From: Ruminococcus albus 7 = DSM 20455 | GTDB taxonomy: Bacteria; Bacillota; Clostridia; Oscillospirales; Ruminococcaceae | Assembly: GCF_000179635.2 (NCBI RefSeq) | Contig: NC_014824.1 | Span: forward strand, 300,001-332,000 | Reading direction: 5' to 3' | DNA length: 32,000 bases | Part shown: piece after piece, positions 1 to 32,000 of the stretch | Layout: each line of letters begins with the position of its first letter | Position numbering within the stretch: the first letter of the stretch is position 1 | The notes under the pieces: model-generated | What the model was told of the DNA's origin: nothing | What the model saw: the letters and a program-made list of their open reading frames with translations, nothing else | Databases searched by the model: none | Program-made: the position numbers and the translations under genes

Positions 1-1
1 T

Positions 2-517
2 GATGAATATATTCCCGAATGTTACAGGGTACTTAAACCTGACAGACAGGCATACTTCTTCACAAATTTTCTTAATCTTCAGCAGCTTATTGAAGCAGTT
101 CAGAGGTCAGGATTTAAGGTTCATAACCTTTTGGTCTGGCTGAAAAATAATGCCACACCCAACAGATGGTACATGAAAAACTGTGAGAATGTATTGTTCT
201 GCTACAAAGGAAAAGCAAAGGCTATTTCAAACTGCGGAAGTAAGACCGTACATCAGTTTGATAACATAAAGGGACCAAAACTCCATGAGACCGAAAAACC
301 CGTTGAACTGCTTAAAATGTATATAGAAAATTCCACTGAAGAAGGAGAATGGATCCTTGACCCGTTTGCGGGCTCAGGTTCGACAATGGCGGCATCGCTT
401 CTTCTGAATAGAAAGGTATTTACCTGTGAGATAGATAAAAAGTATCTTAATGTAATAAAAACCAGAGCAATATCTATCCTGAAAAGCGGAGAAGATGATA
501 GGAACTTAGTAGTTTGA
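2..517 (+). CDS. DNA methyltransferase, beta-class N6-adenine/N4-cytosine type; 5' end lies outside the window
   Basis: Reading frame is open from position 2. It carries the C-terminal AdoMet motif ILDPFAGSGST preceded by HETEKPVELL, typical of the N6_N4 MTase family. TGA stop at 515-517. Confidence 0.85.
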   Translation, partial: DEYIPECYRVLKPDRQAYFFTNFLNLQQLIEAVQRSGFKVHNLLVWLKNNATPNRWYMKNCENVLFCYKGKAKAISNCGSKTVHQFDNIKGPKLHETEKPVELLKMYIENSTEEGEWILDPFAGSGSTMAASLLLNRKVFTCEIDKKYLNVIKTRAISILKSGEDDRNLVV

Positions 518-650
518 AAAAATCAGTTTTGCGTCAGCGGTGCTGCTTTTAATAAGATAAATATTCAATTATAATATTAACAGTATCAGTTTTTGGATAC
601 TTGGAGTAAAAAAAGAGTTACTATAATAATTAAAACAGGAGGAAGTAAAA

Positions 651-1361
651 ATGGGACTAGATATGTATTTGTACAAGGTATCTACACCGGAAATAAATGA
701 GGGCGAAATTATAAATGATATACACGAAGATCCAAGATGCTCCGGTGTTAAATTTATCAACACAGATGCAGAAAATGTTCTTTGCGACACAATTAAGAAA
801 ATTGCTGTAAAATGTATTATAACAGAACGATACTATAATATGAGAAAAATCATAACGGATTATCTAATGAATTTTGATGTTTTAGAAGAAAAAGCCTCTG
901 AATACGCAGAAAAGTTCTATCAGGGCGGATCTTCCTATAGTTGCACAAAACAATCTTTTAGTCTGTATTGTGATGATAATGAAGAAGTTAAAAGAATTCT
1001 TAATAGCATCGGTAATTCAGGCGAAACGATTTTAGAAACGACACCAAGTATGACAACGAGTATCAGGTATGAAAAAGATTATGATAGAATAGTTGTTAGT
1101 TTTACTGTGAATGAAACTAATATGCACTATGAAGGTAAATACCTCATCACAAAGAATAATAAAAAATATGCTGTAATAATGAAAGAAGTCGATTATCAGC
1201 GGAAAGGACTGAATGATACCGGATGGTCGTTGCTCCCGGAAAACTGTTGTTACTGCGATGATAAAGACCTTATCTGTGAAATGACTGAAGACGGCGGACT
1301 ATCAGAGTCCTTTATGGAAAATTGGATCGACAATGAAACAGTATTCTGGCCATGGTGGTAG
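651..1361 (+). CDS. hypothetical protein (236 aa, starts MGLDMYLY)
   Basis: ORF track; RBS acaGGAGGaagtaaaaATG. Confidence 0.7.
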   Translation: MGLDMYLYKVSTPEINEGEIINDIHEDPRCSGVKFINTDAENVLCDTIKKIAVKCIITERYYNMRKIITDYLMNFDVLEEKASEYAEKFYQGGSSYSCTKQSFSLYCDDNEEVKRILNSIGNSGETILETTPSMTTSIRYEKDYDRIVVSFTVNETNMHYEGKYLITKNNKKYAVIMKEVDYQRKGLNDTGWSLLPENCCYCDDKDLICEMTEDGGLSESFMENWIDNETVFWPWW

Positions 1362-1374
1362 AAGGAGATAAACA

Positions 1375-1686
1375 ATGAATGATGTAAAAGAAGAAAAACT
1401 GGAATACTATCAATGCCTGAAACTTCTAGAATACCTCGTAGAGATCGGCTTGATACAGAAAAATCCCCAAATTCCGTCTGATATTCTCGTTTTTTGTGAG
1501 GGTAATGGAGAGGAATATCCTGAAGGATGGTATAGTGAAAATATTTTCGATGCAGCAAGAGATCTGGTCAATAAACCGGATGAACAGAGAATACTGCTTG
1601 ATGCCATCGAGGAAAAGGGATTTAAAAAGCCTGAACTTCCTAAATTTGAAACCGTAAGACTAGATGTAGAAAAATTCTTCAGCTAG
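1375..1686 (+). CDS. hypothetical protein (103 aa)
   Basis: ORF track; RBS gaAGGAGataaacaATG; tightly follows the upstream gene. Confidence 0.7.
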   Translation: MNDVKEEKLEYYQCLKLLEYLVEIGLIQKNPQIPSDILVFCEGNGEEYPEGWYSENIFDAARDLVNKPDEQRILLDAIEEKGFKKPELPKFETVRLDVEKFFS

Positions 1687-1706
1687 TATAGTAATTCATG
1701 ATTACA

Positions 1707-1735
1707 AAGCGTCTCTCTCAGGAGGACGCTTTTAT
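1707..1735 (+). terminator. intrinsic terminator, conserved cassette-terminator family
   Basis: Hairpin AGCGTCTCTCtcagGAGGACGCT followed by TTT. G-U pairs form only in the + strand RNA. Confidence 0.7.
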
Positions 1736-1775
1736 CTTTGGGGAAATTCTAGTATAATTCAGGTATAGGATTTAA

Positions 1776-1806
1776 TTGATAAACTGGAGGTCAGACAAGT
1801 TGTTGA
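1776..1806 (+). promoter_or_regulatory. conserved 5' leader hairpin (instance 1)
   Basis: ttgataaacTGGAGGTCAGACaagttgttga, 17 nt downstream of TATAAT (1753-1758). The 7 bp stem uses G-U pairs. Confidence 0.6.
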
Positions 1807-1861
1807 GATCAAATAATAAAGGTAAAAATCTATGACATAATTTCTAAACGGAGGATGAAAA

Positions 1862-2200
1862 ATGAAAATATTTACTGCTTATGATATAGACTGGGATGTT
1901 GATATTAATGAAATCTATGAAGCATTCGAAAAAATGACTATTTACGATGCAGCAAAAGAATTATGTATCACTGCAGATACGTATGCTGATATGAAAACGG
2001 TAGATAGACATGAAATTATACGTGATAAACTTTACCATAACAGAATTAATGCAGCTGAAATAGTAGGACTTCCCGATGAGGTAATAATTCCCGACTTTTT
2101 TGGATTGAAAAGCGAGAAAGATGATACTGGAGAAGTTACAGACTGGCTTTCAGACGAATATGGTTACTGCATTAATAATTACAAAGTAAAATATAGTTGA
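1862..2200 (+). CDS. hypothetical protein (112 aa)
   Basis: ORF track; RBS aaacGGAGGatgaaaaATG. Confidence 0.7.
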   Translation: MKIFTAYDIDWDVDINEIYEAFEKMTIYDAAKELCITADTYADMKTVDRHEIIRDKLYHNRINAAEIVGLPDEVIIPDFFGLKSEKDDTGEVTDWLSDEYGYCINNYKVKYS

Positions 2201-2213
2201 TTTCAATGACTCT

Positions 2214-2241
2214 AACACCTCGCTATGGCGGGGTGTATTTT
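2214..2241 (+). terminator. intrinsic terminator
   Basis: ACACCTCGCtatgGCGGGGTGT followed by ATTTT. Confidence 0.6.
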
Positions 2242-2279
2242 GTTGGTGAAGGTTTTCTTATATAATAGAATCAGATTAA

Positions 2280-2323
2280 TTGAGCGAAAATTTGGAGTCA
2301 TTAAGACCGAATATTTCGCTCAA
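2280..2323 (+). promoter_or_regulatory. conserved 5' leader hairpin (instance 2)
   Basis: TTGAGCGAAAa-tttGGAGTCattaAGACcgaat-ATTTCGCTCAA. The perfect 11 bp stem has a different sequence from other instances but the same loop motif. TATAAT at 2261-2266. Confidence 0.65.
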
Positions 2324-2359
2324 TTTCAAAATCTAACTATACTAAGGAGATTTTAAATT

Positions 2360-2896
2360 ATGGGTCAGTATTTTAAGGCAATTATGAAAACACTTAATGG
2401 AAAGAACGTTGTATTTAAAAATCCAAAAAATTATTTAAAATTAATGGAACATAGCTGGTACAAAAACACATTTGTAAATAGTATCACTGAATTGCTCTAT
2501 CATTCTCCGGCTCAAATATCATGGGTAGGAGATTATGCAGATAAAAACACTGAATCATACCGAATAGCTTATAATAAAAAGGCACAGACTATAATACCGG
2601 ATCCATCAACATTTAATCTTGACAATAAATTTCTGGTAAATCATTCAAAGAAAACATACATCGATATCAATAAATACAAAATGCTGTCTAAAGATCCTGA
2701 CGGAGAAATCGTTCACCCTCTGCCATTATTAACAGCGGAAGGAAACGGTGAAGGCGGCGGAGATTATTATTCAGAGTCACATTTTAATGATGTAGGTCTT
2801 TGGGCTATGGATCTTGTTTCTGTAGAAGATGAGATCCCAAATGGCTATTCTGAATTCGAAGTATTTTTCATAGAAAACTATTATAAAATAGGATGA
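2360..2896 (+). CDS. hypothetical protein (178 aa, starts MGQYFK)
   Basis: ORF track; RBS actAAGGAGattttaaattATG. Confidence 0.7.
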   Translation: MGQYFKAIMKTLNGKNVVFKNPKNYLKLMEHSWYKNTFVNSITELLYHSPAQISWVGDYADKNTESYRIAYNKKAQTIIPDPSTFNLDNKFLVNHSKKTYIDINKYKMLSKDPDGEIVHPLPLLTAEGNGEGGGDYYSESHFNDVGLWAMDLVSVEDEIPNGYSEFEVFFIENYYKIG

Positions 2897-3024
2897 ATGC
2901 TGTTATCCCAGATTATTTGGTCAATCGCTTCACAATTGTGGAGTGATTTTTTTATATAGTTTATACTCTTTTTTATTTATGCTTGTTTTCATATATAATA
3001 AATGTATAAAGGAGATGTACACTT

Positions 3025-3975
3025 ATGAAAATTAAAAAAATTACCATGGTGCTTTCAGTTGTGATTTCGGCGCTATTATGCTGTAATTTTGCAGGATACA
3101 GTTTTATAGAAGACGAGAACGTTCAATATACGAGTGAAAGCAATCCTGAAAGAATAAGCCCATTATCTTATAACATATCCTATTCATCAAAAGGATCATC
3201 AGACAGTTCATCCTTGAAAAAAATCAACAGTAATGATGATCCTCAAAAAGAAGAACCTGTATCTGTAATTGATATCACGGAGCCTTCTTTAAATGAAAGT
3301 TGTCAGGTTGTACCCGTTGATACCGGTGATAATGAATCTTCCTGTGATTCATCATGTGAAGAAAATAAGGAAGAAACGATTGTAGAAGAAAAAGCTCAGA
3401 AACCAGGATATACTATCATTACTGATATAATCGAGCTTGACACTTACATTTATAATCAGCTTGGCGGATCCATATATTCTTCTTCGTGATGTGGCCCGAC
3501 TTCAGCGGCCATGCTGCTGTCTTCAGAAAAAGGAATGGATATTTCTAAAGATGAGATTGTTGTAAATGCTTATGATAATGGTTTCTATTATGATGCAGGA
3601 ATAAATTTTACATCCGGAATGGGAGTCACACTAGAAAATATACAGGATCTTGTAAGCTATTACGGACAGGATTCCGAAATAGATCATTTATGGAATAATT
3701 CAAGTGAAGATATCATTTATACTATAAATGAAAAACTGAATGAAGGACACAGGCTTATATGCGGTCACAGAACTTTTAGCGGCACTCTTCATTATATAGT
3801 TATATACGGTAAATACTGTGAAAAAAACTGTATGTACTATAAAATAGTTGATCCGTGGGGCGGAACTGTTTATACTTGGGATCAGTGGACTCTTTCTGAC
3901 AGGATAATGAGTGTTGGCGGAGATGACGAATCGACTTTTGAAGGATGTGTAAAAGGATTATTGTGGCTTAAATGA
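3025..3975 (+). pseudogene. secreted papain-fold (peptidase C39-like) cysteine peptidase interrupted by one in-frame TGA (3487-3489)
   Basis: ORFs 3025-3489 and 3511-3975 are in the same frame. The sequence reads ...YNQLGGSIYSSS-TGA-CGPTSAAMLL..., giving the Gln / Cys-Gly-Pro / His (LHYIVIYG) / Asp (VDPWGG) order of C39-like peptidases. N-terminal signal peptide MKIKKITMVLSVVISALLCC. Confidence 0.6.
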
Positions 3976-4281
3976 TGGAGTGAATAATCCCGATCTGTGG
4001 CAGTACTTTTAGGACGACTTCTGAATAGTTATGTATAATTAAGCGCACTAAACTTCGATTTAGTGCGATAATACCGTGTGAAATTTAATGATGAAAAGCA
4101 ATTGCTGGAAAGCGATTCTCCTGTTCAAAACTGAAAACTTATGTAATTGCGGTTCTCATAGGAGGAAATTTTTTGTTTCGTTAGGGAAGTGCCACGAAAA
4201 TCAAAACGATAACAAAAAAAATCGGTCAATCAATAATTCATAAGAGAAAAAACGCTTTTATACTATTAGAAAATTTTTCTC

Positions 4282-4310
4282 TTGCATTATAACTTCATAT
4301 ATGTTATAAT
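4282..4310 (+). promoter_or_regulatory. sigma-70-type promoter upstream of scaffold RNA A1
   Basis: TTGCAT, 17 nt spacer, TATAAT. Confidence 0.5.
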
Positions 4311-4368
4311 GACTATAGAAAATCAATTTCATTGATCAGTAATACAGGGCGAATGATAAGCTCACGTT

Positions 4369-4507
4369 AAAATGCTGGGAGATTCGCACTTTATTTCGGG
4401 CGGCTCGGCGTCCGTAAATCGAGAAGTGCTCGTAAGTCTACAAATCTGTAGCCGAAGTAACTCTCGATAAGGTAAAAGCAATACACATTCAATCCGTGTA
4501 TTCAATT
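4369..4507 (+). ncRNA. structured scaffold RNA, copy A1 (tracrRNA/omega-RNA-like), directly upstream of CRISPR array 1
   Basis: Positions 4379-4526 differ from 13585-13732 by one nucleotide. Helices: GGGCG/CGTCC (4398-4413), ATCGAGA/TCTCGAT (4418-4424 with 4462-4468), CTACA/TGTAG (4438-4451), ATACAC/GTGTAT (4481-4501). The same architecture recurs with compensatory changes at 15853-15975. Confidence 0.6.
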
Positions 4508-4526
4508 TTATTTGTATAATTATGCA

Positions 4527-4824
4527 GATGCAATCTGTACAGGCAGGTAAATTGCGAGCAGCCATATCCTTTATCAGCCGTCCGCCGCATTCGGGGATGC
4601 AATCTGTACAGGCAGGTAAATTGCGAGGTGTAAAAGCCGTCAACATAAAAACCACTACTAGATGCAATCTGTACAGGCAGGTAAATTGCGAGAACAGACG
4701 TACAGTTTCAAGGGCGATTGAGATAGATGCAATCTGTACAGGCAGGTAAATTGCGAGAAGTCATTTGCAACAGAGATTTTATTAAAGTGGAGGATGCAAT
4801 CTGTACAGGCAAGTAAATTACAAA
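4527..4824 (+). CRISPR. mini-CRISPR array 1: 4 identical 32 nt repeats plus 1 degenerate terminal repeat, 4 spacers (37, 33, 33, 35 nt)
   Basis: Repeat GATGCAATCTGTACAGGCAGGTAAATTGCGAG at 4527, 4596, 4661 and 4726. Degenerate copy at 4793-4824. TTTGTATAAT promoter-like element at 4511-4520 immediately upstream. Confidence 0.9.
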
Positions 4825-4854
4825 AAACGAATTAAAAATTTTCCATCGAAAACC

Positions 4855-4883
4855 TTGACAGGGCCTACTTTATGATGTATAAT
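4855..4883 (+). promoter_or_regulatory. consensus sigma-70 promoter with no obvious ORF
   Basis: TTGACA, 17 nt spacer, TATAAT exactly. Followed by hairpin CTTGttaATAAGAAG...CGTCTTATctttCAAG (about 4907-4944) and a T-run near 4963-4972. Confidence 0.5.
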
Positions 4884-5010
4884 ATTATTAAAGTCAAATT
4901 AACTTGTTAATAAGAAGTACCGTTCGTCTTATCTTTCAAGTGTCATTTGGCTTTTATTTTTTTGCAATCTTTTCGGCTTCAGAAGTCTTCATATTATAAT
5001 AGTATCATAA

Positions 5011-5068
5011 CCAAGATCGTTTAACTGCCTGCAGCAATTGGAGCTGTAGAGACAAAAACAGATCTTGG
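5011..5068 (+). promoter_or_regulatory. conserved 5' leader hairpin (long-stem instance 3), followed by a T-run
   Basis: CCAAGATC...tTGGAGCTGTAGAGACAAaaaca...GATCTTGG then CTTTTTTT. TATAAT at 4994-4999. Confidence 0.5.
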
Positions 5069-5151
5069 CTTTTTTTATTGTAGTAAATTTTCTCCTATAA
5101 TAAAAATACAACATTCAAACAAATGGTAAGAAAAAGAAAGGAAATGTAAAG

Positions 5152-6264
5152 ATGAACAAATTCGGAAAGATCGTATCCTCGCTGACAGCACTGATGATAT
5201 TGGGGAGTACATTCACAGTAAATGCAGGCGCTGAAACTTTTTATACAAAAGGGGATATAAACAACAGCGGCACAGTAAATATTACGGATATCATTAAGAT
5301 AGCTTCTCATATAAAAAGCAAAAAAATGCTTAGTGAAGAGCGAAATGATATACTTGTACCGTATACAACACTCTGGGCTGCCGATGTCAACAGGGATGGA
5401 AAACTCAATATAACTGACATCACTACAATAGCGGCTCAAATAAAGAACGTAAAAAGTATTAGTAGCAGCACTAATGCATTTAAAAATGTAAGAAAACTAA
5501 CGACTCCTACCGAAACTGATATTATCGCTAGAGCACTCAGACTTACCGAAGCTAATCTCAAATACTACTCACCTAATGAGCCCAGAAAATATGATTTCAC
5601 AAAAGGAAACGACAAAGCTGAAAAAATCATCCTTAAAGAAGGAATAGACTGTTCGGGTATAATAAATTATGCTCTGGGTACACTTGGAATAGAAACAGAA
5701 GGTCTTCGTGGATCAAGCAACACTAATGCTGCACAATTTGGATATACTCCGGCAGCAACAGGTGACTGGCTCAATAAATATAACGTAATAAAGCCTGTAA
5801 AGAATGCTTATTGGATCGTTGACGGAACAAAGAAACCGATGAAAGTGCTGAAAAACGGTGTTTCTACCTCAAAACAGAAGTATTATCAGTACGGGAAGAA
5901 TAATGATATAATTCCTGTGGGTTCTATTGTCGTTGCCTTTGCTGAAGATAATAAAGGAAACCGCATGGCTAATGCAGATCATATGTGGCTGTATCTGGGC
6001 GAATACAACAATGCAAATGAAGTTAGAAAATACATAGCTTCACTGACAGATAAGGCTCCTGGGGATATTATGACCAGGATAGGCTCACAGAAGATAGGAT
6101 ATAATAGCAACAACAGCGATAATGACGGAAAACACTGGAGACTTGAAAGCACGGGTACTTGGCACGGTTTTGATAACTTCACCGGACCGCAGATAAATAA
6201 TGACCTTTGTAATAACACAAAAACACAGTATCTGATCTATGTTTTTGCCCCGCCCACTTTTTGA
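5152..6264 (+). CDS. secreted dockerin-containing NlpC/P60-family peptidase
   Basis: Signal peptide. Two dockerin repeats (GDINNSGTVNITDIIKIASHIK, ADVNRDGKLNITDITTIAAQIK). NlpC/P60-type GIDCSGIINYALG Cys motif and ADHMWLYLG His motif. Confidence 0.8.
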   Translation: MNKFGKIVSSLTALMILGSTFTVNAGAETFYTKGDINNSGTVNITDIIKIASHIKSKKMLSEERNDILVPYTTLWAADVNRDGKLNITDITTIAAQIKNVKSISSSTNAFKNVRKLTTPTETDIIARALRLTEANLKYYSPNEPRKYDFTKGNDKAEKIILKEGIDCSGIINYALGTLGIETEGLRGSSNTNAAQFGYTPAATGDWLNKYNVIKPVKNAYWIVDGTKKPMKVLKNGVSTSKQKYYQYGKNNDIIPVGSIVVAFAEDNKGNRMANADHMWLYLGEYNNANEVRKYIASLTDKAPGDIMTRIGSQKIGYNSNNSDNDGKHWRLESTGTWHGFDNFTGPQINNDLCNNTKTQYLIYVFAPPTF

Positions 6265-6276
6265 TAGCGTATAATT

Positions 6277-6294
6277 TGTGTCACGCGTGATACA
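6277..6294. repeat. palindrome family copy P1 (TGTGTCACGCGTGATACA)
   Basis: One mismatch to TGTGTCACGCGTGACACA. Lies 13 nt after the stop codon of 5152-6264. Confidence 0.8.
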
Positions 6295-6439
6295 AATAGA
6301 CCAACTAATAGAACAACTGAATGATAGCACTGGTTGGTGTATCATTTGTTCTATTGGTTGGTTTATTGTTTTTGTTTCATTTCTATGACGTATTATATCT
6401 TCTTGTATTTTCAAATATAATCTATTCAGGAATATTCAT

Positions 6440-7461
6440 CATGGTTATCCCTTTAACACACCACAGATAATTTACAATGCTGTCCAAATAAACAGACCTC
6501 AAAACTCAGAAAATATAGTATAATAGTGACAGAAACCGAAGGGAGCTGTCGCTATGTCAAAAAGATTTCCGAAACCTGAGATCACACTTGATGGGATATA
6601 CTCAAAGTTCGCAGATGAAAGCTTTTGCAAGGATTTTCTGCTTGATATCCGCTTTGAAAAGGGTTTTGCCTGCCCGTTTTGCGGTGGCTCTGAGTACCGC
6701 AGGATAAGGTCACGCCATCTGCTGCGATGCAAGTTCTGTAAAGCAGATATATCCGCCACAAACGGAACTTTTATGCACAGAACACATATTCCGCTCAGAC
6801 TGTGGATAGTCACCGCATTCCTCATTATGAGCAACAAATGCAGCGTTTCTGCTGTTACGCTGATGAGGTCTTTGGGGGTGACCTACAAGACTGCATGGTA
6901 CATCCTTCATCGCATCAGAAAAGCTATGAAATGCCGTGAAGAACGCTATTTGCTTGACGGGATCGTTGAACTTGATGACACGTATCTCGGTGCTCCGACT
7001 CACGGTAAAAAGCGTGGCAGAGGAACTGAAAAAGTCAAGATGATAGTAGCTTTGTCAAAGAACGCAGCAGGAAATCCCGAGTACGTTAAAATGAGCGATG
7101 TGCCGAATTTAAAGGGTATAACTGTTGGTAGATTTGCCAGGGATAATATCCGCGCAGGCTCGAAGATCGAGAGTGATAATGCTCGAAGTTACAAGAAACC
7201 GTTGGCACAGAAATACTTCCATGTTTTTGAAACATATGATCCGACAAGCGGTCAGCTGAACTGGATGCATAAAGTTATATCAAACTTCAAAGCAATGATC
7301 ATGGGAACTTACCACGGAAACGAAAAGATCCACACAGCGTTATATGCTGCCGAATACTGCTACAAATTCAACCGTCGTAAGCTGGGAAACAGTGCGTATT
7401 TAAGGCTTTTGGCTGCTTTGGTGCAGTGATCTTACTTGTGGTGTGTTAAAGGGATAACCAT
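6440..7461 (+). mobile_element. IS1595-family insertion sequence with target-site duplication
   Basis: 24 bp terminal inverted repeats ATGGTTATCCCTTTAACACACCAC (6441-6464; reverse complement at 7438-7461). Flanked by direct repeat AATATTCAT (6431-6439 and 7462-7470). Confidence 0.85.
6554..7429 (+). CDS. IS1595-family (ISXO2-like) DDE transposase
   Basis: N-terminal zinc-ribbon CPFCGG...CKFC, then IPLRLWIVTAFLIMSNK and VELDDTYLG, as in IS1595 transposases. Confidence 0.8.
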   Translation: MSKRFPKPEITLDGIYSKFADESFCKDFLLDIRFEKGFACPFCGGSEYRRIRSRHLLRCKFCKADISATNGTFMHRTHIPLRLWIVTAFLIMSNKCSVSAVTLMRSLGVTYKTAWYILHRIRKAMKCREERYLLDGIVELDDTYLGAPTHGKKRGRGTEKVKMIVALSKNAAGNPEYVKMSDVPNLKGITVGRFARDNIRAGSKIESDNARSYKKPLAQKYFHVFETYDPTSGQLNWMHKVISNFKAMIMGTYHGNEKIHTALYAAEYCYKFNRRKLGNSAYLRLLAALVQ

Positions 7462-7469
7462 AATATTCA

Positions 7470-7500
7470 TTGATAGCTTGGAGGTCAGACAAGTTGTTGA
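7470..7500 (+). promoter_or_regulatory. conserved 5' leader hairpin (instance 4)
   Basis: ttgatagctTGGAGGTCAGACaagttgttga. Its promoter (TATAAT 6414-6419) is displaced about 1 kb by the IS1595 insertion. Confidence 0.6.
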
Positions 7501-7550
7501 TAATACTTTCAAAATACATATCGAAGAAGATAAAAAGGAGCTTAAGAATT

Positions 7551-8138
7551 ATGAACGAAGTAAAAAACGAAATATCTGAATGGAAGGGATATTCTTTTGA
7601 ATTCAGAAATGACGCATATGAAGTCAAGGTACGTAATCTTGAAATCGAACAGGATGAATACACTGTTTTTCTTTATGCAGATGATATCAAAGTGGAGAGA
7701 AACGGCAGTGAGATGACAGAAAAAGATTTTGGAACGACGTGGTCGGGACGGAAAATGACAGAAAAAGATTTGCTGCAGCAGTCACTTGCTCTTTACGTCA
7801 ACGGTGTGAAAGATTTTTCTATGCATGAAAGTCTGGACGAATTGGATATCGTATATAATAAGCTACATGAAAAGGGAAGAATCAAAGATATTAATGAAGC
7901 TTATCTTACTCCGGATGGTCACATCTTGCATCTTCAGTTTGTAACTGAAAACAGTATCGGTTATGTAGGAGTTGATGATCTTTGTGTTGCCATTCGTGCA
8001 GATACAAAAGAGTCTATCACAGATATTGAATTCTTCTACGAACAATTGGTATACGACCTTGTGAAGGAAAATACAGCATTCATTTATCAGACCGAGGAGT
8101 TAAAGGAATGGATCAAAACTTTCGAAACGGAGGAATAA
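7551..8138 (+). CDS. hypothetical protein (195 aa)
   Basis: ATG at 7551 with RBS aaAAGGAGcttaagaattATG. The longer ORF-track start at 7470 runs through the leader motif. Confidence 0.65.
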   Translation: MNEVKNEISEWKGYSFEFRNDAYEVKVRNLEIEQDEYTVFLYADDIKVERNGSEMTEKDFGTTWSGRKMTEKDLLQQSLALYVNGVKDFSMHESLDELDIVYNKLHEKGRIKDINEAYLTPDGHILHLQFVTENSIGYVGVDDLCVAIRADTKESITDIEFFYEQLVYDLVKENTAFIYQTEELKEWIKTFETEE

Positions 8139-8140
8139 AC

Positions 8141-8509
8141 ATGGAAATCACCGAAGATAAAATAGTATATGGTAAAAATACCTTTACAATAGTAAATGAA
8201 GTTCCTGATGGATATAAAATATGGAATATAGGTCCTTATATGCTGAAAGGATTCATTCCGCTGTGCCGGCTAAAACAAGAACTTTTGCAAAAAGGACTAT
8301 ATGTAATAGAAAAAGATTGTCTATTAGCAATAAAGTCAGAAGGATCAGATAAGATAATGGCTGCGATAGGCGGAGGATATCATACGGTAGCTTTAATGGA
8401 AAAATTCTTGTCAGATAACCCAGAGCCGAAAAAAGATTCCTGGGAAGCTAAACAGGTATCACGGATAAATGCAGCATTGCCTTATATGAAAAAGATTAAA
8501 GGACTGTAA
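8141..8509 (+). CDS. hypothetical protein (122 aa)
   Basis: ATG at 8141 after acGGAGGAataaac; abuts the upstream stop codon. Confidence 0.65.
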   Translation: MEITEDKIVYGKNTFTIVNEVPDGYKIWNIGPYMLKGFIPLCRLKQELLQKGLYVIEKDCLLAIKSEGSDKIMAAIGGGYHTVALMEKFLSDNPEPKKDSWEAKQVSRINAALPYMKKIKGL

Positions 8510-8528
8510 GAATAACAAGGAGGAAAAA

Positions 8529-8801
8529 ATGTCGAAGATCTATAGAGTTCCCGTATATTATCAAGTGAGTGAATACGTTCCGGTGAAGGCTTTTTCTAAA
8601 GAAGAAGCAATAAAGTATGTAAGAGACCACCAGGACAAAATACCTACCCATTGCGGAGATGCCAATTATATCGATGAATCTTATGAGATAGAGTCTGATC
8701 CCGATGTTGTTTTGGGGTGTGATGAAAAATCAGGACTCTGGGAAAGGGAAGCATGGAACAATGAATATTATGATGCAACAAAGGAGAATAAAGATGGATA
8801 A
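8529..8801 (+). CDS. hypothetical protein (90 aa)
   Basis: RBS caAGGAGGaaaaaATG. Confidence 0.7.
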   Translation: MSKIYRVPVYYQVSEYVPVKAFSKEEAIKYVRDHQDKIPTHCGDANYIDESYEIESDPDVVLGCDEKSGLWEREAWNNEYYDATKENKDG

Positions 8802-9042
8802 TCTGAACGGAGACTACATTAGAGGTTATACGACAGCTCTAATCAATGTACTGAACTTCTTTGATGATCATTCTGAAGCTATGAAAGTGAATAAGATGTA
8901 CAATCAGAACTGTGTTCGTGCTGTTCTTAACTTTCTTCTGGAAAACAAAGAGGAAATGCGAGAAACAGGAACGATCGAGGATATAGTTGTTTCAAAAGAA
9001 AAGAATAAAGTGATCATCAAAAAAATCGGACGATATTTTTGA
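8794..9042 (+). CDS. hypothetical protein (82 aa)
   Basis: ATG at 8794 after aaAGGAGaataaag; 8 nt overlap with the upstream gene. Confidence 0.6.
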   Translation: MDNLNGDYIRGYTTALINVLNFFDDHSEAMKVNKMYNQNCVRAVLNFLLENKEEMRETGTIEDIVVSKEKNKVIIKKIGRYF

Positions 9043-9054
9043 AAGGAGCGTACA

Positions 9055-9285
9055 ATGTATAATAAGTACGAAAGTAGATGGAATCTGATACAGGAGATAC
9101 TTGAACTGCAAAAACAGTATCATAAACTGTATACATCAAGTAAGATCACAAAATCAGCTATATGCGAACTTGTTGTCCCTTTCAGAGATAAATACGAGCT
9201 ATCCGATGTTGAAGCTCTTAATATAGCTAAAGAGTTTTGTAGTATGGAACGGATCGTTCGTCTTGCTGAAAAGTTGTTTCCTTGA
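9055..9285 (+). CDS. hypothetical protein (76 aa)
   Basis: RBS gaAAGGAGcgtacaATG. Confidence 0.7.
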   Translation: MYNKYESRWNLIQEILELQKQYHKLYTSSKITKSAICELVVPFRDKYELSDVEALNIAKEFCSMERIVRLAEKLFP

Positions 9286-9303
9286 ATAAGACCTGTCTTT
9301 TAC

Positions 9304-9331
9304 AAACGTCTCTCTTCGTAGGGGCGTTTTT
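9304..9331 (+). terminator. intrinsic terminator, conserved family
   Basis: AAACGTCTCTCttcgtaGGGGCGTTTTT. Confidence 0.75.
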
Positions 9332-9602
9332 ATGCTGTGTCCATAAACTGTCATTTCATCTGGATGTTAAAGTATAACGATATTGAGATTATTAATTATA
9401 TAAATTGCATAATTTTAACAATTATAACTTTATGAACTACATAATTTGCAAAAAATTATCAGATACACACTAACTTGGAAATTTCGGTAAATTTCGAGTT
9501 AAGGTGAGGTAAAACGTATTTTTGATAGGTTGACTTTCTTTCTCGAATGTGTTAAATTAAAATTGTCGCGACAAACACTATTAATTAAGGAGTAATTTAA
9601 CC

Positions 9603-11552
9603 GTGAATATAAACATAAAGTCAAAAAGAATAATTGCAGGTGTAATGGCACTTTCAATCGTATCTTCTGGTGCAATTGCATCTGAGTCAAGCGTGATAGG
9701 CAGATTAATTTTATTAAATTCGCTCTCTGCAAGTGCCGGTACTGTTTATGGTGACTGGGAATATGAAGTAACCGGAGACCACACTGCAAAGCTAGTAAAG
9801 TATACCGGCAGCGATGCAGAAATTAGTATCCCTCAGGGCATTGACGGTCATTCGATAACAGAACTTGGTGAAAATCTGTTCAGTAATAATACTAATATCA
9901 AGTCTGTAAAGATCCCCAGAGGTATCCAGAGCATACCCGGTTACTGTTTCTCAAATGCTTCAAATCTGGAATCGGTGGTAATGCCTCTCGGCGTAACAAA
10001 AATCGAGCGCGGGGCTTTTATGAATGCAAAGAGCCTCACATCAATAGCGCTGCCTCTTTCTGTTGATACCATTGAAAGCTCTGCATTTACCGGCTCGGGA
10101 ATAACTTCCATTAACATGCGGGATGTTAATGAGTTCGGCAAAAGAATTTTTACAGACTGTAAAAACCTTAAAGATGTGGTGCTTCCCGATGGCATTACAA
10201 TAATTCCCGAAAGTACATTTGAAAACTGCATCGGCATAGAGTCCATCATCCTTCCTGATGACCTGATCACTATTGAAAAGAACGCTTTCAAAGGCTGCAC
10301 AAACCTTACAGAGATAAACGCACCCGATTCGTTGACGACTATAAAAAATTCTGCTTTCATGAATTGCTCAAAGCTTAAAAAAACTCCTTGTTCAGAATCA
10401 ACGGTTTCAATTGAATTCGCTGCATTTAGAAACTGCACAGGCCTTGAATCTGTATCATTCTCAAACTCACCTACTTCGATAGGATCGTATGCTTTTGCAG
10501 GCTGCGAAAAGCTTGAATATATCTCCATTCCCGACTCAGTAGAGAAGATTGATTCAGATGCTTTCAGCGAATGTAAAGGTATCAGGTCGATAGATCTTGA
10601 TGTTAATTCAGCTACTAAATTCGGCGGATACTGTTTCAAAGGCTGTTCTTCAGTAGAAAATATAAATGTTTCCGATTTTGACATTCTGGCAGGATTGTTC
10701 GACAAAAGAACATTTTCAGGCTGCAAAGAGCTACGTACAATAAACAATGAAAGTCCCGTTATTCTTAACGGCGATAACACTGAGCCTGAGTTTACAGAAA
10801 AGTACAGAAGTGTTATAATAGAGAATTTTGATGCCATTGACGACAGTGAGCTGGGTTTCTTCAATGACTACCTTGAAGCAGAAGTAAAGTACGTTGTATC
10901 CACAAATATAACCGATGATATGTCCGATATGGAGAAGATAAAAACTCTTCATGATTGGCTCTGTAACAAGGTATTCTATAAATATATCAAGAAAAACAGC
11001 AAGTATACTCCTGATACCAGCAATTATACTCAGGTGGATTCGTCTGCATTTATCAGAAATTCAACTGTATGCGCAGGCTATGCCAAAGCACTTACACTTT
11101 TGCTCAATGAATCTGGTGTAGAAGCATATCTTCTTGTAAATTTCAGCGAACATGCATGGTGTATGGTTAGAGTTGGAGACCATTATTTTCATCTTGATGC
11201 AACACATGATGATTCAGGCTCTGATCCAAACGGTACCATAGGTTATGATCACTTCCTTATCTCGGATACCGATGTAAAAAAATGCTCTTCAGGTCATTCG
11301 AGCTGGGCGATCGATGCGCCTACAAGCCGATATAAATACACTATTCCCGACGAAATCCCCAAATGCCTCTATTCGGTAGGAGATGTAAATAAGGATGGTG
11401 TCATCAACGATGATGATGCCGACCTTATCTGGTATTACTGCAACGGCGATATCGGCTCCATAGACCTTGTTCTCGCAGATACAAACTTCGACGGCAAAGT
11501 TGACTGGGATGATTACCTGGCAGCGCTCAAACGCAAATTGCCCCGAGGATAA
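9603..11552 (+). CDS. secreted leucine-rich-repeat (BspA-type) protein with transglutaminase-like cysteine peptidase core and C-terminal dockerin
   Basis: GTG start after tAAGGAGtaatttaacc; signal peptide. Repeated ...I.IP..V..I...AF..C..L... units. VCAGYAKALTLLL...HAWCMVRVGDHYFHLDATHDD (Cys-His-Asp). Dockerin GDVNKDGVINDDDADL / ADTNFDGKVDWDDY. Confidence 0.8.
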   Translation: MNINIKSKRIIAGVMALSIVSSGAIASESSVIGRLILLNSLSASAGTVYGDWEYEVTGDHTAKLVKYTGSDAEISIPQGIDGHSITELGENLFSNNTNIKSVKIPRGIQSIPGYCFSNASNLESVVMPLGVTKIERGAFMNAKSLTSIALPLSVDTIESSAFTGSGITSINMRDVNEFGKRIFTDCKNLKDVVLPDGITIIPESTFENCIGIESIILPDDLITIEKNAFKGCTNLTEINAPDSLTTIKNSAFMNCSKLKKTPCSESTVSIEFAAFRNCTGLESVSFSNSPTSIGSYAFAGCEKLEYISIPDSVEKIDSDAFSECKGIRSIDLDVNSATKFGGYCFKGCSSVENINVSDFDILAGLFDKRTFSGCKELRTINNESPVILNGDNTEPEFTEKYRSVIIENFDAIDDSELGFFNDYLEAEVKYVVSTNITDDMSDMEKIKTLHDWLCNKVFYKYIKKNSKYTPDTSNYTQVDSSAFIRNSTVCAGYAKALTLLLNESGVEAYLLVNFSEHAWCMVRVGDHYFHLDATHDDSGSDPNGTIGYDHFLISDTDVKKCSSGHSSWAIDAPTSRYKYTIPDEIPKCLYSVGDVNKDGVINDDDADLIWYYCNGDIGSIDLVLADTNFDGKVDWDDYLAALKRKLPRG

Positions 11553-11623
11553 GCTCAGTGATTATAAATATCATCTCAGACATATTTATATCCCATGATC
11601 AACAAACTAAATAATTAAAACTA

Positions 11624-11661
11624 AAGCATCTTCTGCGAAATATATCGCAGAGGATGTTTTT
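11624..11661 (+). terminator. intrinsic terminator
   Basis: AAGCATCTTCTGCGaaatatatCGCAGAGGATGTTTTT. Confidence 0.65.
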
Positions 11662-11662
11662 G

Positions 11663-11680
11663 TGTATCACGCGTGACACT
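11663..11680. repeat. palindrome family copy P2 (TGTATCACGCGTGACACT)
   Basis: Two mismatches to the consensus; directly after a terminator T-run. Confidence 0.7.
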
Positions 11681-11758
11681 AAGTATAGAACCATCCGGCA
11701 GGGAAGTAATGTTTTTATCGTTAGGATATTTCTCATATAATATCTATGTAGAGATTTA

Positions 11759-11790
11759 TTGATAGTTCGGAGATTTTTCGGCTATTGGTA
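11759..11790 (+). promoter_or_regulatory. leader hairpin, divergent instance 5
   Basis: ttGATAGttCGGAGatttttCGgCTATtggtaa, 17 nt after TATAAT (11736-11741). Confidence 0.4.
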
Positions 11791-11828
11791 AGTGTTTGCA
11801 ATATTATTAAAAACGGAGGAATAAAGAC

Positions 11829-12350
11829 ATGGGTTCAGTAATTGAATTAAACGAATGCCCTAAATGTAGTTTTGAGGAAATGAGCTGCGAATATTGGTAC
11901 AGAAGCGATGAGTACAGTGAGTTGTGTCCAAAATGCGGATATTTCAGAAAGAAATTCCTGAAAAGAGATGATAACAGGGAGCCTATAATGCTAACTGAAG
12001 ATATCAGGCGTGAAGATGTAGTCGTTCTTAAGAATAACAAATGGGTATCTCCGGAAAAAGATGAAGATCTTTCAGACTATCCTACAAGTAATTTTGCCGT
12101 AATAATGTCAGATGAAATAATGCGTTACCCTTCTTTTGCAAGAATGGATAAAGATGGAACTAAAGTGACGTATCCAGATTATATAACTGAAACCGGTGGA
12201 GGATGCGGAGCTGTTCATGTAAAATACTCCAACAATCTTGAACGGATAATATCGCTCGGGGAAAAAGGAGACTCTGAACGGATCAAAAAAGCAGTATATG
12301 AAGAGGATACAACAAAAGATATAGTATCTATAGAGATCACTTGCCCTTGA
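11829..12350 (+). CDS. hypothetical zinc-ribbon protein (173 aa)
   Basis: RBS aacGGAGGaataaagacATG; N-terminal CPKC...CPKCG. Confidence 0.7.
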   Translation: MGSVIELNECPKCSFEEMSCEYWYRSDEYSELCPKCGYFRKKFLKRDDNREPIMLTEDIRREDVVVLKNNKWVSPEKDEDLSDYPTSNFAVIMSDEIMRYPSFARMDKDGTKVTYPDYITETGGGCGAVHVKYSNNLERIISLGEKGDSERIKKAVYEEDTTKDIVSIEITCP

Positions 12351-12367
12351 TTATAGCAATACAAAAC

Positions 12368-12391
12368 GTCTTTCTTCGGAAAGGCTTTTTT
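12368..12391 (+). terminator. intrinsic terminator, conserved family
   Basis: GTCTTTCttcgGAAAGGC followed by TTTTTT. Confidence 0.6.
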
Positions 12392-12476
12392 GTTGTATGG
12401 AAAATCTGTAAGATACGACAAGCGTAATTTTATTTACGCCGTAAAAACGGTAGCTGAACTTTACAAATCACTTGAT

Positions 12477-12881
12477 ATGATGCAGTCTATAGGAATAATG
12501 GTAGAGGGGGCCAAAGAAGGTGTTGGTGCCTGCATTTGGAAATCTATAACCAGTTCTACCAATATAGCTCTTTTACTTATGAATCACAGTATAGGGGATG
12601 ATTTGGCTAATGAGGTGTTTCTGGATTTTGTCGAACGGTACATTAAAAATAATATGATAGACAAGGATATTTCGGCTTTTTACGCAACATACAAAAATTT
12701 CGGCAATAATGCTGCGATGGTCAAGCATGAATTGGAAAGACTTAATTCACGTTATGACTATTATTGTGATGATTGTCCTACCAGAAGAAATGGTGAAGAA
12801 TGTGATATTGATTGCCAAAGCAAGAAAGAAAGTCTTTTAAAACGAATTAAGCAGCTGCGTAGAGTGGAAAGCAATCTATAA
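12477..12881 (+). CDS. hypothetical protein; start uncertain
   Basis: The ORF is open from 12390, but that stretch overlaps the terminator. The first in-frame ATG is at 12477 and has no clear RBS. Confidence 0.4.
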   Translation: MMQSIGIMVEGAKEGVGACIWKSITSSTNIALLLMNHSIGDDLANEVFLDFVERYIKNNMIDKDISAFYATYKNFGNNAAMVKHELERLNSRYDYYCDDCPTRRNGEECDIDCQSKKESLLKRIKQLRRVESNL

Positions 12882-12900
12882 AAGACAGGGGAAATTAATT

Positions 12901-13416
12901 ATGAGTTACCATGTTTGGTCTGTAGACGGATACGGTTTTGATGTTTCAAATACAATAAATAATCTTACACTTGAAAAATGGTCACTGTTAAAAGAGAATA
13001 TTCGGCTTTTCTGGGAAGAAAAAAAGCCTTACAGTGATGAAGATTATCCCGAAGCGAAAAATTTTTTTAATATTCCTGTTGATGTGAATGATATTAAGCA
13101 GGATATTCAAAACGCCAGAGAGCTGTTCAGTGAATACGAAAGTCCATTTTATTGTTTATATGGGTTTGATGATCTTGTCGCTGAAATTTTTGTATGGCTA
13201 TGGCAAAAGAATGGGCATATTGAAGATTTAGTGGAAATAGTTATTGATGAGTTTACTGATAGTCATACATACTGGCTTTTAGGTATGGTGTATCCATGGC
13301 GTAAAGTTGAAAAATTCGATTCTAAAGAAGACTGCCGAAATGCGATTATTAAATCAATGAAAGGATTTGTAGAGGCAGGGAATGTAAATTTTGAATCCAT
13401 TGAACAGGGAGGATGA
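12901..13416 (+). CDS. hypothetical protein (171 aa)
   Basis: ORF track; purine-rich stretch gacAGGGGaaattaattATG. Confidence 0.65.
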   Translation: MSYHVWSVDGYGFDVSNTINNLTLEKWSLLKENIRLFWEEKKPYSDEDYPEAKNFFNIPVDVNDIKQDIQNARELFSEYESPFYCLYGFDDLVAEIFVWLWQKNGHIEDLVEIVIDEFTDSHTYWLLGMVYPWRKVEKFDSKEDCRNAIIKSMKGFVEAGNVNFESIEQGG

Positions 13417-13443
13417 ATCCTTCCTGCCATGATCTGTCCTGTA

Positions 13444-13477
13444 AAACATCTCTCTTTTTTGGAGGGATGTTTTTTTA
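13444..13477 (+). terminator. intrinsic terminator, conserved family
   Basis: AAACATCTCTCttttttgGAGGGATGTTTTTTT. Confidence 0.75.
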
Positions 13478-13506
13478 TTCCTTTTTACTATTAGAAAATA
13501 TTTCAC

Positions 13507-13535
13507 TTGAATTATAGATGTATTTGTGTTATTAT
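13507..13535 (+). promoter_or_regulatory. sigma-70-type promoter upstream of scaffold RNA A2
   Basis: TTGAAT, 17 nt spacer, TATTAT. Confidence 0.45.
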
Positions 13536-13574
13536 AAATACAGGAAAACTCGTTGCGAATGGCAAGCTTACATA

Positions 13575-13713
13575 AAAATGCCAAGAGATTCGCACTTTAT
13601 TTCGGGCGGCTCGGCGTCCGTAAATCGAGAAGTGCTCGTAAGTCTACAAATCTGTAGCCGAAGTAACTCTCGATAAGGTAAAAACAATACACATTCAATC
13701 CGTGTATTCAATT
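13575..13713 (+). ncRNA. structured scaffold RNA, copy A2, directly upstream of CRISPR array 2
   Basis: Positions 13585-13732 equal 4379-4526 except A13684 versus G4478. Confidence 0.6.
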
Positions 13714-13732
13714 TTATTTGTATAATTATGCA

Positions 13733-13900
13733 GATGCAATCTGCACTACGCAAGTGAATTGCGAGTTCGGCGTTGCTGCTTGATGAATCGGGCACTATCG
13801 ATGCAATCTGCACTACGCAAGTGAATTGCGAGGTATATTAATTTGTACAAAAGCAGTCGAACACTTTGTTGCAATCTGTACTACGCAAGTGAATTGCGAG
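13733..13900 (+). CRISPR. mini-CRISPR array 2: 3 repeats of 33 nt, 2 spacers (34 and 35 nt)
   Basis: Repeat GATGCAATCTGCACTACGCAAGTGAATTGCGAG at 13733 and 13800. Variant with 2 substitutions at 13868. Confidence 0.8.
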
Positions 13901-13966
13901 TGATTATCTTCATACTTTTCCATTCAAAAATATGCTTACAAAAATGATCACAAAATAATCTTTATA

Positions 13967-13991
13967 GACAGCTTAACGCCCTAAAATCGAG
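13967..13991 (+). repeat. isolated copy of the scaffold 5' hairpin module (copy E)
   Basis: GACAGCTTAACGCCCTAAAATCGAG, compare GGGCGACTTAACGTCCTAAAATCGAG at 17469. Preceded by AAAATGATCACAAAATAATCT, which also occurs at 17568-17589. Confidence 0.45.
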
Positions 13992-14124
13992 AAAATATTT
14001 TGCAAATTTATCAACGAGATACTACTTCATTCGTATATGATTTCAAGTGTTTTGAATGTAACGATGGCGGTAAGTGTGAAATCTGTCGTATCAAGCGGTA
14101 AAATGAATATTAAAGGAGTGCGCT

Positions 14125-14745
14125 ATGGCTGTTAAAAAGAAACTCCCTGCCTTAAAAAGGCTCATCAAGAAAATCGAAAAGGTCACGCACGTCCGTCCCG
14201 CTACGGAAGAGGAGCTTGCGGCTTTACAGAAGCTTGCAGGCGGAAAGCTCCCCGAGGAGGCTATGGAATTTTACTCACATTACAGTTTTGAGGGTATTGT
14301 GCGCATTGATGAGTATATTGATCTCTACGGCATTAACGAAATAGTCAGATGGAATACAGACGCTGTACCCGGGTTTATGGTTCTGCCGTTCGGACTTCTG
14401 ACCGTGGCTTCATGGGTAGACGGTGATGCAATCTGCATTGACCTTAACAGCGTTGGTGAAAAGTTTGGGTATGGGGGATGTTACACCACGCAGGTGATTC
14501 GTCAGTGCAGTCATGAACTTTTCAGCGAGGGCGAGGAGATCACCTTCTACAGAAAAGCACTCGGCGGTTTGGTTCGCCTGCCTTATACCCGTGAGAATGT
14601 CGTTGCGCTTTCTCCTTATGTAACCAATGACTTCAGTTATCTTCTCAAACGCCTGAGAGATGGGGAGCTTCGTTATATCGAACTTACCAAAACATTGGAT
14701 GATTACGAGAAAAAACGATTGCAGGAAACTGCTCAGGAAAGTTAA
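14125..14745 (+). CDS. SMI1/KNR4 (SUKH-1)-like protein, putative immunity protein
   Basis: RBS tAAAGGAGtgcgctATG. The N-terminal LPEEAMEFYSHYSFEG region resembles the SMI1_KNR4 signature. The segment is visibly more GC-rich than its flanks. Confidence 0.5.
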   Translation: MAVKKKLPALKRLIKKIEKVTHVRPATEEELAALQKLAGGKLPEEAMEFYSHYSFEGIVRIDEYIDLYGINEIVRWNTDAVPGFMVLPFGLLTVASWVDGDAICIDLNSVGEKFGYGGCYTTQVIRQCSHELFSEGEEITFYRKALGGLVRLPYTRENVVALSPYVTNDFSYLLKRLRDGELRYIELTKTLDDYEKKRLQETAQES

Positions 14746-14752
14746 CATCACA

Positions 14753-14785
14753 AGCCGAATGTTCATCGAGAGCGTTCGGCTTTTG
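14753..14785 (+). terminator. intrinsic terminator
   Basis: AGCCGAAtgttcatcgagagcgTTCGGCT followed by TTT. Confidence 0.7.
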
Positions 14786-15081
14786 GGTAAAAGAACAAAT
14801 AGCTTTATAGCAAAGATATACGGCTGTTTAGATGAATCGTTAGATGCACATACCACAATGGCATACATTAACCGTAAGGCTCTCGGAAACGCTGTGAAAG
14901 CGTTCCTGAGGGCTTTTTGGCGTTGAAACAGACAAATATGGAAAAAGGTTGCGCAACTGATGCGTTATGCAACCTTAATTATGGGAGCGAAATCTTATAT
15001 ATGATTATTGGGCTTTTAACTGTGATATGAAGCTTTTTTATTATTGCAAATTTTCACGTAAAATAAAATTGTAGATGTTAA

Positions 15082-15113
15082 TTGATAACATAGGAGACCA
15101 GACAGATTATTGA
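15082..15113 (+). promoter_or_regulatory. conserved 5' leader hairpin (instance 6)
   Basis: ttgataacaTAGGAGACCAGACagattattga. The stem changes G to A, converting a G-U wobble pair to A-U, so pairing is kept. Confidence 0.55.
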
Positions 15114-15156
15114 TAAATATTCTCAAATAACTATAAAACCAAAAGGAGTAATTGCT

Positions 15157-15414
15157 ATGAAAGGAATAATGCCGGATCATAAAGAATGGAGAAAGAAAAG
15201 ATACAAGATATTCAATGAAAAAATAAACTATTTTAAAGATCATCCCAAATATGAATGGCTGAGGAAATATGCAGATGATGCAATGAACGCAAATGAAGGG
15301 TTTGGTTATCTGATGATAAAAGGAGCAGACTTTATAGAAAGAATTGAAAAAATGCCTCTTGAATATATCAGAGACTGGCTCAACGGAAAAAATAAACTGG
15401 AATGGACAACATAA
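15157..15414 (+). CDS. hypothetical protein (85 aa)
   Basis: RBS aaAAGGAGtaattgctATG. Confidence 0.7.
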   Translation: MKGIMPDHKEWRKKRYKIFNEKINYFKDHPKYEWLRKYADDAMNANEGFGYLMIKGADFIERIEKMPLEYIRDWLNGKNKLEWTT

Positions 15415-15452
15415 AACAGCAAGCAAGAAAAATAACCGATAATTTGTCTTTT

Positions 15453-15482
15453 AAACGTTCCTCACACGAGGGGCGTTTTTTT
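15453..15482 (+). terminator. intrinsic terminator, conserved family
   Basis: AAACGTTCCTCacacGAGGGGCGTTTTTTT. Confidence 0.75.
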
Positions 15483-15591
15483 CATCATACAAGAATAGAA
15501 GATGTTGACTACAATTTGTTTTTTTGATATAATAATCAAGGAAATATTAAAAAGGAAAAATTATCTTCTGTTATAATAGTATAAAACTTGT

Positions 15592-15609
15592 TGTGTCACG
15601 CGGGACACA
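15592..15609. repeat. palindrome family copy P3 (TGTGTCACGCGGGACACA)
   Basis: One mismatch to the consensus. Confidence 0.75.
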
Positions 15610-15697
15610 AATAAAATGTTCCCTATAAAAACCTTTTTTGCAGGGACGTTTTCATCGATAAAGATTTTCTTCTATAATTATCTTAGATCTAAAAATT

Positions 15698-15728
15698 TTG
15701 ATAATCGGAGTCGGAATCAACAGATCAG
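15698..15728 (+). promoter_or_regulatory. leader hairpin instance 7, heading a decapitated cassette
   Basis: ttgataatCGGAGTCggaatcaACAGAtcag after TATAAT (15673-15678). Followed by AAAGGAG RBS and ATG CAC TAT TAA (15753-15764). Confidence 0.5.
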
Positions 15729-15852
15729 TTTACAGTAAAGGAGAAAATTGAAATGCACTATTAATCATCAAAAGAAATCCCGAACTATATAAAATTTTTC
15801 TCAAAAAGAATAACAGCAACAATAAATAACACTGTGATATTCATATTATCCA

Positions 15853-15975
15853 GGGCGGCTTAACGCCCTTAAATCGAAACAATGCGTCGTAAACCGCTAT
15901 ACAGCGTTGATCGTATACTCGATAAGGTAATATCTCAGCAATGAGATCAAAATTATACGCATAAAATCCGCGTAG
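15853..15975 (+). ncRNA. structured scaffold RNA, copy C, upstream of the Cas12f/TnpB-like gene
   Basis: Same helix order as A1/A2 with compensatory changes: GGGCG/CGCCC (15853-15868), ATCGA/TCGAT (15873-77 with 15919-23), CGCT/AGCG (15895-15906), TACGC/GCGTA (15956-15974) with conserved loop A-AATCC. It has one extra hairpin, ATCTCA/TGAGAT (15932-15947). Confidence 0.55.
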
Positions 15976-16072
15976 ACAGTGAACATAACTATATAAGAAT
16001 GTGAGCTGTAAGTTATATAATGATATTGGAGTATTGATGTGTCCTTCAAAAAAATCTTAAGGAGTAATAAAA

Positions 16073-17434
16073 ATGACTAAAGTAGTAAAATTAGCGTTAA
16101 TAAGCAATGTAACCGATAAAGATGGAAACAAAGTTGAATACAATGAATTAAACAGATGCCTATGGGATCTTCAAAAAGAAACCAGGGACCTGAAAAATGC
16201 TGTAGTAAGAGAATGCTGGGAATGGTACGGATTCACCAACGATTATTATAAACTTAACGAAGAATATCCGAATGAAAGAGATTATCTGAAAAAGGCAAAG
16301 TCTGACGGAACGATTAAAGATTATGCTTTGGATGGATTTATATATGCTAAATACAGCAAAAAATACAATCTTCATTCAGGAAACTATTCACAAACATTAA
16401 GAGACGCCTGCGGAAGCTTTAAAAATAATCTCAAAGAAATATTAAGAGGAGATAAGAGCATTTTAAGTTATAGAGCCGATCAGCCTCTGGATATCAAGAA
16501 GACCTGTATCGGACTGGAATACGATAAGGACACAAACACTTATTATGTAACTCTTGTTCTGCTAAACAAAAATGGCGTCAAGCATTATAATATCAGTGAT
16601 TTCAGATTTAAGATAACCGTAAAGGATAATTCAACAAGAACGATCCTTGAACGTTGTTTTGATGGAGTATACGGCATAAGCGCAAGTAAGCTTATCTGGA
16701 ACAGAAAGAAGAGTCAGTGGTTTTTAAATCTCTGCTATTCATTCGATAAAGTAGAGGTAAAGGAACTTGACAAGAAAAAGATACTGGGAGTAAATCTCGG
16801 TGTTTACTACCCTTTATACGCTTCAATATCCGGAGAAAAGGATAGACTAGCGATCTCTGGTGATGAAATAATCGAATTCAGGAAACGAATAGAGGCTAGA
16901 AGGACAGCTCTGAAGAAACAGGCTGCTGTGTGCGGAGATGGAAGGATAGGTCATGGTTATAAAACCAGGATGAAACCATTACAGAATGTCTCTGATAAGA
17001 TAGCAAATTTCAGAGATACCTTTAATCACAAAGCAAGTAAAAAGCTAATTGATTTTGCAATCAAAAATGATTGTGGGATCATCCAGCTCGAAAATCTTAA
17101 AGGAGTAACAAAAAATTCAGAAGGATTCCTCAAAAACTGGTCTTTTTATGATCTTCAGAGTAAGATCGAAAATAAGGCGAAAGAAAGAGGGATAAAAGTT
17201 GTTTATATTGAACCTGCTTACACAAGCCTGAGATGCTCAAAATGCGGATGTATACACAAAGATAATCATCCGACCAGAGAGCAGTTTATCTGTCAAGAGT
17301 GTGGGTATAGGGTTCTGCATGATTACAATGCCAGCCAGAACATTGCTGTCAAGGATATAGACAAGATAATAAAAGCTGAACTTGAAAAGACGGAACCGGA
17401 AAAGAAAACAGAGGAAGAAAAGCCCGAGAAGTAA
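16073..17434 (+). CDS. miniature Cas12f/TnpB-like RuvC protein (453 aa) with Asn at the RuvC-I catalytic position
   Basis: RBS tAAGGAGtaataaaaATG. RuvC-I context KKILGVNLGVYYP (N241, AAT 16793-16795, where the family has GxDxG). RuvC-II IIQLENLKG (E340). Zinc finger CSKCG...CQECG. RuvC-III HDYNASQNIA (D417). GDGRIGHGYKTRMKPL resembles the Gly/Arg/Lys-rich linker I recall from Cas12f. Confidence 0.8.
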   Translation: MTKVVKLALISNVTDKDGNKVEYNELNRCLWDLQKETRDLKNAVVRECWEWYGFTNDYYKLNEEYPNERDYLKKAKSDGTIKDYALDGFIYAKYSKKYNLHSGNYSQTLRDACGSFKNNLKEILRGDKSILSYRADQPLDIKKTCIGLEYDKDTNTYYVTLVLLNKNGVKHYNISDFRFKITVKDNSTRTILERCFDGVYGISASKLIWNRKKSQWFLNLCYSFDKVEVKELDKKKILGVNLGVYYPLYASISGEKDRLAISGDEIIEFRKRIEARRTALKKQAAVCGDGRIGHGYKTRMKPLQNVSDKIANFRDTFNHKASKKLIDFAIKNDCGIIQLENLKGVTKNSEGFLKNWSFYDLQSKIENKAKERGIKVVYIEPAYTSLRCSKCGCIHKDNHPTREQFICQECGYRVLHDYNASQNIAVKDIDKIIKAELEKTEPEKKTEEEKPEK

Positions 17435-17468
17435 GTTCATGTAAAATAATGTGATGATAATATTTTTA

Positions 17469-17589
17469 GGGCGACTTAACGTCCTAAAATCGAGGCGATT
17501 AATCCTGATTGCTGACTAAAGGCTGGCAGGCAATAAAGCTGCGTTATCCGTTGTATGCAGAAGAATAAAAACGATCACAAAATTAATCT
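17469..17589 (+). ncRNA. partial or diverged scaffold copy D plus repeat-like remnant, 3' of the effector gene
   Basis: GGGCGacttaaCGTCCTAAAATCGAGG starts 35 nt after the stop codon, preceded by TGATGATAAT (-10-like). Contains GGCAGGCAATAAAGCTGCG, which resembles repeat 1 (GGCAGGTAAATTGCGAG). Ends with AAAACGATCACAAAATTAATCT, shared with the trailer of array 2. Confidence 0.4.
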
Positions 17590-17597
17590 GAGAAAAA

Positions 17598-17626
17598 GGC
17601 TTTGTTTTAGTGACAGAGCCTTTTTT
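17598..17626 (+). terminator. intrinsic terminator
   Basis: GGCTTTGttttagtgaCAGAGCC followed by TTTTTT. Confidence 0.7.
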
Positions 17627-17641
17627 GGCAGCTGTATGTTT

Positions 17642-17659
17642 TGTGTCACGCGTGACACA
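17642..17659. repeat. palindrome family copy P4 (perfect TGTGTCACGCGTGACACA)
   Basis: Perfect 18 bp palindrome, 20 bp with the flanking T/A. Lies 33 nt upstream of TATAAT 17692-17697. Confidence 0.85.
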
Positions 17660-17713
17660 AGCGAAAGATATTATCGATTTCACTTTTCTTGTATAATAAC
17701 AACATAGATGTTA

Positions 17714-17745
17714 TTGATAACTGGCGAAGATAAATAAGTTATCGA
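17714..17745 (+). promoter_or_regulatory. leader hairpin instance 8
   Basis: ttGATAACTggcgaagataaataAGTTATCga. Perfect 7 bp stem; loop is a variant (GGCGAAGATAAA). Confidence 0.5.
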
Positions 17746-17780
17746 AGACACTAAATGATTATTATATGGAGGAATTCAAA

Positions 17781-18581
17781 ATGAAAGAATTTAAAAATGC
17801 AAACAATGGAACATCTGAGAAAAACAACATAAACGGCACTATCATTTCAGATATAATTGTAACTATCTTTTCAAGCAAGAAGGAGAATAGTTCGTTAAAT
17901 CAAGAAATGATAAAAAGGAGAGCGGAGATAATTGAAGATATCGGTATTCACAGTAAGCCTTCAGGAGGAGATAACTTCTGGCTTTTCTATGAAAATTATA
18001 TTTTTTCAAAGAAAGAACACGACAAAATAAAGGCTATAGTAGATAAGTACTCATCTGAACATTATTTTAATGAACTGGTGCATATAGATATGAACTGTCT
18101 TTATGATTATACCGAAAGTGGCACTATCACTCTGAGTACAAGAGTCAGAATATCTGATCTGTGCTATGATATGGATACCTGGTGTGCAGGAAGTCTTGAA
18201 AACGTTCTTCCGGGAACATATAACTGTTTTGTTCAGAAAACAGGAGAGGGAAGAGTTGCAGGGATCAAAATAGTTCACGAAGAATACGATCCTGAAGAAT
18301 ATGAACCTGATGAACTTCAGGATATTGACGTAGGAGTGGATTCGGGTGAATGTGGAATTTACGATGAAGAATATTTCGCAAAAAACTGTAAGGACCAAGA
18401 CTGGTATGAATCCACATACGTGCTGAGAGATGGAATGCCTCTAGATGATAAAGCATTTATAAGCAGTTCTGGATACGGCGATGGAAGTTACGAATGCTTT
18501 GTTGCAAGAAATACCGAAGGAAAGATCGTAGCTATAAAGATATTATTCATTGACTTTGAGAACGATGAGGAGGAAGAATGA
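17781..18581 (+). CDS. hypothetical protein, DUF4241-like C-terminal half (tentative)
   Basis: ATG at 17781 after GGAGGaattcaaa. Contains DVGVDSGECGIYDEEYF and SSSGYGDGSYECFV, motifs I associate with DUF4241. Confidence 0.6.
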   Translation: MKEFKNANNGTSEKNNINGTIISDIIVTIFSSKKENSSLNQEMIKRRAEIIEDIGIHSKPSGGDNFWLFYENYIFSKKEHDKIKAIVDKYSSEHYFNELVHIDMNCLYDYTESGTITLSTRVRISDLCYDMDTWCAGSLENVLPGTYNCFVQKTGEGRVAGIKIVHEEYDPEEYEPDELQDIDVGVDSGECGIYDEEYFAKNCKDQDWYESTYVLRDGMPLDDKAFISSSGYGDGSYECFVARNTEGKIVAIKILFIDFENDEEEE

Positions 18582-19054
18582 TGATCTATAAGGAAGAAGT
18601 AAGGGACTTATTTACAACTTCAGATGATTACATCCTCGTCCATTGCATAAGTTCTGACTTTGCTTTGGGCGCAGGGATCGCAAAGAAATTCGCTCAGATG
18701 GGCGTGAAAGAAAAACTTGTGAAAAACTATCCGAAGAACTGGGAAGGTCATGGATATATGATACCTGTCGGTCTTAAGGATAAAATGGTAGCAAATCTCA
18801 TCACTAAAGAAAAGTATTGGATGAAACCCACCTATGATACACTCAGGGAAAGTCTTGAGAATTTAAAGAATTGGGTGATTGATGAAAATTATTTGCCTTG
18901 GGGAGATATACGGCCTATAGGAATTCAACGGAAGTTGGCTATGCCACTAATCGGCTGCGGATTGGATAAACTAAAATGGGATAATGTCAGACAGATCATA
19001 AAAGAAGTATTTGAGAACACTGATATAGAGATCCTTGTTTGTCTGTACAAATAG
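18578..19054 (+). CDS. macrodomain protein, TARG1/OARD1- and DarG-like ADP-ribose hydrolase fold
   Basis: HCISSDFALGAGIAKKF, LITKEKYWMKPTYDTLRESLENLK and MPLIGCGLDKLKWDNVRQIIKEVF match, block for block, the human TARG1 sequence as I recall it, including the catalytic Lys and Asp positions. ATGA overlap with the upstream gene. Confidence 0.75.
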   Translation: MMIYKEEVRDLFTTSDDYILVHCISSDFALGAGIAKKFAQMGVKEKLVKNYPKNWEGHGYMIPVGLKDKMVANLITKEKYWMKPTYDTLRESLENLKNWVIDENYLPWGDIRPIGIQRKLAMPLIGCGLDKLKWDNVRQIIKEVFENTDIEILVCLYK

Positions 19055-19117
19055 TCGCTTAAATTTCCTTAAGAACAAACAATAAATATGCTATAGAAAT
19101 GTATGGAGAAGTTCATT

Positions 19118-19246
19118 ATGAAAGAATTTAATGTAACAATTATCGAAACGCTTAAAAGGACTGTAACAGTTGAAGCTGAGGACTTATCAGGAGTTGAGTT
19201 TGAGACTCAGGAAGATAATACTGAAGCAGAAATAGAAACCGGATAA
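19118..19246 (+). CDS. small hypothetical protein (42 aa)
   Basis: ATG at 19118 after GGAGAagttcatt: MKEFNVTIIETLKRTVTVEAEDLSGVEFETQEDNTEAEIETG. Below the ORF-track size cutoff. Possibly a shortened DpnD/PcfM-like protein. Confidence 0.4.
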   Translation: MKEFNVTIIETLKRTVTVEAEDLSGVEFETQEDNTEAEIETG

Positions 19247-19280
19247 GGTGCGCAAACTGATAGCTTATAGAAACAGTGTG

Positions 19281-19310
19281 GCGTCTCTCTTTTGTGGGGA
19301 GACGCTTTTT
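19281..19310 (+). terminator. intrinsic terminator, conserved family
   Basis: GCGTCTCTCttttgtgGGGAGACGC followed by TTTTT. Confidence 0.75.
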
Positions 19311-19315
19311 ATGTT

Positions 19316-19333
19316 TGTGTCACACGTGACACA
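19316..19333. repeat. palindrome family copy P5 (TGTGTCACACGTGACACA)
   Basis: One central substitution; directly after the terminator. Confidence 0.8.
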
Positions 19334-19438
19334 TTATAACTGCTGCAACGAGGAAAAATAATTAAAGGTATTAGAAATGCAGCGACAGGGCCTTTTTGTC
19401 GTATTAAGTTTTCGTATATAATATAGATAGAATGCATT

Positions 19439-19470
19439 ATCGATAATCTGGGGTCAGACAGGTTATAGAT
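19439..19470 (+). promoter_or_regulatory. conserved 5' leader hairpin (instance 9)
   Basis: atcgataatCTGGGGTCAGACAggttatagat after TATAAT (19417-19422). Confidence 0.55.
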
Positions 19471-19522
19471 GCTAAAATTATAGATATAAACGTAAAAATA
19501 GCAGAAAAAAAAGGGTGATATT

Positions 19523-19729
19523 ATGATATACTATTGGGTAGCAGTAAACCGCAATTGCAAATTGGCAGGTGGAGTAAGAAACATAATTAAATCGGAAACG
19601 AACAAAGAAGAAGTACTAAAGAAAGATTATTATGAGGACTATAATAAATATCCAGGTGATCACTTCGTGCTTTTTAATACACTTAGGAAAGCACAGGAAT
19701 ATGCAGATAAGCTATCAGAAGAAAGCTAA
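19523..19729 (+). CDS. hypothetical protein (68 aa)
   Basis: ORF track; purine-rich aaaaGGGTGatattATG. Confidence 0.6.
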   Translation: MIYYWVAVNRNCKLAGGVRNIIKSETNKEEVLKKDYYEDYNKYPGDHFVLFNTLRKAQEYADKLSEES

Positions 19730-19964
19730 TGGAGAAACAGACAAGAAGAACTTAACAGAATTAGAAAAACTAAAAAGAAAAGACAATGATCTCTATTTCA
19801 GTAACGGAAAACCGAAAAAAATGCACATGATGTGCCGTGATCCTTCCTATATCAGAGAAATAATTCACATTAATGGAAGGTATATTTTGGATTGGTGCTG
19901 TGCCGGAGGCAGGTGTCCTTTCTATTCTACGGGCTGCGATGACAAAGGCAGAGAATGGGAGTAA
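19701..19964 (+). CDS. hypothetical Cys-rich protein; start uncertain
   Basis: ORF open from 19632. ATG at 19701 is the candidate start but has a weak RBS. C-terminal part contains CC...C...C. Confidence 0.4.
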   Translation: MQISYQKKANGETDKKNLTELEKLKRKDNDLYFSNGKPKKMHMMCRDPSYIREIIHINGRYILDWCCAGGRCPFYSTGCDDKGREWE

Positions 19965-20260
19965 TAATTGTGGATATACTTAAGATAATTGGTACAACAG
20001 AAGACGAGTTGGAAATGGCAATGGCTCTTTCAGTAGTGAATCAGTATCTTGCTAACGAAACAGAGCAGGGTACAAAGGTCGGATTCGAGTATAACGGACA
20101 GTTTATCAGTAATATTTTTTTTGATGAAACAGGTAGAACAGACCTTTCCTTAGAAGAAGCTGTATCGAAGTACGGAATAAAGGAAGTTAAAAAGTTCTAT
20201 CATGATGTTCTGAATGATTATGATGTATGGCTGGAAGCTGAAAGACAAGCTCTAGATTAA
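19955..20260 (+). CDS. hypothetical protein (101 aa)
   Basis: ORF track; overlaps the upstream ORF by 10 nt. Confidence 0.55.
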   Translation: MGVIIVDILKIIGTTEDELEMAMALSVVNQYLANETEQGTKVGFEYNGQFISNIFFDETGRTDLSLEEAVSKYGIKEVKKFYHDVLNDYDVWLEAERQALD

Positions 20261-20284
20261 ACAAAATTACAAGAAGAATATACT

Positions 20285-20419
20285 ATGGCAAATTATAATT
20301 TCAGGCTGCTTAATGATTGTTCATCGGGTGAGTATGAGTTAAACGAGACAGGTGCTTGGATCAATGAAGCAAGCGGCAGTAAAGACTGGGACGGCTATAT
20401 TTGCGAAGTGCTTATATAA
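20285..20419 (+). CDS. small hypothetical protein (44 aa)
   Basis: ATG at 20285, TAA at 20417-20419: MANYNFRLLNDCSSGEYELNETGAWINEASGSKDWDGYICEVLI. Fills an otherwise empty gap in the operon. Confidence 0.4.
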   Translation: MANYNFRLLNDCSSGEYELNETGAWINEASGSKDWDGYICEVLI

Positions 20420-20467
20420 TAAATGCAAGCTCAAAACACTATATGAGACAATACAGAGGGATCAATC

Positions 20468-20788
20468 ATGGCAGAAGCAGAACGTAACATACTTGTTATA
20501 ATAAGAGGCATACCAAGTGTGCATCTTAAAGGTCATGTATCTCGACACTTCATTATAGGTGGGATGCGTTATGAGTATACGACCGGGACACAGGAATGCT
20601 CTGAAGAAGAGTTTATTGCTGCTTGTGAATCTAAAGGCTGGAAATGTATGATAGAAAATAACATCATCTACATTCAAGGAAAACACCATAAGGTGTTCAT
20701 TGAACCTGAAGGAATGGTATTCATTGATGGCTATCCTTATTCTATAGAAGATCAGATATACGAACAAAACAAAAAATTTAGGTATTAA
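20468..20788 (+). CDS. hypothetical protein (106 aa)
   Basis: ORF track; acAGAGGGatcaatcATG. Confidence 0.6.
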   Translation: MAEAERNILVIIRGIPSVHLKGHVSRHFIIGGMRYEYTTGTQECSEEEFIAACESKGWKCMIENNIIYIQGKHHKVFIEPEGMVFIDGYPYSIEDQIYEQNKKFRY

Positions 20789-20801
20789 ATAAGGAGTAAT
20801 T

Positions 20802-20996
20802 ATGCTGGATAAAAAGACAGAAGATAAAATAGAAACTCATCTTTTGAGTGCCGCAAAACTGCTCAGGAAGTTACAATTTGATGACTGGGCTTCCGATTTA
20901 GAAGCAGCTTCACACGCAATTCAGAAGGATTTTGAGGAAGAAGATAACGAATATACAAGAAAATTCGGCTTCAGTCACAGGGAAGTCGAATTATAG
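20802..20996 (+). CDS. hypothetical protein (64 aa)
   Basis: RBS tAAGGAGtaattATG. Confidence 0.65.
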   Translation: MLDKKTEDKIETHLLSAAKLLRKLQFDDWASDLEAASHAIQKDFEEEDNEYTRKFGFSHREVEL

Positions 20997-21018
20997 GTCA
21001 ATATCCATATTAGTTAAG

Positions 21019-21049
21019 AAACGTCTCTCCTCGGAGGGGCGTTTCTTTT
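21019..21049 (+). terminator. intrinsic terminator, conserved family
   Basis: AAACGTCTCTCctcgGAGGGGCGTTTCTTTT. Confidence 0.75.
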
Positions 21050-21129
21050 ATACTATGGAATATGCATTGGCAGGAAAAAAACGATTATATAATCTGTTGT
21101 TTTCTGCTATAATCAATAAAGAAACATCA

Positions 21130-21160
21130 TTGATAGCCTGGAGGTCAGACGGGTTGTTTA
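21130..21160 (+). promoter_or_regulatory. conserved 5' leader hairpin (instance 10)
   Basis: ttgatagccTGGAGGTCAGACgggttgttta, 16 nt after TATAAT (21108-21113). Stem ATAGCC/GGTTGT differs compensatorily from ATAGCTT/AAGTTGT at 7470. Confidence 0.6.
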
Positions 21161-21208
21161 CTATTTTGAATTGTCAAATACAATATATAGAAATCGGAGG
21201 AATTACAA

Positions 21209-21727
21209 ATGTCAACTAAAATATATAACGGATTTCGTATGAGGGAATTATCCTCAAATGAACTTATTGTTTTCATCAATGAATTAAGAGAAAAGATCTC
21301 ACCTACAGTCCATAACGCTTTTTGCATTGGTATTATACAAATAGCATCAAAAATAATTACTAAGTGCATAGAATACAACTTTGACTTTGAAGGAACTCCC
21401 GAAAAGGCGGAAAATGTAGAAAAATTCCTGAGAAGTTACTATCTTGCAAGTCTGACAACGACAACAATGGCTCAGAGAGCTCTTGGTAAGATGGATAAGG
21501 TGATCGATGATCTGGAATGGCCTTTTATCGGTGGCGTTATAAACATGGCTATTAATATTTACAAAAATGATACTATGAACGAAAACAAACAGTCTTGCTA
21601 CAATGACGTCAGAAGTAGTATTGCGCTACTTCAGGGCAGCAAAGAAAAGACTTTATTCATGACGTTCGGAAATGTTTTCACAGACTGTATGTACGAACTT
21701 ATAAAAAAGAACGATGAGCTCGTGTGA
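21209..21727 (+). pseudogene. 5' fragment of a hypothetical gene split by the TnpB element
   Basis: RBS atcGGAGGaattacaaATG. The frame stops inside the IS end hairpin. The frame resumes at about 23622 and runs to 24176. Confidence 0.6.
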
Positions 21728-21831
21728 AGCCTCACACGACTAAAGTCGCGTGCTTCCTATAGTATCCTTACGGACACGCCCACTTTAGGCAGGCGGACTA
21801 CGTTTCTACCATACAGCCTGAACTCAGAAAA

Positions 21832-23157
21832 TTATGCTGTTTGAGCGATAAATTCCGCATTCAGGTTAACTAAGGTAGAGAACGTGCAGGTGCTTCTCTT
21901 ACTGCATTGAGGTACTTTAGCCTCAATGAGCAACCTTGAATTCTCATCCAAGGATTTTAATATTTCACGTATGAAGTATCTTGCCCCTATATTATACGAA
22001 GCAGATAGATCGCAGTTGTAGGTCTTGCCATTTTGAAATTTGCATAGCTCATAGGTATTGAAACCACCGAATTTACCACGAAGTACAAAACCACTGCCAT
22101 CGTATGCAAGGCGTGACGTATTCCATGCACAGATATGGCTTACTCTCATACCTAGTCTGTGAGCTTTATTCGTTACAATAGACTGAACTTCCTGACTGCG
22201 CCACAGCTTGAGCTTCTGCTTTTTAGAACCGCGGACCTTACCGTTCTTGTCTAAATGCTCAAATACAATAACATCTGCATTATAAAGAACGGCTATATCT
22301 ACGATGCAGGCAGCAGTTTTAGTGGCAATGTCGTGATTGATTCCTTTGGCTTTTGCCCAAAGCCTTGGTGTTTTATAGTTACCATGCTGCTGAGCTTTTT
22401 TTATACGGTTAATGCTATGCATCAGATGGTCTGTTTCTTTGGTAAGCTTACAAAAATGCCTTCCAAGAATAGTGCCATCTGAACGCATTACGGAAACCGT
22501 AGCTGCGGTGTTGATCCCAAGGTCTACAGCAACAATGGTCTGCTCATACACAGATATATCTGCCAGTTTGACCTTTTCCTCAAACGGAAAGTCCAAAAAC
22601 CACTTCTTGCCTCGTTTTTGAAGTGTTGGAGCGCATTCCTTGCGAAACCTGCAATATCTGTATATATAATCCATATCAGACTTTTTAAGGTTTATAGTTA
22701 TCCAGTCCCATGTATTACGGATATAGACTTTGATCTGGGCAGTATAATCACCGGTCTGATTGTACATTACTGTACGATACATAGACGGGAATGAATAACC
22801 TGCTTTTGGATACGATGGTTCTCTGCCTACAGAATCTTTGATCCAGTTATCGAAATTGCTTTTGTAAGATGATACCTTGCCTATAGCCTCGTTAATAGCA
22901 CCACGGCGCAGATAGCTTGGCATCTTATAGAATTTGGCATCAAAATCATAAATTGGATCGGGATTATCTTTTGTAGCATGGATCAGTGTTTCAATATATG
23001 TGAGTCTACTCACCCCTTTGAATGTAACAATGTTATCCCAATGATCCAGACAAACGCTGATAAGGTAATCTACAGCATGTCTGTATTCGATAACGGTATC
23101 TTTGAAAATGTTGTTGTAATGCTTGATCTTAACGCTGTATGTCGTATATATCTGCAT
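21832..23157 (-). CDS. tnpB: TnpB-like RNA-guided endonuclease (441 aa), RuvC triad intact
   Basis: RBS AAGGAGGG upstream. RuvC-I IVAVDLGINTAA, RuvC-II VIVFEHLD, RuvC-III YNCDLSASYNIGARY. AWNTSRLAYDGSG replaces the usual CxxC zinc finger. Confidence 0.8.
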   Translation of the reverse strand: MQIYTTYSVKIKHYNNIFKDTVIEYRHAVDYLISVCLDHWDNIVTFKGVSRLTYIETLIHATKDNPDPIYDFDAKFYKMPSYLRRGAINEAIGKVSSYKSNFDNWIKDSVGREPSYPKAGYSFPSMYRTVMYNQTGDYTAQIKVYIRNTWDWITINLKKSDMDYIYRYCRFRKECAPTLQKRGKKWFLDFPFEEKVKLADISVYEQTIVAVDLGINTAATVSVMRSDGTILGRHFCKLTKETDHLMHSINRIKKAQQHGNYKTPRLWAKAKGINHDIATKTAACIVDIAVLYNADVIVFEHLDKNGKVRGSKKQKLKLWRSQEVQSIVTNKAHRLGMRVSHICAWNTSRLAYDGSGFVLRGKFGGFNTYELCKFQNGKTYNCDLSASYNIGARYFIREILKSLDENSRLLIEAKVPQCSKRSTCTFSTLVNLNAEFIAQTA

Positions 23158-23332
23158 ACTGCAGACTCCCTCCTTATACTTGTTTTTTTGAGAATTAATG
23201 TAATCTGTTACATGTTTATGTTTAAGACTTCTGTCGCTTACAGTTGCTACAAAATACGATGGATTCCATATATATTATAGCAGATTTATTTAAGAATAAA
23301 AAATTATATATACTTAAAAGTTGTTCTGTGTT

Positions 23333-23350
23333 TGTGTCACGCGTGACACA
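23333..23350. repeat. palindrome family copy P6 (perfect; part of a ~33 bp extended palindrome) inside the TnpB element
   Basis: TTCTGTgTTTGTGTCACGCGTGACACAAACAGAA. Confidence 0.85.
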
Positions 23351-23621
23351 AACAGAATTCAAATTTTCTTTTTATGAGGTTTAAGATGCAGAAAGACAGC
23401 TAATCTTACTCACTTAGATGTCTTTCACTTAAGAATTATAGTATTTGACATTCTTAAGTGAGGCTTACAGTTTACAAGACGAAGTATATGATCAGGACTT
23501 CTGTATTTGGTAGTTCTTACGATATGGTATTACAATGAATATACATACCCTCGACCATGCACAACAGAATGTCTAGAAATGCCGCCTAACTCATGACTAA
23601 AGTCACGAGCGTGCAGCGGCA

Positions 23622-24176
23622 AAATCGTCAAAGTACGAAATTGAAGAGTACGGCTATTGGAACAATACAGATGAGCCAGACGGAATCACAAATGAGGAAT
23701 GGAAGAATTGTGGAGATGACTGGGACGCAGCATTACCCGGTTTAGGCGTCCCTTCAAGATGCGGTCTGTGTTCTTCCGATCTTATCGATCCTGATGTTCT
23801 ATTTTCCGAAATAAAAATGGCTGAGGATGGAAGAATGAGGAAAATTATAAATGATTTTTCACTATTAAAATACGTTCATGCGTTAGTTTGCGATAAAACT
23901 ATAAGCCACTTTGTAAAGATGGACAGTGAGTATGATGAAAAACTGTCATCGACTTATGCTTTAGTGGTAAAATACAGAGAAAAAATAGAAAAAGACGATC
24001 CTCAGATGAAGGATTATGCGGATAAGCTTGAAAACGAGATGATAGAACAGATATCGGACCGTTCCATAGAAGAAATACTATCTGGAAGCATACTCGAACT
24101 ACTACCGAAATATACAAGCTATAAAAAAATGCGGAATGAAGGAGGAAATGATTATGATAATCAAGTATCATCATAA
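23622..24176 (+). pseudogene. 3' fragment of the gene split by the TnpB element
   Basis: The frame is open upstream of the ORF-track ATG (23817), back to about 23622: ...KSSKYEIEEYGYWNNTDEPDGITNEEWKNCGDDWDAALPG... Confidence 0.55.
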
Positions 24177-24354
24177 AACTGAACCCAATGCCGAAAAAAC
24201 GTATAATACAGTCAGAGAATTAATGCGTAATGCTATTATTGTTGTAACAGGAACTCCCGGTATGGATCAGAAAACATTTGATCAACTGATGTTAATACGA
24301 TTCGAACAGGATAGGAAAAAGGGAATAATCCTTGATTACAAAATAGAAAACTGA
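24154..24354 (+). CDS. hypothetical protein (66 aa)
   Basis: AAGGAGG at 24139-24145, ATG at 24154; overlaps the upstream gene end. Confidence 0.55.
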   Translation: MIIKYHHKTEPNAEKTYNTVRELMRNAIIVVTGTPGMDQKTFDQLMLIRFEQDRKKGIILDYKIEN

Positions 24355-24363
24355 ACTGCTGTG

Positions 24364-24392
24364 AAAACATCTCTCTTAGGAGGGATGTTTTT
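24364..24392 (+). terminator. intrinsic terminator, conserved family
   Basis: AAAACATCTCTCttagGAGGGATGTTTTT. Confidence 0.75.
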
Positions 24393-24518
24393 CATTTTAG
24401 TATAAAAATTAATTTGATTGTTAATAATATTTGTCCAATCAAAAGACTTGACGATGTATTTTATAAATGCTATAATATAAAGTAACACAAATTAATTATT
24501 TAGAAGAGGGATGGTATT

Positions 24519-25592
24519 ATGTTTAACGCAAAAAAAATAGTTTCACTGGTTATGTCTGCGATTATTAGCAGTACAATGGTAACAGCGATACCCGCGAATG
24601 CGCAAGTTTACAAAAACGAATGCGCAGGTTTTAAGGCGGTAAAAGATTTAAAACTAGATGATGATGGAAATATATATGGTATGAAGTTCGATTCAATGCA
24701 GGGAATTGCTGGTGATTCTTCCTATATATATGTTGCAAAAAATCACAAAATATCCGAATCAGAACAATATGCGGTTATCTTTCGTTTAAATCCAAATAAC
24801 AAAAATGAAGCCCCAACATTGATGTCGTTCGATACAAAAAAGAATAATGAAAAAAATGTAGCCGGTGATCTCAGTCATGCAAACGATATGTTCTTACTCA
24901 AGGAAAACGGTATCAGATATCTTTATGTTAGCACTGGAGAAGGTCAGATTATTAAACTTCAGATCGATGATTCAAAGAAAAAACTGAAAAAAGTTAAGAG
25001 GATAACGGTAAAGAAAAATGGTGATACAAGATTGAAATTTTCCGGACTTTCGGGTTTTGAAGATGAACTTAATAATAAGTCTAGATATAAAATTATTTTA
25101 AAGGATAAAAACGAGATATATACAGCAACGATCAACAAGAATAACACGAACGAGAGTATTCCGGCATATAAAAAGTTTGACCTGAAAACAAAAGTTCAGT
25201 TGCCCGGTAAGGATAAAAATGGCAAGAGCACAAATGTTCTCCATGATCTTTCTGAGAAAAAATATGCGAATCAGGGAATATCTTACTATAATGGAGATCT
25301 TTATGTAACATATTCAATGAATTCGGATGATAAAAGTGTTCCGCATAATAAAAGTTTTATCATTATATATAAGAATGTATACAATAAATTAAACAATTCA
25401 GGAACTTCCACAATAGCAAATCCATATGGTGAAGCCAAATTCTATTTTGAAAGCGGTTCTTACCCTGATCTTTTTGAAATTGAAGGTTGTGCTATTGTAA
25501 ATAATACGGTTTTTTTTAATACCAATAGAAGAAAAACACCTTCAGATGCAAATTATGATGCCGTTCTTTATCTATCTAATTACAGACCATAA
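24519..25592 (+). CDS. secreted hypothetical protein (357 aa)
   Basis: Promoter TTGACG...TATAAT upstream. Signal peptide MFNAKKIVSLVMSAIISSTMVTAIPANA. Confidence 0.75.
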   Translation: MFNAKKIVSLVMSAIISSTMVTAIPANAQVYKNECAGFKAVKDLKLDDDGNIYGMKFDSMQGIAGDSSYIYVAKNHKISESEQYAVIFRLNPNNKNEAPTLMSFDTKKNNEKNVAGDLSHANDMFLLKENGIRYLYVSTGEGQIIKLQIDDSKKKLKKVKRITVKKNGDTRLKFSGLSGFEDELNNKSRYKIILKDKNEIYTATINKNNTNESIPAYKKFDLKTKVQLPGKDKNGKSTNVLHDLSEKKYANQGISYYNGDLYVTYSMNSDDKSVPHNKSFIIIYKNVYNKLNNSGTSTIANPYGEAKFYFESGSYPDLFEIEGCAIVNNTVFFNTNRRKTPSDANYDAVLYLSNYRP

Positions 25593-25600
25593 TTAATACC

Positions 25601-25627
25601 AACGTCTCTCTACGGAGAGGCGTTTTT
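25601..25627 (+). terminator. intrinsic terminator, conserved family
   Basis: AACGTCTCTCtacgGAGAGGCGTTTTT. Confidence 0.75.
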
Positions 25628-25707
25628 ATGTGTGTTACAATAGTTCAAATAAATCTTTTGCTTTTATCTTCATCAATTTTATCATACAATAAATTTGTAG
25701 ATGATTA

Positions 25708-25736
25708 TTGATGATATGGAGGTAAAAAATATTCGA
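25708..25736 (+). promoter_or_regulatory. leader motif, weak instance 11
   Basis: ttgatgataTGGAGGTAaaaaatattcga. Keeps TAGATG-ATTATTGAT and TGGAGGT, but the stem is poor. Confidence 0.35.
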
Positions 25737-25813
25737 GCGTTAGTAATATCCTCAATATTTCATTTATATTAATATTTCTATTGACATGACTAATGAAAAG
25801 GGAGGAAATTATA

Positions 25814-26122
25814 ATGTTTGATGTAAAAGTGATCACAAATGCTATTCATGAAGCACTTTTTTACGAAATGACATCTTTTCGCAGTAATGGATTTACTTAT
25901 GAGATAATTTGCTGGAAACCAAATCCGGTCGAAATTCGGAATTCAAGAAGAATTTGCAGAATATATAGATTGAATCCTGCGGAAAAAGAACGAAATCGAA
26001 TTACTTATTTAGAAATAAATGCAGATAACACATCAAAAGTGATCTGGAATGATTGCTTAAGTGAAGAAGATAAAAAAACTTTCACTGACGCTTTTAAAAA
26101 CAACAATATTATGATCGCTTAA
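25814..26122 (+). CDS. hypothetical protein (102 aa)
   Basis: ATG at 25814 after aaaGGGAGGaaattata. Confidence 0.65.
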   Translation: MFDVKVITNAIHEALFYEMTSFRSNGFTYEIICWKPNPVEIRNSRRICRIYRLNPAEKERNRITYLEINADNTSKVIWNDCLSEEDKKTFTDAFKNNNIMIA

Positions 26123-26167
26123 CGCTCGACTTTTCAGCACCTCACGTAAAGAGGTGCTTTTTTTTGT

Positions 26168-26915
26168 TGTAACCGAAAACCCCCGGCTATGCCGGGGGTT
26201 CTAAAAAGCTTTAGCTATGAGTAGAAAAATAAAACCTCCTGTGATAAACTAAGAATAGGTCTGGCAACCGAAACTTAGAATAACAAGGAGGTATCGTCAA
26301 TGACAAGAGACGATATAAATAGTTTAGCACATTCCAAGTGGAATTGCAAGTACCATGTAGTATTTGCCCCGAAATATCGAAGAATGGTGATTTATAATAA
26401 AATCAAAGTGGATATCGGAAAGATACTAAGAAAGTTGTGTGATCAAAAAGGAGTTAAAATAATCGAAGCAGAGGCGTGTCCTGATCATATACATATGCTG
26501 TTGTCTATTCCACCCAAATACAGTGTAGCAGAGATAATGGGATATTTGAAAGGCAAGAGTAGTTTGATGATATTTGACAGACACGCAAATCTGAAATATA
26601 AGTATGGCAACAGGCACTTCTGGTGCAGAGGATACTATGTTGATACAGTAGGAAAGAACAAGAAAAAGATAGCAGAGTACATCAGGAATCAGTTGCAGGA
26701 AGATATAGTGTGCGACCAGATCAGCCTGTTTGAGACAGTAGACCCATTTACAGGAGAAAAATACAAGAAAAAGTAGAAAACGAACACAAAATACCCCTTG
26801 AGGGGTTGCACGGGAATGAAATGCGGTTGACAGACCTTTCCCGACCCCTTAAGGGGTAGTGTCAGTATCATGCCCTTATAGGGCTAGTGCAAACCACCCG
26901 TTTAACGGGTGGTTT
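26168..26915 (+). mobile_element. IS200-type element (tnpA only); boundaries approximate
   Basis: Left hairpin AACCCCCGGCtatGCCGGGGGTT (about 26180-26202). Several right-end hairpins: CCCCTTgaGGGG, CCCCTTAAGGGG, GCCCTtatAGGGC, ACCACCCGtttaaCGGGTGGT (about 26795-26915). Confidence 0.75.
26300..26776 (+). CDS. tnpA: IS200/IS605-family Y1 (HUH) transposase TnpA
   Basis: HUH motif PDHIHMLL; catalytic Tyr context RGYYVDTVG; size 158 aa. Confidence 0.9.
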   Translation: MTRDDINSLAHSKWNCKYHVVFAPKYRRMVIYNKIKVDIGKILRKLCDQKGVKIIEAEACPDHIHMLLSIPPKYSVAEIMGYLKGKSSLMIFDRHANLKYKYGNRHFWCRGYYVDTVGKNKKKIAEYIRNQLQEDIVCDQISLFETVDPFTGEKYKKK

Positions 26916-26933
26916 TGATTCACGCGTGATAAA
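26916..26933. repeat. palindrome family copy P7 (degenerate, TGATTCACGCGTGATAAA)
   Basis: Core TCACGCGTGA is intact; the outer positions have diverged symmetrically. Confidence 0.55.
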
Positions 26934-26997
26934 ACCCAAAAAATAAAACGTTCCACCGAAGTGAAACGTCTGGAAAAAATATTTTCTCTTTATTCTT

Positions 26998-27717
26998 CTA
27001 ATCCTGTATCCTTAATGCAAACCACATATTATCGCTTGTAATAAAACTTAAGAGATCAATGATTTTTTCTGTAATGGCTTGATTGTTATATTCGGAATAA
27101 CAAAAATTGATCTGTAAAATTTCTATATTTTGGGTTGTAGCATTTCTTTGTTCTGTAACTGAGACCACGTTCACACCGAGATACTTATTTTTAGAATTCT
27201 CGTAGATGGCAAGATTCTTATTATCCAGAGTTATATGTTGACTGTAAGAATACGGATCTTCTCTGGTATCTACATAGATTCTGTCATCAGGATCACTTTG
27301 AAGATGAAAAATACGTTTTTGAAAATGATTAGTTGAATCAAAAATAGATAAGAATGCGCTTGAATTTGCTGAGCATATTTTATAACAAAATACTTGGAAA
27401 CTATTATTGTGTAAAAAACGCCTATTTTTAGCGCTTTGTAAAAATTCCGGTAAACAAAATGTTATAAAGCCATGATGTAAACCTTTAGGATTATCGCTAA
27501 TAGAAACTTCTACGAGATAATCCCGTGTGATCTCACTTTTATAAGTGTTAGTATAGTACGGATAATTTTCTGGATCTAATTCACTTGCCAAGGAACCATA
27601 AAATGATTGTTCCATGGCGGGATTTTGAGCTTTTATAAGAATTGTTACATCGCTTTTTAATGCTGCCCAATCATCCTGTTTGCCGGCAGGAGAAAATCTA
27701 AAACAATTATTTGACAT
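26998..27717 (-). CDS. hypothetical protein (239 aa); the only confident non-IS minus-strand gene
   Basis: ORF track; RBS GAAGGTG. Minus-strand terminator hairpin AGACGTTTCACttcgGTGGAACGT plus T-run at about 26945-26975. Confidence 0.65.
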   Translation of the reverse strand: MSNNCFRFSPAGKQDDWAALKSDVTILIKAQNPAMEQSFYGSLASELDPENYPYYTNTYKSEITRDYLVEVSISDNPKGLHHGFITFCLPEFLQSAKNRRFLHNNSFQVFCYKICSANSSAFLSIFDSTNHFQKRIFHLQSDPDDRIYVDTREDPYSYSQHITLDNKNLAIYENSKNKYLGVNVVSVTEQRNATTQNIEILQINFCYSEYNNQAITEKIIDLLSFITSDNMWFALRIQD

Positions 27718-27900
27718 TAATACACCTTCTTTTTTCTATAATATAATTATACTAGATTTTTTTCTAATGGGAAAAAATTTTTTCTTGCTGTCGTTTTTAT
27801 TACTCTAAATTTTCTGCTATTATATGATTGCATTTGTAATAATAAAAAATAAGGGAATGCATAATCTGATAATACACAGGAAAACGAAAGGATGATTTTT

Positions 27901-29841
27901 ATGAGCAAAAAGTATAATAGGGTTCTGGCAGGAATTATATCATTAACGTTAATGTTTTCAATGACAATAACCGTATCAGCTGTTGAAAACGAAATGGATT
28001 CAAATTCGTATGATTCAAGCAATACGAGTGTAAGTTACCCTGAAGCCTCAACAAATAAGATAGCAGTAAATGATATTTATCTCATGGACAGTGAAGATAT
28101 GAGTTTCGGAACCGTATATAATCCGGCTATATTAAGAAGTAATTCACCAAAATACTGTGGTTTGAAAGTCAAGCTGACCAAGCAAGGCGATATTACTTTA
28201 AGCATGACTGCAACTTCAAACAAAGTGTCACTTCTTTTTGTGGATTCAAACGGCAGCATAAAGGAAAAGTATGATTATACGGGAAGAACAAATGAAGTCG
28301 GTCAGATAAAACTGGCAAAAGTGCCGGCGGGAAACTATTATGTTGTTATATATAATAAAGGTGTAACATCAGATACAGTTGTTTCTGATCTGTTCATAAA
28401 ATCCTCTGTTATCTTCGATATCACTGACACCGGTAAACTCAAGGCCACGACTGACTACTCAAAAAATGAGGCTGTTCCGGCATATAAATTCAAGTACAAC
28501 GGTGTGGAACTTAAGGAAAATGTTGACTATAAGGTGCTCAGAACTTCCAGCAGCAACAAAAAGATCTCCGGAGGTATAGAATATTCTTTTACTGTTGAGA
28601 TACAGGGCTTAGGAAACTATGTTGGTAAAACCTCCAGGACGTTCATAAACTCTGTAGATGATGAAAACAATAAGATCAATTTTATTGAATGTGAAGTAAG
28701 CGAACCGACGTATAAAGGCGAAAACCCTGTATTTGTTGTTAAACACAAAGGTAAAATCCTTACTGAAAACAAAGATTATAAGATCGTAATAAATACATCA
28801 GATGTTACTAAGTCCGGAGTTACTTACAGAACCTATAACTGCACATTTATAGGTATGGGAAATTATGCAGGAAGCTTCTCCTATAAAATAGAGAATCACA
28901 AAATTTCCGACACGACAAAGAAAAACATTTCCTCCTGCAGTATCACTCCGGTTTTCTCAAAAGGCGAATTCGTGAAGCTTATCGTTATGGATAACGATAA
29001 AACACTAGCTCAAAACACAGATTACACTTACACAGTCACTAAAACCGGGGAAACTGAAAAAAATGGGATCACTACTATTAGCTATGAAATAGTAGTGTAT
29101 GGCATCGGCTCATACATAGGTTCCTGTACGGCAAACGGAACTACACAGAAAAACGGCAAGATCGTTTTAAATTTCAGTGATTACAGCGTTGGAGACAAAG
29201 AGTATACCGGCAGACAGATAACTCCGAATCCCACATTGGTAATAACCGATAGAAACGGAAAGGAGATCACTCTGAAAAAGGATGAAGATTATACTATAAC
29301 CTATGGTTCTAACACTGCAGTAGGTTTTCTTGCAGGTAATTTTACAATTAAAGGAATAGGAAACTATACAGGAACTTCGTATATCCGGTTCAATATTGTC
29401 CCCGCAAAAATCAATGATATTAAAGGCTCACCTATCAGCGTCGGTTATACCGGAAAAGCTGCAACTCCGTTCAATGATAAAATTCGCCTTTCTGATGGAA
29501 GAGCTGTACTTTATGGTATAGATTATACTGTAGAGTATTCTAACAACGTTAAGATCGGAACAGCTACGGCAGTGATCAAGTTCAAGGGTAACTACCAGGG
29601 TACTGTAACAAAAAAATTCAGCATCGTAGAAGGAACAACGCTGTCAAAGGGAGATGTTAACGGAGATGGAAAAATCAACATAACTGATATAACTCTTGCA
29701 GCAGCTCATATAAAAGGCAGAAAGATCATTGACTCAAAAGATGACTTGCTCAGAGTTGACGTAAACGAAGACGGAAAAGTGAATATTACCGATATTGTAG
29801 TGATAGCAGCTCATATAAAAGGGAAAAAAACTCTGAAATAG
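27901..29841 (+). CDS. secreted cell-surface protein with tandem Ig-like repeats and C-terminal dockerin
   Basis: ATG at 27901, 8 nt after GAAAGGA; signal peptide. Repeated ...DY.V.......G......I.G.GNY.G....F.I units. Dockerin GDVNGDGKINITDITLAAAHIKG / VDVNEDGKVNITDIVVIAAHIKG. Confidence 0.8.
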   Translation: MSKKYNRVLAGIISLTLMFSMTITVSAVENEMDSNSYDSSNTSVSYPEASTNKIAVNDIYLMDSEDMSFGTVYNPAILRSNSPKYCGLKVKLTKQGDITLSMTATSNKVSLLFVDSNGSIKEKYDYTGRTNEVGQIKLAKVPAGNYYVVIYNKGVTSDTVVSDLFIKSSVIFDITDTGKLKATTDYSKNEAVPAYKFKYNGVELKENVDYKVLRTSSSNKKISGGIEYSFTVEIQGLGNYVGKTSRTFINSVDDENNKINFIECEVSEPTYKGENPVFVVKHKGKILTENKDYKIVINTSDVTKSGVTYRTYNCTFIGMGNYAGSFSYKIENHKISDTTKKNISSCSITPVFSKGEFVKLIVMDNDKTLAQNTDYTYTVTKTGETEKNGITTISYEIVVYGIGSYIGSCTANGTTQKNGKIVLNFSDYSVGDKEYTGRQITPNPTLVITDRNGKEITLKKDEDYTITYGSNTAVGFLAGNFTIKGIGNYTGTSYIRFNIVPAKINDIKGSPISVGYTGKAATPFNDKIRLSDGRAVLYGIDYTVEYSNNVKIGTATAVIKFKGNYQGTVTKKFSIVEGTTLSKGDVNGDGKINITDITLAAAHIKGRKIIDSKDDLLRVDVNEDGKVNITDIVVIAAHIKGKKTLK

Positions 29842-29851
29842 AAAAAACTTG

Positions 29852-29896
29852 CAACACATCTGTTCTTAATAGAATGGATGTGTTTTGCTTTTTTAA
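29852..29896 (+). terminator. intrinsic terminator
   Basis: CACATCtgttcttaatagaatgGATGTG followed by TTTTGCTTTTTT. Confidence 0.6.
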
Positions 29897-29978
29897 ATTA
29901 CAAATCAATGAAAGATTTCATCCGGAATGAAATTATCTTGATAAGTTTTCTTGTATAATTATTTTAGGTTTACGCTTA

Positions 29979-30010
29979 TTGATAAAATGGAGTCGCAGAC
30001 CGAATATTAT
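29979..30010 (+). promoter_or_regulatory. conserved 5' leader hairpin (instance 12)
   Basis: ttgataaaaTGGAGTCGCAGACCGAATATTat after TATAAT (29954-29959). The loop matches instance 2 (GGAGTC...AGACCGAATATT). Confidence 0.5.
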
Positions 30011-30027
30011 AATACGGAGGAATAAAA

Positions 30028-30690
30028 ATGTTAGACGTAAAATCGATCAAAGAAAAATATCTCCCGGGAACCAGAGTGAAGCTTATTCACATGGATGATC
30101 CATATCATCCTGTTCCGGATAATACCTGCGGTACTGTCACTGAAGTTGATGACGTAGGTACTGTTCACGCAAAATTTGACAACGGAAGCGGTCTGGGGAT
30201 ATGTCTTGAAGTAGATAAGGTAGAGATAATTGAAATACCATATGTAAGAAAGCTTTATAGAACAGGTAAAGATTCGATCTCCTGCTATCCCATCAATGAA
30301 GATTCTGTAGAAATTAAACCAAGCAGCGTATTTGATGATGAATTTGATATCATTGAAAATGACGAAGAAAAAGATTACGGATACACAGAAATTAGCTTTG
30401 TAGAAGGGAAGTATCGTGCAGATTGCTGGAAACACAGGCTTCCGCTCAAAGAATTTAGCACATACGAAGAAGCGGTAAATGAGCTGAGAGAATGCTGTAG
30501 TTATTGCAGCGGTGATGAAAATACAATAGAGGAAGCTATTAACGATCATCTCATTTGGTGGTGTTCTCACGTTTTTGTTGAGGATATTAAAATTAATAAT
30601 ATTCCTGTTTTTGATTTGTCTGATGGTGAAATCAAAAATCTGCTTGATCGTGGTTTTTCAGGTAGCAGGATCTTTATTAGGAGGATATAA
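30028..30690 (+). CDS. DUF4314-like domain protein (220 aa)
   Basis: RBS acGGAGGaataaaaATG. The N-terminal GTRVKLIHMDDPYHPVPDNTCGTVTEVDDVGTVHAKFDNGSGLGI matches my recollection of the DUF4314 signature common on Firmicutes mobile elements. Confidence 0.65.
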   Translation: MLDVKSIKEKYLPGTRVKLIHMDDPYHPVPDNTCGTVTEVDDVGTVHAKFDNGSGLGICLEVDKVEIIEIPYVRKLYRTGKDSISCYPINEDSVEIKPSSVFDDEFDIIENDEEKDYGYTEISFVEGKYRADCWKHRLPLKEFSTYEEAVNELRECCSYCSGDENTIEEAINDHLIWWCSHVFVEDIKINNIPVFDLSDGEIKNLLDRGFSGSRIFIRRI

Positions 30691-31047
30691 TAAAAATGGG
30701 AAGTCTGCAAGGAAGAATGATATGCCCAAATTGCGGAGCTGAAGGAGTATATAACGAATCATAAAATAACTTGTTATTGTTCCGAATTGTCCGATGTAAT
30801 CAAAAACTCGGTTTGAATCAATAGAATATAGTATTCAGTTAGACTGCTGCAGAAATGTGGCAGTTTTTTACTGTACTGTTCTTAATAAATATTTTTGCGT
30901 AAAAATCGAACTGTATATAAAAATTCCTAAAAAAAATATAAAGCGAGGCGATTTTTTTTTATTTTCAATAATTTTCTTATATAATAAGAGTACAAAGCTT
31001 TCAAATAAACAACCAAACAATATTAAATCATGAAAGGAGAATTATGA

Positions 31048-31323
31048 ATGAATAATTCTATCACAAGACTGAAAGCATCAGCAAAAACAACTCCTAAGAA
31101 CCTTGCATGGGCAATCGTCTCTGCACTCAGCGGTAACAGTGAAAAAGTTGAGATAACAGCAGTTGGAGCCGCAGCAACAAACCAGGTAGTGAAGGCTTTA
31201 GCAATTGCTCGCGGAATGGCTATTACCAAGAATAGGGACGTTATCAGTAAAACGTCTTTTGCAACGCTGGAAATCGATTCTAAGCAGGTTACGGGTATAA
31301 TGTTTGATTGTAGCTTCCAGTAA
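31048..31323 (+). CDS. spoVS: stage V sporulation protein S-like
   Basis: LKASAKTTPKNLAWAIVSAL...EITAVGAAATNQVVKALAIARGM is collinear with SpoVS (VSAKS.P..VAGA...IQAIGAGA.NQAVKA.AIARG). Confidence 0.8.
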   Translation: MNNSITRLKASAKTTPKNLAWAIVSALSGNSEKVEITAVGAAATNQVVKALAIARGMAITKNRDVISKTSFATLEIDSKQVTGIMFDCSFQ

Positions 31324-31481
31324 TACTTTAAAAAAGAGGCTGTTGCAACCGCAGCACCCTCTAACCATATCCGAACATCAGAGTAAAAAAATATTAACTG
31401 GTGAAATAAGCTGTTTCATTGCGCACACCCCCAAGCCCTCTTCAAAAAAGAGGACTCGGGGGTGTTATGTTCTGCTGGTTT

Positions 31482-32000
31482 TTATGCCGTTTTCAGTTCA
31501 AAAAGAGAAATTCCAAGTCGGTTTTCTGAAATCTTTGCAAAAAGCTTCTTTATGTTGTATGCAAGTCCCAGCAAAAGGAACTCAGTTCTGATATGATGAT
31601 TTATGATGTCCTTTTCCGTAAACTCGTTCAATACCGAATTTTATCATAAGAGAAGACAGGGTCGAGATCATTTCCGATACTCCTGTATTTTCGGGGAATC
31701 TCACACCATAAGCATAATTTATCTCATCAAGTATCTCAGGCAGTTTGGTACGAAGTTTCTGCTCGTTTTTTGAGATCGCCTTTTTCCAGACGAATGTATA
31801 TCTGTTTGCATTAGCTTCGATCTTGGTGCCATCAATGAACAGGTTCTCGCCGCTTATCTCTTTCATATTCAAAAGATACTTTACAACAGTGTAAAACACA
31901 CGCTCGATCTGTTCTCCCATTTTCTGTCGAAATCTTGAGATAGTGCTGTGATCCGGAGCTCCAAAGCCATCGAGAAGCCACATGAAATGGATATCTCTTT
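31482..32000 (-). pseudogene. IS1182-family transposase remnant with internal deletion; N-terminus beyond the window
   Basis: The N-terminal part (HSTISRFRQK...FIDGTKIEANANRYTFVWKK) stops at 31582. An out-of-frame piece at 31482-31577 encodes the typical extreme C-terminus LLLGLAYNIKKLFAKISENRLGISLFELKTA. The DDE core between them is missing. Confidence 0.65.

Follow-up and report, generated by a model that had tools for sequence, protein, structure and literature searches.

The window analyzed here, 32,000 nt of Ruminococcus albus 7 = DSM 20455 (NC_014824.1, positions 300,001–332,000), is probably most of a ~34-kb hypervariable accessory island of the Ruminococcus albus group, organized as ~22–24 autonomous, co-directional transcription units. 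Its cassettes likely turn over through recombination between regulatory modules that resemble promoter-early stem-loops (PeSLs).

The window is 99.98–100% identical to two contigs of GCA_000621285.1. The + strand encodes 37 of its 40 genes, a count made up of 38 complete genes (36 on the + strand), the cut methylase, and a DUF772 transposase; two of the three − strand genes belong to transposons. A unidirectional array with a reused intergenic module, as proposed by the first-pass annotation, is thus confirmed. The array is real, but instead of spanning positions 1–30700 with about 20 cassettes it begins ~2.7 kb before the window's left edge and runs to about 31,300. The same parts recur from block to block, but some units lack some of them. 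Many cassettes are ORF units, as described, but the set also takes in IS elements and RNA units (two CRISPR arrays). Both flanks look chromosomal, with HU and an ABC transporter on the left and polysaccharide synthesis genes on the right. Features are as follows (strand in parentheses; L numbers denote comparison sequences).

1–517 (+): 3′ part of an N6/N4 DNA methyltransferase gene (361 aa; Pfam N6_N4_Mtase, 6e-21; PADLOC type II/orphan MTase); promoter and leader lie left of the window, the full gene is in L007/L008, and the module HMM matches L008 at 6661–6736.
562–1731 (+): unit with promoter-like site 562–575, ORFs 651–1361 (236 aa) and 1375–1686 (103 aa), both without a family match, and family terminator 1707–1731.
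1706–1798 (+): complete module with terminator 1707–1731, −10 at ~1750, and leader hairpin from 1776 (HMM E=1e-7).
1862–2236 (+): unit with a 112-aa ORF, orthologous in R. albus 8, and terminator 2215–2236.
2214–2335 (+): module with terminator, promoter 2253–2266, and long leader hairpin 2279–2330 (HMM E=5e-6).
2360–2948 (+): unit with a 178-aa ORF (PHROG matches of unknown function) and terminator 2923–2948, missing between its neighbors in R. albus 8.
2986–3975 (+): unit with promoter 2986–2999, no leader, and ORFs 3025–3489 and 3511–3975, which are one fused 325-aa ORF in R. albus 8.
4257–4854 (+): RNA unit with a scaffold of ~190 nt (4349–4526), promoter TTTGTATAAT (4509–4520), and CRISPR array 1 (4527–4830).
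4855–5075 (+): short ORF-less unit with a perfect TTGACA-17-TATAAT promoter (4855–4883), then ~190 nt, and an apparent terminal hairpin plus T-run (by eye, neither folded nor scanned).
5067–6293 (+): unit with module promoter 5088–5101, dockerin protein 5152–6264, and palindrome 6274–6293 (Pfam, module HMM).
6396–6439 (+): module promoter (6408–6421; module HMM) severed from its leader by an IS.
6440–7461 (+): IS1595-family insertion, transposase 6554–7429 (Pfam).
7470–9331 (+): unit with leader hairpin 7470–7501, six ORFs (7548–9285), and family terminator 9304–9331.
9530–11679 (+): unit with promoter-like site 9530–9558, LRR-transglutaminase-dockerin protein 9603–11552, terminator ~11634–11659 (by eye, outside the terminator scan), and palindrome 11660–11679.
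11689–13473 (+): unit with module 11689–11777 (module HMM), ORFs 11829–12350, 12390–12881, and 12901–13416, and terminator 13443–13473; a family terminator with no promoter after it (12365–12391) lies between the first two ORFs.
13482–13996 (+): RNA unit with scaffold copy 13555–13732, promoter, CRISPR array 2 (13733–13935), and scaffold remnant 13965–13996.
14125–14745 (+): SMI1/KNR4 (SUKH-1) protein (Pfam 4e-10).
15029–15478 (+): unit with promoter 15051–15064, leader from 15082, ORF 15157–15414, and family terminator 15453–15478 (module HMM); orthologues in R. albus 8, L027, and L035.
15505–15655 (+): short ORF-less unit with a TTGACT-17-TATAAT promoter, palindrome 15589–15608, and degenerate terminator 15617–15655.
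15635–17658 (+): Cas12f unit with promoter 15665–15678, leader from 15698, scaffold copy 15836–16020, cas12f 16073–17434, scaffold remnant 17460–17500, hairpin plus T-run ~17600–17628 (by eye, outside the terminator scan), and palindrome 17639–17658.
17676–19402 (+): unit with promoter 17684–17697, leader from 17713, overlapping genes for a DUF4241 protein (17766–18581) and a macrodomain protein (18578–19054), terminator 19280–19306, palindrome 19313–19332, and second terminator 19382–19402.
19383–21043 (+): unit with promoter 19409–19422, leader from 19440, six small ORFs (19523–20996), and family terminator 21019–21043 (HMM E=2e-8).
21092–24392 (+): unit with promoter 21100–21113, leader from 21130, a 354-aa gene split into 21209–21727 and 23817–24176 (uninterrupted in L025), ORF 24136–24354, and family terminator 24363–24392.
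21729–23626 (−): TnpB-only IS200/IS605-family insertion, tnpB 21832–23157 (Pfam OrfB_IS605), with a palindrome copy inside at 23330–23349; absent from L024 and L025.
24448–25624 (+): unit with a TTGACG-17-TATAAT promoter, ORF 24519–25592 (357 aa, signal-peptide-like N-terminus), and family terminator 25601–25624.
25662–26158 (+): unit with promoter 25677–25690, leader from 25708, ORF 25793–26122, and terminator 26136–26158 (module HMM).
26166–26907 (+): IS200 insertion, Y1 transposase 26300–26776 (Pfam Y1_Tnp 1e-40), flanked by a terminator T-tract and the palindrome core (palindrome 26913–26932); absent from L025.
26913–27717 (−): palindrome at a convergent junction, − strand terminator 26946–26971, and gene 26998–27717 (239 aa), the sole non-transposon gene on this strand.
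27810–29884 (+): unit with promoter 27810–27823, dockerin protein 27892–29841, and terminator 29853–29884.
29935–30866 (+): unit with promoter 29946–29959, leader from 29979, DUF4314 protein 30028–30690, and terminator 30841–30866 (module HMM).
30945–31323 (+): last unit, with module promoter 30972–30985, no leader, and SpoVS-family protein 31048–31323; the module profile finds no module to its right.

Intergenic DNA forms a composite module of ~105 nt that contains a terminator, a promoter, and a 5′ leader hairpin, in that order. Promoter, terminator, and leader functions are predicted from sequence alone. The family terminator is intrinsic, with consensus AACGTCTCTC-N4-GAGGGRCGTT (also written AAACGTCTCTC-N4-GAGGGRCGTTTTT); the literal consensus has zero exact copies in the window. 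The module promoter (consensus TTTTCnnnTATAAT) has AATTTTC conserved at −19 to −13 and TATAAT at −10, and lacks a −35 consensus because the terminator T-tract occupies that position. The leader hairpin (TTGATrannnGGAG...) begins 30–33 nt after the promoter, ~10–15 nt into the transcript, and consists of a TTGATra 5′ arm, a GGAG(GTCAGAC) loop, and a co-varying 3′ arm. Arms like TTATTGAT pair through G-U only, ATCAAT, GTCAAGA, and GTCGAT are Watson-Crick, and all match the 5′ arm, indicating that the leader folds as RNA (or as a single strand). A perfect palindrome of 20 bp often adjoins the terminator T-tract directly.

All four parts exceed shuffled controls. The terminator arm AACGTCTCTC has 8 copies with ≤1 mismatch (1.17 expected; 0 of 100 shuffles reach 8), and every terminator coordinate in the first-pass annotation carries a AACGTCTCTC-loop-GAGGGGCGTT family hairpin. 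The other recurring parts it described were likewise recovered: promoter TTTTCNNNTATAAT in 26 copies with ≤1 mismatch (3.95 expected), including 10 exact copies, all on the + strand; leader TTGATARNNNGGAG in 9 copies (1.34 expected); and palindrome TGTCACGCGTGACA in 6 copies with ≤2 mismatches (0.07 expected), with a seventh, more degenerate copy at 26913. TTGAT-anchored helices average 7.97 bp versus 5.36 ± 0.21 bp with a shuffled downstream tail. The two G-U pairs said to be shared by the terminators are kept in most copies but altered in three: those at 24364 and 13444 have one pair compensatorily changed (CG to CA with CG to TG), and at 25601 an A-U replaces one G-U. The supposed expanded-loop copy, 15617–15655, is a weak 6-bp bulged hairpin.

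Similarity by chance or convergence of AT-rich intergenic DNA, with generic sigma-A promoters and generic terminators, is extremely improbable. A G+C content of 36% makes TATAAT boxes and A/T tracts frequent, and a generic promoter scan is not enriched (59 versus 59.5 expected), but the specific motifs exceed expectation 6- to 80-fold and keep to one strand. Local alignment of every pair among 21 intergenic regions gave a mean score of 24.6 versus 18.8 ± 0.19 in dinucleotide shuffles, and 12 pairs scored at least 40 versus 0 in 30 shuffles; a single pair reaches 40 in reverse-complement orientation. A module profile HMM built only from 21 modules of other genomes matches 13 sites within the window, 3 sites in its left extension, and 4 sites past tnsA in L038, always on the + strand. 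It matches nothing in the left flank, right flank, tns region, and L041 (~30 kb of flanking/control DNA), against which island specificity was partly tested. Spacing is also fixed: in 32 non-identical modules the promoter lies 38–40 nt from the terminator in compact copies and 30–33 nt from the leader, and the layout [hairpin]-TTTTTAT-N10-AATTTTC-N3-TATAAT is retained even with differing stem sequences. Motif enrichment, intergenic alignment, and the independent profile together refute the chance reading. Modules of the window lineage are looser and partly decayed, with inserts between terminator and promoter and with some units lacking a leader or family terminator. Spacer TTTGTCTGAATTTTC is common to all R. 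albus 8-type modules and occurs in zero window-lineage modules.

Regulatory parts are reused around variable cargo, as proposed: the parts are homologous and the ORFs mutually unrelated, shared dockerin domains excepted. Recognizable cargo includes an orphan-type methylase, a DarG-like macrodomain, one SUKH-1 immunity-type protein, DUF4241 and DUF4314 proteins, three dockerin proteins, and a CRISPR-Cas12f system, the last left out of the first-pass annotation's description. The macrodomain, DUF4314, SMI1-like, and methylase calls of the first-pass annotation all hold. Pfam detected no PcfM-like protein, and a counter-defense role is unsupported by the recognizable genes (methylase, macrodomain, SUKH-1, DUF4241, DUF4314, dockerins, Cas12f). 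The first cassette of R. albus 8 is PcfJ-like; the window strain keeps only a 3′ remnant of it, left of the window. Two of ten proteins searched have PHROG matches and eight do not.

Three IS insertions occur in the island. The IS1595 insertion has 24-bp inverted repeats ATGGTTATCCCTTTAACACACCAC and target duplication AATATTCAT, and its excision in silico regains the canonical 31-nt promoter-to-leader spacing. The IS200 element also has an Rfam STnc490 match of 53.3 bits, slightly below the gathering score of 56.

The type V-F1 Cas12f1 orthologue (453 aa; PADLOC 4e-134) has AsCas12f as its closest solved structure (8J12, E=2e-95). Its RuvC-I aspartate is replaced by asparagine (N241), as in three orthologues of 80–86% identity, unlike five of five active enzymes. 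Two mini CRISPR arrays accompany it: array 1 has 5 repeats of GATGCAATCTGTACAGGCAGGTAAATTGCGAG and 4 spacers, and array 2 has 3 repeats of variant sequence. The two CRISPR units lie 9.2 kb apart with a 95% identical leader, scaffold copy 13555–13732 being 95% identical to 4349–4540. Type V-F1 (formerly V-U3) loci such as AsCas12f1 and RuCas12f1 also lack adaptation genes (Karvelis et al. 2020, PMC7229846). The island resembles them in its short arrays, repeats of 32–33 nt, spacers of 33–37 nt, and lack of cas1/cas2. It differs in that the arrays are separate cassettes 2 kb and 11 kb from cas12f, each with its own ~190-nt scaffold copy.

Cassette turnover occurs, as comparisons of relatives reveal. 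The modules recur in R. albus 8 and 16 metagenome contigs, around cargo that is largely different: 163 ORFs form 85 families, and the window lacks 52 of these. This confirms the cassette-level variation expected of a hypervariable region. What varies among close relatives (92–100% amino-acid identity) is whole units, and shared blocks stop at promoter 17684, at the ends of two terminators (9331, where blocks of four metagenome contigs end, and 15480), and at palindrome 6297. Homology blocks stop at terminators, promoters, or palindromes. In R. albus 8, shared cassettes are collinear with different units interposed, and a ricin-lectin cassette absent in the window strain lies between terminator and promoter. 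In L022, three other ORFs stand where the window has its DUF4241 and macrodomain genes. Identity to L024 is 72% on the left and rises to 96% at promoter 17684 and beyond; identity to L025 goes from 98% to 88% and back to 98%, changing at the palindrome/IS200 site and directly behind the DUF4314 gene. L019 has a tandem duplicate of a module plus scaffold.

PeSLs are "mobile regulatory cassettes" of T4-type phage hyperplastic regions, for which turnover by homologous recombination between motifs was proposed (Arbiol et al. 2010, PMC2839356; Comeau et al. 2014, PMC4122927). Like the modules, they are short terminator-plus-promoter composites with conserved stem sequence, placed in one orientation between non-essential ORFans, and relatives differ by motif-bounded ORF insertion, deletion, and replacement. 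Unlike PeSLs, the modules lie in a bacterial island without phage genes, add a leader hairpin with a GGAG loop and often a 20-bp palindrome, lack a −35 consensus, and serve units of up to six genes or an RNA gene. This architecture, the small ORFan cargo, and the two PHROG matches could fit a prophage hyperplastic early-gene region with true PeSLs, but that is very improbable: capsid, tail, terminase, integrase, and replication genes are absent, eight of ten tested proteins lack PHROG matches, INPHARED has no match, and IMG/VR has none for palindrome or leader.

Membership in a conjugative element or prophage, suggested by the first-pass annotation, is unsupported: no relaxase, T4SS, integrase, or phage genes lie in the window or 8–10 kb either side, and PLSDB plasmids, INPHARED phages, and IMG/VR gave no match. 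It is unlikely that the island serves an integrated conjugative element or megaplasmid as its leading or establishment region, in which promoter, leader, and palindrome form a regulon briefly on after transfer. The models are plasmid anti-defense leading regions and the establishment-gene regulatory sequences EGeRS1/EGeRS2 before variable establishment operons of pLS20/p576-family conjugative plasmids (Val-Calvo et al. 2021, PMC8708921). EGeRS (Firmicutes, 50–95% identity) similarly place one conserved regulatory sequence before several gene-variable operons and block upstream read-through. They differ in adjoining conjugation genes, and EGeRS1 is 420–750 bp, GC-rich, and without a constitutive promoter, whereas modules here are ~105 nt, AT-rich, and number >15. 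Co-directional genes, the orphan-type methylase, PcfJ-like cassette, DUF4314, and macrodomain fit this rival, the palindrome could be a shared operator, and Cas12f1 relatives are mostly on conjugative Bacillus plasmids. However, coupling protein, ssb, ardA, and psiB are also absent from the window and 8–10 kb either side, PLSDB lacks matches for DNA, module, and two cargo proteins, and the flanks are chromosomal-looking. As cargo, three secreted dockerin proteins and a CRISPR system do not suit an establishment region, and a strong terminator ending each unit is superfluous for a transient regulon.

The rAID-1 arrays of Bacteroidales and integron cassette arrays (Ross et al. 2019, bioRxiv 10.1101/471110) likewise string unrelated small genes together in long co-directional runs, separated by repetitive intergenic DNA and with signs that genes are actively being gained; one SUKH-1 immunity-type gene in the island is a further likeness. 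Unlike either, the island lacks an XerD-like or IntI recombinase and attC-type sites and has a promoter and terminator on every unit, so the contrast with integrons drawn earlier was correct. rAID-1 arrays also belong to another phylum, and cargo here is not dominated by recognizable immunity genes. A Gram-positive analogue with promoter-bearing cassettes, in which a dedicated machine encoded elsewhere reads the conserved terminator hairpin or palindrome, is quite doubtful. Candidates are the Tn7-like tnsA/tnsB/tniB/tniQ set abutting the first cassette in R. albus 8, or a Y1 transposase. Terminator stems are near-invariant across 24 distinct copies with a freely variable 4-nt loop, a pattern that homology-driven conversion does not predict on its own and that may reflect recognition by a sequence-specific reader or recombinase. 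The perfect palindrome is fixed on the T-tract, and the IS200 insertion lies inside a palindrome arm. The divergent tns set sits exactly at the array 5′ end in R. albus 8, a goat-omasum MAG, and three metagenome contigs, mirroring intI at integrons, and rAID-1 pairs repetitive intergenic sequences with a recombinase in gut bacteria. Yet the window and near flanks lack an integrase/recombinase gene, the window strain has an intact array without the tns set, a related Tn7-like element at guaA lacks modules, and the usual Tn7 layout places the array outside the transposon. The few junctions fall in differing places (after the terminator, at the promoter, after the palindrome), and the hairpins lack attC features.

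Recombination between PeSL-like modules remains the preferred reading. A terminator and promoter would make each cassette an insulated expression unit, the terminator shielding it from the unit upstream. The 5′-proximal hairpin, with its exposed Shine-Dalgarno-like GGAGG, most likely stabilizes mRNA or offers a common handle for one RNA-binding regulator, and the palindrome is most likely the operator of a single DNA-binding protein. From a handful of block ends we infer recombination within modules; some coincidence of such ends with the parts is expected, because homology must end somewhere between two unrelated cassettes. The L019 duplicate and the paired CRISPR units are products expected of inter-module recombination, and the uniformity of modules within a lineage fits it too. 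Because modules are direct repeats of 70–95% identity, they offer homology for RecA-type or unequal crossing-over, which would delete, duplicate, insert, or replace cassettes and leave genes unbroken.

The island of Ruminococcus albus 7 is organized by composite modules, each uniting a terminator, a promoter and a leader hairpin. The modules share one orientation and a fixed spacing, are specific to the island, and flank cassettes that vary among relatives, with homology blocks ending at the parts. The parts were counted in the window, together with a 20-bp palindrome that often abuts the terminator, and each count was compared with dinucleotide-preserving shuffles.

Table. Enrichment of the module parts and the palindrome in the window over shuffled sequence.
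Promoter TTTTCNNNTATAAT, at most 1 mismatch: found 26, expected 3.95
Palindrome TGTCACGCGTGACA, at most 2 mismatches: found 6, expected 0.07
Terminator arm AACGTCTCTC, at most 1 mismatch: found 8, expected 1.17
Leader TTGATARNNNGGAG, at most 1 mismatch: found 9, expected 1.34

All 10 exact promoter copies lie on the + strand. A generic sigma-70 scan found 59 sites against 59.5 expected; without such enrichment, the signal is that of a specific family and not of AT-richness. The terminator hairpins listed in the first-pass annotation are all present at the positions it gave. No site in the window exactly matches the literal terminator consensus, even with a variable loop, and the terminator family is real only if 1–2 changes are permitted. 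The part similarity described in that annotation also exceeded AT-rich chance in a formal test, in which 21 intergenic regions were compared all-against-all: the mean local score was 24.6, against 18.8 ± 0.19 for shuffles, and 12 pairs scored at least 40, against 0 in 30 shuffles. The excess was lost once one partner was reverse-complemented.

The consensus of 32 non-identical modules is [hairpin]TTTTTAT-N10-AATTTTC-N3-TATAAT-N17-TTGATAA-N2-3-GGAG. Relative to the TATAAT box of these modules, the T-tract of the terminator spans −37 to −31 and thus fills the −35 position of a promoter without a −35 consensus. The T-tract is kept there even in modules with a different stem sequence. Compact modules, found in R. 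albus 8 and in metagenome contigs, read AAACGTCTCTCTCACGAGGGGCGTTTTTATTTGTCTGAATTTTCTTATATAAT, followed by 17 nt and TTGATAATCGGAG. Compact copies place 38–40 nt between terminator and promoter, and the window lineage more; promoter-to-leader spacing is 30–33 nt in all modules. The module hairpins pass a terminator scan. Their stems are near-invariant in 24 distinct copies with a freely variable 4-nt loop, and this stem conservation leaves room for a putative sequence-specific factor.

Leader hairpins anchored on TTGAT have a mean helix of 7.97 bp, compared with 5.36 ± 0.21 bp for shuffled tails, and helices of at least 8 bp occur in 19 of 38 leaders (2.65 expected). Variants of the 3′ arm (TTATTGAT, ATCAAT, GTCAAGA, GTCGAT and GGCTATTGG) retain pairing, partly through G-U only, which points to a role as RNA or single-stranded DNA and not as a duplex operator. 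The loop bears GGAG, frequently as GGAGGTCAGAC. RNAalifold returned no consensus structure from the raw MAFFT alignment of 20 leaders; evidence for the hairpin comes from single folds and the anchored-helix test.

The palindrome, TTGTGTCAC(G/A)CGTGACACAA, abuts the terminator T-tract at 11667, 17646 and 19320 in the window and in five other contigs. A likeness to cre, lacO or CRP sites was a by-eye judgement only and was dropped. At 15505–15655, a strong TTGACT-17-TATAAT promoter with TG heads an ORF-less unit of about 110 nt. The transcript would carry a palindrome copy in the form of an RNA hairpin; a degenerate family terminator closes the unit. One unit has a family terminator at 12365–12391 that separates two of its ORFs and lacks a following promoter. 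The 3′ arm of this terminator (GGAAAGG) sits at the expected ribosome-binding site of the next ORF, which starts with TTG at 12390; in R. albus 8 the orthologue of this ORF is preceded by a full module.

Positions 8578–22212 of the window are 100% identical to JHYT01000052, and the window from 26598 on is 99.98% identical to JHYT01000042 (both GCA_000621285.1). Logan contigs of the same strain add three further leader-bearing units left of the window, with a 262-aa, a 94-aa and a 361-aa methylase gene; beyond these lie an ABC transporter and HU. The array ends on the right after a SpoVS gene, which is followed by a DUF772 transposase, a RES-domain gene and polysaccharide-synthesis genes. The whole island is about 34 kb. 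Its G+C content is 0.36 and that of the flanks 0.36–0.39, so the island is not marked by composition. The + strand bias first read from the window is borne out by 36 of 38 complete genes, and the cargo proteins encoded between modules are mutually unrelated, as first described, except for dockerin domains, which occur in three window proteins. Most cargo has no family match, and only one protein matches SUKH-1 (SMI1/KNR4). In two near-identical strains (L003 and L006, from two sequencing runs), the 649-aa dockerin gene (27892–29841) reads as two ORFs because of a frameshift or stop. No tRNA was found in the window.

A module profile was built from 21 modules, taken only from genomes outside the window lineage. 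Its matches within the island, 13 for the window and 3 for the left extension, are all + strand. Zero matches were found in the left flank (4.6 kb), the right flank (8.5 kb), a Tn7-like region, an unrelated contig, the 12 kb left of the array in contig L038, or a related Tn7-like locus. A search for the leader motif in one genome per species located three copies in R. albus 8 and a single copy in an Oscillospiraceae MAG from goat omasum; with the dockerin domains, these matches indicate a rumen bacterium of the R. albus group as the source.

When metagenomes were scanned with the terminator, 16 contigs were recovered, and in all of them modules of one orientation surround small ORFs. Together with the window and R. 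albus 8, these contigs contain 163 + strand ORFs of at least 80 aa in 85 families, 33 of which are in the window and 52 are not. The first-pass annotation had proposed exchange of variable cargo, and the region is indeed not fixed and syntenic but varies at the level of cassettes. R. albus 8 shares a collinear series comprising a 112-aa ORF, a fused 154+154-aa ORF, a 163-aa homologue, an 85-aa ORF and cas12f; other units lie between these shared cassettes, and the 178-aa unit is missing.

Close relatives, defined by 92–100% amino-acid identity, place the limits of variation at the parts. Contig L024 is unrelated until the promoter at 17684 and 96% identical thereafter. Homology blocks of four contigs end at 9331, the end of a family terminator, and those of other contigs end at 15480 (terminator) and 6297 (palindrome). 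The R. albus 8 ricin-lectin cassette corresponds in the window strain to 42 bp between terminator and promoter. In L022, three other ORFs replace the DUF4241 and macrodomain genes of the window. These two genes (17766–19054; the macrodomain is DarG-like) overlap by 4 nt (ATGA) and are swapped as a whole pair in L022; the overlap suggests that they are translationally coupled. Identity along L025 runs from 98% to 88% and back to 98%, a recombination mosaic. A module and CRISPR scaffold are tandemly duplicated in L019. All R. albus 8-type modules have one spacer sequence that is absent from every window-lineage module, the expected product of gene conversion among modules.

Three insertion sequences interrupt the array.

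6440–7461, IS1595-family element with 24-bp inverted repeats and a 9-bp duplication AATATTCAT
21729–23626, − strand, TnpB-only IS200/IS605-family element
26166–26907, IS200 with a Y1 transposase

The IS1595-family element separates the module promoter at 6408 from its leader at 7470, and its excision in silico gives a 31-nt spacing. The six-gene unit downstream has probably been silenced or rewired by this insertion. The TnpB-only element breaks a 354-aa gene that is uninterrupted in L024 and L025. It contains an inner copy of the 20-bp palindrome (23330–23349), about 290 nt from one end, and its end hairpins (CACACGAC-TAAA-GTCGCGTG) are unlike the palindrome. IS200 lies between a terminator T-tract and a palindrome core, is missing in L025 and represents a single event. 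Its 5′ UTR has an Rfam STnc490-type match slightly under the family gathering score. Rfam otherwise gave one sub-threshold chance match; the leader, the palindrome and the CRISPR scaffold have no Rfam family. The absence of the three elements from close relatives dates the insertions.

The cargo includes a Cas12f gene and two CRISPR units.

4527–4830, CRISPR array 1, 5 repeats, in unit 4257–4854
13733–13935, CRISPR array 2, 3 repeats, in unit 13482–13996
16073–17434, cas12f, encoding a 453-aa protein

The 453-aa protein is a Cas12f1 (AsCas12f, PDB 8J12, E=2e-95, 45%-range similarity; PADLOC Cas12f, 4e-134) related to RuCas12f1 of Karvelis et al. (PMC7229846). Its RuvC-I catalytic Asp is replaced by Asn (N241), giving GVNLGV instead of G[IV]D[LV]G[VIL], and the Asn also occurs in three orthologues with 80–86% identity (L019, L027 and L035). 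All five active type V-U3 enzymes, RuCas12f1 included, have Asp at this position. The RuvC Glu and second Asp are retained. Compared with type V-F1 CRISPR-Cas12f, the locus has the Cas12f1 effector and a nearby array but lacks an intact RuvC D-E-D triad. In nature, the protein may bind DNA under RNA guidance without nuclease activity; nuclease-dead Cas12f proteins close to arrays have a published precedent (PMC13472631).

The two CRISPR units are 9.2 kb apart, and cas12f lies 11 kb from array 1 and 2 kb from array 2. The repeats of the two arrays are variants that differ in the middle. Upstream of each array lies a scaffold, about 190 nt long, that has a TTTGTATAAT promoter of its own, and the two scaffold/leader copies (192 nt) are 95% identical. 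A diverged copy lies before cas12f (15836–16020), and remnants follow cas12f (17460–17500) and array 2 (13965–13996). The scaffold is a tracrRNA candidate; by eye only, a 12-nt segment would be able to base-pair with the 3′ end of the repeat at 11 of 12 positions. Spacers had no target in the window or in any of the compared loci, and four spacers had none in IMG/VR. The unit at 4855–5075 opens with a perfect TTGACA-17-TATAAT promoter, and the next 190 nt or so contain no ORF. By eye, these appear to finish in a long hairpin and T-run, and, also by eye, they include a segment partly complementary to the repeat middle (13/18). The unit may encode a small RNA or an alternative tracrRNA.

Membership in a conjugative element or prophage, suggested in the first-pass annotation, found no support on the extended contig: integrase, relaxase, T4SS and phage structural genes were absent from the window and 8–10 kb on each side. 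Pfam detected no recombinase in the window or in contigs L008 (the left extension) and L001, and no tyrosine recombinase was found in the window, the left extension or the 5′ side of the R. albus 8 array. A Megablast of 25 kb against plasmids and phages (PLSDB, INPHARED), tblastn of the DUF4314 protein and a 236-aa protein against plasmids, a distant-mode search of plasmids with the module, and searches of IMG/VR with the palindrome and leader all gave no match. A leading or establishment region of a conjugative element would adjoin oriT and a relaxase, neither of which was found in the window or 8–10 kb on either side, and would have single-strand promoters and anti-restriction, ssb or psiB-type genes. 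Of such genes, the window has only an orphan-type methylase. Long Frpo-like hairpins were absent, and the leader hairpins sit downstream of ordinary −10 boxes.

A Tn7-like tnsA(116 aa)/tnsB/tniB/tniQ set lies divergent from the first (PcfJ-like) cassette, about 195 bp away, in R. albus 8 (L021), L017 and L038–L040. The window strain has lost the tns set and kept the 3′ end of the PcfJ-like gene (L008 4698–4937). Another metagenome contig (L041) has an element with a 60%-identical TnsB adjoining guaA, without modules. The usual Tn7 layout would put the array outside the Tn7-like transposon, and terminal repeats of this element were not found in L017. In a CRISPR-associated Tn7-like transposon (CAST), one pair of transposon ends would enclose tnsB, tnsC, tniQ, a nuclease-deficient effector and an array. 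This reading was rejected: tns genes are absent from the window and the left 8 kb, the tns set in R. albus 8 is many cassettes from cas12f and on the tnsA side, which is the wrong side and distance, and no transposon ends were identified.

In its workings, the island most resembles the promoter-early stem-loop (PeSL) system of T4-type phage hyperplastic regions (PMC2839356, PMC4122927), although the phage context fails. Like PeSLs, the modules are short intergenic motifs that unite a terminator stem-loop with a promoter, are one-oriented and are concentrated among ORFans, and indels or replacements in relatives are bounded by them (17684, 9331, 15480, 6297 and the ricin cassette). PeSLs reside in T4-type phage genomes and have early sigma-70-consensus promoters, whereas the island has neither phage genes nor a −35 consensus. 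Establishment-gene regulatory sequences (EGeRS) of pLS20-type plasmids similarly place one regulatory sequence before variable operons (PMC8708921) but have a conjugative context, of which none was seen in the window and 8–10 kb on either side. Bacteroidales rAID-1 arrays share co-directional genes and repetitive intergenic sequence; they are defined by a 5′ XerD-like recombinase more than 44% identical to BF9343_RS08045 (bioRxiv 10.1101/471110), and no such recombinase was found in the island. Orphan immunity genes dominate rAID-1 cargo; here one SUKH-1 match was found, and most cargo is unassigned. Integrons have the tyrosine recombinase IntI, with attI, at the 5′ end, and no recombinase gene was found here; the 5′ neighbor in R. 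albus 8 is the Tn7-like tns set. Integron cassettes are promoterless and carry attC sites of 57–141 nt, whereas the island units have their own promoters and 24-nt hairpins that are terminators with a T-tract. On these comparisons, the island is best classed as a cellular, three- or four-part version of mobile regulatory cassettes. A literature search turned up no earlier account specific to R. albus.

Intrinsic terminators, sigma-A −10 boxes and 5′ stabilizer hairpins in Firmicutes provide the background for the functions of the parts. Given their sequences, every unit would be an insulated transcription unit, the leader would work on the mRNA as a stabilizer or a common regulator handle, and the palindrome may be bound by one protein. 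Cassette turnover could proceed by recombination between modules, as suggested by the comparisons with relatives and by PeSL precedent (PMC2839356, PMC4122927). Alternatively, the conserved hairpins may be more than regulatory: the invariant terminator stem, or the 20-bp palindrome fused to it, could be what a dedicated recombination machinery recognizes. Candidates are the Tn7-like tns set heading the R. albus 8 array and a Y1 transposase that acts on single-stranded hairpins, and the RuvC-mutant Cas12f with its scattered guide units could take part in control. We regard this as improbable. If true, the island would be a Gram-positive cassette-capture platform, integron-like but of a new kind, whose cassettes come equipped with promoter, leader and terminator.

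Accessory "ORFan" islands are common. To our knowledge, integrons and T4-type phages aside, it is mostly unexplained how they gain and lose genes without broken expression. The preferred reading, exchange between portable modules, makes this island of a fiber-degrading rumen Firmicute a clear case of the phage PeSL principle in a cellular genome. A module of about 105 nt would insulate, express and probably stabilize downstream cargo while also providing homology for exchange. This reading predicts transcription starts, 3′ ends, circular intermediates and junction positions. For Ruminococcus, the modules offer a ready-made set of expression parts that are natural and insulated. The RuvC-mutant Cas12f, whose guides lie in cassettes of their own, is a candidate natural RNA-guided DNA binder in Clostridia. 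Conservation of the leader and palindrome would imply that one or two trans-acting factors govern the whole island, and its pan-cassette pool of at least 85 families provides material for asking what such islands are selected for.

Follow-up and report, generated by a model that had tools for sequence, protein, structure and literature searches.

The closest described relatives of the locus analysed here are the type V-F1 systems (Cas12f1, formerly V-U3), among them AsCas12f1 and RuCas12f1. V-U3 loci consist of an effector gene, a tracrRNA region and an array with 33–39 nt spacers, use a 5' PAM and carry no adaptation genes (Karvelis 2020, PMC7229846). AsCas12f, for which structures are available (8J12, 7WJU), requires both tracrRNA and crRNA, and these are linked by two repeat:anti-repeat contacts. 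In the same protein, the D225A substitution abolishes cleavage.

Cas12m and Cas12c retain the RuvC site for crRNA processing and are not known to use a tracrRNA. Natural inactivation of RuvC is a feature of the dCas12f-sigmaE and TldR proteins, which are C-terminally truncated, use a single chimeric guide without a tracrRNA, are encoded beside rpoE or HTH genes and have conserved guides to host promoters; dCas12f has also been described near CRISPR arrays in Bacteroidota (PMC13472631). Earlier work had noted branches of Cas12f with altered catalytic sites, and the duplication of guide units in the sigma-linked dead Cas12f (PMC13472631, PMC10691335). No mention of Ruminococcus, Firmicutes or Clostridia was found in the dCas12f paper (PMC13472631).

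The stretch of DNA analysed here (the window) comprises 32,000 nt of Ruminococcus albus 7, and the replicon that bears it is probably an R. albus megaplasmid. An earlier note, made from the sequence alone, had described a satellite CRISPR module near its left end, one of at least two such units lying apart from a Cas12f-type effector and without adaptation genes, and the present analysis supports that description. Like V-F1 systems, the locus has an effector of this family, a tracrRNA region directly 5' of the array, two repeat:anti-repeat contacts, repeats of about 32 nt, spacers of 33–37 nt and no adaptation genes, and a T-rich 5' PAM (TTC) is seen with spacers of a sister locus (L089) and of a relative (L008). 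Unlike in V-F1 systems, tracrRNA and array occur twice, 2.2 and 11.5 kb from the gene, each time with a promoter of their own; in the nearest effector Asn takes the place of the first catalytic Asp, and the module scaffolds are of another sublineage than the gene's native scaffold.

Array, promoter and position of module 1

The features of the module outside its scaffold are as follows.

4283–4311, + strand: promoter-like site (TTGCAT, 17 nt, TATAAT) with a TGn extended -10
4527–4824, + strand: CRISPR array, four identical 32-nt repeats and a degenerate fifth
4559–4595, 4628–4660, 4693–4725 and 4758–4792, + strand: spacers 1 to 4
4793–4824, + strand: degenerate fifth repeat

The repeat GATGCAATCTGTACAGGCAGGTAAATTGCGAG is present in four mismatch-free copies on the + strand, starting at 4527, 4596, 4661 and 4726, and the number expected by chance is 0 (100 shuffles). 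Four identical repeats followed by a degenerate terminal one, in + orientation, are what the earlier note had reported, and its spacer lengths (37, 33, 33 and 35 nt) are likewise confirmed, as is the high G+C content of spacer 1 (59% versus 36% for the window). The promoter it had proposed is found at 4283–4311. Its -35 hexamer is weak, with 3/6 consensus matches, so that the site is unlisted in a consensus promoter scan; in a separate promoter scan it was the top-scoring site 5' of the module 1 scaffold. Some detached modules in three related loci (L008, L080 and L082) have strong promoters at the equivalent position.

Module 1 is free-standing, with unrelated ORFs on both sides and no transposon ends at its flanks, and its array is separated by 11.5 kb from the ORF at 16073–17434, the effector gene being downstream. 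Pfam scans of the window ORFs detected no adaptation genes in the 32 kb, and neither Rfam (gathering thresholds) nor a tRNA scan gave any match in the window. BLASTn searches with module 1 found no match among GenBank phages or PLSDB plasmids. No protospacer for any spacer was located in the window by a scan that allowed as many as 4 mismatches within the first 20 nt, or as many as 9 across the full length of the spacer, in agreement with the inspection by eye that preceded it. Module 1 appears to be a self-promoted guide-RNA unit, in which a tracrRNA is joined to a four-spacer array, and we infer its transcription and processing from these sequence features.

The scaffold and its fold

The scaffold core and its helices are listed below.

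4343–4501, + strand: tracrRNA-type scaffold core (nhmmer homology, RNAalifold consensus)
4346–4354 with 4382–4390, + strand: stem 1, covarying
4397–4402 with 4409–4414, + strand: stem 2
4419–4423 with 4463–4467, + strand: stem 3
4429–4431 with 4454–4456, + strand: inner 3-bp helix
4438–4442 with 4447–4451, and 4481–4486 with 4496–4501, + strand: two hairpins

For comparison, 74 genome loci encoding Cas12f relatives were fetched. In most of them the array begins 150–250 nt past the stop codon of the gene, and the repeats are of the same family as those of the window. The scaffold of module 1, about 185 nt long (~4340–4526), matches the interval from the cas12f stop codon to repeat 1 in about 40 related loci, with nhmmer E-values of 5e-22 to 1e-5 against these ~40 gene-to-array intervals. 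The distance from scaffold start to repeat 1 is 187–189 nt in most homologous loci. A consensus structure was derived by RNAalifold from an alignment of 27 scaffold-plus-repeat sequences (alignment A4), and 38 pairs were counted, made up of 34 from the consensus fold and 4 manually added pseudoknot pairs. Over these 38 pairs, 94.8% of cells in the 27-sequence alignment are paired and changes on both sides are seen in 24 of the pairs. None of 500 shuffles equalled the observed pairing, and in slid controls pairing was just 26–50%.

On the strength of the homology to the gene-to-array interval, the covarying structure and the known AsCas12f/V-U3 architecture, the scaffold at 4343–4526 is identified by sequence comparison as the tracrRNA region of the family. 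The earlier proposal of a scaffold RNA ahead of a mini-CRISPR array is thus borne out by family homology and covariation, and module 1 is almost certainly a Cas12f1-family tracrRNA with its CRISPR array.

Anti-repeat elements

Two elements of the scaffold correspond to the repeat:anti-repeat contacts of the family.

4404–4407, + strand: stem-2 loop CUCG, anti-repeat for the last four bases of the repeat, CGAG (e.g. 4555–4558), an R:AR-2-type pseudoknot
4502–4526, + strand: anti-repeat tail of R:AR-1 type, abutting repeat 1 and including TTTGTATAAT (4511–4520)

The stem-2 loop and the 3' end of the repeat covary among loci, the combinations being CUCG-CGAG, CUUA-UAAG, CUUG-CAAG and CUUC-GAAG. 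For the tail, the mean energy of the tail:repeat duplex over 27 loci is -17.4 kcal/mol with the cognate repeat versus -11.8 kcal/mol with non-cognate repeats (5.6 better), and the cognate repeat is the top partner of the tail in 11 of the 27 rows. The corresponding duplexes of the window are weak (module 1, -10.0 kcal/mol; module 2, -8.8 kcal/mol). Repeat:anti-repeat pairing through R:AR-1 and R:AR-2 is supported family-wide, with R:AR-1 weak in the window. With the tail directly adjoining repeat 1, the first unit would in effect be a natural single-guide RNA.

These elements replace an anti-repeat that had been placed at 4380–4388. The complementarity between that segment, AGATTCGCA, and TGCAATCT of the repeat is present as sequence, yet it is not the conserved pairing: AGATTCGCA belongs to the 3' arm of stem 1, whose pairing covaries in relatives. 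The element TTTGTATAAT, previously read as a second promoter-like site, does occur at 4511–4520, but it lies inside the anti-repeat tail, and relatives carry TTTGTGCA or TTTGTACA at this position, where they have no -10 box. A further candidate, TTGC before repeat 1 as partner of GCAA in the repeat, was rejected for lack of covariation, as TTGC is invariant though repeats start with GATTATA or GAATATA.

Module 2 and scaffold remnants

A second module and several scaffold remnants were found in the window.

13507–13900, + strand: module 2, with promoter, scaffold and three repeats
13507–13535, + strand: promoter of module 2, equivalent to the module 1 site
13549–13732, + strand: scaffold of module 2, its core identical to that of module 1
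13733, 13800 and 13868 (starts), + strand: three 33-nt repeats, GATGCAATCTGCACTACGCAAGTGAATTGCGAG
13969–13997, + strand: native-type scaffold fragment GCTTAACGCCCTAAAATCGAG, just past array 2 (weak, nhmmer E 0.022)
15828–15981, + strand: degenerate native-type scaffold with CUUA loop (nhmmer E 1.4e-10, model positions 32–172)
17463–17494, + strand: 32-nt native-type scaffold stub (stem 2, CUUA loop; nhmmer E 7.5e-6), adjoining the stop codon

The repeats of the two modules differ only at their centre. Module 2 is situated 5' of cas12f, at a distance of 2.2 kb. The degenerate scaffold at 15828–15981 lies immediately 5' of cas12f, is without an anti-repeat tail or repeat, and shares 84% identity with the scaffold found 3' of a 90%-identical gene in R. 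albus 8 (L044). In relatives, a full scaffold and array begin where the window holds the stub at 17463–17494. The GCTTAAC...TAAATCGA repeats at 13971, 15858 and 17474 were considered as integron attC-like sites and rejected, as they correspond to stem 2 and the following strand of the scaffold copies.

The effector gene and its catalytic site

Two ORFs of the TnpB/Cas12 family are present in the window.

16073–17434, + strand: Cas12f1-family effector gene, 453 aa, RuvC triad N241-E340-D417
21832–23157, − strand: second, remote TnpB-like ORF (TnpB/Cas12 family)

The protein encoded at 16073–17434 matches Pfam PF07282 (TNB domain, E 1e-19), and AsCas12f structures are its best matches in the PDB (E 2e-95, residues 21–435). 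Effectors of the Cas12f1 family are about 400–500 aa long, with a split RuvC and a TNB/zinc-finger domain, and the protein fits this description. N241 aligns to the catalytic D225 of AsCas12f, so that the RuvC-I Asp is replaced by Asn, and the triad is N-E-D in place of an intact D-E-D. The protein is otherwise full length, retaining E340, D417 and the zinc finger, with no C-terminal truncation. The RuvC-I Asn is common to all close relatives examined, down to 64% protein identity; remoter ones keep Asp. This Cas12f1 may, judging from the residue change, have lost its nuclease activity and bind DNA without cutting. No intact (D-E-D) Cas12f was detected in the 32-kb window, and Pfam scans of the window ORFs revealed no sigma factor.

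The earlier assignment of a Cas12f-type effector 11.5 kb from module 1 was right as to family, given the AsCas12f match, but has to be qualified by the Asp-to-Asn change and by module scaffolds that are nearer to those of nuclease-intact lineages. Nor is this the single candidate, as had been stated, in view of the TnpB-like ORF at 21832–23157. The latter is an unlikely partner; it has 22% identity to the Cas12f ORF and marginal PDB hits.

Spacers, targets and strain variation

Searches with the six spacers of the window returned no match among GenBank phages (E ≤ 10), just two chance-level hits among PLSDB plasmids (E = 9), and no match in IMG/VR when the spacers were used as exact 22-mers. 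Three metagenome contigs (L086, L087 and L089) have 93–97% identity to the window around module 1 and carry different spacers. A single spacer, sX, is present in L086 and L087, and L089 has sX together with a further one, sY, at the end nearest the scaffold. Spacer sY matches a phage contig in IMG/VR (L093) at 33/34 positions, within a DNA helicase gene and after a TTTC flank; genes for a portal protein, large terminase and head protein lie on the same contig. At a related locus of the Asn type (L008), two spacers match human-gut phages (33/33 and 32/33), each with an ATTC flank. Guide self-targets in the relatives' loci (blastn-short) were at noise level, apart from a partial match in L082 (23/24) that covers the PAM-distal part only. 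Two further candidates from the metagenome scan (L085 and L088) proved to be chance matches to the repeat pattern.

The spacer search against phage, plasmid and metagenome sequences that had been suggested earlier thus gave nothing for the window's own spacers, but did recover homologous arrays and a phage match in a sister strain. Module 1 is probably a working anti-phage array. The role in inter-element conflict that the earlier note had raised is plausible, since a spacer of a sister strain matches a phage.

RuvC mutation and module number across the family

Several dispersed modules (2–6 scaffold modules each) are present in 15 of 16 RuvC-mutant loci, compared to more than one module in 0 of ~52 nuclease-intact loci (Fisher 5e-14, for loci that are not phylogenetically independent). 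According to the locus table and a neighbour-joining tree, the triad was lost at least five times, giving N-E-D twice, H-E-N, T-E-H/F-E-F and Y-E-A. The surroundings of the Asn-clade genes resemble mobile elements, with ParA/ParB, PcfJ, toxin genes and methylases.

The departures from canonical V-F1 systems are a detached, duplicated and self-promoted module, the association with an effector carrying a conserved RuvC-I Asn, and the loss of RuvC residues together with multiplication of modules. A broader scheme can be sketched, with more doubt than belief on our part: RuvC-mutant Cas12f1 lineages in gut and rumen Clostridia would have swapped the gene-adjacent array for dispersed tracrRNA-mini-array modules on plasmid-like or mobile elements, with phage spacers and a TTC flank, amounting to cleavage-independent multiplexed immunity, and module 1 would be used by the N241 protein.

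Which effector uses the modules

The explanation that we favour on balance, by a modest degree of confidence, is a V-F1 guide unit whose likeliest partner is the neighbouring N241 Cas12f1, acting in binding-only defence. Under this proposal, the promoter at 4283–4311 would give one transcript, with the ~185-nt tracrRNA first and its 3' anti-repeat tail running unbroken into repeat 1, the cis unit forming the natural single-guide RNA described above. Later repeat-spacer units would use that tracrRNA in trans, the repeat body annealing to the tail and the CGAG end of the repeat to the CUCG loop. A Cas12f1-family protein provided in trans would take up the guides and be led by them to DNA with a 5'-TTC flank, and the turnover of arrays between strains, with uptake of phage sequence, would provide defence against phages and other mobile elements. 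Because the first catalytic Asp is Asn throughout the clade, binding without cleavage is expected, and binding by the N241 protein would be expected to block transcription or replication in the manner of Cas12m and Cas12c.

The pairing of these modules with the neighbouring N241 Cas12f1 is uncertain, and that this protein is the partner and acts without cleavage is held at slightly less than even confidence. The scaffolds of modules 1 and 2 have the CUCG loop and are 77–82% identical to those of nuclease-intact lineages (L014, L010 and L090), compared to 61–65% (core model positions) or 74–78% (global alignment) for native Asn-clade scaffolds. The gene's native scaffold type, with CUUA loop and UAAG repeat ends, is found in L044, L094, L082 and L083, and is represented in the window by degenerate or stub copies only. 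The R. albus genome GCA_000526775.1 is informative here, as its chromosome encodes an intact Cas12f together with a canonical array (L090), and a contig of 387 kb (L097) bears the same N241 gene with two CUCG-type modules 4–5 kb upstream. The L097 modules are 86–92% identical to the window modules and 81% identical to the chromosomal scaffold. From this linkage and these identities, the modules travel with the N241 gene yet descend from an intact lineage.

The same data can be read differently, namely that the modules serve a D-E-D Cas12f1 elsewhere in the genome, with ordinary DNA cleavage, and that the N241 gene is unrelated to them. The grouping of the module scaffolds with intact lineages (CUCG loop and CGAG end) would be accounted for, one strain does hold both an intact chromosomal locus and an N241 replicon, and a phage-matching spacer with a TTC flank is consistent with classical immunity. 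We nevertheless regard this as rather unlikely: the 32-kb window is without an intact Cas12f, and in the strain with both effectors the plasmid-borne modules, at 81% to the chromosomal scaffold, form a subfamily of their own with the window modules. Moreover, in spite of rearrangements the modules of two strains have stayed 2–12 kb from the N241 gene, and family-wide the multi-module layouts occur exclusively with RuvC-mutant genes.

It is improbable that the modules are non-functional orphan remnants of a lost Cas12f locus, even if a short array ending in a degenerate repeat, weak tail-repeat pairing, decayed scaffold fragments close by and the lack of matches for the window's own spacers point that way. 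Decay of this kind is at odds with four identical repeats, with scaffolds in which every helix is intact and the cores of modules 1 and 2 are identical, and with conserved promoters; at least four strains or contigs have also retained the module while its spacers changed, and one of these spacers is a near-perfect match to a phage. Still less credible, and highly improbable in our judgement, is that the N241 Cas12f, directed by these guides, regulates genes of the host or of a plasmid in the style of TldR or dCas12f-sigmaE. Nuclease-dead regulators derived from TnpB and Cas12f are known (PMC13472631; PMC10691335), and the mutation of the first RuvC residue is conserved, but the spacers are wholly different from one close strain to another and have matches in phage DNA, no self-target lies in the window, no sigma factor is encoded by the scanned ORFs, and the protein has no C-terminal truncation.

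Comparison with other RNA-guided systems

If N241 abolishes cleavage, the preferred reading, with the N241 protein as partner, would resemble Cas12m (PMC11013384) and Cas12c, in which PAM-dependent binding blocks phages and plasmids, as would be presumed here; the protein subtype is different. The dCas12f-sigmaE (PMC13472631) and TldR systems share with this locus the natural inactivation of RuvC and several guide-RNA units per locus, and differ from it in that the protein here is full-length and is accompanied by tracrRNA, array and variable, phage-matching spacers. The order of scaffold and guide is also that of TnpB and its omega RNA (IS200/IS605), and scaffold, repeat 1 and spacer 1 of module 1 recall an omega RNA. 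Unlike that system, there are recurring repeat-spacer units, no transposon ends and no junction with a tnpB 3' end. The solitary repeat units and mini-arrays carried by mobile elements are comparable in the short array, the probable plasmid location and the absence of adaptation genes, but module 1 has a full tracrRNA of its own and an effector of the family nearby, and is no bare repeat-spacer unit dependent on host machinery.

Implications for Cas12f1 biology

Cas12f1 is the smallest CRISPR effector widely used for genome editing, and accounts of its natural biology mostly give a simple order of gene, tracrRNA and array. In the locus analysed here and in its relatives, the tracrRNA-array is portable and multiplied, frequently under a promoter of its own, and this layout goes specifically with a mutated nuclease site. 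The covariation provides a family-wide map of tracrRNA-crRNA contacts that is helpful in guide-RNA design. Should the modules serve a nuclease-active paralogue, this would be an ordinary Cas12f array in an unusual location. If the Asn variant binds without cutting, it would exemplify phage defence in nature by a dead miniature Cas12f, and would also represent a ready-made compact CRISPRi scaffold and a living intermediate between CRISPR immunity and RNA-guided regulators.

Module repeats and the effector gene

Besides module 1, the four-spacer array with its promoter and tracrRNA-type scaffold, the window has the following features.

13507-13900: module 2, a complete second unit of promoter, scaffold and three 33-nt repeats
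15828-15981, 17463-17494 and 13969-13997: scaffold copies with a CUUA loop, degenerate or truncated
21832-23157 (-): a second ORF, remotely TnpB-like, of 441 aa (22% identity with the Cas12f ORF)
5152-6264, 9603-11552, 27892-29841, 14125-14745 and 17766-18581: ORFs with dockerin, SMI1/KNR4 or DUF4241 domains

The scaffold core of module 2 is identical to that of module 1. In the central hairpin of the repeat, TAC/GTA of module 1 is replaced by CAC/GTG in module 2, and the differences are apparently compensatory. The CUUA-loop copies are of another type, distinct from the scaffold of modules 1 and 2 and native to the cas12f lineage that has Asn in place of the first RuvC Asp (Asn clade); none of the three has repeats attached.

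In the Cas12f1 ORF of the window (16073-17434) this Asn is the first of the RuvC catalytic positions, and LHD, not NAD, stands ahead of the third; both features are kept in its clade. Across the Cas12f1 family, multiple scaffold modules accompany the loss of a catalytic RuvC residue. At the positions aligned with RuvC-I and RuvC-II, the remote TnpB-like ORF has Asp and Glu, respectively. In a relative's locus (L078), a second cas12f-like ORF (11861-12883) adjoins the Asn-type gene; it is shorter (331 aa by gene call), its D-E-D triad is intact, and two scaffold/repeat types are interleaved at this locus.

Gene content and recurrent intergenic elements

Three proteins encoded in the window bear dockerins, one of them together with a transglutaminase core and BspA-type LRRs. 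Also encoded are proteins of the SMI1/KNR4 and DUF4241 families, typical of immunity-protein islands; most of the remaining ORFs in the window have no Pfam match.

The palindrome TGTGTCACGCGTGACACAA occurs in six intergenic copies (6269, 15584, 17634, 19308, 23325 and 26908). Half of these lie just 5' of a common promoter-like sequence with TTCTTGTATAAT or TTCTTCTATAAT at its end, and one directly follows an IS200-type Y1 transposase ORF (26300-26776). The palindromes may represent operator sites or REP-like elements. Terminator-like hairpins, AAACGTCTCTC...GGGGCGTTTTT, are also present in six similar copies (9301, 12361, 15450, 21016, 24362 and 25597); they end successive small genes, so that the region resembles a row of cassettes. 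This hairpin is also found 3' of the arrays in the R. albus 8 locus (L044) and a native-type locus (L094).

Rearrangement, and exchange or duplication of module content

An IS1595-family insertion (6440-7461; transposase ORF 6554-7429) is missing in GCA_000621285.1 (L001) and in the syntenic metagenome contigs. Two of the latter, L086 and L089, have the counterpart of 23525-23631 joined, inverted, to about 12302, indicating that an 11-kb segment (about 12302-23631), which contains module 2, cas12f and the TnpB-like ORF, is inverted or otherwise rearranged among strains. Near position 7743 of L089 (window 4793-4969), the terminal repeat of module 1 runs straight into sequence from about window position 4963; since the fusion passes through a common GCAATCT, it looks like a microhomology deletion, one that appears to have removed the consensus promoter downstream of the array (4855-4883).

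Two separate modules of one relative's locus (L080; 5150-5185 and 9885-9920) hold the same spacers, and a repeat-spacer unit is duplicated inside one array (5494-5640) on L097, the contig of GCA_000526775.1 with the N241 gene. Together, these cases indicate that modules exchange or duplicate content.

Follow-up and report, generated by a model that had tools for sequence, protein, structure and literature searches.

A probable stand-alone Cas12f1 guide-RNA unit, with its own tracrRNA and mini-array, in Ruminococcus albus 7

Layout of the module 2 locus

The window (i.e., the whole 32,000-nucleotide stretch of Ruminococcus albus 7 DNA that was analysed) has a gene context of dockerin, SUKH, and IS genes. 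The replicon that carries the unit described here, module 2, is very probably a megaplasmid of this strain, and the effector-bearing R. albus 7 replicon is one that we take to be the megaplasmid pRUMAL01. Dockerin genes have been noted on pRUMAL01 (PMC4081043). The main features are as follows:

4349–4824, + strand: module 1, a paralogous family-A unit (tracrRNA 4349–4526; array 4527–4824)
13443–13473, + strand: intrinsic-terminator-like hairpin of the preceding gene, the upstream boundary of module 2
13507–13535, + strand: promoter-like site of module 2 (TTGAAT, 17-nt spacer, TATTAT, with a TG before the –10 hexamer)
13555–13732, + strand: family-A tracrRNA of module 2 (covariation on 18 modules; MFE fold z = –3.3)
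13733–13900, + strand: mini CRISPR array of module 2, with three repeats and two spacers
13733–13765, 13800–13832, and 13868–13900, + strand: repeats R1, R2, and R3
13766–13799 and 13833–13867, + strand: spacer 1 (34 nt) and spacer 2 (35 nt)
13901–13966, + strand: trailer of module 2 (TTTTCCATTCAAAA), resembling the trailer of module 1
13967–13996, + strand: 5′-end fragment of a family-B tracrRNA (loop CUUAAC and AAAAUCGAG)
15853–16012, + strand: family-B tracrRNA with a CUUA loop, joined to a degenerate half repeat that has UAAG at its end, directly 5′ of the effector gene and with no array
16073–17434, + strand: Cas12f1-family effector (453 aa; catalytic position of RuvC-I occupied by Asn241)
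17469–17520, + strand: 5′ fragment of a family-B tracrRNA (hairpin hp1 and a few more bases), 3′ of the effector gene, the rest of the module being lost
17568–17589, + strand: trailer-like A-rich sequence (AAAACGATCACAAAATTAATCT)

The array of module 2 comprises three repeats and two spacers, as the initial annotation had described, and the spacers are exactly those quoted there. The repeats measure 33 nt each, with two substitutions in R3, and all of them terminate in CGAG, which is complementary to the hp1 loop of the tracrRNA. These repeat and spacer lengths fit type V-F1/V-U3 systems (i.e., repeats of ~32–37 nt and unique spacers of ~33–39 nt). The tracrRNA, of ~180 nt, abuts repeat 1 with zero gap and lies on the same strand as the array, while the promoter region is homologous to the sequence upstream of module 1 (4257–4322; 77% identity, ungapped). 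Judging from the sequence, we read 13507–13966 as a probable stand-alone guide-RNA transcription unit of type V-F1 (former V-U3) CRISPR-Cas12f1, with a probability of about 0.72.

Fold of the tracrRNA and its pseudoknot with the repeat

Both the tracrRNA identity of the scaffold upstream of the repeats and its pseudoknot had been missed in the initial annotation. For the fold analysis, 18 distinct scaffold plus first-repeat sequences, taken from the window as well as from loci with genes for relatives of the effector (designated L001 and onward), were examined with RNAalifold and explicit pair counts. Elements supported across these modules were hp1, the long-range stem, an inner stem, a hairpin with an AAUCC loop, and a hairpin within the repeat. 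Over the 32 pairs scored, 95.8% of the cells were paired (vs. 24–53% when the partners were slid), and 19 pairs displayed changes on both sides, a count that was matched by 0/500 shuffles. Moreover, the 5′ stem 1 reads GCGAAU...AUUCGC in many modules and also occurs in the compensatory variant GCGGAU...AUCCGC. In module 2, the tracrRNA contains:

13555–13593, + strand: stem 1
13604–13619, + strand: hairpin hp1 (loop CUCG at 13610–13613)
13624–13629 with 13669–13674, + strand: long-range stem AUCGAG/CUCGAU, enclosing the hairpin 13644–13657
13687–13707, + strand: further hairpin
13708–13732, + strand: A/U-rich anti-repeat-like tail

In the pseudoknot, four bases of the hp1 loop pair with the final 4 nt of the repeat, beside the spacer. 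This helix was 100% paired in 18/18 sequences and covaries at two positions (UA/CG/UG and AU/GC/GU/UA), yielding the following combinations:

CUCG loop with CGAG repeat tail: modules 1 and 2 of the window, L019, L020, L024, and L025
CUCA loop with UGAG repeat tail: L028
CUUA loop with UAAG repeat tail: most other modules
CUUU loop with AAAG repeat tail: L001
CUUG loop with CAAG repeat tail: L010

The helix between hp1 loop and repeat tail is the counterpart of R:AR-2, i.e., the short repeat:anti-repeat contact of the AsCas12f guide RNA. Because of the conserved covarying fold and this loop:repeat-tail helix, the scaffold was identified as a tracrRNA; zero Rfam families matched it at E ≤ 1.

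Folding of 13545–13765 alone gave –60.6 kcal/mol (z = –3.3); the tracrRNA was paired in cis with repeat 1 through its A/U-rich 3′ end, and a 7-bp hairpin spanned the junction, so that tracrRNA and repeat 1 together are predicted to adopt a natural single-guide shape. The same MFE fold offered CUCG at 13549–13552, upstream of stem 1, as partner of the repeat tail; since this motif is not conserved in module 1 or other modules, the hp1 loop was preferred. For the module 2 tracrRNA, the intermolecular anti-repeat:repeat duplex was calculated at –8.8 kcal/mol with its own repeat and at –10.0 kcal/mol with that of module 1, neither being above shuffled repeats, and for cognate pairs in L003, L024, L007, and L009 at –24 to –28 kcal/mol.

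Concerted evolution of modules 1 and 2

The array of module 1 holds five repeats (the last one degenerate) and four spacers. Its scaffold had been reported as near-identical to that of module 2, and this was confirmed, with a single mismatch over 148 nt (A13684 vs. G4478) between 13585–13732 and 4379–4526; this sole base that differs between the two tracrRNA cores sits in a linker. As had also been remarked, identity is lower further upstream (22/30 in 13555–13584 and ~61% in the promoter/leader) and the repeats downstream differ, being 32 nt in module 1 and 33 nt in module 2, with consensus sequences that are 85% identical and diverge in their central part. The self-hairpin of the repeat is nevertheless conserved by a compensatory change from U12–A23 in module 1 to C12–G24 in module 2. 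The trailers of both modules are 53% identical.

The core of module 1 in the window has 3–4 differences from its orthologues in L021–L023 vs. one from module 2, and modules 1 and 2 have derived bases in common (A at 4440/13646 and A at 4518/13724). Since a near-identical core is embedded in flanks that are only 53–77% identical, module 2 is a diverged paralogue of module 1 whose tracrRNA core seems to have been homogenised by gene conversion, or by a very recent copy, between two older paralogues. The two modules thus appear, on their sequences, to evolve in concert.

Family-B tracrRNAs and remnants around the effector gene

A tracrRNA profile search of the window detected five copies, all on the + strand, of which those at 4398, 13604, and 15853 are full and those at 13971 and 17469 are fragments. 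They divide into two families, i.e., family A with modules 1 and 2 (CUCG/CGAG) and family B with the 15853 copy and both fragments (CUUA/UAAG). Intact counterparts of the family-B tracrRNA at 15853–16012 are present in L006 and in R. albus 8, and it shares 79% identity with the tracrRNAs that flank an 84%-identical effector in L006, a locus that also has an intact module at the position equivalent to 17469–17520. The sequence following the half repeat (from 16013 on) was considered as a guide and rejected; in view of its alignment to the effector-gene 5′UTR of L006 and L012, it is most simply an array trailer.

An isolated 5′ hairpin of the scaffold had initially been placed directly after the module 2 trailer. 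The recurrence of its motif stands, since GCTTAACGCCCTAAAATCGAG is found at 13971, 15858, and 17474 with ≤2 mismatches in a search that allowed ≤3 (0 expected from 100 shuffles), whereas its folding and its assignment to the family of module 2 do not: owing to a degenerate 5′ arm (GACAG rather than GGGCG), the 13967–13996 piece forms no hairpin, and it belongs to family B. Likewise, the reported recurrence of the trailer downstream of the effector gene holds for the 16-mer AAAATGATCACAAAAT (13941–13956), which returns at 17568 with one mismatch and a 1-nt indel, but not for the full 21-mer, of which zero ungapped second copies occur in the window at ≤3 mismatches and whose position is corrected from about 13943–13963 to 13941–13961. 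The best homology of the trailer region joins 13955–13991 with 17457–17494, covering the hairpin and the sequence just before it, with a score that 0/200 shuffles reached. The argument that trailer and hairpin have been permuted between module 2 and the effector locus is therefore weak: because the hairpin remnants are of family B, they mark a junction of the two families and not a permuted copy of module 2.

The neighbouring effector and its altered RuvC site

The protein encoded at 16073–17434 matches Pfam Cas12f1-like_TNB (PF07282) at 1e-19 and the AsCas12f structures 8J12, 7WJU, and 8DZJ at ~1e-95 over residues 21–435 (PDB; best 1.8e-95), and is 52% identical to the tested RuCas12f1. It is identical to R. 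albus 7 ADU24010.1, and its gene recurs at 98.9% nucleotide identity in four metagenome assemblies. Asn241 aligns with Asp225 of AsCas12f, which is the mutated residue of the dead 7WJU construct. The protein has kept Glu340, Asp417, and the zinc ribbon, and its RuvC D-E-D triad is not complete (N241-E340-D417). The Asn at RuvC-I had gone unmentioned in the initial annotation.

Among 120 homologues, RuvC-I carries Asn in 15, including all those that are 64–100% identical to the window effector, and Asp in the other 105; this comparison revealed no compensating or clade-specific acidic residue elsewhere in the Asn-type homologues. The five tested V-U3 enzymes all have Asp. In RuvC/RNase H-fold nucleases generally, changing Asp to Asn at this position strongly reduces or abolishes cutting, and the Asn241 effector may be impaired accordingly. 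Nevertheless, conserved altered sites can remain active (PMC10691335), and altered catalytic sites in Cas12f branches have already been noted in surveys.

No Pfam match to Cas1, Cas2, or Cas4 was found in the 30 ORFs of the window or in the gene tables of the relatives, and the window has no ORF of Cas1 size; published V-U3 systems likewise have no adaptation genes and carry the tracrRNA beside the array (PMC7229846). Given this lack of adaptation genes, spacers would stem from recombination or from the Cas1–Cas2 of another system. A second TnpB-like ORF (21832–23157) was considered as a partner and rejected, being only 22% identical over 174 aa and having weak PDB matches.

Modules in related loci

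The proposal that the modules have been duplicated and recombined as units was upheld by the relatives of the effector, which bear two to six modules each, some of them kilobases apart between unrelated genes. Each of these modules consists of a tracrRNA followed immediately by 2–6 repeats. Matches to the tracrRNA profile numbered:

L001: six (five full, one fragment)
L003: four
L006, L007, L009, and L032: three each
L010: two
R. albus 8 contigs: one to two per contig

All nine sampled Asn-type loci are multi-module (2–6 modules, some kilobases from the gene), whereas all seven sampled Asp-type loci (L019, L020, L024, L025, L028, L029, and L033) contain a single module placed immediately behind the gene, in a comparison of 9 vs. 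7 loci that is small and not phylogenetically independent. In L001, two tracrRNA families occur together with two side-by-side effector genes, of which one is Asn-type and the other a truncated Asp-type. Genes for ParA/ParB, topoisomerase, MuF, zeta toxin, and YodL are among the neighbours of Asn-type loci.

The initial annotation had further suggested comparing the locus among related strains. L021–L023, from related strains, are 93–97% identical to positions 1–8801 of the window and carry module 1 at the same site with different spacers. The segment from ~12.35 to 23.6 kb, with module 2 and the effector gene, is missing from L021–L023, and R. albus 8 is without the module 2/SUKH segment. Module 2 is thus absent from the corresponding site in the related strains and R. 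albus 8, and no independent assembly with module 2 was found. Four independent assemblies match the effector cassette from 15081 onward and differ upstream.

Spacer targets

The spacer searches that the initial annotation had also proposed returned zero targets in the phage, plasmid, and IMG/VR collections. Specifically, no protospacer was found for six window spacers or 40 spacers of relatives in phage and plasmid collections (queried with one concatenation of spacers or trailers, 8 from the window and 52 from relatives), by IMG/VR exact seeds, or in the fetched loci, and the spacers had no match inside the window. All-against-all comparison among the fetched loci yielded only one spacer common to two L003 modules and one partial self-match in L009. 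Since no protospacers were found, no PAM was derived. PLSDB had no match to the region. A phage origin was rejected, in view of the lack of similarity to 50,697 phage records and of IMG/VR relatives, the dockerin/SUKH/IS context, and an effector that is an R. albus 7 protein.

Proposed working of module 2 and its partner

Module 2 would be transcribed as a single primary transcript, in which the tracrRNA, repeat 1, and spacer 1 may form a natural single-guide RNA by folding in cis. The later repeat-spacer units would rely on a tracrRNA acting in trans, which the 4-bp pseudoknot and the protein would chiefly hold in place, given a weak anti-repeat:repeat duplex. A Cas12f1-family dimer would then read the 5′ part of the spacer against DNA.

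The identity of this partner is the least certain step of the explanation. An association between module 2 and the effector gene at 16073, which had been implied initially, could not be established, as the module 2 tracrRNA is closest to those neighbouring Asp-type effectors. The family-A tracrRNA is 80, 79, 77, and 76% identical to the tracrRNAs of L019, L020, L028, and L024, respectively, all of which lie directly downstream of Asp-type effectors, and 61–70% identical to those of Asn-type loci. Moreover, the CUCG/CGAG pair is confined to the window modules and Asp-type loci, with none in the sampled Asn-type loci. The hp1 loop type was rejected as a strict marker of effector type, given that the Asp-type L033 has CUUA/UAAG. 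The effector of L019 is 97% identical to the R. albus chromosomal protein P0069; the window contains no Asp-type effector, and the P0069 cluster has no member from R. albus 7. On these sequence comparisons, an Asp-type Cas12f1 that is encoded elsewhere, or has been lost, is slightly favoured as the partner of module 2, at roughly even odds.

Alternatively, modules 1 and 2 might be satellite guide modules of the adjacent Asn241 effector, which would then use both tracrRNA families. Module 2 is located only 2.1 kb away on the same strand, Asn-type loci typically bear several dispersed modules, L001 mixes two tracrRNA families in one locus, and the tracrRNAs of the Asn-type L003 lack the extra stem, like family A. 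In addition, the Asn241 effector has been kept intact, yet its family-B modules are without real spacers, so that modules 1 and 2 would be its only source of guides. However, both the lower identity of family A to Asn-type tracrRNAs and the CUCG/CGAG pair never seen in an Asn-type locus speak against this assignment, as do the module 1 orthologues on contigs without an effector within 3.6–7 kb; and L001, the other two-family locus, also has two effector genes. We therefore consider the Asn241 effector a possible but rather doubtful user of modules 1 and 2.

Is module 2 a relic or an artefact?

Module 2 could also be a decaying recombination relic that is no longer transcribed or used. It has just two spacers, whose targets were not found, a mutated third repeat, weak anti-repeat complementarity, and a broken family-B tracrRNA fragment on its flank; it is missing from related strains, and the neighbouring effector locus has partly decayed too. 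Decay is nevertheless unlikely, because the tracrRNA core is intact and identical to that of module 1 bar one linker base, a compensatory change maintains the repeat hairpin, the hp1 loop is still complementary to the repeat tail, and the promoter-like site has been kept.

An origin as omega-RNA, or as the end of an IS200/IS605 TnpB transposon, fits the annotation of the effector family as "TnpB/transposase" in databases (and as transposase in PHROGs), but is highly improbable in view of regularly spaced repeats with unique spacers, a scaffold that is found 2.3 kb 5′ of the gene as well as at further intergenic sites and does not overlap the 3′ end of the gene, the lack of an adjacent TnpA, spacer content that varies between strains at the same site, and CRISPR Cas12f1 proteins as the closest solved structures. 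Finally, although a 148-nt near-identical block is the type of repeat that short-read assemblers can mis-join, and module 2 was found in no independent assembly, an assembly artefact (i.e., a collapsed or chimeric repeat) is scarcely credible, since the copies differ at one internal position, in their spacers, and in their flanks, which are homologous but not the same; the repeat variants differ with internally consistent compensatory changes; module 1 was confirmed in three metagenome contigs of independent origin; and the finished R. albus 7 genome encodes an identical effector.

Implications

The components, i.e., a V-F1 Cas12f1, a tracrRNA, and a mini-array, are already known. In the literature, we came across no account of tracrRNA-array cassettes that are multiple, dispersed, and separately promoted, or of their concerted evolution, nor of this Asn-type Firmicutes Cas12f1 clade. 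Cas12f1 has been described as one gene with one tracrRNA and one array, whereas here the guide part would be an autonomous cassette of a promoter, a tracrRNA, and a few spacers, which multiplies, disperses, swaps sequence among copies, and can stand far from effectors. Such a cassette may represent a natural intermediate between dual-RNA CRISPR arrays and the fused single-guide arrays proposed for exapted Cas12f/TnpB regulators, and its architecture is tied to a clade that is carried by mobile replicons and has one catalytic residue altered. A simple rule for pairing tracrRNAs with repeats is also offered by the covarying pseudoknot of loop and tail.

More tentatively, the Asn-type clade (the window effector, P0002–P0011, P0015, and others) might comprise naturally nuclease-impaired, RNA-guided DNA binders that are borne on plasmids or conjugative elements and programmed by many independently transcribed, recombining modules, in plasmid-plasmid or plasmid-host conflict. 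If true, this clade would be the Cas12f analogue of type IV or Cas12m, binding rather than cutting. It is also a possibility that the family-A modules 1 and 2 are guide-only satellites that program a different, Asp-type Cas12f1 of the host. Cas12f being active as an asymmetric dimer, joint action of Asn- and Asp-type paralogues is conceivable too, and the side-by-side genes of L001 hint at it. Because R. albus 7 can be cultivated, both the partner and the activity are directly testable.

Comparison with known systems

Like AsCas12f1 (PDB 7WJU/8J12) and RuCas12f1 (Karvelis et al. 2020, PMC7229846), the present system has a homologous compact effector and no cas1, cas2, or cas4. It also shares with V-F1 Cas12f1 (former V-U3, "C2c10") a tracrRNA beside a short array, a repeat 5′ of the spacer, and a multi-stem tracrRNA in which a short second repeat:anti-repeat contact adjoins the guide. 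In contrast to the V-F1 loci described, with one tracrRNA between gene and array, several copies of promoter, tracrRNA, and mini-array are spread over kilobases, two tracrRNA families occur in one region, and the anti-repeat duplex is weak. Moreover, the neighbouring effector has Asn where the five tested V-U3 enzymes have their catalytic Asp.

An altered RuvC site within a Cas12f1 branch recalls dCas12f-sigmaE (PMC12259090), TldR, and the scenario of Altae-Tran et al. 2023 (PMC10691335). The fusion of a tracrRNA with a half repeat (window 15853–16012, L006, and L032) resembles the proposed route back to single guide RNAs, and several guide units per locus are also found with exapted Cas12f/TnpB regulators. 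However, unlike in dCas12f-sigmaE and TldR, only one of three catalytic residues is changed, in a full-length protein whose C terminus is not truncated, Pfam revealed no partner of the sigma factor, HTH, flagellin, or opp kind in the window, and true arrays with diverse, strain-variable spacers are present. The hosts are Firmicutes plasmids or conjugative elements here and Bacteroidetes chromosomes for the exapted regulators. Module 2 also differs from RNA anti-CRISPRs or solitary repeat units in having a full tracrRNA and spacers of normal length.

Orphan or mini arrays on mobile elements, type IV, and Cas12m combine small arrays, a plasmid-like replicon, and a lack of adaptation genes, as is the case here. 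An effector encoded elsewhere and interference without cutting are features that these systems and module 2 possibly have in common as well. Unlike in all of these systems, every array here has its own tracrRNA, and the effector is a Cas12f1.

Catalytic-site substitution and fused modules at Cas12f1 loci

In the Cas12f1-family effector (window 16073-17434), the catalytic Asp of RuvC-I is replaced by Asn at residue 241, and this Asn is kept throughout the effector's close clade (15 of the 120 homologues). The Asn-type change co-occurs with multi-module loci, in plasmid-like or conjugative contexts. At one such locus, L001, the segment 10001-12907 holds a 454-aa Asn-type effector next to a 331-aa Asp-type paralogue that lacks the N-terminal 122 residues, and the two effector genes are interleaved with modules from two tracrRNA families.

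Immediately upstream of Asn-type effector genes, the module consists of a tracrRNA joined directly to a half repeat (L006 and L032 being loci that encode effector relatives):

window 15853-16012, tracrRNA-half-repeat fusion
L006 287-500, tracrRNA-half-repeat fusion
L032 4523-4700, tracrRNA-half-repeat fusion

These fusions have lost the anti-repeat as well as the 5′ part (one half) of the repeat, and are a natural form resembling a single guide.

Where the window's effector cassette recurs in independent assemblies, ca. 128 extra bases follow the downstream hairpin fragment (e.g., L015 2424-2553, between window 17500 and 17493); the window lacks them. In another effector-relative locus, a spacer (L009 13988-14021) shows a 24-nt match, with one mismatch, to a gene in that locus itself (L009 2888-2911). 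This match is limited to the repeat-distal part of the spacer and may represent a partial self-target.

Recurrent intergenic elements and insertions

The palindrome TTTGTGTCACGCGTGACACAAA or close variants (20-22 nt) occurs in seven intergenic regions of the window upstream of gene cassettes (6274, 11660, 15589, 17639, 19313, 23330 and 26913), and looks like a putative shared operator. Similar G+C hairpin terminators close these cassettes at 9301, 12361, 15450, 21016, 24362 and 25597.

An IS1595-family insertion (window 6438-7464; DDE transposase at 6554-7429, inverted ends of 33 nt) is missing in related strains (L021-L023). Further downstream lies an IS200-type Y1 transposase gene (26300-26776; region 26178-26776), and the sequence ahead of it matches Rfam STnc490 at 53.3 bits, slightly below the gathering score of 56. 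A distant TnpB-like ORF (21832-23157, minus strand), with 22% identity to the Cas12f effector, is unrelated to it. The related strains' contigs stop or rearrange at the border of this ORF (ca. 23525-23631), and the 12.35-23.6 kb segment of the window is absent from or inverted in them.

Neighboring dockerin and SUKH genes

Around the modules lie genes for three proteins with dockerins, together with one SUKH-type immunity-like gene:

window 5152-6264, dockerin-bearing protein
window 9603-11552, dockerin-bearing protein
window 14125-14745, SUKH-type immunity-like gene
window 27892-29841, dockerin-bearing protein

Dockerin genes have been reported from R. albus 7 plasmids (PMC4081043), with which the dockerin-bearing proteins of the window agree.

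What the first reader, a model, noticed from the sequence alone, without database searches (positions are those of the whole stretch)
15853..15975. A structured RNA family (three full copies, two 5'-hairpin-only copies) with compensatory base changes
Copy C (15853-15975) and copies A1 (4398-4501) and A2 (13604-13707) share the same helix order, although they are clearly diverged from each other in primary sequence.
- Helix 1: GGGCG/CGTCC in A versus GGGCG/CGCCC in C.
- Long-range helix: ATCGAGA...TCTCGAT versus ATCGA...TCGAT, followed in both by AAGGTAA.
- Internal hairpin: CTACA/TGTAG versus CGCT/AGCG.
- 3' hairpin: ATACAC/GTGTAT versus TACGC/GCGTA, with a conserved loop (A-T/A-AATCC).

The G-U pairs form only on the + strand. 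Two more copies (17469 and 13967) contain only the first hairpin plus TAAAATCGAG.

This covariation is what a functional tracrRNA or omega-RNA-like scaffold would show. Copy C sits about 100 nt upstream of the effector gene. That position is unusual, because TnpB omega-RNAs normally overlap the 3' end of the gene.
Basis: seen in the sequence. Interest (0 to 1): 0.8.

Follow-up and report, generated by a model that had tools for sequence, protein, structure and literature searches.

The report
Cas12f tracrRNA copies beside mini CRISPR arrays
The repeated structured RNA is real and is the tracrRNA (the helper RNA that pairs with CRISPR guide RNAs) of a miniature Cas12f CRISPR system already known from AsCas12f; what is unusual is that it occurs in several copies, each with its own small array, next to an effector that lacks a catalytic residue.

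Summary
A covariance model built from the copies finds about 95 homologues with E below 1e-6 in 91 related loci, and every match with E at or below 0.01 lies on the effector-gene strand. Most start 30-100 nt after the gene's stop, and about 70% are followed by a CRISPR array. 97% of cells pair, and 15 of 19 pairs show compensatory changes.

The model also hits the published AsCas12f1 sgRNA scaffold. The 453-aa protein matches AsCas12f at E 2e-95. The element is therefore a type V-F1 (former V-U3) Cas12f tracrRNA.

- A1 and A2 each sit directly upstream of a CRISPR array.
- The loop of hairpin 1 is complementary to the last 4 nt of the neighbouring repeat in 45 of 47 loci, with ten different complementary pairs. 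This is the R:AR-2 pseudoknot.
- An anti-repeat tail follows the 3' hairpin.

Copy C is a second tracrRNA type fused to a collapsed solo repeat. The canonical copy 3' of the gene is truncated.

The effector has Asn at the RuvC-I catalytic Asp, conserved across its clade. Loci with such substitutions tend to carry several tracrRNA-array modules.

The RNA is a known kind; the system is a possible new variant.

The parts
4349..4387 (+). Copy A1: clade-specific 5' stem (GCGAAT...ATTCGC) upstream of the tracrRNA core
   Evidence: Sequence checked. The same stem, with covarying arms (GCGAAC/GTTCGC, GCGAGT/ATTCGC), lies just before the element in L006, L009, L011, L012, L018, L022, L023, L025, L036 and L039, where it spans or follows the gene's stop codon. 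Its fold is weak on its own (z = -1.9).
4397..4501 (+). Copy A1: tracrRNA core, made of hairpin 1 (loop GCTCGG), the CGAG/CUCG long-range helix with its internal hairpin, AAGGTAA, and the 3' hairpin with the AATCC loop
   Evidence: R1 scores it at 102 bits. MFE fold z = -3.6. Coordinates checked.
4502..4526 (+). Copy A1: anti-repeat tail (TCAATTTTATTTGTATAATTATGCA)
   Evidence: At family level, a tail pairs better with its own repeat than with foreign repeats (-17.1 versus -12.2 kcal/mol, median rank 0.08). In this window the pairing is only AU-rich and interrupted (-8.4 kcal/mol, z = -0.7). CAAUUU:AAAUUG and UGUAUA:UGUACA were read by eye.
4527..4824 (+). CRISPR array 1: five 32-nt repeats (GATGCAATCTGTACAGGCAGGTAAATTGCGAG, the last one degenerate) and four spacers of 33-37 nt
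   Evidence: Orthologous arrays in sibling strains (L091, L093) carry different spacers. The repeat ends in CGAG, which is complementary to CUCG in the A1 hairpin-1 loop.
13555..13593 (+). Copy A2: 5' stem
   Evidence: Part of the 192-nt duplication that is 95% identical to A1.
13603..13707 (+). Copy A2: tracrRNA core
   Evidence: R1 scores it at 103 bits. MFE fold z = -3.8.
13708..13732 (+). Copy A2: anti-repeat tail
   Evidence: Identical to the A1 tail.
13733..13900 (+). CRISPR array 2: three 33-nt repeats (GATGCAATCTGCACTACGCAAGTGAATTGCGAG) and two spacers
13967..13991 (+). Degenerate remnant of a C-type copy (GACAGCTTAACGCCCTAAAATCGAG); its 5' arm is mutated
   Evidence: R1 scores it at only 13.8 bits, E 0.1. 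Sequence.
15853..15974 (+). Copy C: tracrRNA core of a second type, with hairpin-1 loop GCTTAA and an extra hairpin (15932-15947) that corresponds to stem 3 of AsCas12f
   Evidence: R1 scores it at 84 bits. MFE fold z = -2.7. Full-length orthologues in L047, L086, L087 and L089.
15975..16012 (+). Copy C tail: collapsed anti-repeat fused to a degenerate, 5'-truncated solo repeat that ends in CTGTAAG
   Evidence: Compared by eye with the intact tail plus repeat in L047 and in L086 downstream, and with the same fusion in L086 upstream. TAAG is complementary to the CUUA loop of copy C. ACAG (15976-15979) and CTGT (16006-16009) can still pair.
16013..16045 (+). Sequence in the guide position after the solo repeat; it runs into the leader and RBS of the effector gene
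   Evidence: Position only. No second match in the window (where the guide coordinates were offset by 6 nt). No match in the phage or plasmid collections.
16073..17434 (+). Effector gene: a 453-aa Cas12f1-type protein (AsCas12f-like) with Asn241 (codon AAT, 16793-16795) in place of the RuvC-I catalytic Asp
   Evidence: NCBIfam guided_TnpB 225 bits. phmmer against PDB: AsCas12f 8J12/7WJU/8DZJ at E 2e-95. N241 aligns with As D225.
17469..17494 (+). Truncated remnant of the canonical 3' tracrRNA copy: hairpin 1 plus TAAAATCGAG only
   Evidence: R1 scores it at 25.5 bits, E 2e-4. The same position holds full copies in L086 (1946-2078) and L047 (511-641). It is also truncated in sibling contig L087.

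Best explanation
The element is the tracrRNA of a miniature type V-F1 (former V-U3) CRISPR-Cas12f system of the AsCas12f clade, in a Ruminococcus albus-like genome.

Modules A1 and A2. Each consists of a clade-specific 5' stem, the conserved tracrRNA core, a short AU-rich anti-repeat tail, and a small CRISPR array that starts directly after the tail. The inferred mechanism is as follows. The tracrRNA pairs with each repeat of the array transcript in two places: its 3' tail pairs with the 5' and middle part of the repeat (R:AR-1), and the loop of hairpin 1 (CUCG) pairs with the last four repeat bases (CGAG), forming a pseudoknot (R:AR-2). The 453-aa Cas12f-type protein binds the resulting RNA, and the 3' spacer guides it to DNA.

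Copy C. This is a second tracrRNA type (loop CUUA; an extra stem 3) that belongs to the effector's own lineage. Its anti-repeat has collapsed onto a degenerate solo repeat ending in UAAG, so it forms a fused, single-guide-like unit directly upstream of the gene. It may be decaying.

Truncated copies. The segments at 17469 and 13967 are truncated remnants.

What is shown and what is inferred. Shown here: the conserved structure, the covariation, the loop-repeat and tail-repeat co-variation, and the homology to the validated AsCas12f1 scaffold. Inferred: transcription, processing and protein binding. The effector carries Asn at the RuvC-I catalytic Asp, so the complex may bind its targets without cutting them or with weak cutting. 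That too is an inference.
For: 1. Family. R1 gives 110 matches with E <= 1 in 86 sources. Every match with E <= 0.01 is on the effector-gene strand, and most start 30-100 nt after the stop codon.
2. Structure. 97.2% of cells pair, 15 of 19 pairs have changes on both sides (346 cells), 0 of 500 shuffles reach the observed value, and slid controls are at 48% or less. RNAalifold recovers the same three helices.
3. Arrays. 67 of 93 matches are followed within 120 nt by an array of at least two repeats; the automated count includes a few misdetections.
4. R:AR-2. In 45 of 47 loci the hairpin-1 loop forms at least 4 Watson-Crick pairs with the last 6 nt of its own repeat, against 11.1 +/- 2.7 (maximum 24) in 5000 permutations. 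Ten different complementary tetranucleotide pairs occur. In the window, A1/A2 have CUCG:CGAG and C has CUUA:UAAG.
5. R:AR-1. Duplex energy of a tail with its own repeat is -17.1 kcal/mol versus -12.2 with foreign repeats, median rank 0.08.
6. Link to a validated RNA. R1 hits L049 (Sulfoacidibacillus thermotolerans) at 61 bits. The L049 sequence matches, by eye, the tracrRNA part and the repeat of the AsCas12f1 sgRNA scaffold printed in bioRxiv 10.1101/2022.10.20.513037. Residue numbers in the structure preprint bioRxiv 10.1101/2023.07.03.547593 fit that sequence: G74-U75-A76 of AAGGUA form base triples with the 3'-hairpin loop, and R:AR-2 stacks coaxially on stem 1.
7. Effector. Matches AsCas12f at E 2e-95. 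Karvelis et al. 2020 (PMC7229846) tested type V-U3 Cas12f loci, including one from Ruminococcus sp., with the tracrRNA region lying between gene and array.
8. Strand. 59 of 92 sequences have G-U at one hairpin-1 pair, and the folds are significant only on the + strand.
9. Live arrays. Sibling strains carry different spacers in the orthologue of array 1.
Against: - There are no expression data, so transcription, ends and processing are inferred. The promoter scans are inconclusive.
- The anti-repeat tails of A1 and A2 pair only weakly with their repeats (-8 kcal/mol, z = -0.2 to -0.7).
- A1 and A2 lie 2.2 and 11.5 kb from the only Cas12f gene in the window. They belong to a tracrRNA type found next to effectors that are only about 54% identical to this one (L009, L011, L012), so it is not shown that this effector uses them.
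- Copy C looks partly degenerate. It has an A-C mismatch in stem 2, an A-G mismatch in the 3' hairpin and a collapsed anti-repeat. Compared with a sibling contig, it has 6 substitutions in 133 nt against 6 in 1362 nt of the ORF.
- Asn241 may make the effector inactive as a nuclease.
- No protospacer was found for any window spacer.
- Several repeat ends used were curated by hand.
- Alignment A3 was fitted to the model's structure, which favours that structure.
Confidence: 0.88

Rival explanations
1. The copies are omega-RNAs of an IS200/IS605-type TnpB transposon. On this view hairpin 1 plus TAAATCGAG marks a transposon end, and the guide is whatever DNA flanks it.
For: - The protein scores as guided_TnpB (225 bits).
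- In relatives the element begins at or just after the 3' end of the gene, as omega-RNAs do.
- Hairpin copies flank both the gene (15853 and 17469) and the A2 module (13604 and 13967).
- Both truncated copies end at the same point, after CGAG.
Against: - The element is followed by CRISPR arrays with variable spacers in about 70% of family members, and spacers turn over between strains.
- The hairpin-1 loop and the tail co-vary with the repeat, which is dual-RNA behaviour.
- No Y1 or serine TnpA was found among the window ORFs scanned.
- The best structural relatives are CRISPR Cas12f proteins, not TnpB.
- In the full copies the scaffold continues after CGAG, so that point is not an end.
Confidence: 0.04
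2. The window copies are non-functional relics. A1 and A2 are a recent DNA duplication, and C and the two short copies are decaying pseudogenes of a system that is being lost. On this view the similarity within the window reflects shared descent and not current function.
For: - A1 and A2 are 95% identical over 192 nt.
- The canonical 3' copy is truncated, both here and in sibling contigs.
- C has mismatches in two helices and a collapsed repeat.
- C evolves about 10 times faster than the ORF. In sibling contig L087 it carries AAGGTA to AAGATA and a broken stem 3.
- The effector has lost a catalytic Asp.
Against: - The effector ORF is intact. Its 6 differences from the sibling contig leave the look-up of encoding contigs protein identical, although tblastn reports 99.6% identity for the same contigs.
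- Asn241 is conserved across a clade down to 64% identity, which is not expected of a dying gene.
- The A1 array has different spacers in sibling strains, so it is dynamic.
- A1 in the sibling strains keeps its pairs through an A-U to G-U change.
- The fused C module predates the split from L086 (84% protein identity) and keeps its loop-repeat complementarity in both lineages.
Confidence: 0.2
3. Copy C, with its solo repeat and the following about 20 nt, is a natural single-guide RNA with a regulatory role, for example control of the effector's own expression. This would be analogous to the long-form tracrRNA of Cas9 or to Cas-regulating CRISPR-like RNAs, which I cite from my own knowledge and did not look up here.
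For: - The fusion removes only the distal R:AR-1 duplex. The AsCas12f structure preprint says that region can be truncated without loss of activity.
- The proximal ACAG/CUGU pairing and the CUUA:UAAG loop-repeat pairing are retained in both the window and L086.
- The module sits directly upstream of the effector's RBS in both lineages.
- A nuclease-impaired effector would suit a repressor role.
Against: - The guide-position sequence is not conserved between the window and L086.
- No partial target was found elsewhere in the 32-kb window (guide coordinates offset by 6 nt there).
- C shows an elevated substitution rate.
- There are no expression data.
Confidence: 0.15

Closest known systems
AsCas12f1 tracrRNA / sgRNA scaffold (type V-F1, formerly V-U3; Acidibacillus/Sulfoacidibacillus)
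   Same: - Same order of elements: stem 1 hairpin; stem 2 closed by (G/A)(C/U)CGAG...CUCG(G/A)U; UAAGGUA; a 3' hairpin whose loop ends in A(A/G)(U/A)CC; then the anti-repeat.
- The stem-1 loop pairs with the 3' end of the repeat (GUUCA:UGAAC in As, CUCG:CGAG and CUUA:UAAG here).
- Model R1, built only from the window, L001 and L003, hits the As-type locus at 61 bits.
- The effector matches AsCas12f at E 2e-95.
   Different: - The A-type copies lack stem 3 and have an extra 5' stem.
- R:AR-1 is short, AU-rich and interrupted, whereas in As it is about 20 bp.
- The array starts directly after the tail, whereas in the As-type locus L049 it starts about 150 nt further on.
- There are several tracrRNA copies, each with its own mini-array or solo repeat.
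- The effector has Asn at the residue that aligns with As D225.
TnpB omega-RNA (reRNA) of IS200/IS605 elements such as ISDra2
   Same: - The scaffold is encoded at or after the 3' end of the nuclease gene, on the same strand, with the guide at the 3' side.
- The protein family is shared (NCBIfam guided_TnpB).
   Different: - Here the RNA is split into a tracrRNA and repeat-spacer units.
- Arrays with turnover are present.
- No transposase or transposon ends were found.
TranC (transposon-CRISPR intermediate, LaTranC)
   Same: A small TnpB-like effector associated with CRISPR arrays and an omega-RNA-derived tracrRNA. This description of the concept is from my own knowledge.
   Different: Sequence similarity to the LaTranC chains 9JFO and 9JFQ is marginal (E 1e-4 to 2e-4, covering only the C-terminal RuvC/zinc-finger region). 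AsCas12f matches over the full length.
Natural nuclease-dead Cas12f (dCas12f-sigmaE and CRISPR-linked dCas12f of Bacteroidota; Hoffmann et al., Nature 2026, PMC13472631) and TldR repressors
   Same: Cas12f/TnpB relatives with RuvC substitutions that are thought to bind DNA without cutting it. One reported cluster lies near CRISPR arrays.
   Different: - Those proteins have C-terminal truncations, use single guide RNAs with no tracrRNA detected, and are found in Bacteroidota.
- The proteins here are full length and AsCas12f-like, come from Clostridia, carry point substitutions, and keep the tracrRNA and arrays.
- No sigma-factor gene was seen among the window ORFs scanned.

Membership tests
Type V-F1 (V-U3) Cas12f tracrRNA, AsCas12f clade | Sequence-and-structure homology to an experimentally used Cas12f1 tracrRNA | tested here: met
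   R1 hits L049 4116-4236 at 61 bits, E 2e-11. That sequence and its repeat match, by eye, the published AsCas12f1 sgRNA scaffold.
Type V-F1 (V-U3) Cas12f tracrRNA, AsCas12f clade | Conserved secondary structure supported by compensatory changes | tested here: met
   97.2% of cells paired, 15 of 19 pairs with double changes, 0 of 500 shuffles, slid controls at 48% or less. RNAalifold gives the same helices.
Type V-F1 (V-U3) Cas12f tracrRNA, AsCas12f clade | Encoded next to a cas12f gene and/or a CRISPR array, on the same strand | tested here: met
   A1 and A2 lie directly upstream of arrays. C lies 98 nt upstream of the gene. 67 of 93 family members are followed by an array, and all lie on the gene strand.
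Type V-F1 (V-U3) Cas12f tracrRNA, AsCas12f clade | Anti-repeat complementary to the CRISPR repeat (R:AR-1) | tested here: inconclusive
   Met at family level (own repeat -17.1 versus foreign -12.2 kcal/mol, median rank 0.08). For window copies A1 and A2 the pairing is weak (-7.7 and -8.4 kcal/mol, z = -0.2 and -0.7). In C the anti-repeat has collapsed.
Type V-F1 (V-U3) Cas12f tracrRNA, AsCas12f clade | Second contact (R:AR-2) between the tracrRNA and the 3' end of the repeat | tested here: met
   The hairpin-1 loop is complementary to the last 4 nt of its own repeat in 45 of 47 loci, against 11.1 +/- 2.7 when permuted, with ten pair types. In the window: CUCG:CGAG for A1/A2 and CUUA:UAAG for C.
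Type V-F1 (V-U3) Cas12f tracrRNA, AsCas12f clade | Transcribed, processed and bound by the effector | not testable with these tools
   No RNA-seq or RIP data are available. The promoter scans are not decisive.
Cas12f1 effector (nuclease) | Full-length similarity to solved Cas12f1 proteins, including the zinc-finger cysteines | tested here: met
   AsCas12f at E 2e-95 over residues 21-435. Four cysteines conserved.
Cas12f1 effector (nuclease) | Intact RuvC D-E-D catalytic triad | tested here: not met
   The RuvC-I Asp is Asn241 (codon AAT). E340 and D417 are kept. Asn is shared by all 12 clade members down to 64% identity.
TnpB omega-RNA of an IS200/IS605 or IS607 element | Single scaffold ending at a transposon end, with a flank-derived guide and an element bounded by LE/RE (often with tnpA) | tested here: not met
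   The element is followed by repeat-spacer arrays. No tnpA was found among the window ORFs scanned. The IS200_TnpB and IS607_TnpB models score far below their cut-offs.
Any Rfam family | Match to a curated covariance model | tested here: not met
   No match at gathering threshold in the whole window, and none at E <= 1 in 13400-17700.

The most novel reading that the evidence does not exclude
The window may belong to an undescribed variant of type V-F1. In this reading, AsCas12f-like effectors have repeatedly lost RuvC catalytic residues: Asn in this clade, and F/E/F, T/E/H or H/E/N triads in others. They nevertheless keep an intact ORF, a tracrRNA and CRISPR arrays that turn over, and they multiply 'tracrRNA + mini-array' modules around the locus. 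Such systems would act by RNA-guided binding (silencing of phages, other mobile elements or host genes) rather than by cutting. Fused tracrRNA-repeat units like copy C would then be natural single-guide RNAs.
Probability: 0.3. Interest if true: 0.7.

Novelty: new variant of a known kind. Interest (0 to 1): 0.5.

Why it matters
The RNA itself is a new orthologue of a known and biotechnologically important class, the Cas12f1 tracrRNA. No Rfam model exists for it. The 93-sequence alignment and the rule that the hairpin-1 loop matches the repeat end could be used to annotate tracrRNAs and to design sgRNAs for many uncharacterised miniature Cas12f orthologues.

The wider interest lies in the context. 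An AsCas12f-like clade has a conserved Asn at a catalytic Asp. RuvC substitutions are associated with several tracrRNA-array modules per locus. A tracrRNA-repeat fusion occurs naturally here. If these effectors are binding-only, they would be natural CRISPRi-type systems that still use a tracrRNA and adaptive arrays. They would also be compact, ready-made dCas12f scaffolds.

Tried and rejected
- Phage origin. The repeated promoters and terminators suggested a phage window. There was no DNA match in the phage collection and no relative of the effector in IMG/VR. The genes are dockerin, LRR, SUKH and DUF4241 types typical of Ruminococcus, and a Ruminococcus albus 8 contig encodes a 90%-identical C-terminus.
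- Transposon omega-RNA. Rejected because of the arrays and the loop-repeat covariation.
- TranC membership. Rejected because LaTranC matches only at E 1e-4.
- Rfam. Nothing at the gathering or E-value thresholds.
- Pairing of the repeat end with the CUCG strand of stem 2. Considered by eye and dropped, because it does not co-vary, unlike the hairpin-1 loop.
- Protospacers of the window spacers. None in phages or plasmids, and none for three spacers in IMG/VR.
- Self-targets of the spacers and of the copy-C guide within the window. None with 5 or fewer mismatches in 20 nt that looked meaningful (the copy-C guide coordinates were offset by 6 nt there).
- Promoter and terminator scans around the three copies. 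Not above shuffled expectation in a useful way. A TTGCAT/TTGAAT-17-TATAAT/TATTAT pair about 60 nt upstream of the 5' stem of A1 and A2 is only a suggestion.
- Search for an A-type effector next to A1 in sibling strains. The three metagenome contigs with the A1 26-mer are syntenic with the window and carry no cas12f.
Full report
**1. The observation**

I read them and verified every coordinate.

- Hairpin 1 is GGGCG-loop-CGTCC in A1 (4398-4413) and A2 (13604-13619), and GGGCG-loop-CGCCC in C (15853-15868).
- The long-range helix is ATCGAGA/TCTCGAT in A and ATCGA/TCGAT in C, followed by AAGGTA.
- The internal hairpins are CTACA/TGTAG and CGCT/AGCG.
- The 3' hairpins are ATACAC/GTGTAT and TACGC/GCGTA, around a loop that ends in AATCC.

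Single-sequence MFE folds reproduce all of these on the + strand (z = -3.6, -3.8, -2.7) and not on the - strand (z = -1.1, -1.3).

Some corrections are needed.
- A1 and A2 are 95% identical over 192 nt, so they count as one observation.
- The helix-1 difference between A and C is one-sided (G-U to G-C).
- The short copy at 13967 has a mutated 5' arm (GACAG) and scores only 13.8 bits.
- The short copy at 17469 is supported (25.5 bits, E 2e-4).

**2. What surrounds the copies**

A1 and A2 each sit directly upstream of a CRISPR array.
- Array 1 (4527-4824) has five 32-nt repeats, GATGCAATCTGTACAGGCAGGTAAATTGCGAG. The last repeat is degenerate, which places the leader on the A1 side.
- Array 2 (13733-13900) has three 33-nt repeats.

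The 453-aa ORF at 16073-17434 belongs to the TnpB/Cas12 superfamily (NCBIfam guided_TnpB, 225 bits). Its best solved relatives are AsCas12f (8J12, 7WJU, 8DZJ; E 2e-95 over residues 21-435) and another 433-aa Cas12f (9NZQ). LaTranC matches only at E 1e-4.

The window is not a phage. The phage collection and IMG/VR gave nothing. The genes encode dockerin, LRR, SUKH and DUF4241 proteins. A Ruminococcus albus 8 contig encodes a 90%-identical C-terminus.

**3. Related loci and covariation**

Homologues of the protein are abundant. I fetched loci for the closest ones and 80 loci from reference genomes.

In L003 (68% protein identity) the same element occurs four times, each followed by an array. In L001 it occurs six times.

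A covariance model built from eight copies found 110 matches with E <= 1 in 86 sources. Every match with E <= 0.01 lies on the strand of the effector gene, and most begin 30-100 nt after its stop codon.

On the 93 matches with E < 1e-6:
- 97.2% of cells form standard pairs.
- 15 of 19 pairs show changes on both sides (346 cells).
- None of 500 shuffles reaches the observed values.
- Sliding the 3' partners drops pairing to 48% or less.
- RNAalifold recovers the same three helices.

One hairpin-1 pair is G-U in 59 of 92 sequences, which fixes the strand. The alignment was fitted to the model, and that favours the structure. Even so, the gap from the slid and shuffled controls is large.

**4. 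Why it is a tracrRNA**

(a) Arrays. 67 of 93 matches are followed within 120 nt by an array of at least two repeats. The automated count includes a few misdetections, and several of the remaining matches have a solo repeat or hit a contig end.

(b) Anti-repeat. The tail after the 3' hairpin pairs better with its own repeat than with repeats of other loci (-17.1 versus -12.2 kcal/mol, median rank 0.08).

(c) Loop-repeat pairing. This is the most telling result. The loop of hairpin 1 is complementary to the last four bases of the neighbouring repeat. 45 of 47 loci have at least 4 Watson-Crick pairs, against 11.1 +/- 2.7 (maximum 24) in 5000 permutations. Ten different complementary pairs occur: CUCG:CGAG, CUUA:UAAG, CUUC:GAAG, CUUU:AAAG, CUUG:CAAG, CUCU:AGAG, UUUC:GAAA, CUCA:UGAG, CUCC:GGAG and GUUC:GAAC. 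Some repeat ends were curated by hand.

(d) Link to a validated RNA. The model hits L049 from Sulfoacidibacillus thermotolerans at 61 bits. By eye, L049 from about 4117 to 4255 plus its repeat matches the tracrRNA part and the repeat of the AsCas12f1 sgRNA scaffold printed in bioRxiv 10.1101/2022.10.20.513037.

The residue numbers in the AsCas12f1 structure preprint (bioRxiv 10.1101/2023.07.03.547593) fit that sequence.
- G27-G32 and C63-C67 form stem 2.
- G74-U75-A76 of AAGGUA form base triples and a quadruple with the loop of the following hairpin.
- R:AR-2 stacks coaxially on stem 1.

Karvelis et al. 2020 (PMC7229846) characterised these type V-U3 loci, now called Cas12f1, including one from Ruminococcus sp. 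In those loci the putative tracrRNA lies between the gene and the array.

**5. Anatomy in this window**

- A conserved 5' stem (GCGAAT...ATTCGC; 4349-4387 and 13555-13593) precedes the core. In relatives it spans or follows the stop codon and shows covarying arms.
- A 25-nt AU-rich tail (4502-4526, 13708-13732) follows the core. Its complementarity to the repeat is weak here (about -8 kcal/mol).

Copy C is a different tracrRNA type.
- Its loop is GCUUAA.
- It has an extra hairpin (15932-15947) that corresponds to stem 3 of AsCas12f.
- It has no 5' stem.

This C type belongs to the effector's own lineage. In R. albus 8 (L047), and downstream of the gene in L086 (84% protein identity), a full C-type copy follows the gene and precedes repeats ending in CUGUAAG.

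In the window that 3' copy is cut after TAAAATCGAG (17469-17494). The same is true in sibling contig L087, which differs there by a 128-nt indel flanked by GCGATT.

Copy C is orthologous to the upstream copy of L086. In both, the anti-repeat has been deleted, so the core runs straight into a 5'-truncated repeat (window ...GAGCTGTAAG, ending at 16012). The CUUA:UAAG pairing and a proximal ACAG/CUGT pairing are kept. This looks like a natural single-guide arrangement.

However, C also carries an A-C and an A-G mismatch. Compared with L087 it has 6 substitutions in 133 nt, against 6 in 1362 nt of the ORF and 9 in 768 nt upstream. It may therefore be decaying.

**6. How it most likely works**

Shown here: the conserved structure, the strand, the adjacency to arrays, two co-varying contacts with the repeat, and homology to the AsCas12f scaffold.

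Inferred: each module is transcribed. The tracrRNA pairs with the repeats through R:AR-1 and R:AR-2. The duplex is processed and bound by the Cas12f-type protein (a dimer in AsCas12f). The 3' spacer then directs the complex to DNA next to a 5' PAM.

Arrays are live. Three metagenome contigs from the same species, syntenic with window 1-8800, carry entirely different spacers in the orthologue of array 1.

It is not shown that the window's effector uses the A-type modules. Their closest tracrRNA relatives accompany effectors only about 54% identical to this one (L009, L011, L012). The AsCas12f structure preprint reports that stems 1 and 3 and R:AR-1 barely touch the protein, so cross-use is plausible.

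**7. An unexpected feature of the effector**

The residue aligned with the RuvC-I catalytic Asp (As D225, in GIDLGV) is Asn241 (GVNLGV, codon AAT). E340 and D417 are kept.

Among 120 cluster representatives, 15 carry Asn at this position. Twelve of them form the window's clade (64-100% identity, also marked by LHDYNASQN), and three arose separately.

In the reference-genome loci, other lineages have lost two of the three catalytic residues (F/E/F, T/E/H, H/E/N). They still keep an intact ORF, the zinc-finger cysteines, a strong R1 match and, where detected, arrays.

Loci with a non-Asp residue hold two or more elements in 10 of 17 cases, against 1 of 64 Asp-type loci (Fisher p = 1e-7). This test is not corrected for phylogeny or contig length. 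Weak double hits in three Bacillus Asp-type loci soften it.

One spacer of an Asn-type locus (L010) matches a human-gut phage 33 of 33 nt, with ATTC on the 5' side. At least that system has therefore sampled phage DNA.

Natural dCas12f proteins are known (PMC13472631). They are C-terminally truncated Bacteroidota proteins for which no tracrRNA was detected. Whether Asn241 abolishes cleavage is not known.

**8. Comparison and novelty**

The RNA is a new orthologue of a known class, the Cas12f1 tracrRNA. Rfam has no model for it.

As a system, the locus differs from the described V-F1 loci in four ways:
- several tracrRNA copies of two types;
- orphan tracrRNA-array modules kilobases from the gene;
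- a fused tracrRNA-repeat unit upstream of the gene;
- a conserved catalytic-site substitution.

I therefore rate it a new variant of a known kind.

Noticed in passing
window 16793-16795 (codon 241 of the 453-aa ORF): The RuvC-I catalytic Asp is replaced by Asn (GVNLGV, where AsCas12f has GIDLGV). E340 and D417 are kept. The substitution is shared by the whole close clade (64-100% identity), and it arose separately in three other cluster representatives.
   Followed up: yes
loci L001, L003, L010, L026, L031, L058, L063, L081, L086 and the window: Loci whose effector lacks the RuvC-I Asp (N, F, T or H; some have also lost the RuvC-III Asp) tend to carry 2-6 tracrRNA elements. This holds for 10 of 17 such loci, against 1 of 64 Asp-type loci. 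The test is not phylogenetically corrected.
   Followed up: partly
window 15975-16012; L086 417-444: In the module upstream of the gene the anti-repeat has been deleted, so the tracrRNA core is fused to a 5'-truncated repeat. This natural single-guide-like arrangement is shared by two lineages whose proteins are 84% identical.
   Followed up: partly
L091 3590-3720 (- strand) and L093 7600-7760, compared with window 4527-4824: Contigs from the same species (93-97% identical flanks) carry entirely different spacers in the orthologue of array 1. Spacers therefore turn over, although no cas1/cas2 is present in the window.
   Followed up: partly
L010 10584-10616; phage MT835532.1 30565-30597: A spacer of an Asn-type locus matches a human-gut phage contig 33 of 33 nt. 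The 5' flank of the protospacer is ATTC, which is a possible PAM.
   Followed up: partly
window 17494/17495; L087 2424-2553: A sibling contig has 128 extra bases, flanked by direct GCGATT repeats, immediately after the truncated 3' tracrRNA copy. This is either a deletion in the window or an insertion in the sibling.
   Followed up: no
window 6274-6293, 11660-11679, 15589-15608, 17639-17658, 19313-19332, 23330-23349, 26913-26932: Seven copies of an 18-20-nt palindrome (TGTGTCACGCGTGACACA) lie in intergenic regions, often just upstream of promoter-like TTTTCTTATATAAT boxes. It could be an operator for an unknown regulator.
   Followed up: no
window 2237-30986 (repeat families D1, D5 and D6): The window holds many near-identical promoter-like boxes (TTTTC-N-TATAATA) and terminator hairpins (AAACGTCTCTC...GAGGGGCGTTTTT). 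The region looks built from similar small expression cassettes encoding dockerin, LRR, SUKH, DUF4241 and DUF4314 proteins.
   Followed up: no
window 21832-23157 (- strand): A second, divergent TnpB-like ORF of 441 aa (guided_TnpB 67 bits, below the cut-off). No R1-type element is near it.
   Followed up: partly
window 6554-7429: An IS1595-family (ISXO2-like DDE) transposase gene lies between the A1 and A2 modules.
   Followed up: no
L003 5147-5184 and 9880-9917: The same spacer (GCGCTGTGAGGAGTGTTGTTATACTCCTTTATGA) occurs in two different arrays of one locus. This shows that whole tracrRNA-array modules are duplicated.
   Followed up: no
L001 11861-12883: A second, 5'-truncated cas12f-like ORF of the Asp type lies directly downstream of the Asn-type gene, with tracrRNA elements of two types interleaved.
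   Followed up: no

Follow-up and report, generated by a model that had tools for sequence, protein, structure and literature searches.

A Cas12f1 clade with asparagine at the RuvC-I catalytic position on Ruminococcus albus megaplasmids: a candidate cleavage-deficient, RNA-guided DNA binder

The cas12f1 gene and its RNA modules

The window analysed here is a 32,000-nucleotide stretch of Ruminococcus albus 7. It holds a cas12f1 gene, a tracrRNA-like scaffold just upstream of it and two remote cassettes in which a tracrRNA is followed by a mini-array. The features are as follows.

4257-4526, + strand: cassette A, with a promoter-like region (4257-4322) and tracrA (4349-4526; core 4383-4526)
4527-4824, + strand: mini-array A, five repeats (GATGCAATCTGTACAGGCAGGTAAATTGCGAG, the last degenerate) and four spacers
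13482-13732, + strand: cassette B, with a promoter-like region (13482-13547) and tracrB (13555-13732)
13733-13900, + strand: mini-array B, three repeats (GATGCAATCTGCACTACGCAAGTGAATTGCGAG), two spacers and a possible third spacer past the last repeat
13968-13996, + strand: degenerate tracrRNA-like fragment beyond array B
15505-15678, + strand: putative control region of the tracrU-cas12f unit (consensus matches only)
15505-15533, + strand: promoter-like site of this unit (consensus match)
15592-15609, + strand: palindrome TGTGTCACGCGGGACACA, within the putative control region
15649-15678, + strand: second promoter-like site of the unit (consensus match)
15838-15985, + strand: tracrU, a tracrRNA-like scaffold just 5' of cas12f1 (sequence comparison)
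15999-16012, + strand: half repeat ATGTGAGCTGTAAG after tracrU (alignment with relatives)
16073-17434, + strand: cas12f1, Asn variant, 453 aa (ORF; phmmer against the PDB; NCBIfam guided_TnpB)
16793-16795, + strand: AAT codon of N241, Asn where RuvC-I has its catalytic Asp (D225 of AsCas12f1; alignment)
17090-17092, + strand: codon 340, GAA, the RuvC-II Glu (AsCas12f1 E324), kept (alignment)
17234-17302, + strand: zinc finger C388/C391...C407/C410, enclosing H399 and R402 (sequence, alignment)
17267-17269, + strand: codon of H399, His in place of an essential Arg (AsCas12f1 R383; alignment)
17315-17323, + strand: L415-H416-D417, with the RuvC-III Asp (AsCas12f1 D401) kept (alignment)
17469-17500, + strand: truncated tracrRNA remnant 3' of cas12f1, first stem and AAATCGAG only
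17594-17627, + strand: terminator-like hairpin and T-run ending the unit (read from the sequence; missing from the scan output)

The 453-aa product matches R. albus 7 WP_013483559.1, from a record of 420,706 bp, exactly, and also P0271. Its best match in the PDB was AsCas12f1 (phmmer E ~1e-95, residues 21-435), to which it is ~50% identical across 415 residues. The Pfam model Cas12f1-like_TNB scored 70.9 bits and the NCBIfam model guided_TnpB 225 bits. When an AlphaFold2 model of WP_013483559.1 (pLDDT 84.6) was compared with the PDB by Foldseek, the top matches were again AsCas12f1 chains (E 2e-43 to 1.4e-40, TM-score 0.64-0.73). On homology and predicted fold we conclude that the product is a Cas12f1, in agreement with the first-pass annotation, which had called it a Cas12f/TnpB-like effector.

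That annotation had also proposed that N241, encoded by AAT, replaces the catalytic Asp of RuvC-I, and both the codon and its placement are borne out. In the phmmer alignment the query 'kilgvNlgv' lies over 'kimgiDlgv' of the wild-type chain 8j12 and over 'kimgiAlgv' of the D225A chain 7wju, so that N241, within ILGVNLGV, falls on AsCas12f1 D225. E340 (in IIQLENLKG) pairs with E324, D417 (in LHDYNASQNIA) with D401 and H399 with R383; the two acidic residues and the CxxC...CxxC layout are intact, as had been described. R402 stands where Gln is usual, three residues past H399, and the Leu-His directly before D417 is specific to the clade considered below, Asn-Ala being found elsewhere. The RuvC-II position is Glu in 121 of 121 aligned homologues. 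In AsCas12f1, D225A and R383A each abolish cleavage (bioRxiv 10.1101/2023.07.03.547593). As a type V-F1 effector, then, the protein has the expected homology in sequence and fold (WED/REC, RuvC, zinc finger), and tracrRNA and array are present, with the caveat that the gene-adjacent module is down to half a repeat; the catalytic set of D-E-D and active-site Arg is not intact, N241 standing for D225 and H399 for R383.

The RNA modules are of two kinds. Compared with the tracrRNAs at the nearest orthologous locus (P0002, L017), tracrU shows 79–81% identity. In relatives tracrU is followed by a single repeat of the GTAAG type; the half repeat seen here, ATGTGAGCTGTAAG, is what an internal deletion of ~23 nt has left of its 3' part. 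The stretch past the half repeat, TTATATAATGATATTGGAGT, could be a fixed guide; it has no second site in the window at three or fewer mismatches, so that an autoregulatory or local target is unsupported. tracrA and tracrB are identical at 143 of 144 core positions and 77% identical in their flanks. Their cassettes are closer to those of Asp-type R. albus Cas12f1 (tracrRNA identity 80% as against 62–64%), tracrA sharing 80% identity with the tracrRNA that accompanies the Asp-type Cas12f1 on the chromosomes of other R. albus strains (P0069), and their repeats end in GCGAG, in the Asp-type style, whereas the clade's own are of the GTAAG type. The tracrRNA stems covary. Pairing energies calculated for repeats with the 3' ends of the tracrRNAs did not discriminate well enough in this AT-rich sequence to assign arrays to tracrRNA types, and an Rfam scan of the window at gathering thresholds returned no family.

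These comparisons indicate that the remote arrays A and B are of the tracrRNA/repeat lineage usually found with Asp-type Cas12f1, and that the module adjacent to the gene has lost its array. The structured RNAs and two remote mini-arrays reported earlier are thus present (tracrA, tracrB, tracrU, arrays A and B), but the remote arrays are of Asp-type lineage. The assignment of any of these cassettes to the Asn-variant Cas12f1 is tentative. The TnpB-like ORF at 21832-23157 (− strand) was considered as a partner of arrays A and B and rejected: it is only 21% identical, has no zinc-finger cysteines and comes from another lineage. No hidden Asp-type cas12f gene or remnant was found in the window.

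Conservation and setting of the asparagine clade

Asn occupies position 241 in all 12 protein clusters of one monophyletic clade (P0001-P0011 and P0015; 56–100% identity), which answers in the affirmative the question, raised earlier, of whether orthologues share it. Every clade member carries N241, H399, R402, L415 and H416; at the same five positions 105 Asp-type relatives have Asp (100%), Arg (99%), Gln (98%), Asn (99%) and Ala (99%). Four clade-fixed changes near the active site that the first-pass annotation had not mentioned, R399H, Q402R, N415L and A416H, therefore accompany the Asn, and no new acidic residue is found among the clade-specific changes near the pocket. The Asn codon is AAT in six clade genes and AAC in two.

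The cas12f1 Asn variant is under strong purifying selection. Against an 84%-identical orthologue dN/dS was 0.076; in the remaining pairs synonymous sites were saturated, with pN of 0.13–0.30. Within the clade the RuvC domain and zinc finger are more conserved (0.75) than REC/WED (0.62), as they are in nuclease-type relatives, and the reading frame is unbroken in every copy seen. R. albus 7, further R. albus isolates and several independent metagenome samples all encode the protein in identical or nearly identical form. Two possibilities raised by the first-pass annotation fail on these data. A very recent single-nucleotide knockout is contradicted by an Asn found clade-wide in 12 clusters, with both AAT and AAC codons and under purifying selection; a sequencing error or strain-specific, pseudogene-like allele is contradicted by its presence in that clade and in several R. 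albus isolates.

The substitution has recurred. Among the closest 121 sequences all 16 that lack the Asp have Asn, and at least three of these 16 lie outside the clade: P0026, P0043 (311 cluster members) and P0101 (102 cluster members). L069 is an additional case outside it. By sequence comparison, D-to-N has arisen independently at least four more times in the AsCas12f1-like family. These independent lineages altered the Asp alone and kept the Arg and the Asn-Ala or Cys-Ser, which looks like simple inactivation, tolerated or selected.

The clade is found on megaplasmids and plasmid-like elements of R. albus and relatives. Its loci encode ParA/ParB, a topoisomerase, a VirB4-like ATPase, PcfJ, a toxin and a methylase, and each has two to four cassettes of tracrRNA and mini-array with locus-specific spacers. 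No cas1, cas2 or cas4 was found in the clade loci, and Pfam scans of the 41 window ORFs confirmed the earlier statement that the window encodes no Cas1, Cas2 or Cas4. The first 25 kb of the window had no match in phage and plasmid collections (megablast).

Spacer targets were sought at several scales. No protospacer was found for 37 concatenated spacers in phage and plasmid collections, for four spacer cores of 22–24 nt in IMG/VR or for two spacer cores in JGI metagenomes. When spacers were compared with 76 loci, the sole meaningful match was that of an L011 spacer, at 30 of 34 bases, to two paralogous L011 genes. Any role of the Asn-variant system in plasmid conflict would rest on this one spacer match, the genes matched being a family found on elements of the same type.

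Probable binding without cleavage, and the alternatives

We consider it probable, with real room for doubt, that the Asn-variant clade is a selected, cleavage-deficient, RNA-guided DNA-binding effector that resembles Cas12m in its action. It is probably a binder rather than a cutter because two residues essential for cleavage have been replaced and the replacements kept clade-wide; a nuclease-dead RNA-guided binder, the second option offered by the first-pass annotation, is a plausible fit to this double loss of the D225 and R383 equivalents. We infer the loss of cleavage by extrapolation from the effects of mutations in an enzyme of 50% identity and from what is generally known of RNase H-fold nucleases; retained DNA binding and a silencing role are putative. 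With E340 and D417 strictly conserved and two histidines newly fixed, the chemistry may have changed rather than disappeared.

The clade is a distinct, long-lived AsCas12f1-like type V-F group whose RuvC pocket was remodelled (RuvC-I Asp to Asn, the essential Arg to His, Asn-Ala to Leu-His, Gln to Arg) and afterwards held by selection, the Glu of RuvC-II and the Asp of RuvC-III, like the zinc finger and the remainder of the protein, being kept. Assembly with tracrRNA and crRNA and formation of PAM-dependent R-loops on double-stranded DNA would continue, while two-metal DNA cleavage would be lost or very slow. Its mode of action would be occupancy: bound to a target, the effector would prevent transcription or replication there in the manner of Cas12m, and the kept Glu and Asp together with the new histidines may hold one metal ion and the displaced strand, thereby tightening binding. 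The dispersed cassettes, in each of which a mini-array follows a tracrRNA gene, would supply the guides; because the elements are without cas1, cas2 and cas4, spacers would need to be acquired in trans.

A fuller picture can be drawn only tentatively, and we hold it with rather less assurance. This would be a natural, selected CRISPRi-type V-F system: a full-length Cas12f1 in which a former two-metal nuclease site, now made up of N241, H399 and H416 with the kept E340 and D417, clamps the displaced strand by means of one metal ion or supports a new chemistry. Its dispersed cassettes would be independently transcribed and exchangeable with Asp-type systems, and through it a megaplasmid might silence rival elements or host genes without breaking DNA.

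A first alternative, which we judge unlikely, is that the remodelled pocket (N241, E340, H399, H416, D417) is still catalytic but with another chemistry, as a slow or nicking DNase, with a changed metal preference, or in RNA processing; the clade would then be a nuclease of altered specificity and not purely a binder. The invariance of E340 and D417, the joint change and complete fixation of five pocket positions and the unrelaxed conservation of the RuvC domain are all consistent with this. The active sites of Cas9 and bacterial RuvC include a His close to the last Asp, as the clade pocket does. A survey of TnpB and Cas12 also describes lineages with replaced catalytic residues, many of them probably active through rearranged sites (PMC10691335). 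Nevertheless, the pocket gained no acidic residue, D225A and R383A both abolish AsCas12f1 activity, the independent D-to-N lineages changed the Asp alone and Cas12m proteins with non-canonical triads do not cut DNA.

A second alternative, which we regard as improbable, is that the protein is an effector mimic directed against Asp-type Cas12f1 of the host or of rival elements, acting as an anti-CRISPR or modulator, and not as an autonomous system, either by sequestering tracrRNA:crRNA or by forming inactive heterodimers. Heterodimers are conceivable because Cas12f works as a dimer, an asymmetric homodimer (10.1101/2023.07.03.547593). Chromosomes of other R. albus strains do encode a potential opponent, P0069, with its tracrRNA 80% identical to tracrA/B; the gene's own array has decayed in the window; and in L005 an Asn-type gene adjoins a truncated Asp-type paralogue. 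However, most clade loci hold several intact GTAAG-type cassettes with diverse spacers, for which a decoy would have no need, and no Asp-type Cas12f1 above ~50% identity was found on R. albus 7 records among the matches listed. Moreover, Asn-type and Asp-type proteins are only ~52% identical, which makes heterodimerization speculative.

Finally, a decaying relic with a tolerated inactivating Asn, or an assembly or sequencing error, is very improbable: the half-repeat array beside the gene, the truncated downstream tracrRNA and the lack of spacer targets in our searches would suit a relic, but the conservation data contradict it, with a frame intact in every copy seen, dN/dS of 0.076, an Asn and two His fixed despite clade-wide synonymous saturation, the same sequence in independent metagenome samples as in the finished genome of an isolate, and tracrA and tracrB cores that agree almost perfectly between diverged flanks.

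AsCas12f1 is a 422-aa nuclease that has already been engineered for genome editing, and the engineered dCas12f variants known to us carry alanine substitutions only. If the clade protein binds without cutting, it would be a naturally optimized, 453-aa cleavage-deficient relative of AsCas12f1, and, being already adapted by evolution to bind, a useful base for compact CRISPRi, CRISPRa and base-editing scaffolds. It would also be one more case of mobile elements turning RNA-guided nucleases into binders, extending the pattern of Cas12m, Cas12k, type IV and TldR to type V-F on megaplasmids. The recurrence of Asn with strict retention of the Glu and Asp raises the question of what role a RuvC site has once catalysis is gone. 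R. albus 7 (ATCC 27210) is a cultured rumen bacterium, so that these proposals are directly testable.

Comparison with known systems

AsCas12f1, the type V-F1 (formerly V-U3) effector of Acidibacillus sulfuroxidans, and its relatives from gut Clostridia, such as OsCas12f1, share domain order, zinc finger and predicted fold with the window protein. AsCas12f1-type systems also resemble the window clade in their homologous tracrRNA scaffold, 32–33-nt repeats and an effector without neighbouring adaptation genes. The window protein differs in that two of the four AsCas12f1 residues whose change to Ala kills cleavage are replaced, as are the residues preceding the RuvC-III Asp. Unlike AsCas12f1-type systems, the Asn clade lies on plasmid-like elements, and it has several dispersed cassettes of tracrRNA and mini-array where Asp-type relatives have a single array of up to ~20 repeats.

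A transposon TnpB of the IS200/IS605 kind was rejected. The NCBIfam equivalog-type models scored far below their cut-offs (IS200_TnpB 54 against 425 bits, IS607_TnpB 33 against 350), the generic guided_TnpB subfamily model alone passing; there is no IS context, the sole Y1 transposase of the window (26300-26776) being 9 kb from cas12f1; and the gene's neighbours are tracrRNA and repeat elements. Cas12k of type V-K CAST, one of the precedents named earlier, was likewise set aside, no tnsB, tnsC or tniQ domains being found in the 41 window ORFs or in the called genes of the orthologous loci.

The dCas12f-sigmaE systems and the CRISPR-associated putative dCas12f of Bacteroidota (Hoffmann et al., PMC13472631), together with TldR, the other precedent named, are Cas12f/TnpB-derived, naturally nuclease-deficient and thought to regulate transcription by RNA-guided binding. 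The dCas12f and TldR proteins are C-terminally truncated and have lost RuvC motifs, however, whereas the window protein is of full length with Glu and Asp intact; dCas12f hosts are Bacteroidota chromosomes, and the window clade is found on mobile elements of Bacillota. A dCas12f chain in the PDB matched the window protein at E 1e-16 only. No sigma-factor, HTH or flagellin association was found in the window or related loci. A regulator of the dCas12f-sigmaE or TldR type was therefore rejected, the window protein being of full length with RuvC-II and RuvC-III intact and no sigma-factor or HTH partner adjoining the gene, either here or at seven loci of orthologues.

Type IV-A3 is described as plasmid-borne and as a means of conflict between plasmids for which spacers are obtained in trans (10.1101/2023.06.23.546257). 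It resembles the Asn clade in its large plasmids, absence of cas1 and cas2 and short arrays, and target cleavage is thought unnecessary for its interference. Type IV is nevertheless a class 1 multi-subunit system with DinG and has no sequence kinship to the window system.

A closer precedent than Cas12k or TldR is Cas12m (type V-M). Cas12m proteins with HDD, NDD and D-E-D triads bind DNA without cutting it, one Mg2+ and the non-target strand are held in the HDD site, and NED-type clades are on record (PMC10442227, PMC11013384). Both Cas12m and the window protein are Cas12 effectors associated with CRISPR in which the first RuvC residue is non-canonical while the remaining acidic residues are kept. 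Interference by binding, which blocks transcription or replication, is documented for Cas12m, whereas for the window protein we infer it. Membership of the Cas12m family was rejected: Cas12m2 structures matched the model at a TM-score of ~0.4 and ~10% identity, far below Cas12f (Foldseek), and Cas12m is without a tracrRNA whereas the window system has tracrRNAs. The likeness is thus functional only, and it is in this sense that the window protein most probably works most like Cas12m.

Asn at the RuvC-I position of Cas12f1

16073–17434, + strand: cas12f1, an ORF call of 453 aa

Codon 241 of this gene is AAT (16793–16795), inside the strand ILGVNLGV, and the TnpB/Cas12f C-terminal motifs quoted in the first-pass annotation were all found in place: E340 in IIQLENLKG, the zinc finger C388-x2-C391...C407-x2-C410, and D417 in LHDYNASQNIA. 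Alignment upheld the proposal that N241 stands at the catalytic Asp position. In a phmmer search of PDB sequences, the reference nuclease AsCas12f1 (Acidibacillus sulfuroxidans) matched query residues 21–435 (E ~1e-95), where 'kilgvNlgv' pairs with 'kimgiDlgv' in chain 8j12 (wild type) and with 'kimgiAlgv' in chain 7wju (D225A); the same alignment equates N241 with D225, E340 with E324, H399 with R383 and D417 with D401. Among PDB structures, an AlphaFold2 model (63 homologues as input, pLDDT 84.6) likewise matched chains of AsCas12f1 best (E 2e-43 to 1.4e-40, TM-score 0.64–0.73). The protein scores 225 bits against guided_TnpB, a generic NCBIfam subfamily model (cut-off 100), and far under the cut-offs of transposon-specific TnpB models; its RefSeq label is the generic 'RNA-guided endonuclease TnpB family protein'.

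Ruminococcus albus 7 (ATCC 27210) has the very same protein, ADU24010.1/WP_013483559.1, on a 420,706-bp record. Variants with 2 to 69 residue differences, which come from further isolates of R. albus and from several metagenome samples of independent origin, all carry N241, H399, H416 and D417, which argues against a sequencing error or a strain-specific change. Across the query and its 120 nearest protein clusters (121 sequences), the RuvC-I column holds Asp in 105 and Asn in 16, with no third residue; the RuvC-II Glu is present in 121/121 and the RuvC-III Asp in 120/121. In a neighbour-joining tree, 12 clusters 56–100% identical to the query (P0001–P0011 and P0015) form a single clade with Asn in every member. 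Asn was gained independently in P0026, P0043 (311 sequences) and P0101 (102 sequences), and a further case outside the clade is the viral contig L069. Eight clade genes with DNA encode this Asn as AAT (six) or AAC (two), dN/dS between the query gene and an 84%-identical orthologue is 0.076, and synonymous sites are saturated in the remaining clade pairs (pN 0.13–0.30). Asn has therefore long been maintained under purifying selection, and the clade-wide residue, the two codons and the low dN/dS contradict the earlier suggestion of a recent single-nucleotide knockout.

In the R. albus 8 draft, the Asn-type gene is spread over three contigs (L019, L039, L043), all breaking at residue 294/295, one of which (635 bp) spans residues 84–294 only; these breaks suggest that the assembly merged at least two paralogous copies. 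A different R. albus strain carries the gene twice on a single 419-kb contig.

A remodelled RuvC pocket

Fifteen positions are fixed in the clade to a different residue from that in 105 Asp-type relatives (those with Asp at RuvC-I), and five of these changes, D241N, R399H, Q402R, N415L and A416H, lie in or beside the RuvC pocket. Cleavage by AsCas12f1 is abolished by each of D225A, E324A, R383A and D401A (10.1101/2023.07.03.547593); with N241 at D225 and H399 at R383, the clade thus lacks two of these four residues. E340 and D417, the remaining two, are invariant, as is the zinc finger. Mean pairwise identity within the clade is 0.75 for RuvC plus zinc finger versus 0.62 for REC/WED, and nuclease-type relatives show the same pattern. 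The RuvC domain is not drifting; its remodelling is maintained by selection and is no sign of decay.

Replacement of the first carboxylate by Asn in RNase H-fold nucleases is inactivating in systems where it has been tested. With the essential Arg missing as well, the Asn-type protein has very probably lost canonical two-metal DNA cleavage or kept it only at a greatly reduced rate. The reading we favour, and think rather probable, is that Asn-type Cas12f1 would be a selected, cleavage-deficient, RNA-guided DNA binder that the megaplasmid uses for non-destructive interference or regulation. An altered yet real catalysis in the remodelled site, where E340 and D417 persist beside N241 and H399, seems unlikely, and a role as an effector mimic that counters Asp-type Cas12f1 decidedly more so; a decaying relic is scarcely credible given the purifying selection.

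Guide cassettes and genetic setting of the proposed binder

15838–15985, + strand: tracrU, the tracrRNA-like scaffold adjoining the gene, 79–81% identical to tracrRNAs of the closest orthologous locus
15999–16012, + strand: 14-nt half repeat, left by an internal deletion in a GTAAG-type repeat
17469–17500: truncated downstream tracrRNA copy
4349–4824: tracrA and array A, an intact cassette
13555–13900: tracrB and array B, an intact cassette

Every clade locus with sufficient flank has 2–4 cassettes on the gene's strand, each a tracrRNA followed immediately by a mini-array of 2–6 repeats, whereas Asp-type relatives have a single tracrRNA and a single array of up to ~20 repeats. RNAalifold recovered two stems from 17 tracrRNAs, with compensatory changes in 5/12 pairs. 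Relatives have one undeleted GTAAG-type repeat 3' of the tracrU equivalent. Cassette A and B repeats end in GCGAG, and tracrA/B are 80% identical to the tracrRNA of a chromosomal Asp-type Cas12f1 in R. albus AD2013 and only 62–64% to tracrU. The tracrA and tracrB cores match at 143/144 positions despite diverged promoters (77%) and first repeats (28/32), which speaks for cores that are in use. The window contains neither an Asp-type cas12f gene nor a remnant of one, and among the clusters listed no Asp-type Cas12f1 more than ~50% identical to the query was found on an R. albus 7 record; we therefore infer that the Asn-type protein is the likeliest user of both cassettes.

Clade spacers are locus-specific (37 distinct counted), and no protospacers were found in any collection searched. 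One spacer of the L011 locus matches 30/34 bases in two paralogous genes of its own element, a hint that related elements are the source of spacers. Two L007 spacers in different mini-arrays (9752–9784 and 12178–12203) overlap on one sequence, CAATGGTTT[T/C]CCCCATT, whose reverse complement, ATGGGG(A/G)AAACCATTG, has an ATG with a plausible leader and is possibly, if anecdotally, a gene start.

5152–6264, 9603–11552, 27892–29841: dockerin type I proteins
6554–7429: IS1595 transposase
21832–23157, − strand: second TnpB-like ORF, 441 aa, 21% identical to Cas12f1
26300–26776: IS200-type Y1 transposase
6277–6294, 11663–11680, 15592–15609, 17642–17659, 19316–19333, 23333–23350: 18-bp palindrome TGTGTCACGCGTGACACA
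26913–26932: weaker copy of the palindrome
9301–9334, 12361–12394, 15450–15483, 21016–21049, 24362–24395, 25597–25630: terminator-like hairpins AAACGTCTCTC...GAGGGGCGTTTTT
1772–1806, 7466–7500, 21126–21160: 35-nt element TTCATTGATA..CTGGAGGTCAGACAAGTTGTTGA, 80–89% identity

Pfam scans of the 41 window ORFs detected no Cas1, Cas2 or Cas4, in agreement with the first-pass annotation, and orthologous loci have no adaptation genes either. Besides the dockerin proteins, transposases and distant TnpB-like ORF, the scans matched a SUKH immunity protein, DUF4241, DUF4314 and a DNA methylase fragment. The TnpB-like ORF has an apparent D-E-D (VAVDLGI, VFEHLD, NCDLSASYNI) without zinc-finger cysteines and scores 67 bits against guided_TnpB, under the cut-off (100). 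In one dockerin protein, BspA-type LRR and transglutaminase domains are present too; the three are consistent with an R. albus megaplasmid that carries cellulosome-related cargo. Orthologous loci encode ParA/ParB, topoisomerase, MuF, a VirB4-like ATPase, PcfJ, zeta and HipA toxins, RNase H and methylases, and IMG/VR held no clade members (closest match 43% identical); these elements resemble megaplasmids or conjugative elements, not phages. In L005, a 196-kb metagenome contig, the Asn-type gene (P0011) and its cassette are directly followed by a 331-aa Asp-type paralogue (P0123, 11912–12907) that lacks its first ~122 residues and retains the catalytic D-E-R-D. The paralogue comes with a separate tracrRNA and a repeat of another kind (ending GATTGAAAG), so that this single element carries both an Asn-type and an Asp-type system.

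The palindrome's six copies at ≤2 mismatches (0 expected by chance) are all intergenic, and three copies precede a conserved promoter-like block with TATAAT at its end (15644, 17663, 29925). The palindrome resembles the operator of a shared regulator of many cargo genes, the tracrU-cas12f unit included. The hairpins resemble one another and stand at the ends of successive single-gene units, and together with the palindrome/promoter blocks lend the region a cassette-like layout. All three 35-nt elements lie at or near ORF starts.

Relation to known cleavage-deficient systems

A 2023 survey mentioned 'large branches' of Cas12f whose catalytic sites are altered but gave no description of them (PMC10691335), and the natural dead Cas12f described to date come from Bacteroidota, are truncated at the C-terminus and are linked to sigma factors or efflux promoters (PMC13472631). 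Full-text literature searches found nothing on Cas12f in R. albus or on the present clade. In a family sample of 150 representatives (50% clustering), 117 have D-E-R-D and ~20 another residue at RuvC-I, mostly with Glu and the last Asp kept. Relatives at 36–47% identity in MAGs, mostly from rabbit-gut Clostridia samples (L034–L037, L040, L041, L048, L053), have fully altered triads (F-E-F, T-E-H, H-E-N) and have lost the Arg too; these are additional, unrelated and apparently inactivated branches of the Cas12f1 family. The Asn clade, with its predicted loss of cleavage, is cleanly delimited, occurs in a culturable organism and stands near a genome-editing workhorse.

By analogy, the closest functional precedent would be Cas12m, whose members with an HDD, an NDD or even a D-E-D triad bind DNA, leave it uncut and give protection through a block on transcription or replication; in the HDD enzyme the site accommodates one Mg2+ together with the non-target strand, which strengthens binding, and NED-type clades are listed within Cas12m (PMC10442227, PMC11013384). 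Such behaviour could explain why Glu and Asp are kept and why Asn is the recurrent and exclusive choice at RuvC-I.

What the first reader, a model, noticed from the sequence alone, without database searches (positions are those of the whole stretch)
17642..17659. Seven copies of an 18-20 bp palindrome, TTGTGTCACGCGTGACACAA, at cassette boundaries
Copies are at 6277, 11663, 15592, 17642 (perfect), 19316, 23333 (perfect, extended to about 33 bp) and 26916 (degenerate). All are intergenic.

Four follow a terminator directly or within about 15 nt (P2, P4, P5, and P7 once the IS200 is removed). Most lie 33-120 bp upstream of the next TATAAT. Variant half-sites occur in mirror form: GATACA at the right of P1 and TGTATC at the left of P2. 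That fits recognition by a symmetric dimer.

The core contains ACGCGT. The overall form resembles parS-type centromere sites (TGTTNCACGTGAAACA). Possible roles:
- operator for a dimeric regulator controlling all cassettes
- ParB-like loading sites (the truncated methyltransferase at the window start belongs to a family often fused to ParB-like domains)
- recombination sites that delimit exchangeable cassettes, analogous to attC
Basis: partly seen in the sequence, partly recalled or inferred. Interest (0 to 1): 0.7.

Follow-up and report, generated by a model that had tools for sequence, protein, structure and literature searches.

The report
ParB-linked palindromes punctuating a Ruminococcus mobile element
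The repeated 20-bp palindrome is real and is most likely a variant centromere-type (parS-like) binding site for a ParB protein of Ruminococcus plasmids and conjugative elements, scattered between gene modules where it probably helps to partition or silence the DNA and marks the points where modules are swapped.

Summary
There are six copies of TTGTGTCACGCGTGACACAA with at most 3 mismatches, against 0 expected, plus one degenerate copy. All lie between 6276 and 26934.

Comparative data change the interpretation. The motif, TGTGTCAC-NN-GTGACACA, is absent from the literature searched. It recurs in low-GC Ruminococcus plasmids, megaplasmids and integrative or conjugative elements.

- **Linkage to parAB.** It sits directly after parB, or flanks the parA promoter, in several independent loci. 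These include loci fetched through ParB homology alone.
- **A 1-bp-spacer variant.** A sister ParB clade carries the same half-site with a 1-bp spacer, at nearly every gene boundary (14-17 copies per element).
- **Resemblance to parS.** The half-site matches canonical parS (TGTTNCAC) at 7 of 8 positions, but the spacing is 1-2 bp wider.
- **Position in the window.** P2, P4 and P5 lie in untranscribed gaps between a terminator and a promoter. P6 lies inside a TnpB-only IS whose promoter is homologous to a parA promoter.
- **Mosaic junctions.** In relatives, homology blocks break exactly at the palindrome.

Best reading (confidence about 0.5): dispersed ParB-loading or operator sites of the KorB-OB kind that also serve as cassette junctions. 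No ParB gene lies in the window or in the flanks I could reach. Binding is untested.

The parts
6276..6295 (.). P1, TTGTGTCACGCGTGATACAA (1 mismatch). It lies 12 nt after the stop of the dockerin protein gene (5152-6264) and is followed by a long terminator hairpin (6298-6373).
   Evidence: The copy is perfect in the related islands L081 and L090.
11662..11681 (.). P2, GTGTATCACGCGTGACACTA (3 mismatches). It directly abuts the terminator at 11626-11661, and the next TATAAT is at 11736-11741.
   Evidence: The single-strand hairpin is essentially lost (-1.3 kcal/mol, z +0.3).
15591..15610 (.). P3, TTGTGTCACGCGGGACACAA (1 mismatch). It lies downstream of a consensus promoter (15505-15533) and upstream of a second TATAAT at 15673-15678.
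17641..17660 (.). P4, a perfect copy. It starts 14 nt after the terminator at 17593-17626 and ends 31 nt before the TATAAT at 17692-17697 of the DUF4241 operon.
   Evidence: Homology to L054 starts at 17684, 24 nt to the right of P4.
19315..19334 (.). P5, TTGTGTCACACGTGACACAT, with centre AC. It starts 4 nt after the terminator at 19280-19310. The next TATAAT is at 19417-19422.
   Evidence: The same AC/GT centre is used at the R. albus 8 par locus.
23332..23351 (.). P6, a perfect copy imperfectly extended to 23316-23367. It lies inside the TnpB IS, 52 nt upstream of the TGcTATAAT of tnpB on the minus strand.
   Evidence: Window 23273-23350 is 77-83% identical to parA promoter-operator regions in L052, L071, L076, L101 and L102.
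26915..26934 (.). P7, a degenerate copy, TTGATTCACGCGTGATAAAA. It abuts the hairpin at 26892-26916 at the right end of the IS200 copy.
   Evidence: Same-strain contigs break at 26891.
21723..23631 (-). A 1.9-kb TnpB-only IS605-family element that carries P6 and interrupts the ORF starting at 21209.
   Evidence: It is 95% identical to R. albus AR67 L013 and to L074. L054 has the empty site. Pfam finds OrfB_IS605.
11626..11661 (+). Intrinsic terminator immediately upstream of P2.
17593..17626 (+). Intrinsic terminator upstream of P4.
19280..19310 (+). Intrinsic terminator upstream of P5.
6438..7464 (+). IS1595-family insertion about 140 bp to the right of P1. It is not part of the palindrome system.
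   Evidence: 33-nt inverted repeats, Pfam, and absence from L081 and L090.

Best explanation
The palindrome is a parS/OB-type binding site for a ParB-family protein of the Noc/Spo0J-like HTH type. This protein is encoded by Ruminococcus megaplasmids and integrative or conjugative elements.

**Proposed mechanism.**
- A ParB dimer would read two 8-bp half-sites, TGTGTCAC, separated by 2 bp. The central dinucleotide is free (GC or AC/GT).
- The sites are scattered over the accessory region in non-coding gaps. In this window those gaps are typically the untranscribed space between an intrinsic terminator and the next promoter.
- ParB loaded at the sites would mark the DNA for partition. It would also, like KorB at its OB sites on RK2, silence or insulate neighbouring operons.
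- All copies stay identical while their flanks diverge, so they are also the preferred junctions at which gene modules are gained, lost or exchanged.

**Shown here:** the sites, their positions, their linkage to parAB in relatives, the change of spacing with ParB clade, and the mosaic junctions.

**Inferred:** that ParB is the binder, that it silences, and that a cognate ParB exists in this genome.
For: **1. The motif sits next to par genes in loci found through the motif.**
- In L062, L003 and L078 the palindrome lies at the parB stop or within about 10 nt after it.
- In L052 two copies 121 bp apart bracket the parA promoter.

**2. The reverse test started from ParB homologues and did not use the motif.**
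- P0004 is the cluster that contains the ParB of the R. albus 7 420,706-bp replicon. P0135 is from R. albus 8 and a 419-kb contig.
- Both have the same two palindromes flanking the parA promoter. Further copies lie upstream of neighbouring operons.
- P0041, P0022, P0062 and P0058 carry 5-17 copies of AGTGTGTCAC-S-GTGACACACT.
- P0010 has one TGTGTCC-CAC-GGACACA between parA and parB.
- Only P0091 has none.

**3. Spacing follows the ParB clade.**
- The recognition helix KFG[VI]S.K[ST]IYRY always goes with the 2-bp spacer.
- KFD[IV]S[KR]KTMYRY always goes with the 1-bp spacer.

**4. The proteins are bona fide ParB/Noc/Spo0J relatives.** PDB E-values are 1e-18 to 1e-11, and Pfam finds ParB_N plus HTH_ParB.

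**5. The half-site resembles canonical parS.** TGTGTCAC matches the canonical parS half-site TGTTNCAC (PMC7022226) at 7 of 8 positions.

**6. Half-sites are nearly invariant.** This holds across 41 copies in elements whose genes are only 72-80% identical at the nucleotide level.

**7. A plasmid-maintenance context.** Plasmid contigs with a Rep_3 initiator and 22-bp iterons carry tandem arrays of at least 5-7 units of 153 bp. Each unit holds one palindrome and two iterons, which resembles a sopC-like centromere array.

**8. The site acts on DNA rather than RNA in the window.** P2, P4 and P5 lie between a terminator and a promoter.
Against: - No parA or parB lies in the window, in about 8 kb upstream, or in about 8.7 kb downstream. 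I could not locate a ParB in this genome.
- ParB and the palindromes could simply be co-inherited features of one lineage of elements. The spacing/clade covariation rests on two clades.
- P0010, which has a ...KTIYRY helix, did not show the predicted 2-bp-spacer site.
- 14-17 sites in 14 kb, each 3-15 nt upstream of a ribosome-binding site inside operons, is unusual for parS. It would also suit an RNA-level element.
- The spacing differs from every characterised parS.
- Box II of the CTP pocket reads GHHR or GRHR, not GERR.
- L058 and L071 cover 84% of a 27.8-kb contig with at least 13 sites and show no ParB.
Confidence: 0.5

Rival explanations
1. Cassette-junction recombination sites. The palindromes would be the crossover points, either for an unidentified site-specific recombinase or as short identical 'linker' sequences for homologous or microhomology recombination. 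Modules made of a ribosome-binding site, an ORF and a palindrome would be inserted and exchanged there. ParB linkage would be incidental.
For: - In L111 versus L115, homology blocks start or stop exactly at the palindrome edge at most junctions.
- A GntR cassette in L115 is inserted as [gene + palindrome] directly after a resident palindrome.
- Breakpoints are about 5-fold enriched within 15-30 bp of palindromes across all loci.
- Tandem toxin cassettes and 153-bp arrays have palindromes at the unit junctions.
- Serine or tyrosine recombinase genes lie at the ends of several arrays: L083, L111, L115, L008 and L062.
- The window/L054 breakpoint is 24 nt from P4.
Against: - The window has no recombinase other than IS transposases.
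- The 3-kb indel carrying P2 breaks at ...GATAA|, 107 nt from P2 and at no palindrome on its left side.
- The enrichment is confounded, because palindromes sit in intergenic gaps where homology tends to end anyway.
- The sites are perfectly symmetric and only 17-20 bp long. An odd-length variant fits known serine and tyrosine core sites poorly (inference from established site architectures).
- Recombination alone does not explain the conserved pair of sites around parA promoters.
Confidence: 0.2
2. Operator for a different dimeric DNA-binding regulator that represses many promoters of the element. Candidates are an XRE/CI-type HTH such as the HTH_3-Peptidase_S24 protein next to parA, or a host factor.
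For: - An HTH_3+Peptidase_S24 gene lies between palindromes just upstream of parA in L052, L101 and L102.
- A small XRE HTH gene converges on parB in L111-L117.
- The half-site T(G/A)TCAC resembles lambda-type operators (own knowledge).
- The sites lie 31-82 nt upstream of -10 boxes.
Against: - The S24 repressor is absent from L062, L003 and L078 and from L122-L125, which nevertheless have the sites.
- No HTH protein was detected in the window.
- Most sites do not overlap the core promoter.
- In relatives, many sites lie inside operons with no promoter nearby.
Confidence: 0.15
3. A structural hairpin with no dedicated protein partner. It would act as an intercistronic mRNA stabiliser or processing signal, or as a hairpin in transferred single-stranded DNA, in the manner of REP elements.
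For: - In L062, L080, L003, L078, L111 and L115 the palindrome lies 0-5 nt after a stop codon and 3-30 nt before the next ribosome-binding site, so it is transcribed.
- Some variants change both arms symmetrically: GTCTGTCAC..GTGACAGAC and TGTGTCAT-T-ATGACACA.
- An IS200-type Y1 transposase gene lies next to P7.
Against: - In the window, P2, P4 and P5 lie after efficient terminators and before promoters.
- Hairpins are weak as single-stranded DNA (-1.3 to -6.7 kcal/mol), and P2 has lost its hairpin.
- There is no U-tract. The flanks are T-rich on the 5' side and A-rich on the 3' side on both strands.
- The sequence, not just the pairing, is invariant across diverged elements.
- Genomic copy number is low. 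The Ruminococcus sp. Marseille-P6503 genome, the GTDB representative of its species in that scan, has 5 exact 18-mers, all on a 1.3-Mb contig and all in two 8-kb stretches.
- No Rfam family matches.
Confidence: 0.08

Closest known systems
KorB-OB network of IncP-1 plasmid RK2 (PMC11790492; the figure of 12 OB sites and their sequence is from my own knowledge)
   Same: A ParB-family protein has a short palindromic site present in many copies over a mobile element. Sites lie near or far from promoters. The system serves partition and also global or long-range silencing.
   Different: - The host is a Firmicute and the element low-GC.
- The site has parS-like half-sites rather than TTTAGCSGCTAAA.
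- These ParBs are closer to Noc/Spo0J (E 1e-18) than to KorB (E 1e-3).
- No KorA-like partner was identified.
- Site density reaches one per gene in relatives.
Canonical chromosomal parS, TGTTNCACGTGAAACA, bound by Spo0J/ParB (PMC7022226)
   Same: The half-site is identical at 7 of 8 positions. The protein family is the same. The site lies next to parAB in relatives.
   Different: - The half-sites are separated by 1 or 2 extra base pairs (8+1+8 or 8+2+8, against 8+8).
- The sites lie on plasmids and ICEs.
- They are intergenic, and many lie far from the par genes.
F plasmid sopC, and the dispersed SopB sites of the N15 prophage-plasmid (own knowledge)
   Same: Like sopC, L058 and L073 carry tandem arrays of repeat units that each hold one inverted repeat. 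Like N15, centromere sites are dispersed through the genome in promoter regions.
   Different: The unit is 153 bp and also holds two Rep iterons. Nothing has been tested experimentally.
Mycobacteriophage stoperators (PMC9283540)
   Same: Dozens of copies of one repressor-binding site lie in short intergenic gaps inside operons. This offers a mechanism for blocking transcript elongation.
   Different: Stoperators are asymmetric 13-bp sites read by a monomeric immunity repressor and are orientation-dependent. The sites here are symmetric and linked to ParB.
Integron attC sites
   Same: The site directly follows the cassette ORF. Cassettes are co-oriented, and in relatives homology breaks at the site.
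   Different: attC sites are imperfect palindromes of 57-141 bp, recognised by structure as folded single strands by an IntI integrase. The sites here are 17-20 bp, perfect and sequence-invariant, and no IntI is present.
Leading-region ParB-like protein HerB/YfjB of the F plasmid (PMC13370423)
   Same: A ParB-like gene sits among small early or anti-restriction genes of a conjugative element.
   Different: HerB binds host chromosomal regions without a consensus inverted repeat. Here a sharply defined palindrome lies on the element itself.

Membership tests
parS-type ParB binding site | A short inverted repeat whose half-site resembles known parS | tested here: met
   TGTGTCAC against the canonical TGTTNCAC matches at 7 of 8 positions (sequence; PMC7022226).
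parS-type ParB binding site | Canonical 16-bp architecture (8+8 with no spacer) | tested here: not met
   All copies are 8+2+8 in the window and KFG-type loci, or 8+1+8 in KFD-type loci. No N0 copy occurs in any locus.
parS-type ParB binding site | Located in or next to a parAB operon of the same replicon | tested here: inconclusive
   Met in relatives: L052, L062, L003, L078, L101, L102, L122, L126 and L132. Not met in the window or its reachable flanks.
parS-type ParB binding site | Specific binding by the cognate ParB, with CTP-dependent loading | not testable with these tools
   This needs EMSA, ChIP-seq or clamp-closure assays.
KorB/OB-like global operator network | Many copies dispersed over the element, at variable distance from promoters | tested here: met
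   There are 7 copies in 20.6 kb of the window, 5-6 around par loci, and 14-17 per element in relatives.
KorB/OB-like global operator network | A ParB-family CTPase with intact Box I-III | tested here: inconclusive
   ParB_N is detected. Box II reads GHHR or GRHR instead of GERR, and Box III reads ESNIQRD or ESNTRTD. Nucleotide binding was not tested.
Integron attC | An adjacent IntI-type tyrosine integrase with attI and Pc | tested here: not met
   Pfam finds no integrase in the window.
Integron attC | An imperfect palindrome of 57-141 bp with R''/L''/L'/R' boxes and extrahelical bases | tested here: not met
   The sites are perfect palindromes of 17-20 bp.
Integron attC | Cassette boundaries coincide with the site | tested here: inconclusive
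   They coincide exactly in L111 versus L115. In the window, one breakpoint lies 24 nt from P4, but the P2-bearing indel breaks elsewhere.
REP/BIME elements mobilised by RAYT | Tens to hundreds of copies spread over the chromosome | tested here: not met
   The scan covered one genome for each of 185,579 species. Ruminococcus sp. Marseille-P6503 has 5 exact 18-mers, all on a 1.3-Mb contig and all in two 8-kb stretches. R. albus AR67 has 2. Only exact matches were scanned.
REP/BIME elements mobilised by RAYT | A Y1 transposase gene flanked by inverted copies of the repeat | tested here: not met
   The IS200 TnpA gene (26300-26776) has a degenerate copy on one side only.
Intrinsic terminator | A GC-rich hairpin followed by a U-tract | tested here: not met
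   The 3' flanks are A-rich on both strands. The scan flags only P3, on the minus strand.

The most novel reading that the evidence does not exclude
The palindromes are the recombination sites of an undescribed, integron-like cassette system of Firmicute conjugative elements. Units made of a ribosome-binding site, an ORF and a 17-20-bp palindrome would be captured and shuffled at the palindrome. The reaction might be mediated or licensed by the ParB-like protein, whose N-terminal domain belongs to a fold with known nuclease members, or by the resolvase found at the array ends. The same sites would let ParB shut the array down after the element establishes in a new host.
Probability: 0.12. Interest if true: 0.85.

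Novelty: new variant of a known kind. Interest (0 to 1): 0.6.

Why it matters
- **A new parS class.** If ParB binds these sites, this is a class of parS with expanded spacing, in a group of gut and rumen Firmicute megaplasmids and conjugative elements that is essentially unstudied.
- **A Gram-positive counterpart of KorB-OB.** One ParB-family protein would be wired to dozens of sites, in some elements one per gene. That would amount to a whole-region silencing or insulation scheme for accessory and early-entry genes.
- **Module exchange.** The same sites are the exact seams of gene-cassette mosaicism. That links a maintenance protein's binding site to the way these elements exchange cargo.
- **A practical marker.** The motif delimits mobile DNA in Ruminococcus genomes and predicts the cognate ParB clade.

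Tried and rejected
- **Database matches.** Megablast of window 14000-24000 against PLSDB plasmids and INPHARED phages gave no match. tblastn of the ParB against PLSDB gave no match, so no complete plasmid could be scanned.
- **Rfam.** Nothing reached gathering thresholds in the window.
- **Literature.** Searches for the motif returned only primers or unrelated hits.
- **Viral contig hits** for the 16-mer were high-GC chance matches.
- **A regulator inside the window.** Pfam on 40 ORFs found no HTH or ParB.
- **A shared neighbouring protein.** All-against-all BLAST across motif loci gave only dockerin/LRR proteins and the TnpB IS. ParB emerged only on inspection of L052.
- **The ParB of this genome.** Lookups of P0022, P0135, P0150 and P0010 returned other samples, and lookups are exhausted.
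- **The generic promoter scan** was uninformative: 67 sites found against 72 expected.
- **Terminator hypothesis.** Rejected, because there is no U-tract.
- **CcpA cre, Rex, CRP/FNR and GlnR boxes.** Considered from memory and rejected, because the spacing or half-site does not fit.
- **My own prediction** that a ...KTIYRY helix implies a 2-bp spacer failed for P0010.

Full report
**1. The observation**

A search for TTGTGTCACGCGTGACACAA with at most 3 mismatches finds six copies in the window:
- 6276 (1 mismatch)
- 11662 (3 mismatches)
- 15591 (1 mismatch)
- 17641 (perfect)
- 19315 (2 mismatches)
- 23332 (perfect)

None appeared in 100 dinucleotide-preserving shuffles. The 14-nt core search adds the degenerate copy at 26915-26934 and one coding-region chance match at 9685. 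The repeat finder recovers the same family (families D5 and D6).

Same-strain contigs extend about 8 kb to the left and about 8.7 kb to the right of the window. They contain no further copy. All seven copies therefore lie within 20.6 kb.

**2. Setting**

The window is low-GC DNA (about 36%) with almost all genes on the + strand. Pfam finds the following:
- a truncated N6_N4 methyltransferase
- dockerin and LRR proteins
- SUKH-1 and DUF4241 proteins
- DUF4314
- a SpoVS-like protein
- four IS-related genes: an IS1595 transposase, two TnpB genes and an IS200 TnpA

No HTH regulator, ParB or site-specific recombinase was detected. Exact protein lookups place the window in a Ruminococcus-type genome, GCA_000621285.1 and several sequencing runs.

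**3. Local anatomy**

- **P2, P4 and P5.** Each lies directly after an intrinsic terminator (0, 14 and 4 nt away) and 54, 31 and 82 nt before the next TATAAT. At these positions the palindrome is neither in the upstream nor in the downstream transcript.
- **P1.** It follows a stop codon by 12 nt and precedes a terminator.
- **P3.** It lies downstream of a near-consensus promoter.
- **P7.** It abuts a hairpin at the end of the IS200 copy.
- **Flanks.** They are T-rich on the 5' side and A-rich on the 3' side on either strand, so the palindrome is not a terminator.
- **Hairpins.** As single-stranded DNA they are weak, -1.3 to -6.7 kcal/mol. The extended P6 reaches -10.9. P2 has lost its hairpin.

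**4. P6 is inside a mobile element**

Window 21723-23631 is 95% identical to a segment of R. albus AR67 (L013) and to L074. It is missing from the otherwise collinear L054, which shows the empty site. It is a TnpB-only IS that interrupts the ORF starting at 21209.

P6 lies 52 nt upstream of the TGcTATAAT of tnpB. This palindrome-plus-promoter stretch (23273-23350) is 77-83% identical to the parA promoter-operator region of Ruminococcus par loci.

**5. Where else the motif occurs**

- **Exact 18-mer scans.** The scan of GTDB representative genomes returned 18 loci, and the scan of JGI metagenomes returned 51.
- **Low-GC hits.** These are Ruminococcus or rumen contigs, and many carry several copies.
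- **Chromosomal spread.** In Ruminococcus sp. Marseille-P6503, the five exact copies on a 1.3-Mb contig fall in two 8-kb stretches. The motif is therefore not a genome-wide REP-like repeat.
- **Other hits.** High-GC hits and viral hits look like chance. A Bacteroidaceae MAG carries the identical 20-mer inside arrays of other short palindromes. That is a different phenomenon.

**6. Link to ParB**

*Loci found through the motif:*
- In L052 two palindromes 121 bp apart bracket the promoter of a parA-parB operon. Pfam finds AAA_31/CbiA in the first gene and ParB_N plus HTH_ParB in the second.
- tblastn with that ParB finds homologues in L062, L003 and L078.
- In each of those loci a palindrome lies at the parB stop or within about 10 nt after it. 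In L003 and L078 it is the only copy in the locus.

*Reverse test.* I then built a profile of the four ParBs, retrieved 168 homologues and fetched contexts without reference to the motif.
- **P0004.** This cluster includes the ParB of the R. albus 7 420,706-bp replicon. Together with P0135 (R. albus 8 and a 419-kb contig), it shows the same pair of palindromes around the parA promoter. Further copies lie upstream of the neighbouring Phd/PIN operon. In the P0004 loci another copy lies upstream of an HTH-S24 gene.
- **Central dinucleotide.** It is GC in some loci and AC/GT in others, as in P5.
- **P0041, P0022, P0062 and P0058.** These lie in conjugative elements that encode NikA, a relaxase, ParA, in some cases SSB, a Lar-like protein and a resolvase, and ParB. 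They carry 5-17 copies of the same half-site with a one-base spacer, AGTGTGTCAC-S-GTGACACACT.
- **P0010.** It has a single related palindrome between parA and parB.
- **P0091.** It has none.

*Recognition helix.* The helix differs between the groups: KFG[VI]S.K[ST]IYRY with the 2-bp spacer, KFD[IV]S[KR]KTMYRY with the 1-bp spacer, and S(D/S)TTVYRY with no site.

*Family assignment.* The proteins are closest to Noc, Spo0J and ParB structures (E 1e-18 to 1e-11) and only weakly similar to KorB.

*Half-site.* TGTGTCAC differs from the canonical parS half-site TGTTNCAC (PMC7022226) at one position, but the halves are 1-2 bp further apart.

**7. Plasmid arrays**

- L073 encodes a Rep_3 initiator next to nine 22-bp iterons.
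- L073 and L058 also carry tandem arrays of at least 4-7 units of 153 bp. Each unit has one palindrome and two iterons.
- This is the layout of a maintenance locus of the sopC or inc kind.

**8. Cassette junctions**

*In relatives:*
- L111 and L115 are 72-80% identical at the nucleotide level. Their blocks of homology begin or end at a palindrome in most cases.
- At nucleotide resolution the sequence is homologous up to the palindrome and unrelated immediately after it.
- A GntR gene in L115 is present as [ribosome-binding site, gene, palindrome] inserted right after a resident palindrome.
- Half-sites are invariant in 41 copies although the surrounding DNA has diverged.
- Across all loci, homology breakpoints are about 5-fold enriched within 15-30 bp of a palindrome. 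This is confounded by the intergenic position of the sites.

*In the window the picture is mixed:*
- Homology to L054 starts 24 nt to the right of P4. L054 has its own terminator plus palindrome, followed by an extra reverse-strand gene.
- The 3-kb segment that carries P2 (8802-11788) is absent from L081 and L090. Its breakpoints show a 3-nt microhomology and are not at a palindrome.

**9. Interpretation**

Four features point to a sequence-specific DNA-binding protein:
- The sequence, not only the pairing, is invariant.
- The window copies lie in untranscribed gaps.
- The sites show recurrent tight linkage with par genes, including loci chosen through ParB alone.
- The half-sites resemble parS.

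ParB is the best candidate. The closest working model is KorB of RK2, a ParB-family CTP clamp that loads at dispersed OB sites and silences distant promoters (PMC11790492). The density of sites inside operons in relatives recalls mycobacteriophage stoperators (PMC9283540).

The exact coincidence with mosaic junctions can be explained in two ways. The sites may be the only stretches of perfect identity between diverged elements. Alternatively, an unidentified recombination activity may act on them.

Three points are not shown:
- binding by ParB
- any effect on transcription or partition
- the existence of a cognate ParB in this genome

One of my own predictions failed. P0010 did not have the spacing expected from its recognition helix.

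**10. Verdict**

The finding is real and non-random. It belongs to a previously undescribed family of sites, as far as the searched literature shows.

I rate it a new variant of a known kind: a ParB/parS-OB-type multi-site system with expanded spacing that doubles as cassette seams. The attC analogy holds only at the level of 'junction', and the argument from the methyltransferase is wrong.

Noticed in passing
window 4527-4824 and 13733-13900: Two CRISPR-like mini-arrays. The first has five 32-nt repeats, GATGCAATCTGTACAGGCAGGTAAATTGCGAG, with 33-37-nt spacers. The second has three repeats, GATGCAATCTGCACTACGCAAGTGAATTGCGAG. Each is preceded by a shared leader of about 190 nt (4349-4540 and 13555-13746, 95% identical). 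The window has no cas genes. The only effector candidate is the TnpB/Cas12f-like gene at 16073-17434.
   Followed up: partly
window 21723-23631: This TnpB-only IS is widespread in rumen contigs (L013, L074, L059, L060, L066, L084, L010). Its tnpB promoter region, including the palindrome, is homologous to the parA promoter-operator of Ruminococcus megaplasmids. The IS appears to carry a ParB-type operator.
   Followed up: partly
window 9301, 12361, 15450, 21016, 24362, 25597: A family of six similar intrinsic terminators, AAACGTCTCTC..GAGGGGCGTTTTT. Promoter-like modules also recur (15644, 17663, 29925; and 2984, 19407, 28341, 30970), as does a 5'-UTR-like element, TTGATAGCTTGGAGGTCAGACAAGTTGTTGA (1772, 7466, 21126). 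The intergenic regions are built from reused modules.
   Followed up: no
window 13971, 15858, 17474: The hairpin motif GCTTAACGCCCTAAAATCGA occurs upstream of the first tnpB (16073-17434) and just downstream of it. These are probably the ends of that IS. A solo copy lies after mini-array 2.
   Followed up: no
L111 4600-17300; L115 4000-17750; L119: These conjugative elements encode NikA, a relaxase, ParA, ParB and, in L111 and L115, SSB and a resolvase. A Lar-like hit is seen in L111. A 21-bp palindrome, AGTGTGTCAC-S-GTGACACACT, sits at almost every gene boundary, 3-15 nt upstream of the next ribosome-binding site, with 14-17 copies per element.
   Followed up: yes
L058 1-630 and 5457-6400; L073 5395-5590 and 6049-6570: Rep_3-type plasmid contigs with 22-bp iterons (ATAGGTACCATTAAAATCCA). 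They also carry tandem 153-bp units, each combining one palindrome with two iterons.
   Followed up: partly
L083 1037-2700; L008 1717-2236: Tandem cassettes encode a 25-aa hydrophobic peptide, MDVIYIALAILLLVALTEAIKSIKK, that looks like a type I toxin. Long 5'/3' complementary arms surround it. The cassettes are bracketed by the palindrome and by a symmetric variant, GTCTGTCACGCGTGACAGAC. A serine recombinase gene follows the last copy in L083.
   Followed up: no
L002, L005, L006, L011, L012 (Bacteroidaceae MAG Red_deer_4_mag_4): The identical 20-mer occurs on five contigs of about 50% GC. It is embedded in arrays of other short palindromes with ACGYRT cores (ttccacgtatggaa, ttcccacgcatgggaa). 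This looks like a REP-like family in a different phylum, probably unrelated or convergent.
   Followed up: partly
window 19102-19131 vs 17765-17794: A 30-nt copy (87% identical) of the start of the DUF4241 gene lies downstream of the operon. It is probably a remnant of a duplicated cassette.
   Followed up: no
window 8802-11788: A 3-kb segment is absent from the related islands L081 and L090. It carries two small ORFs, the LRR-transglutaminase-dockerin protein and P2. The junction shows a 3-nt microhomology (..GATAA|GTGTTT..).
   Followed up: yes
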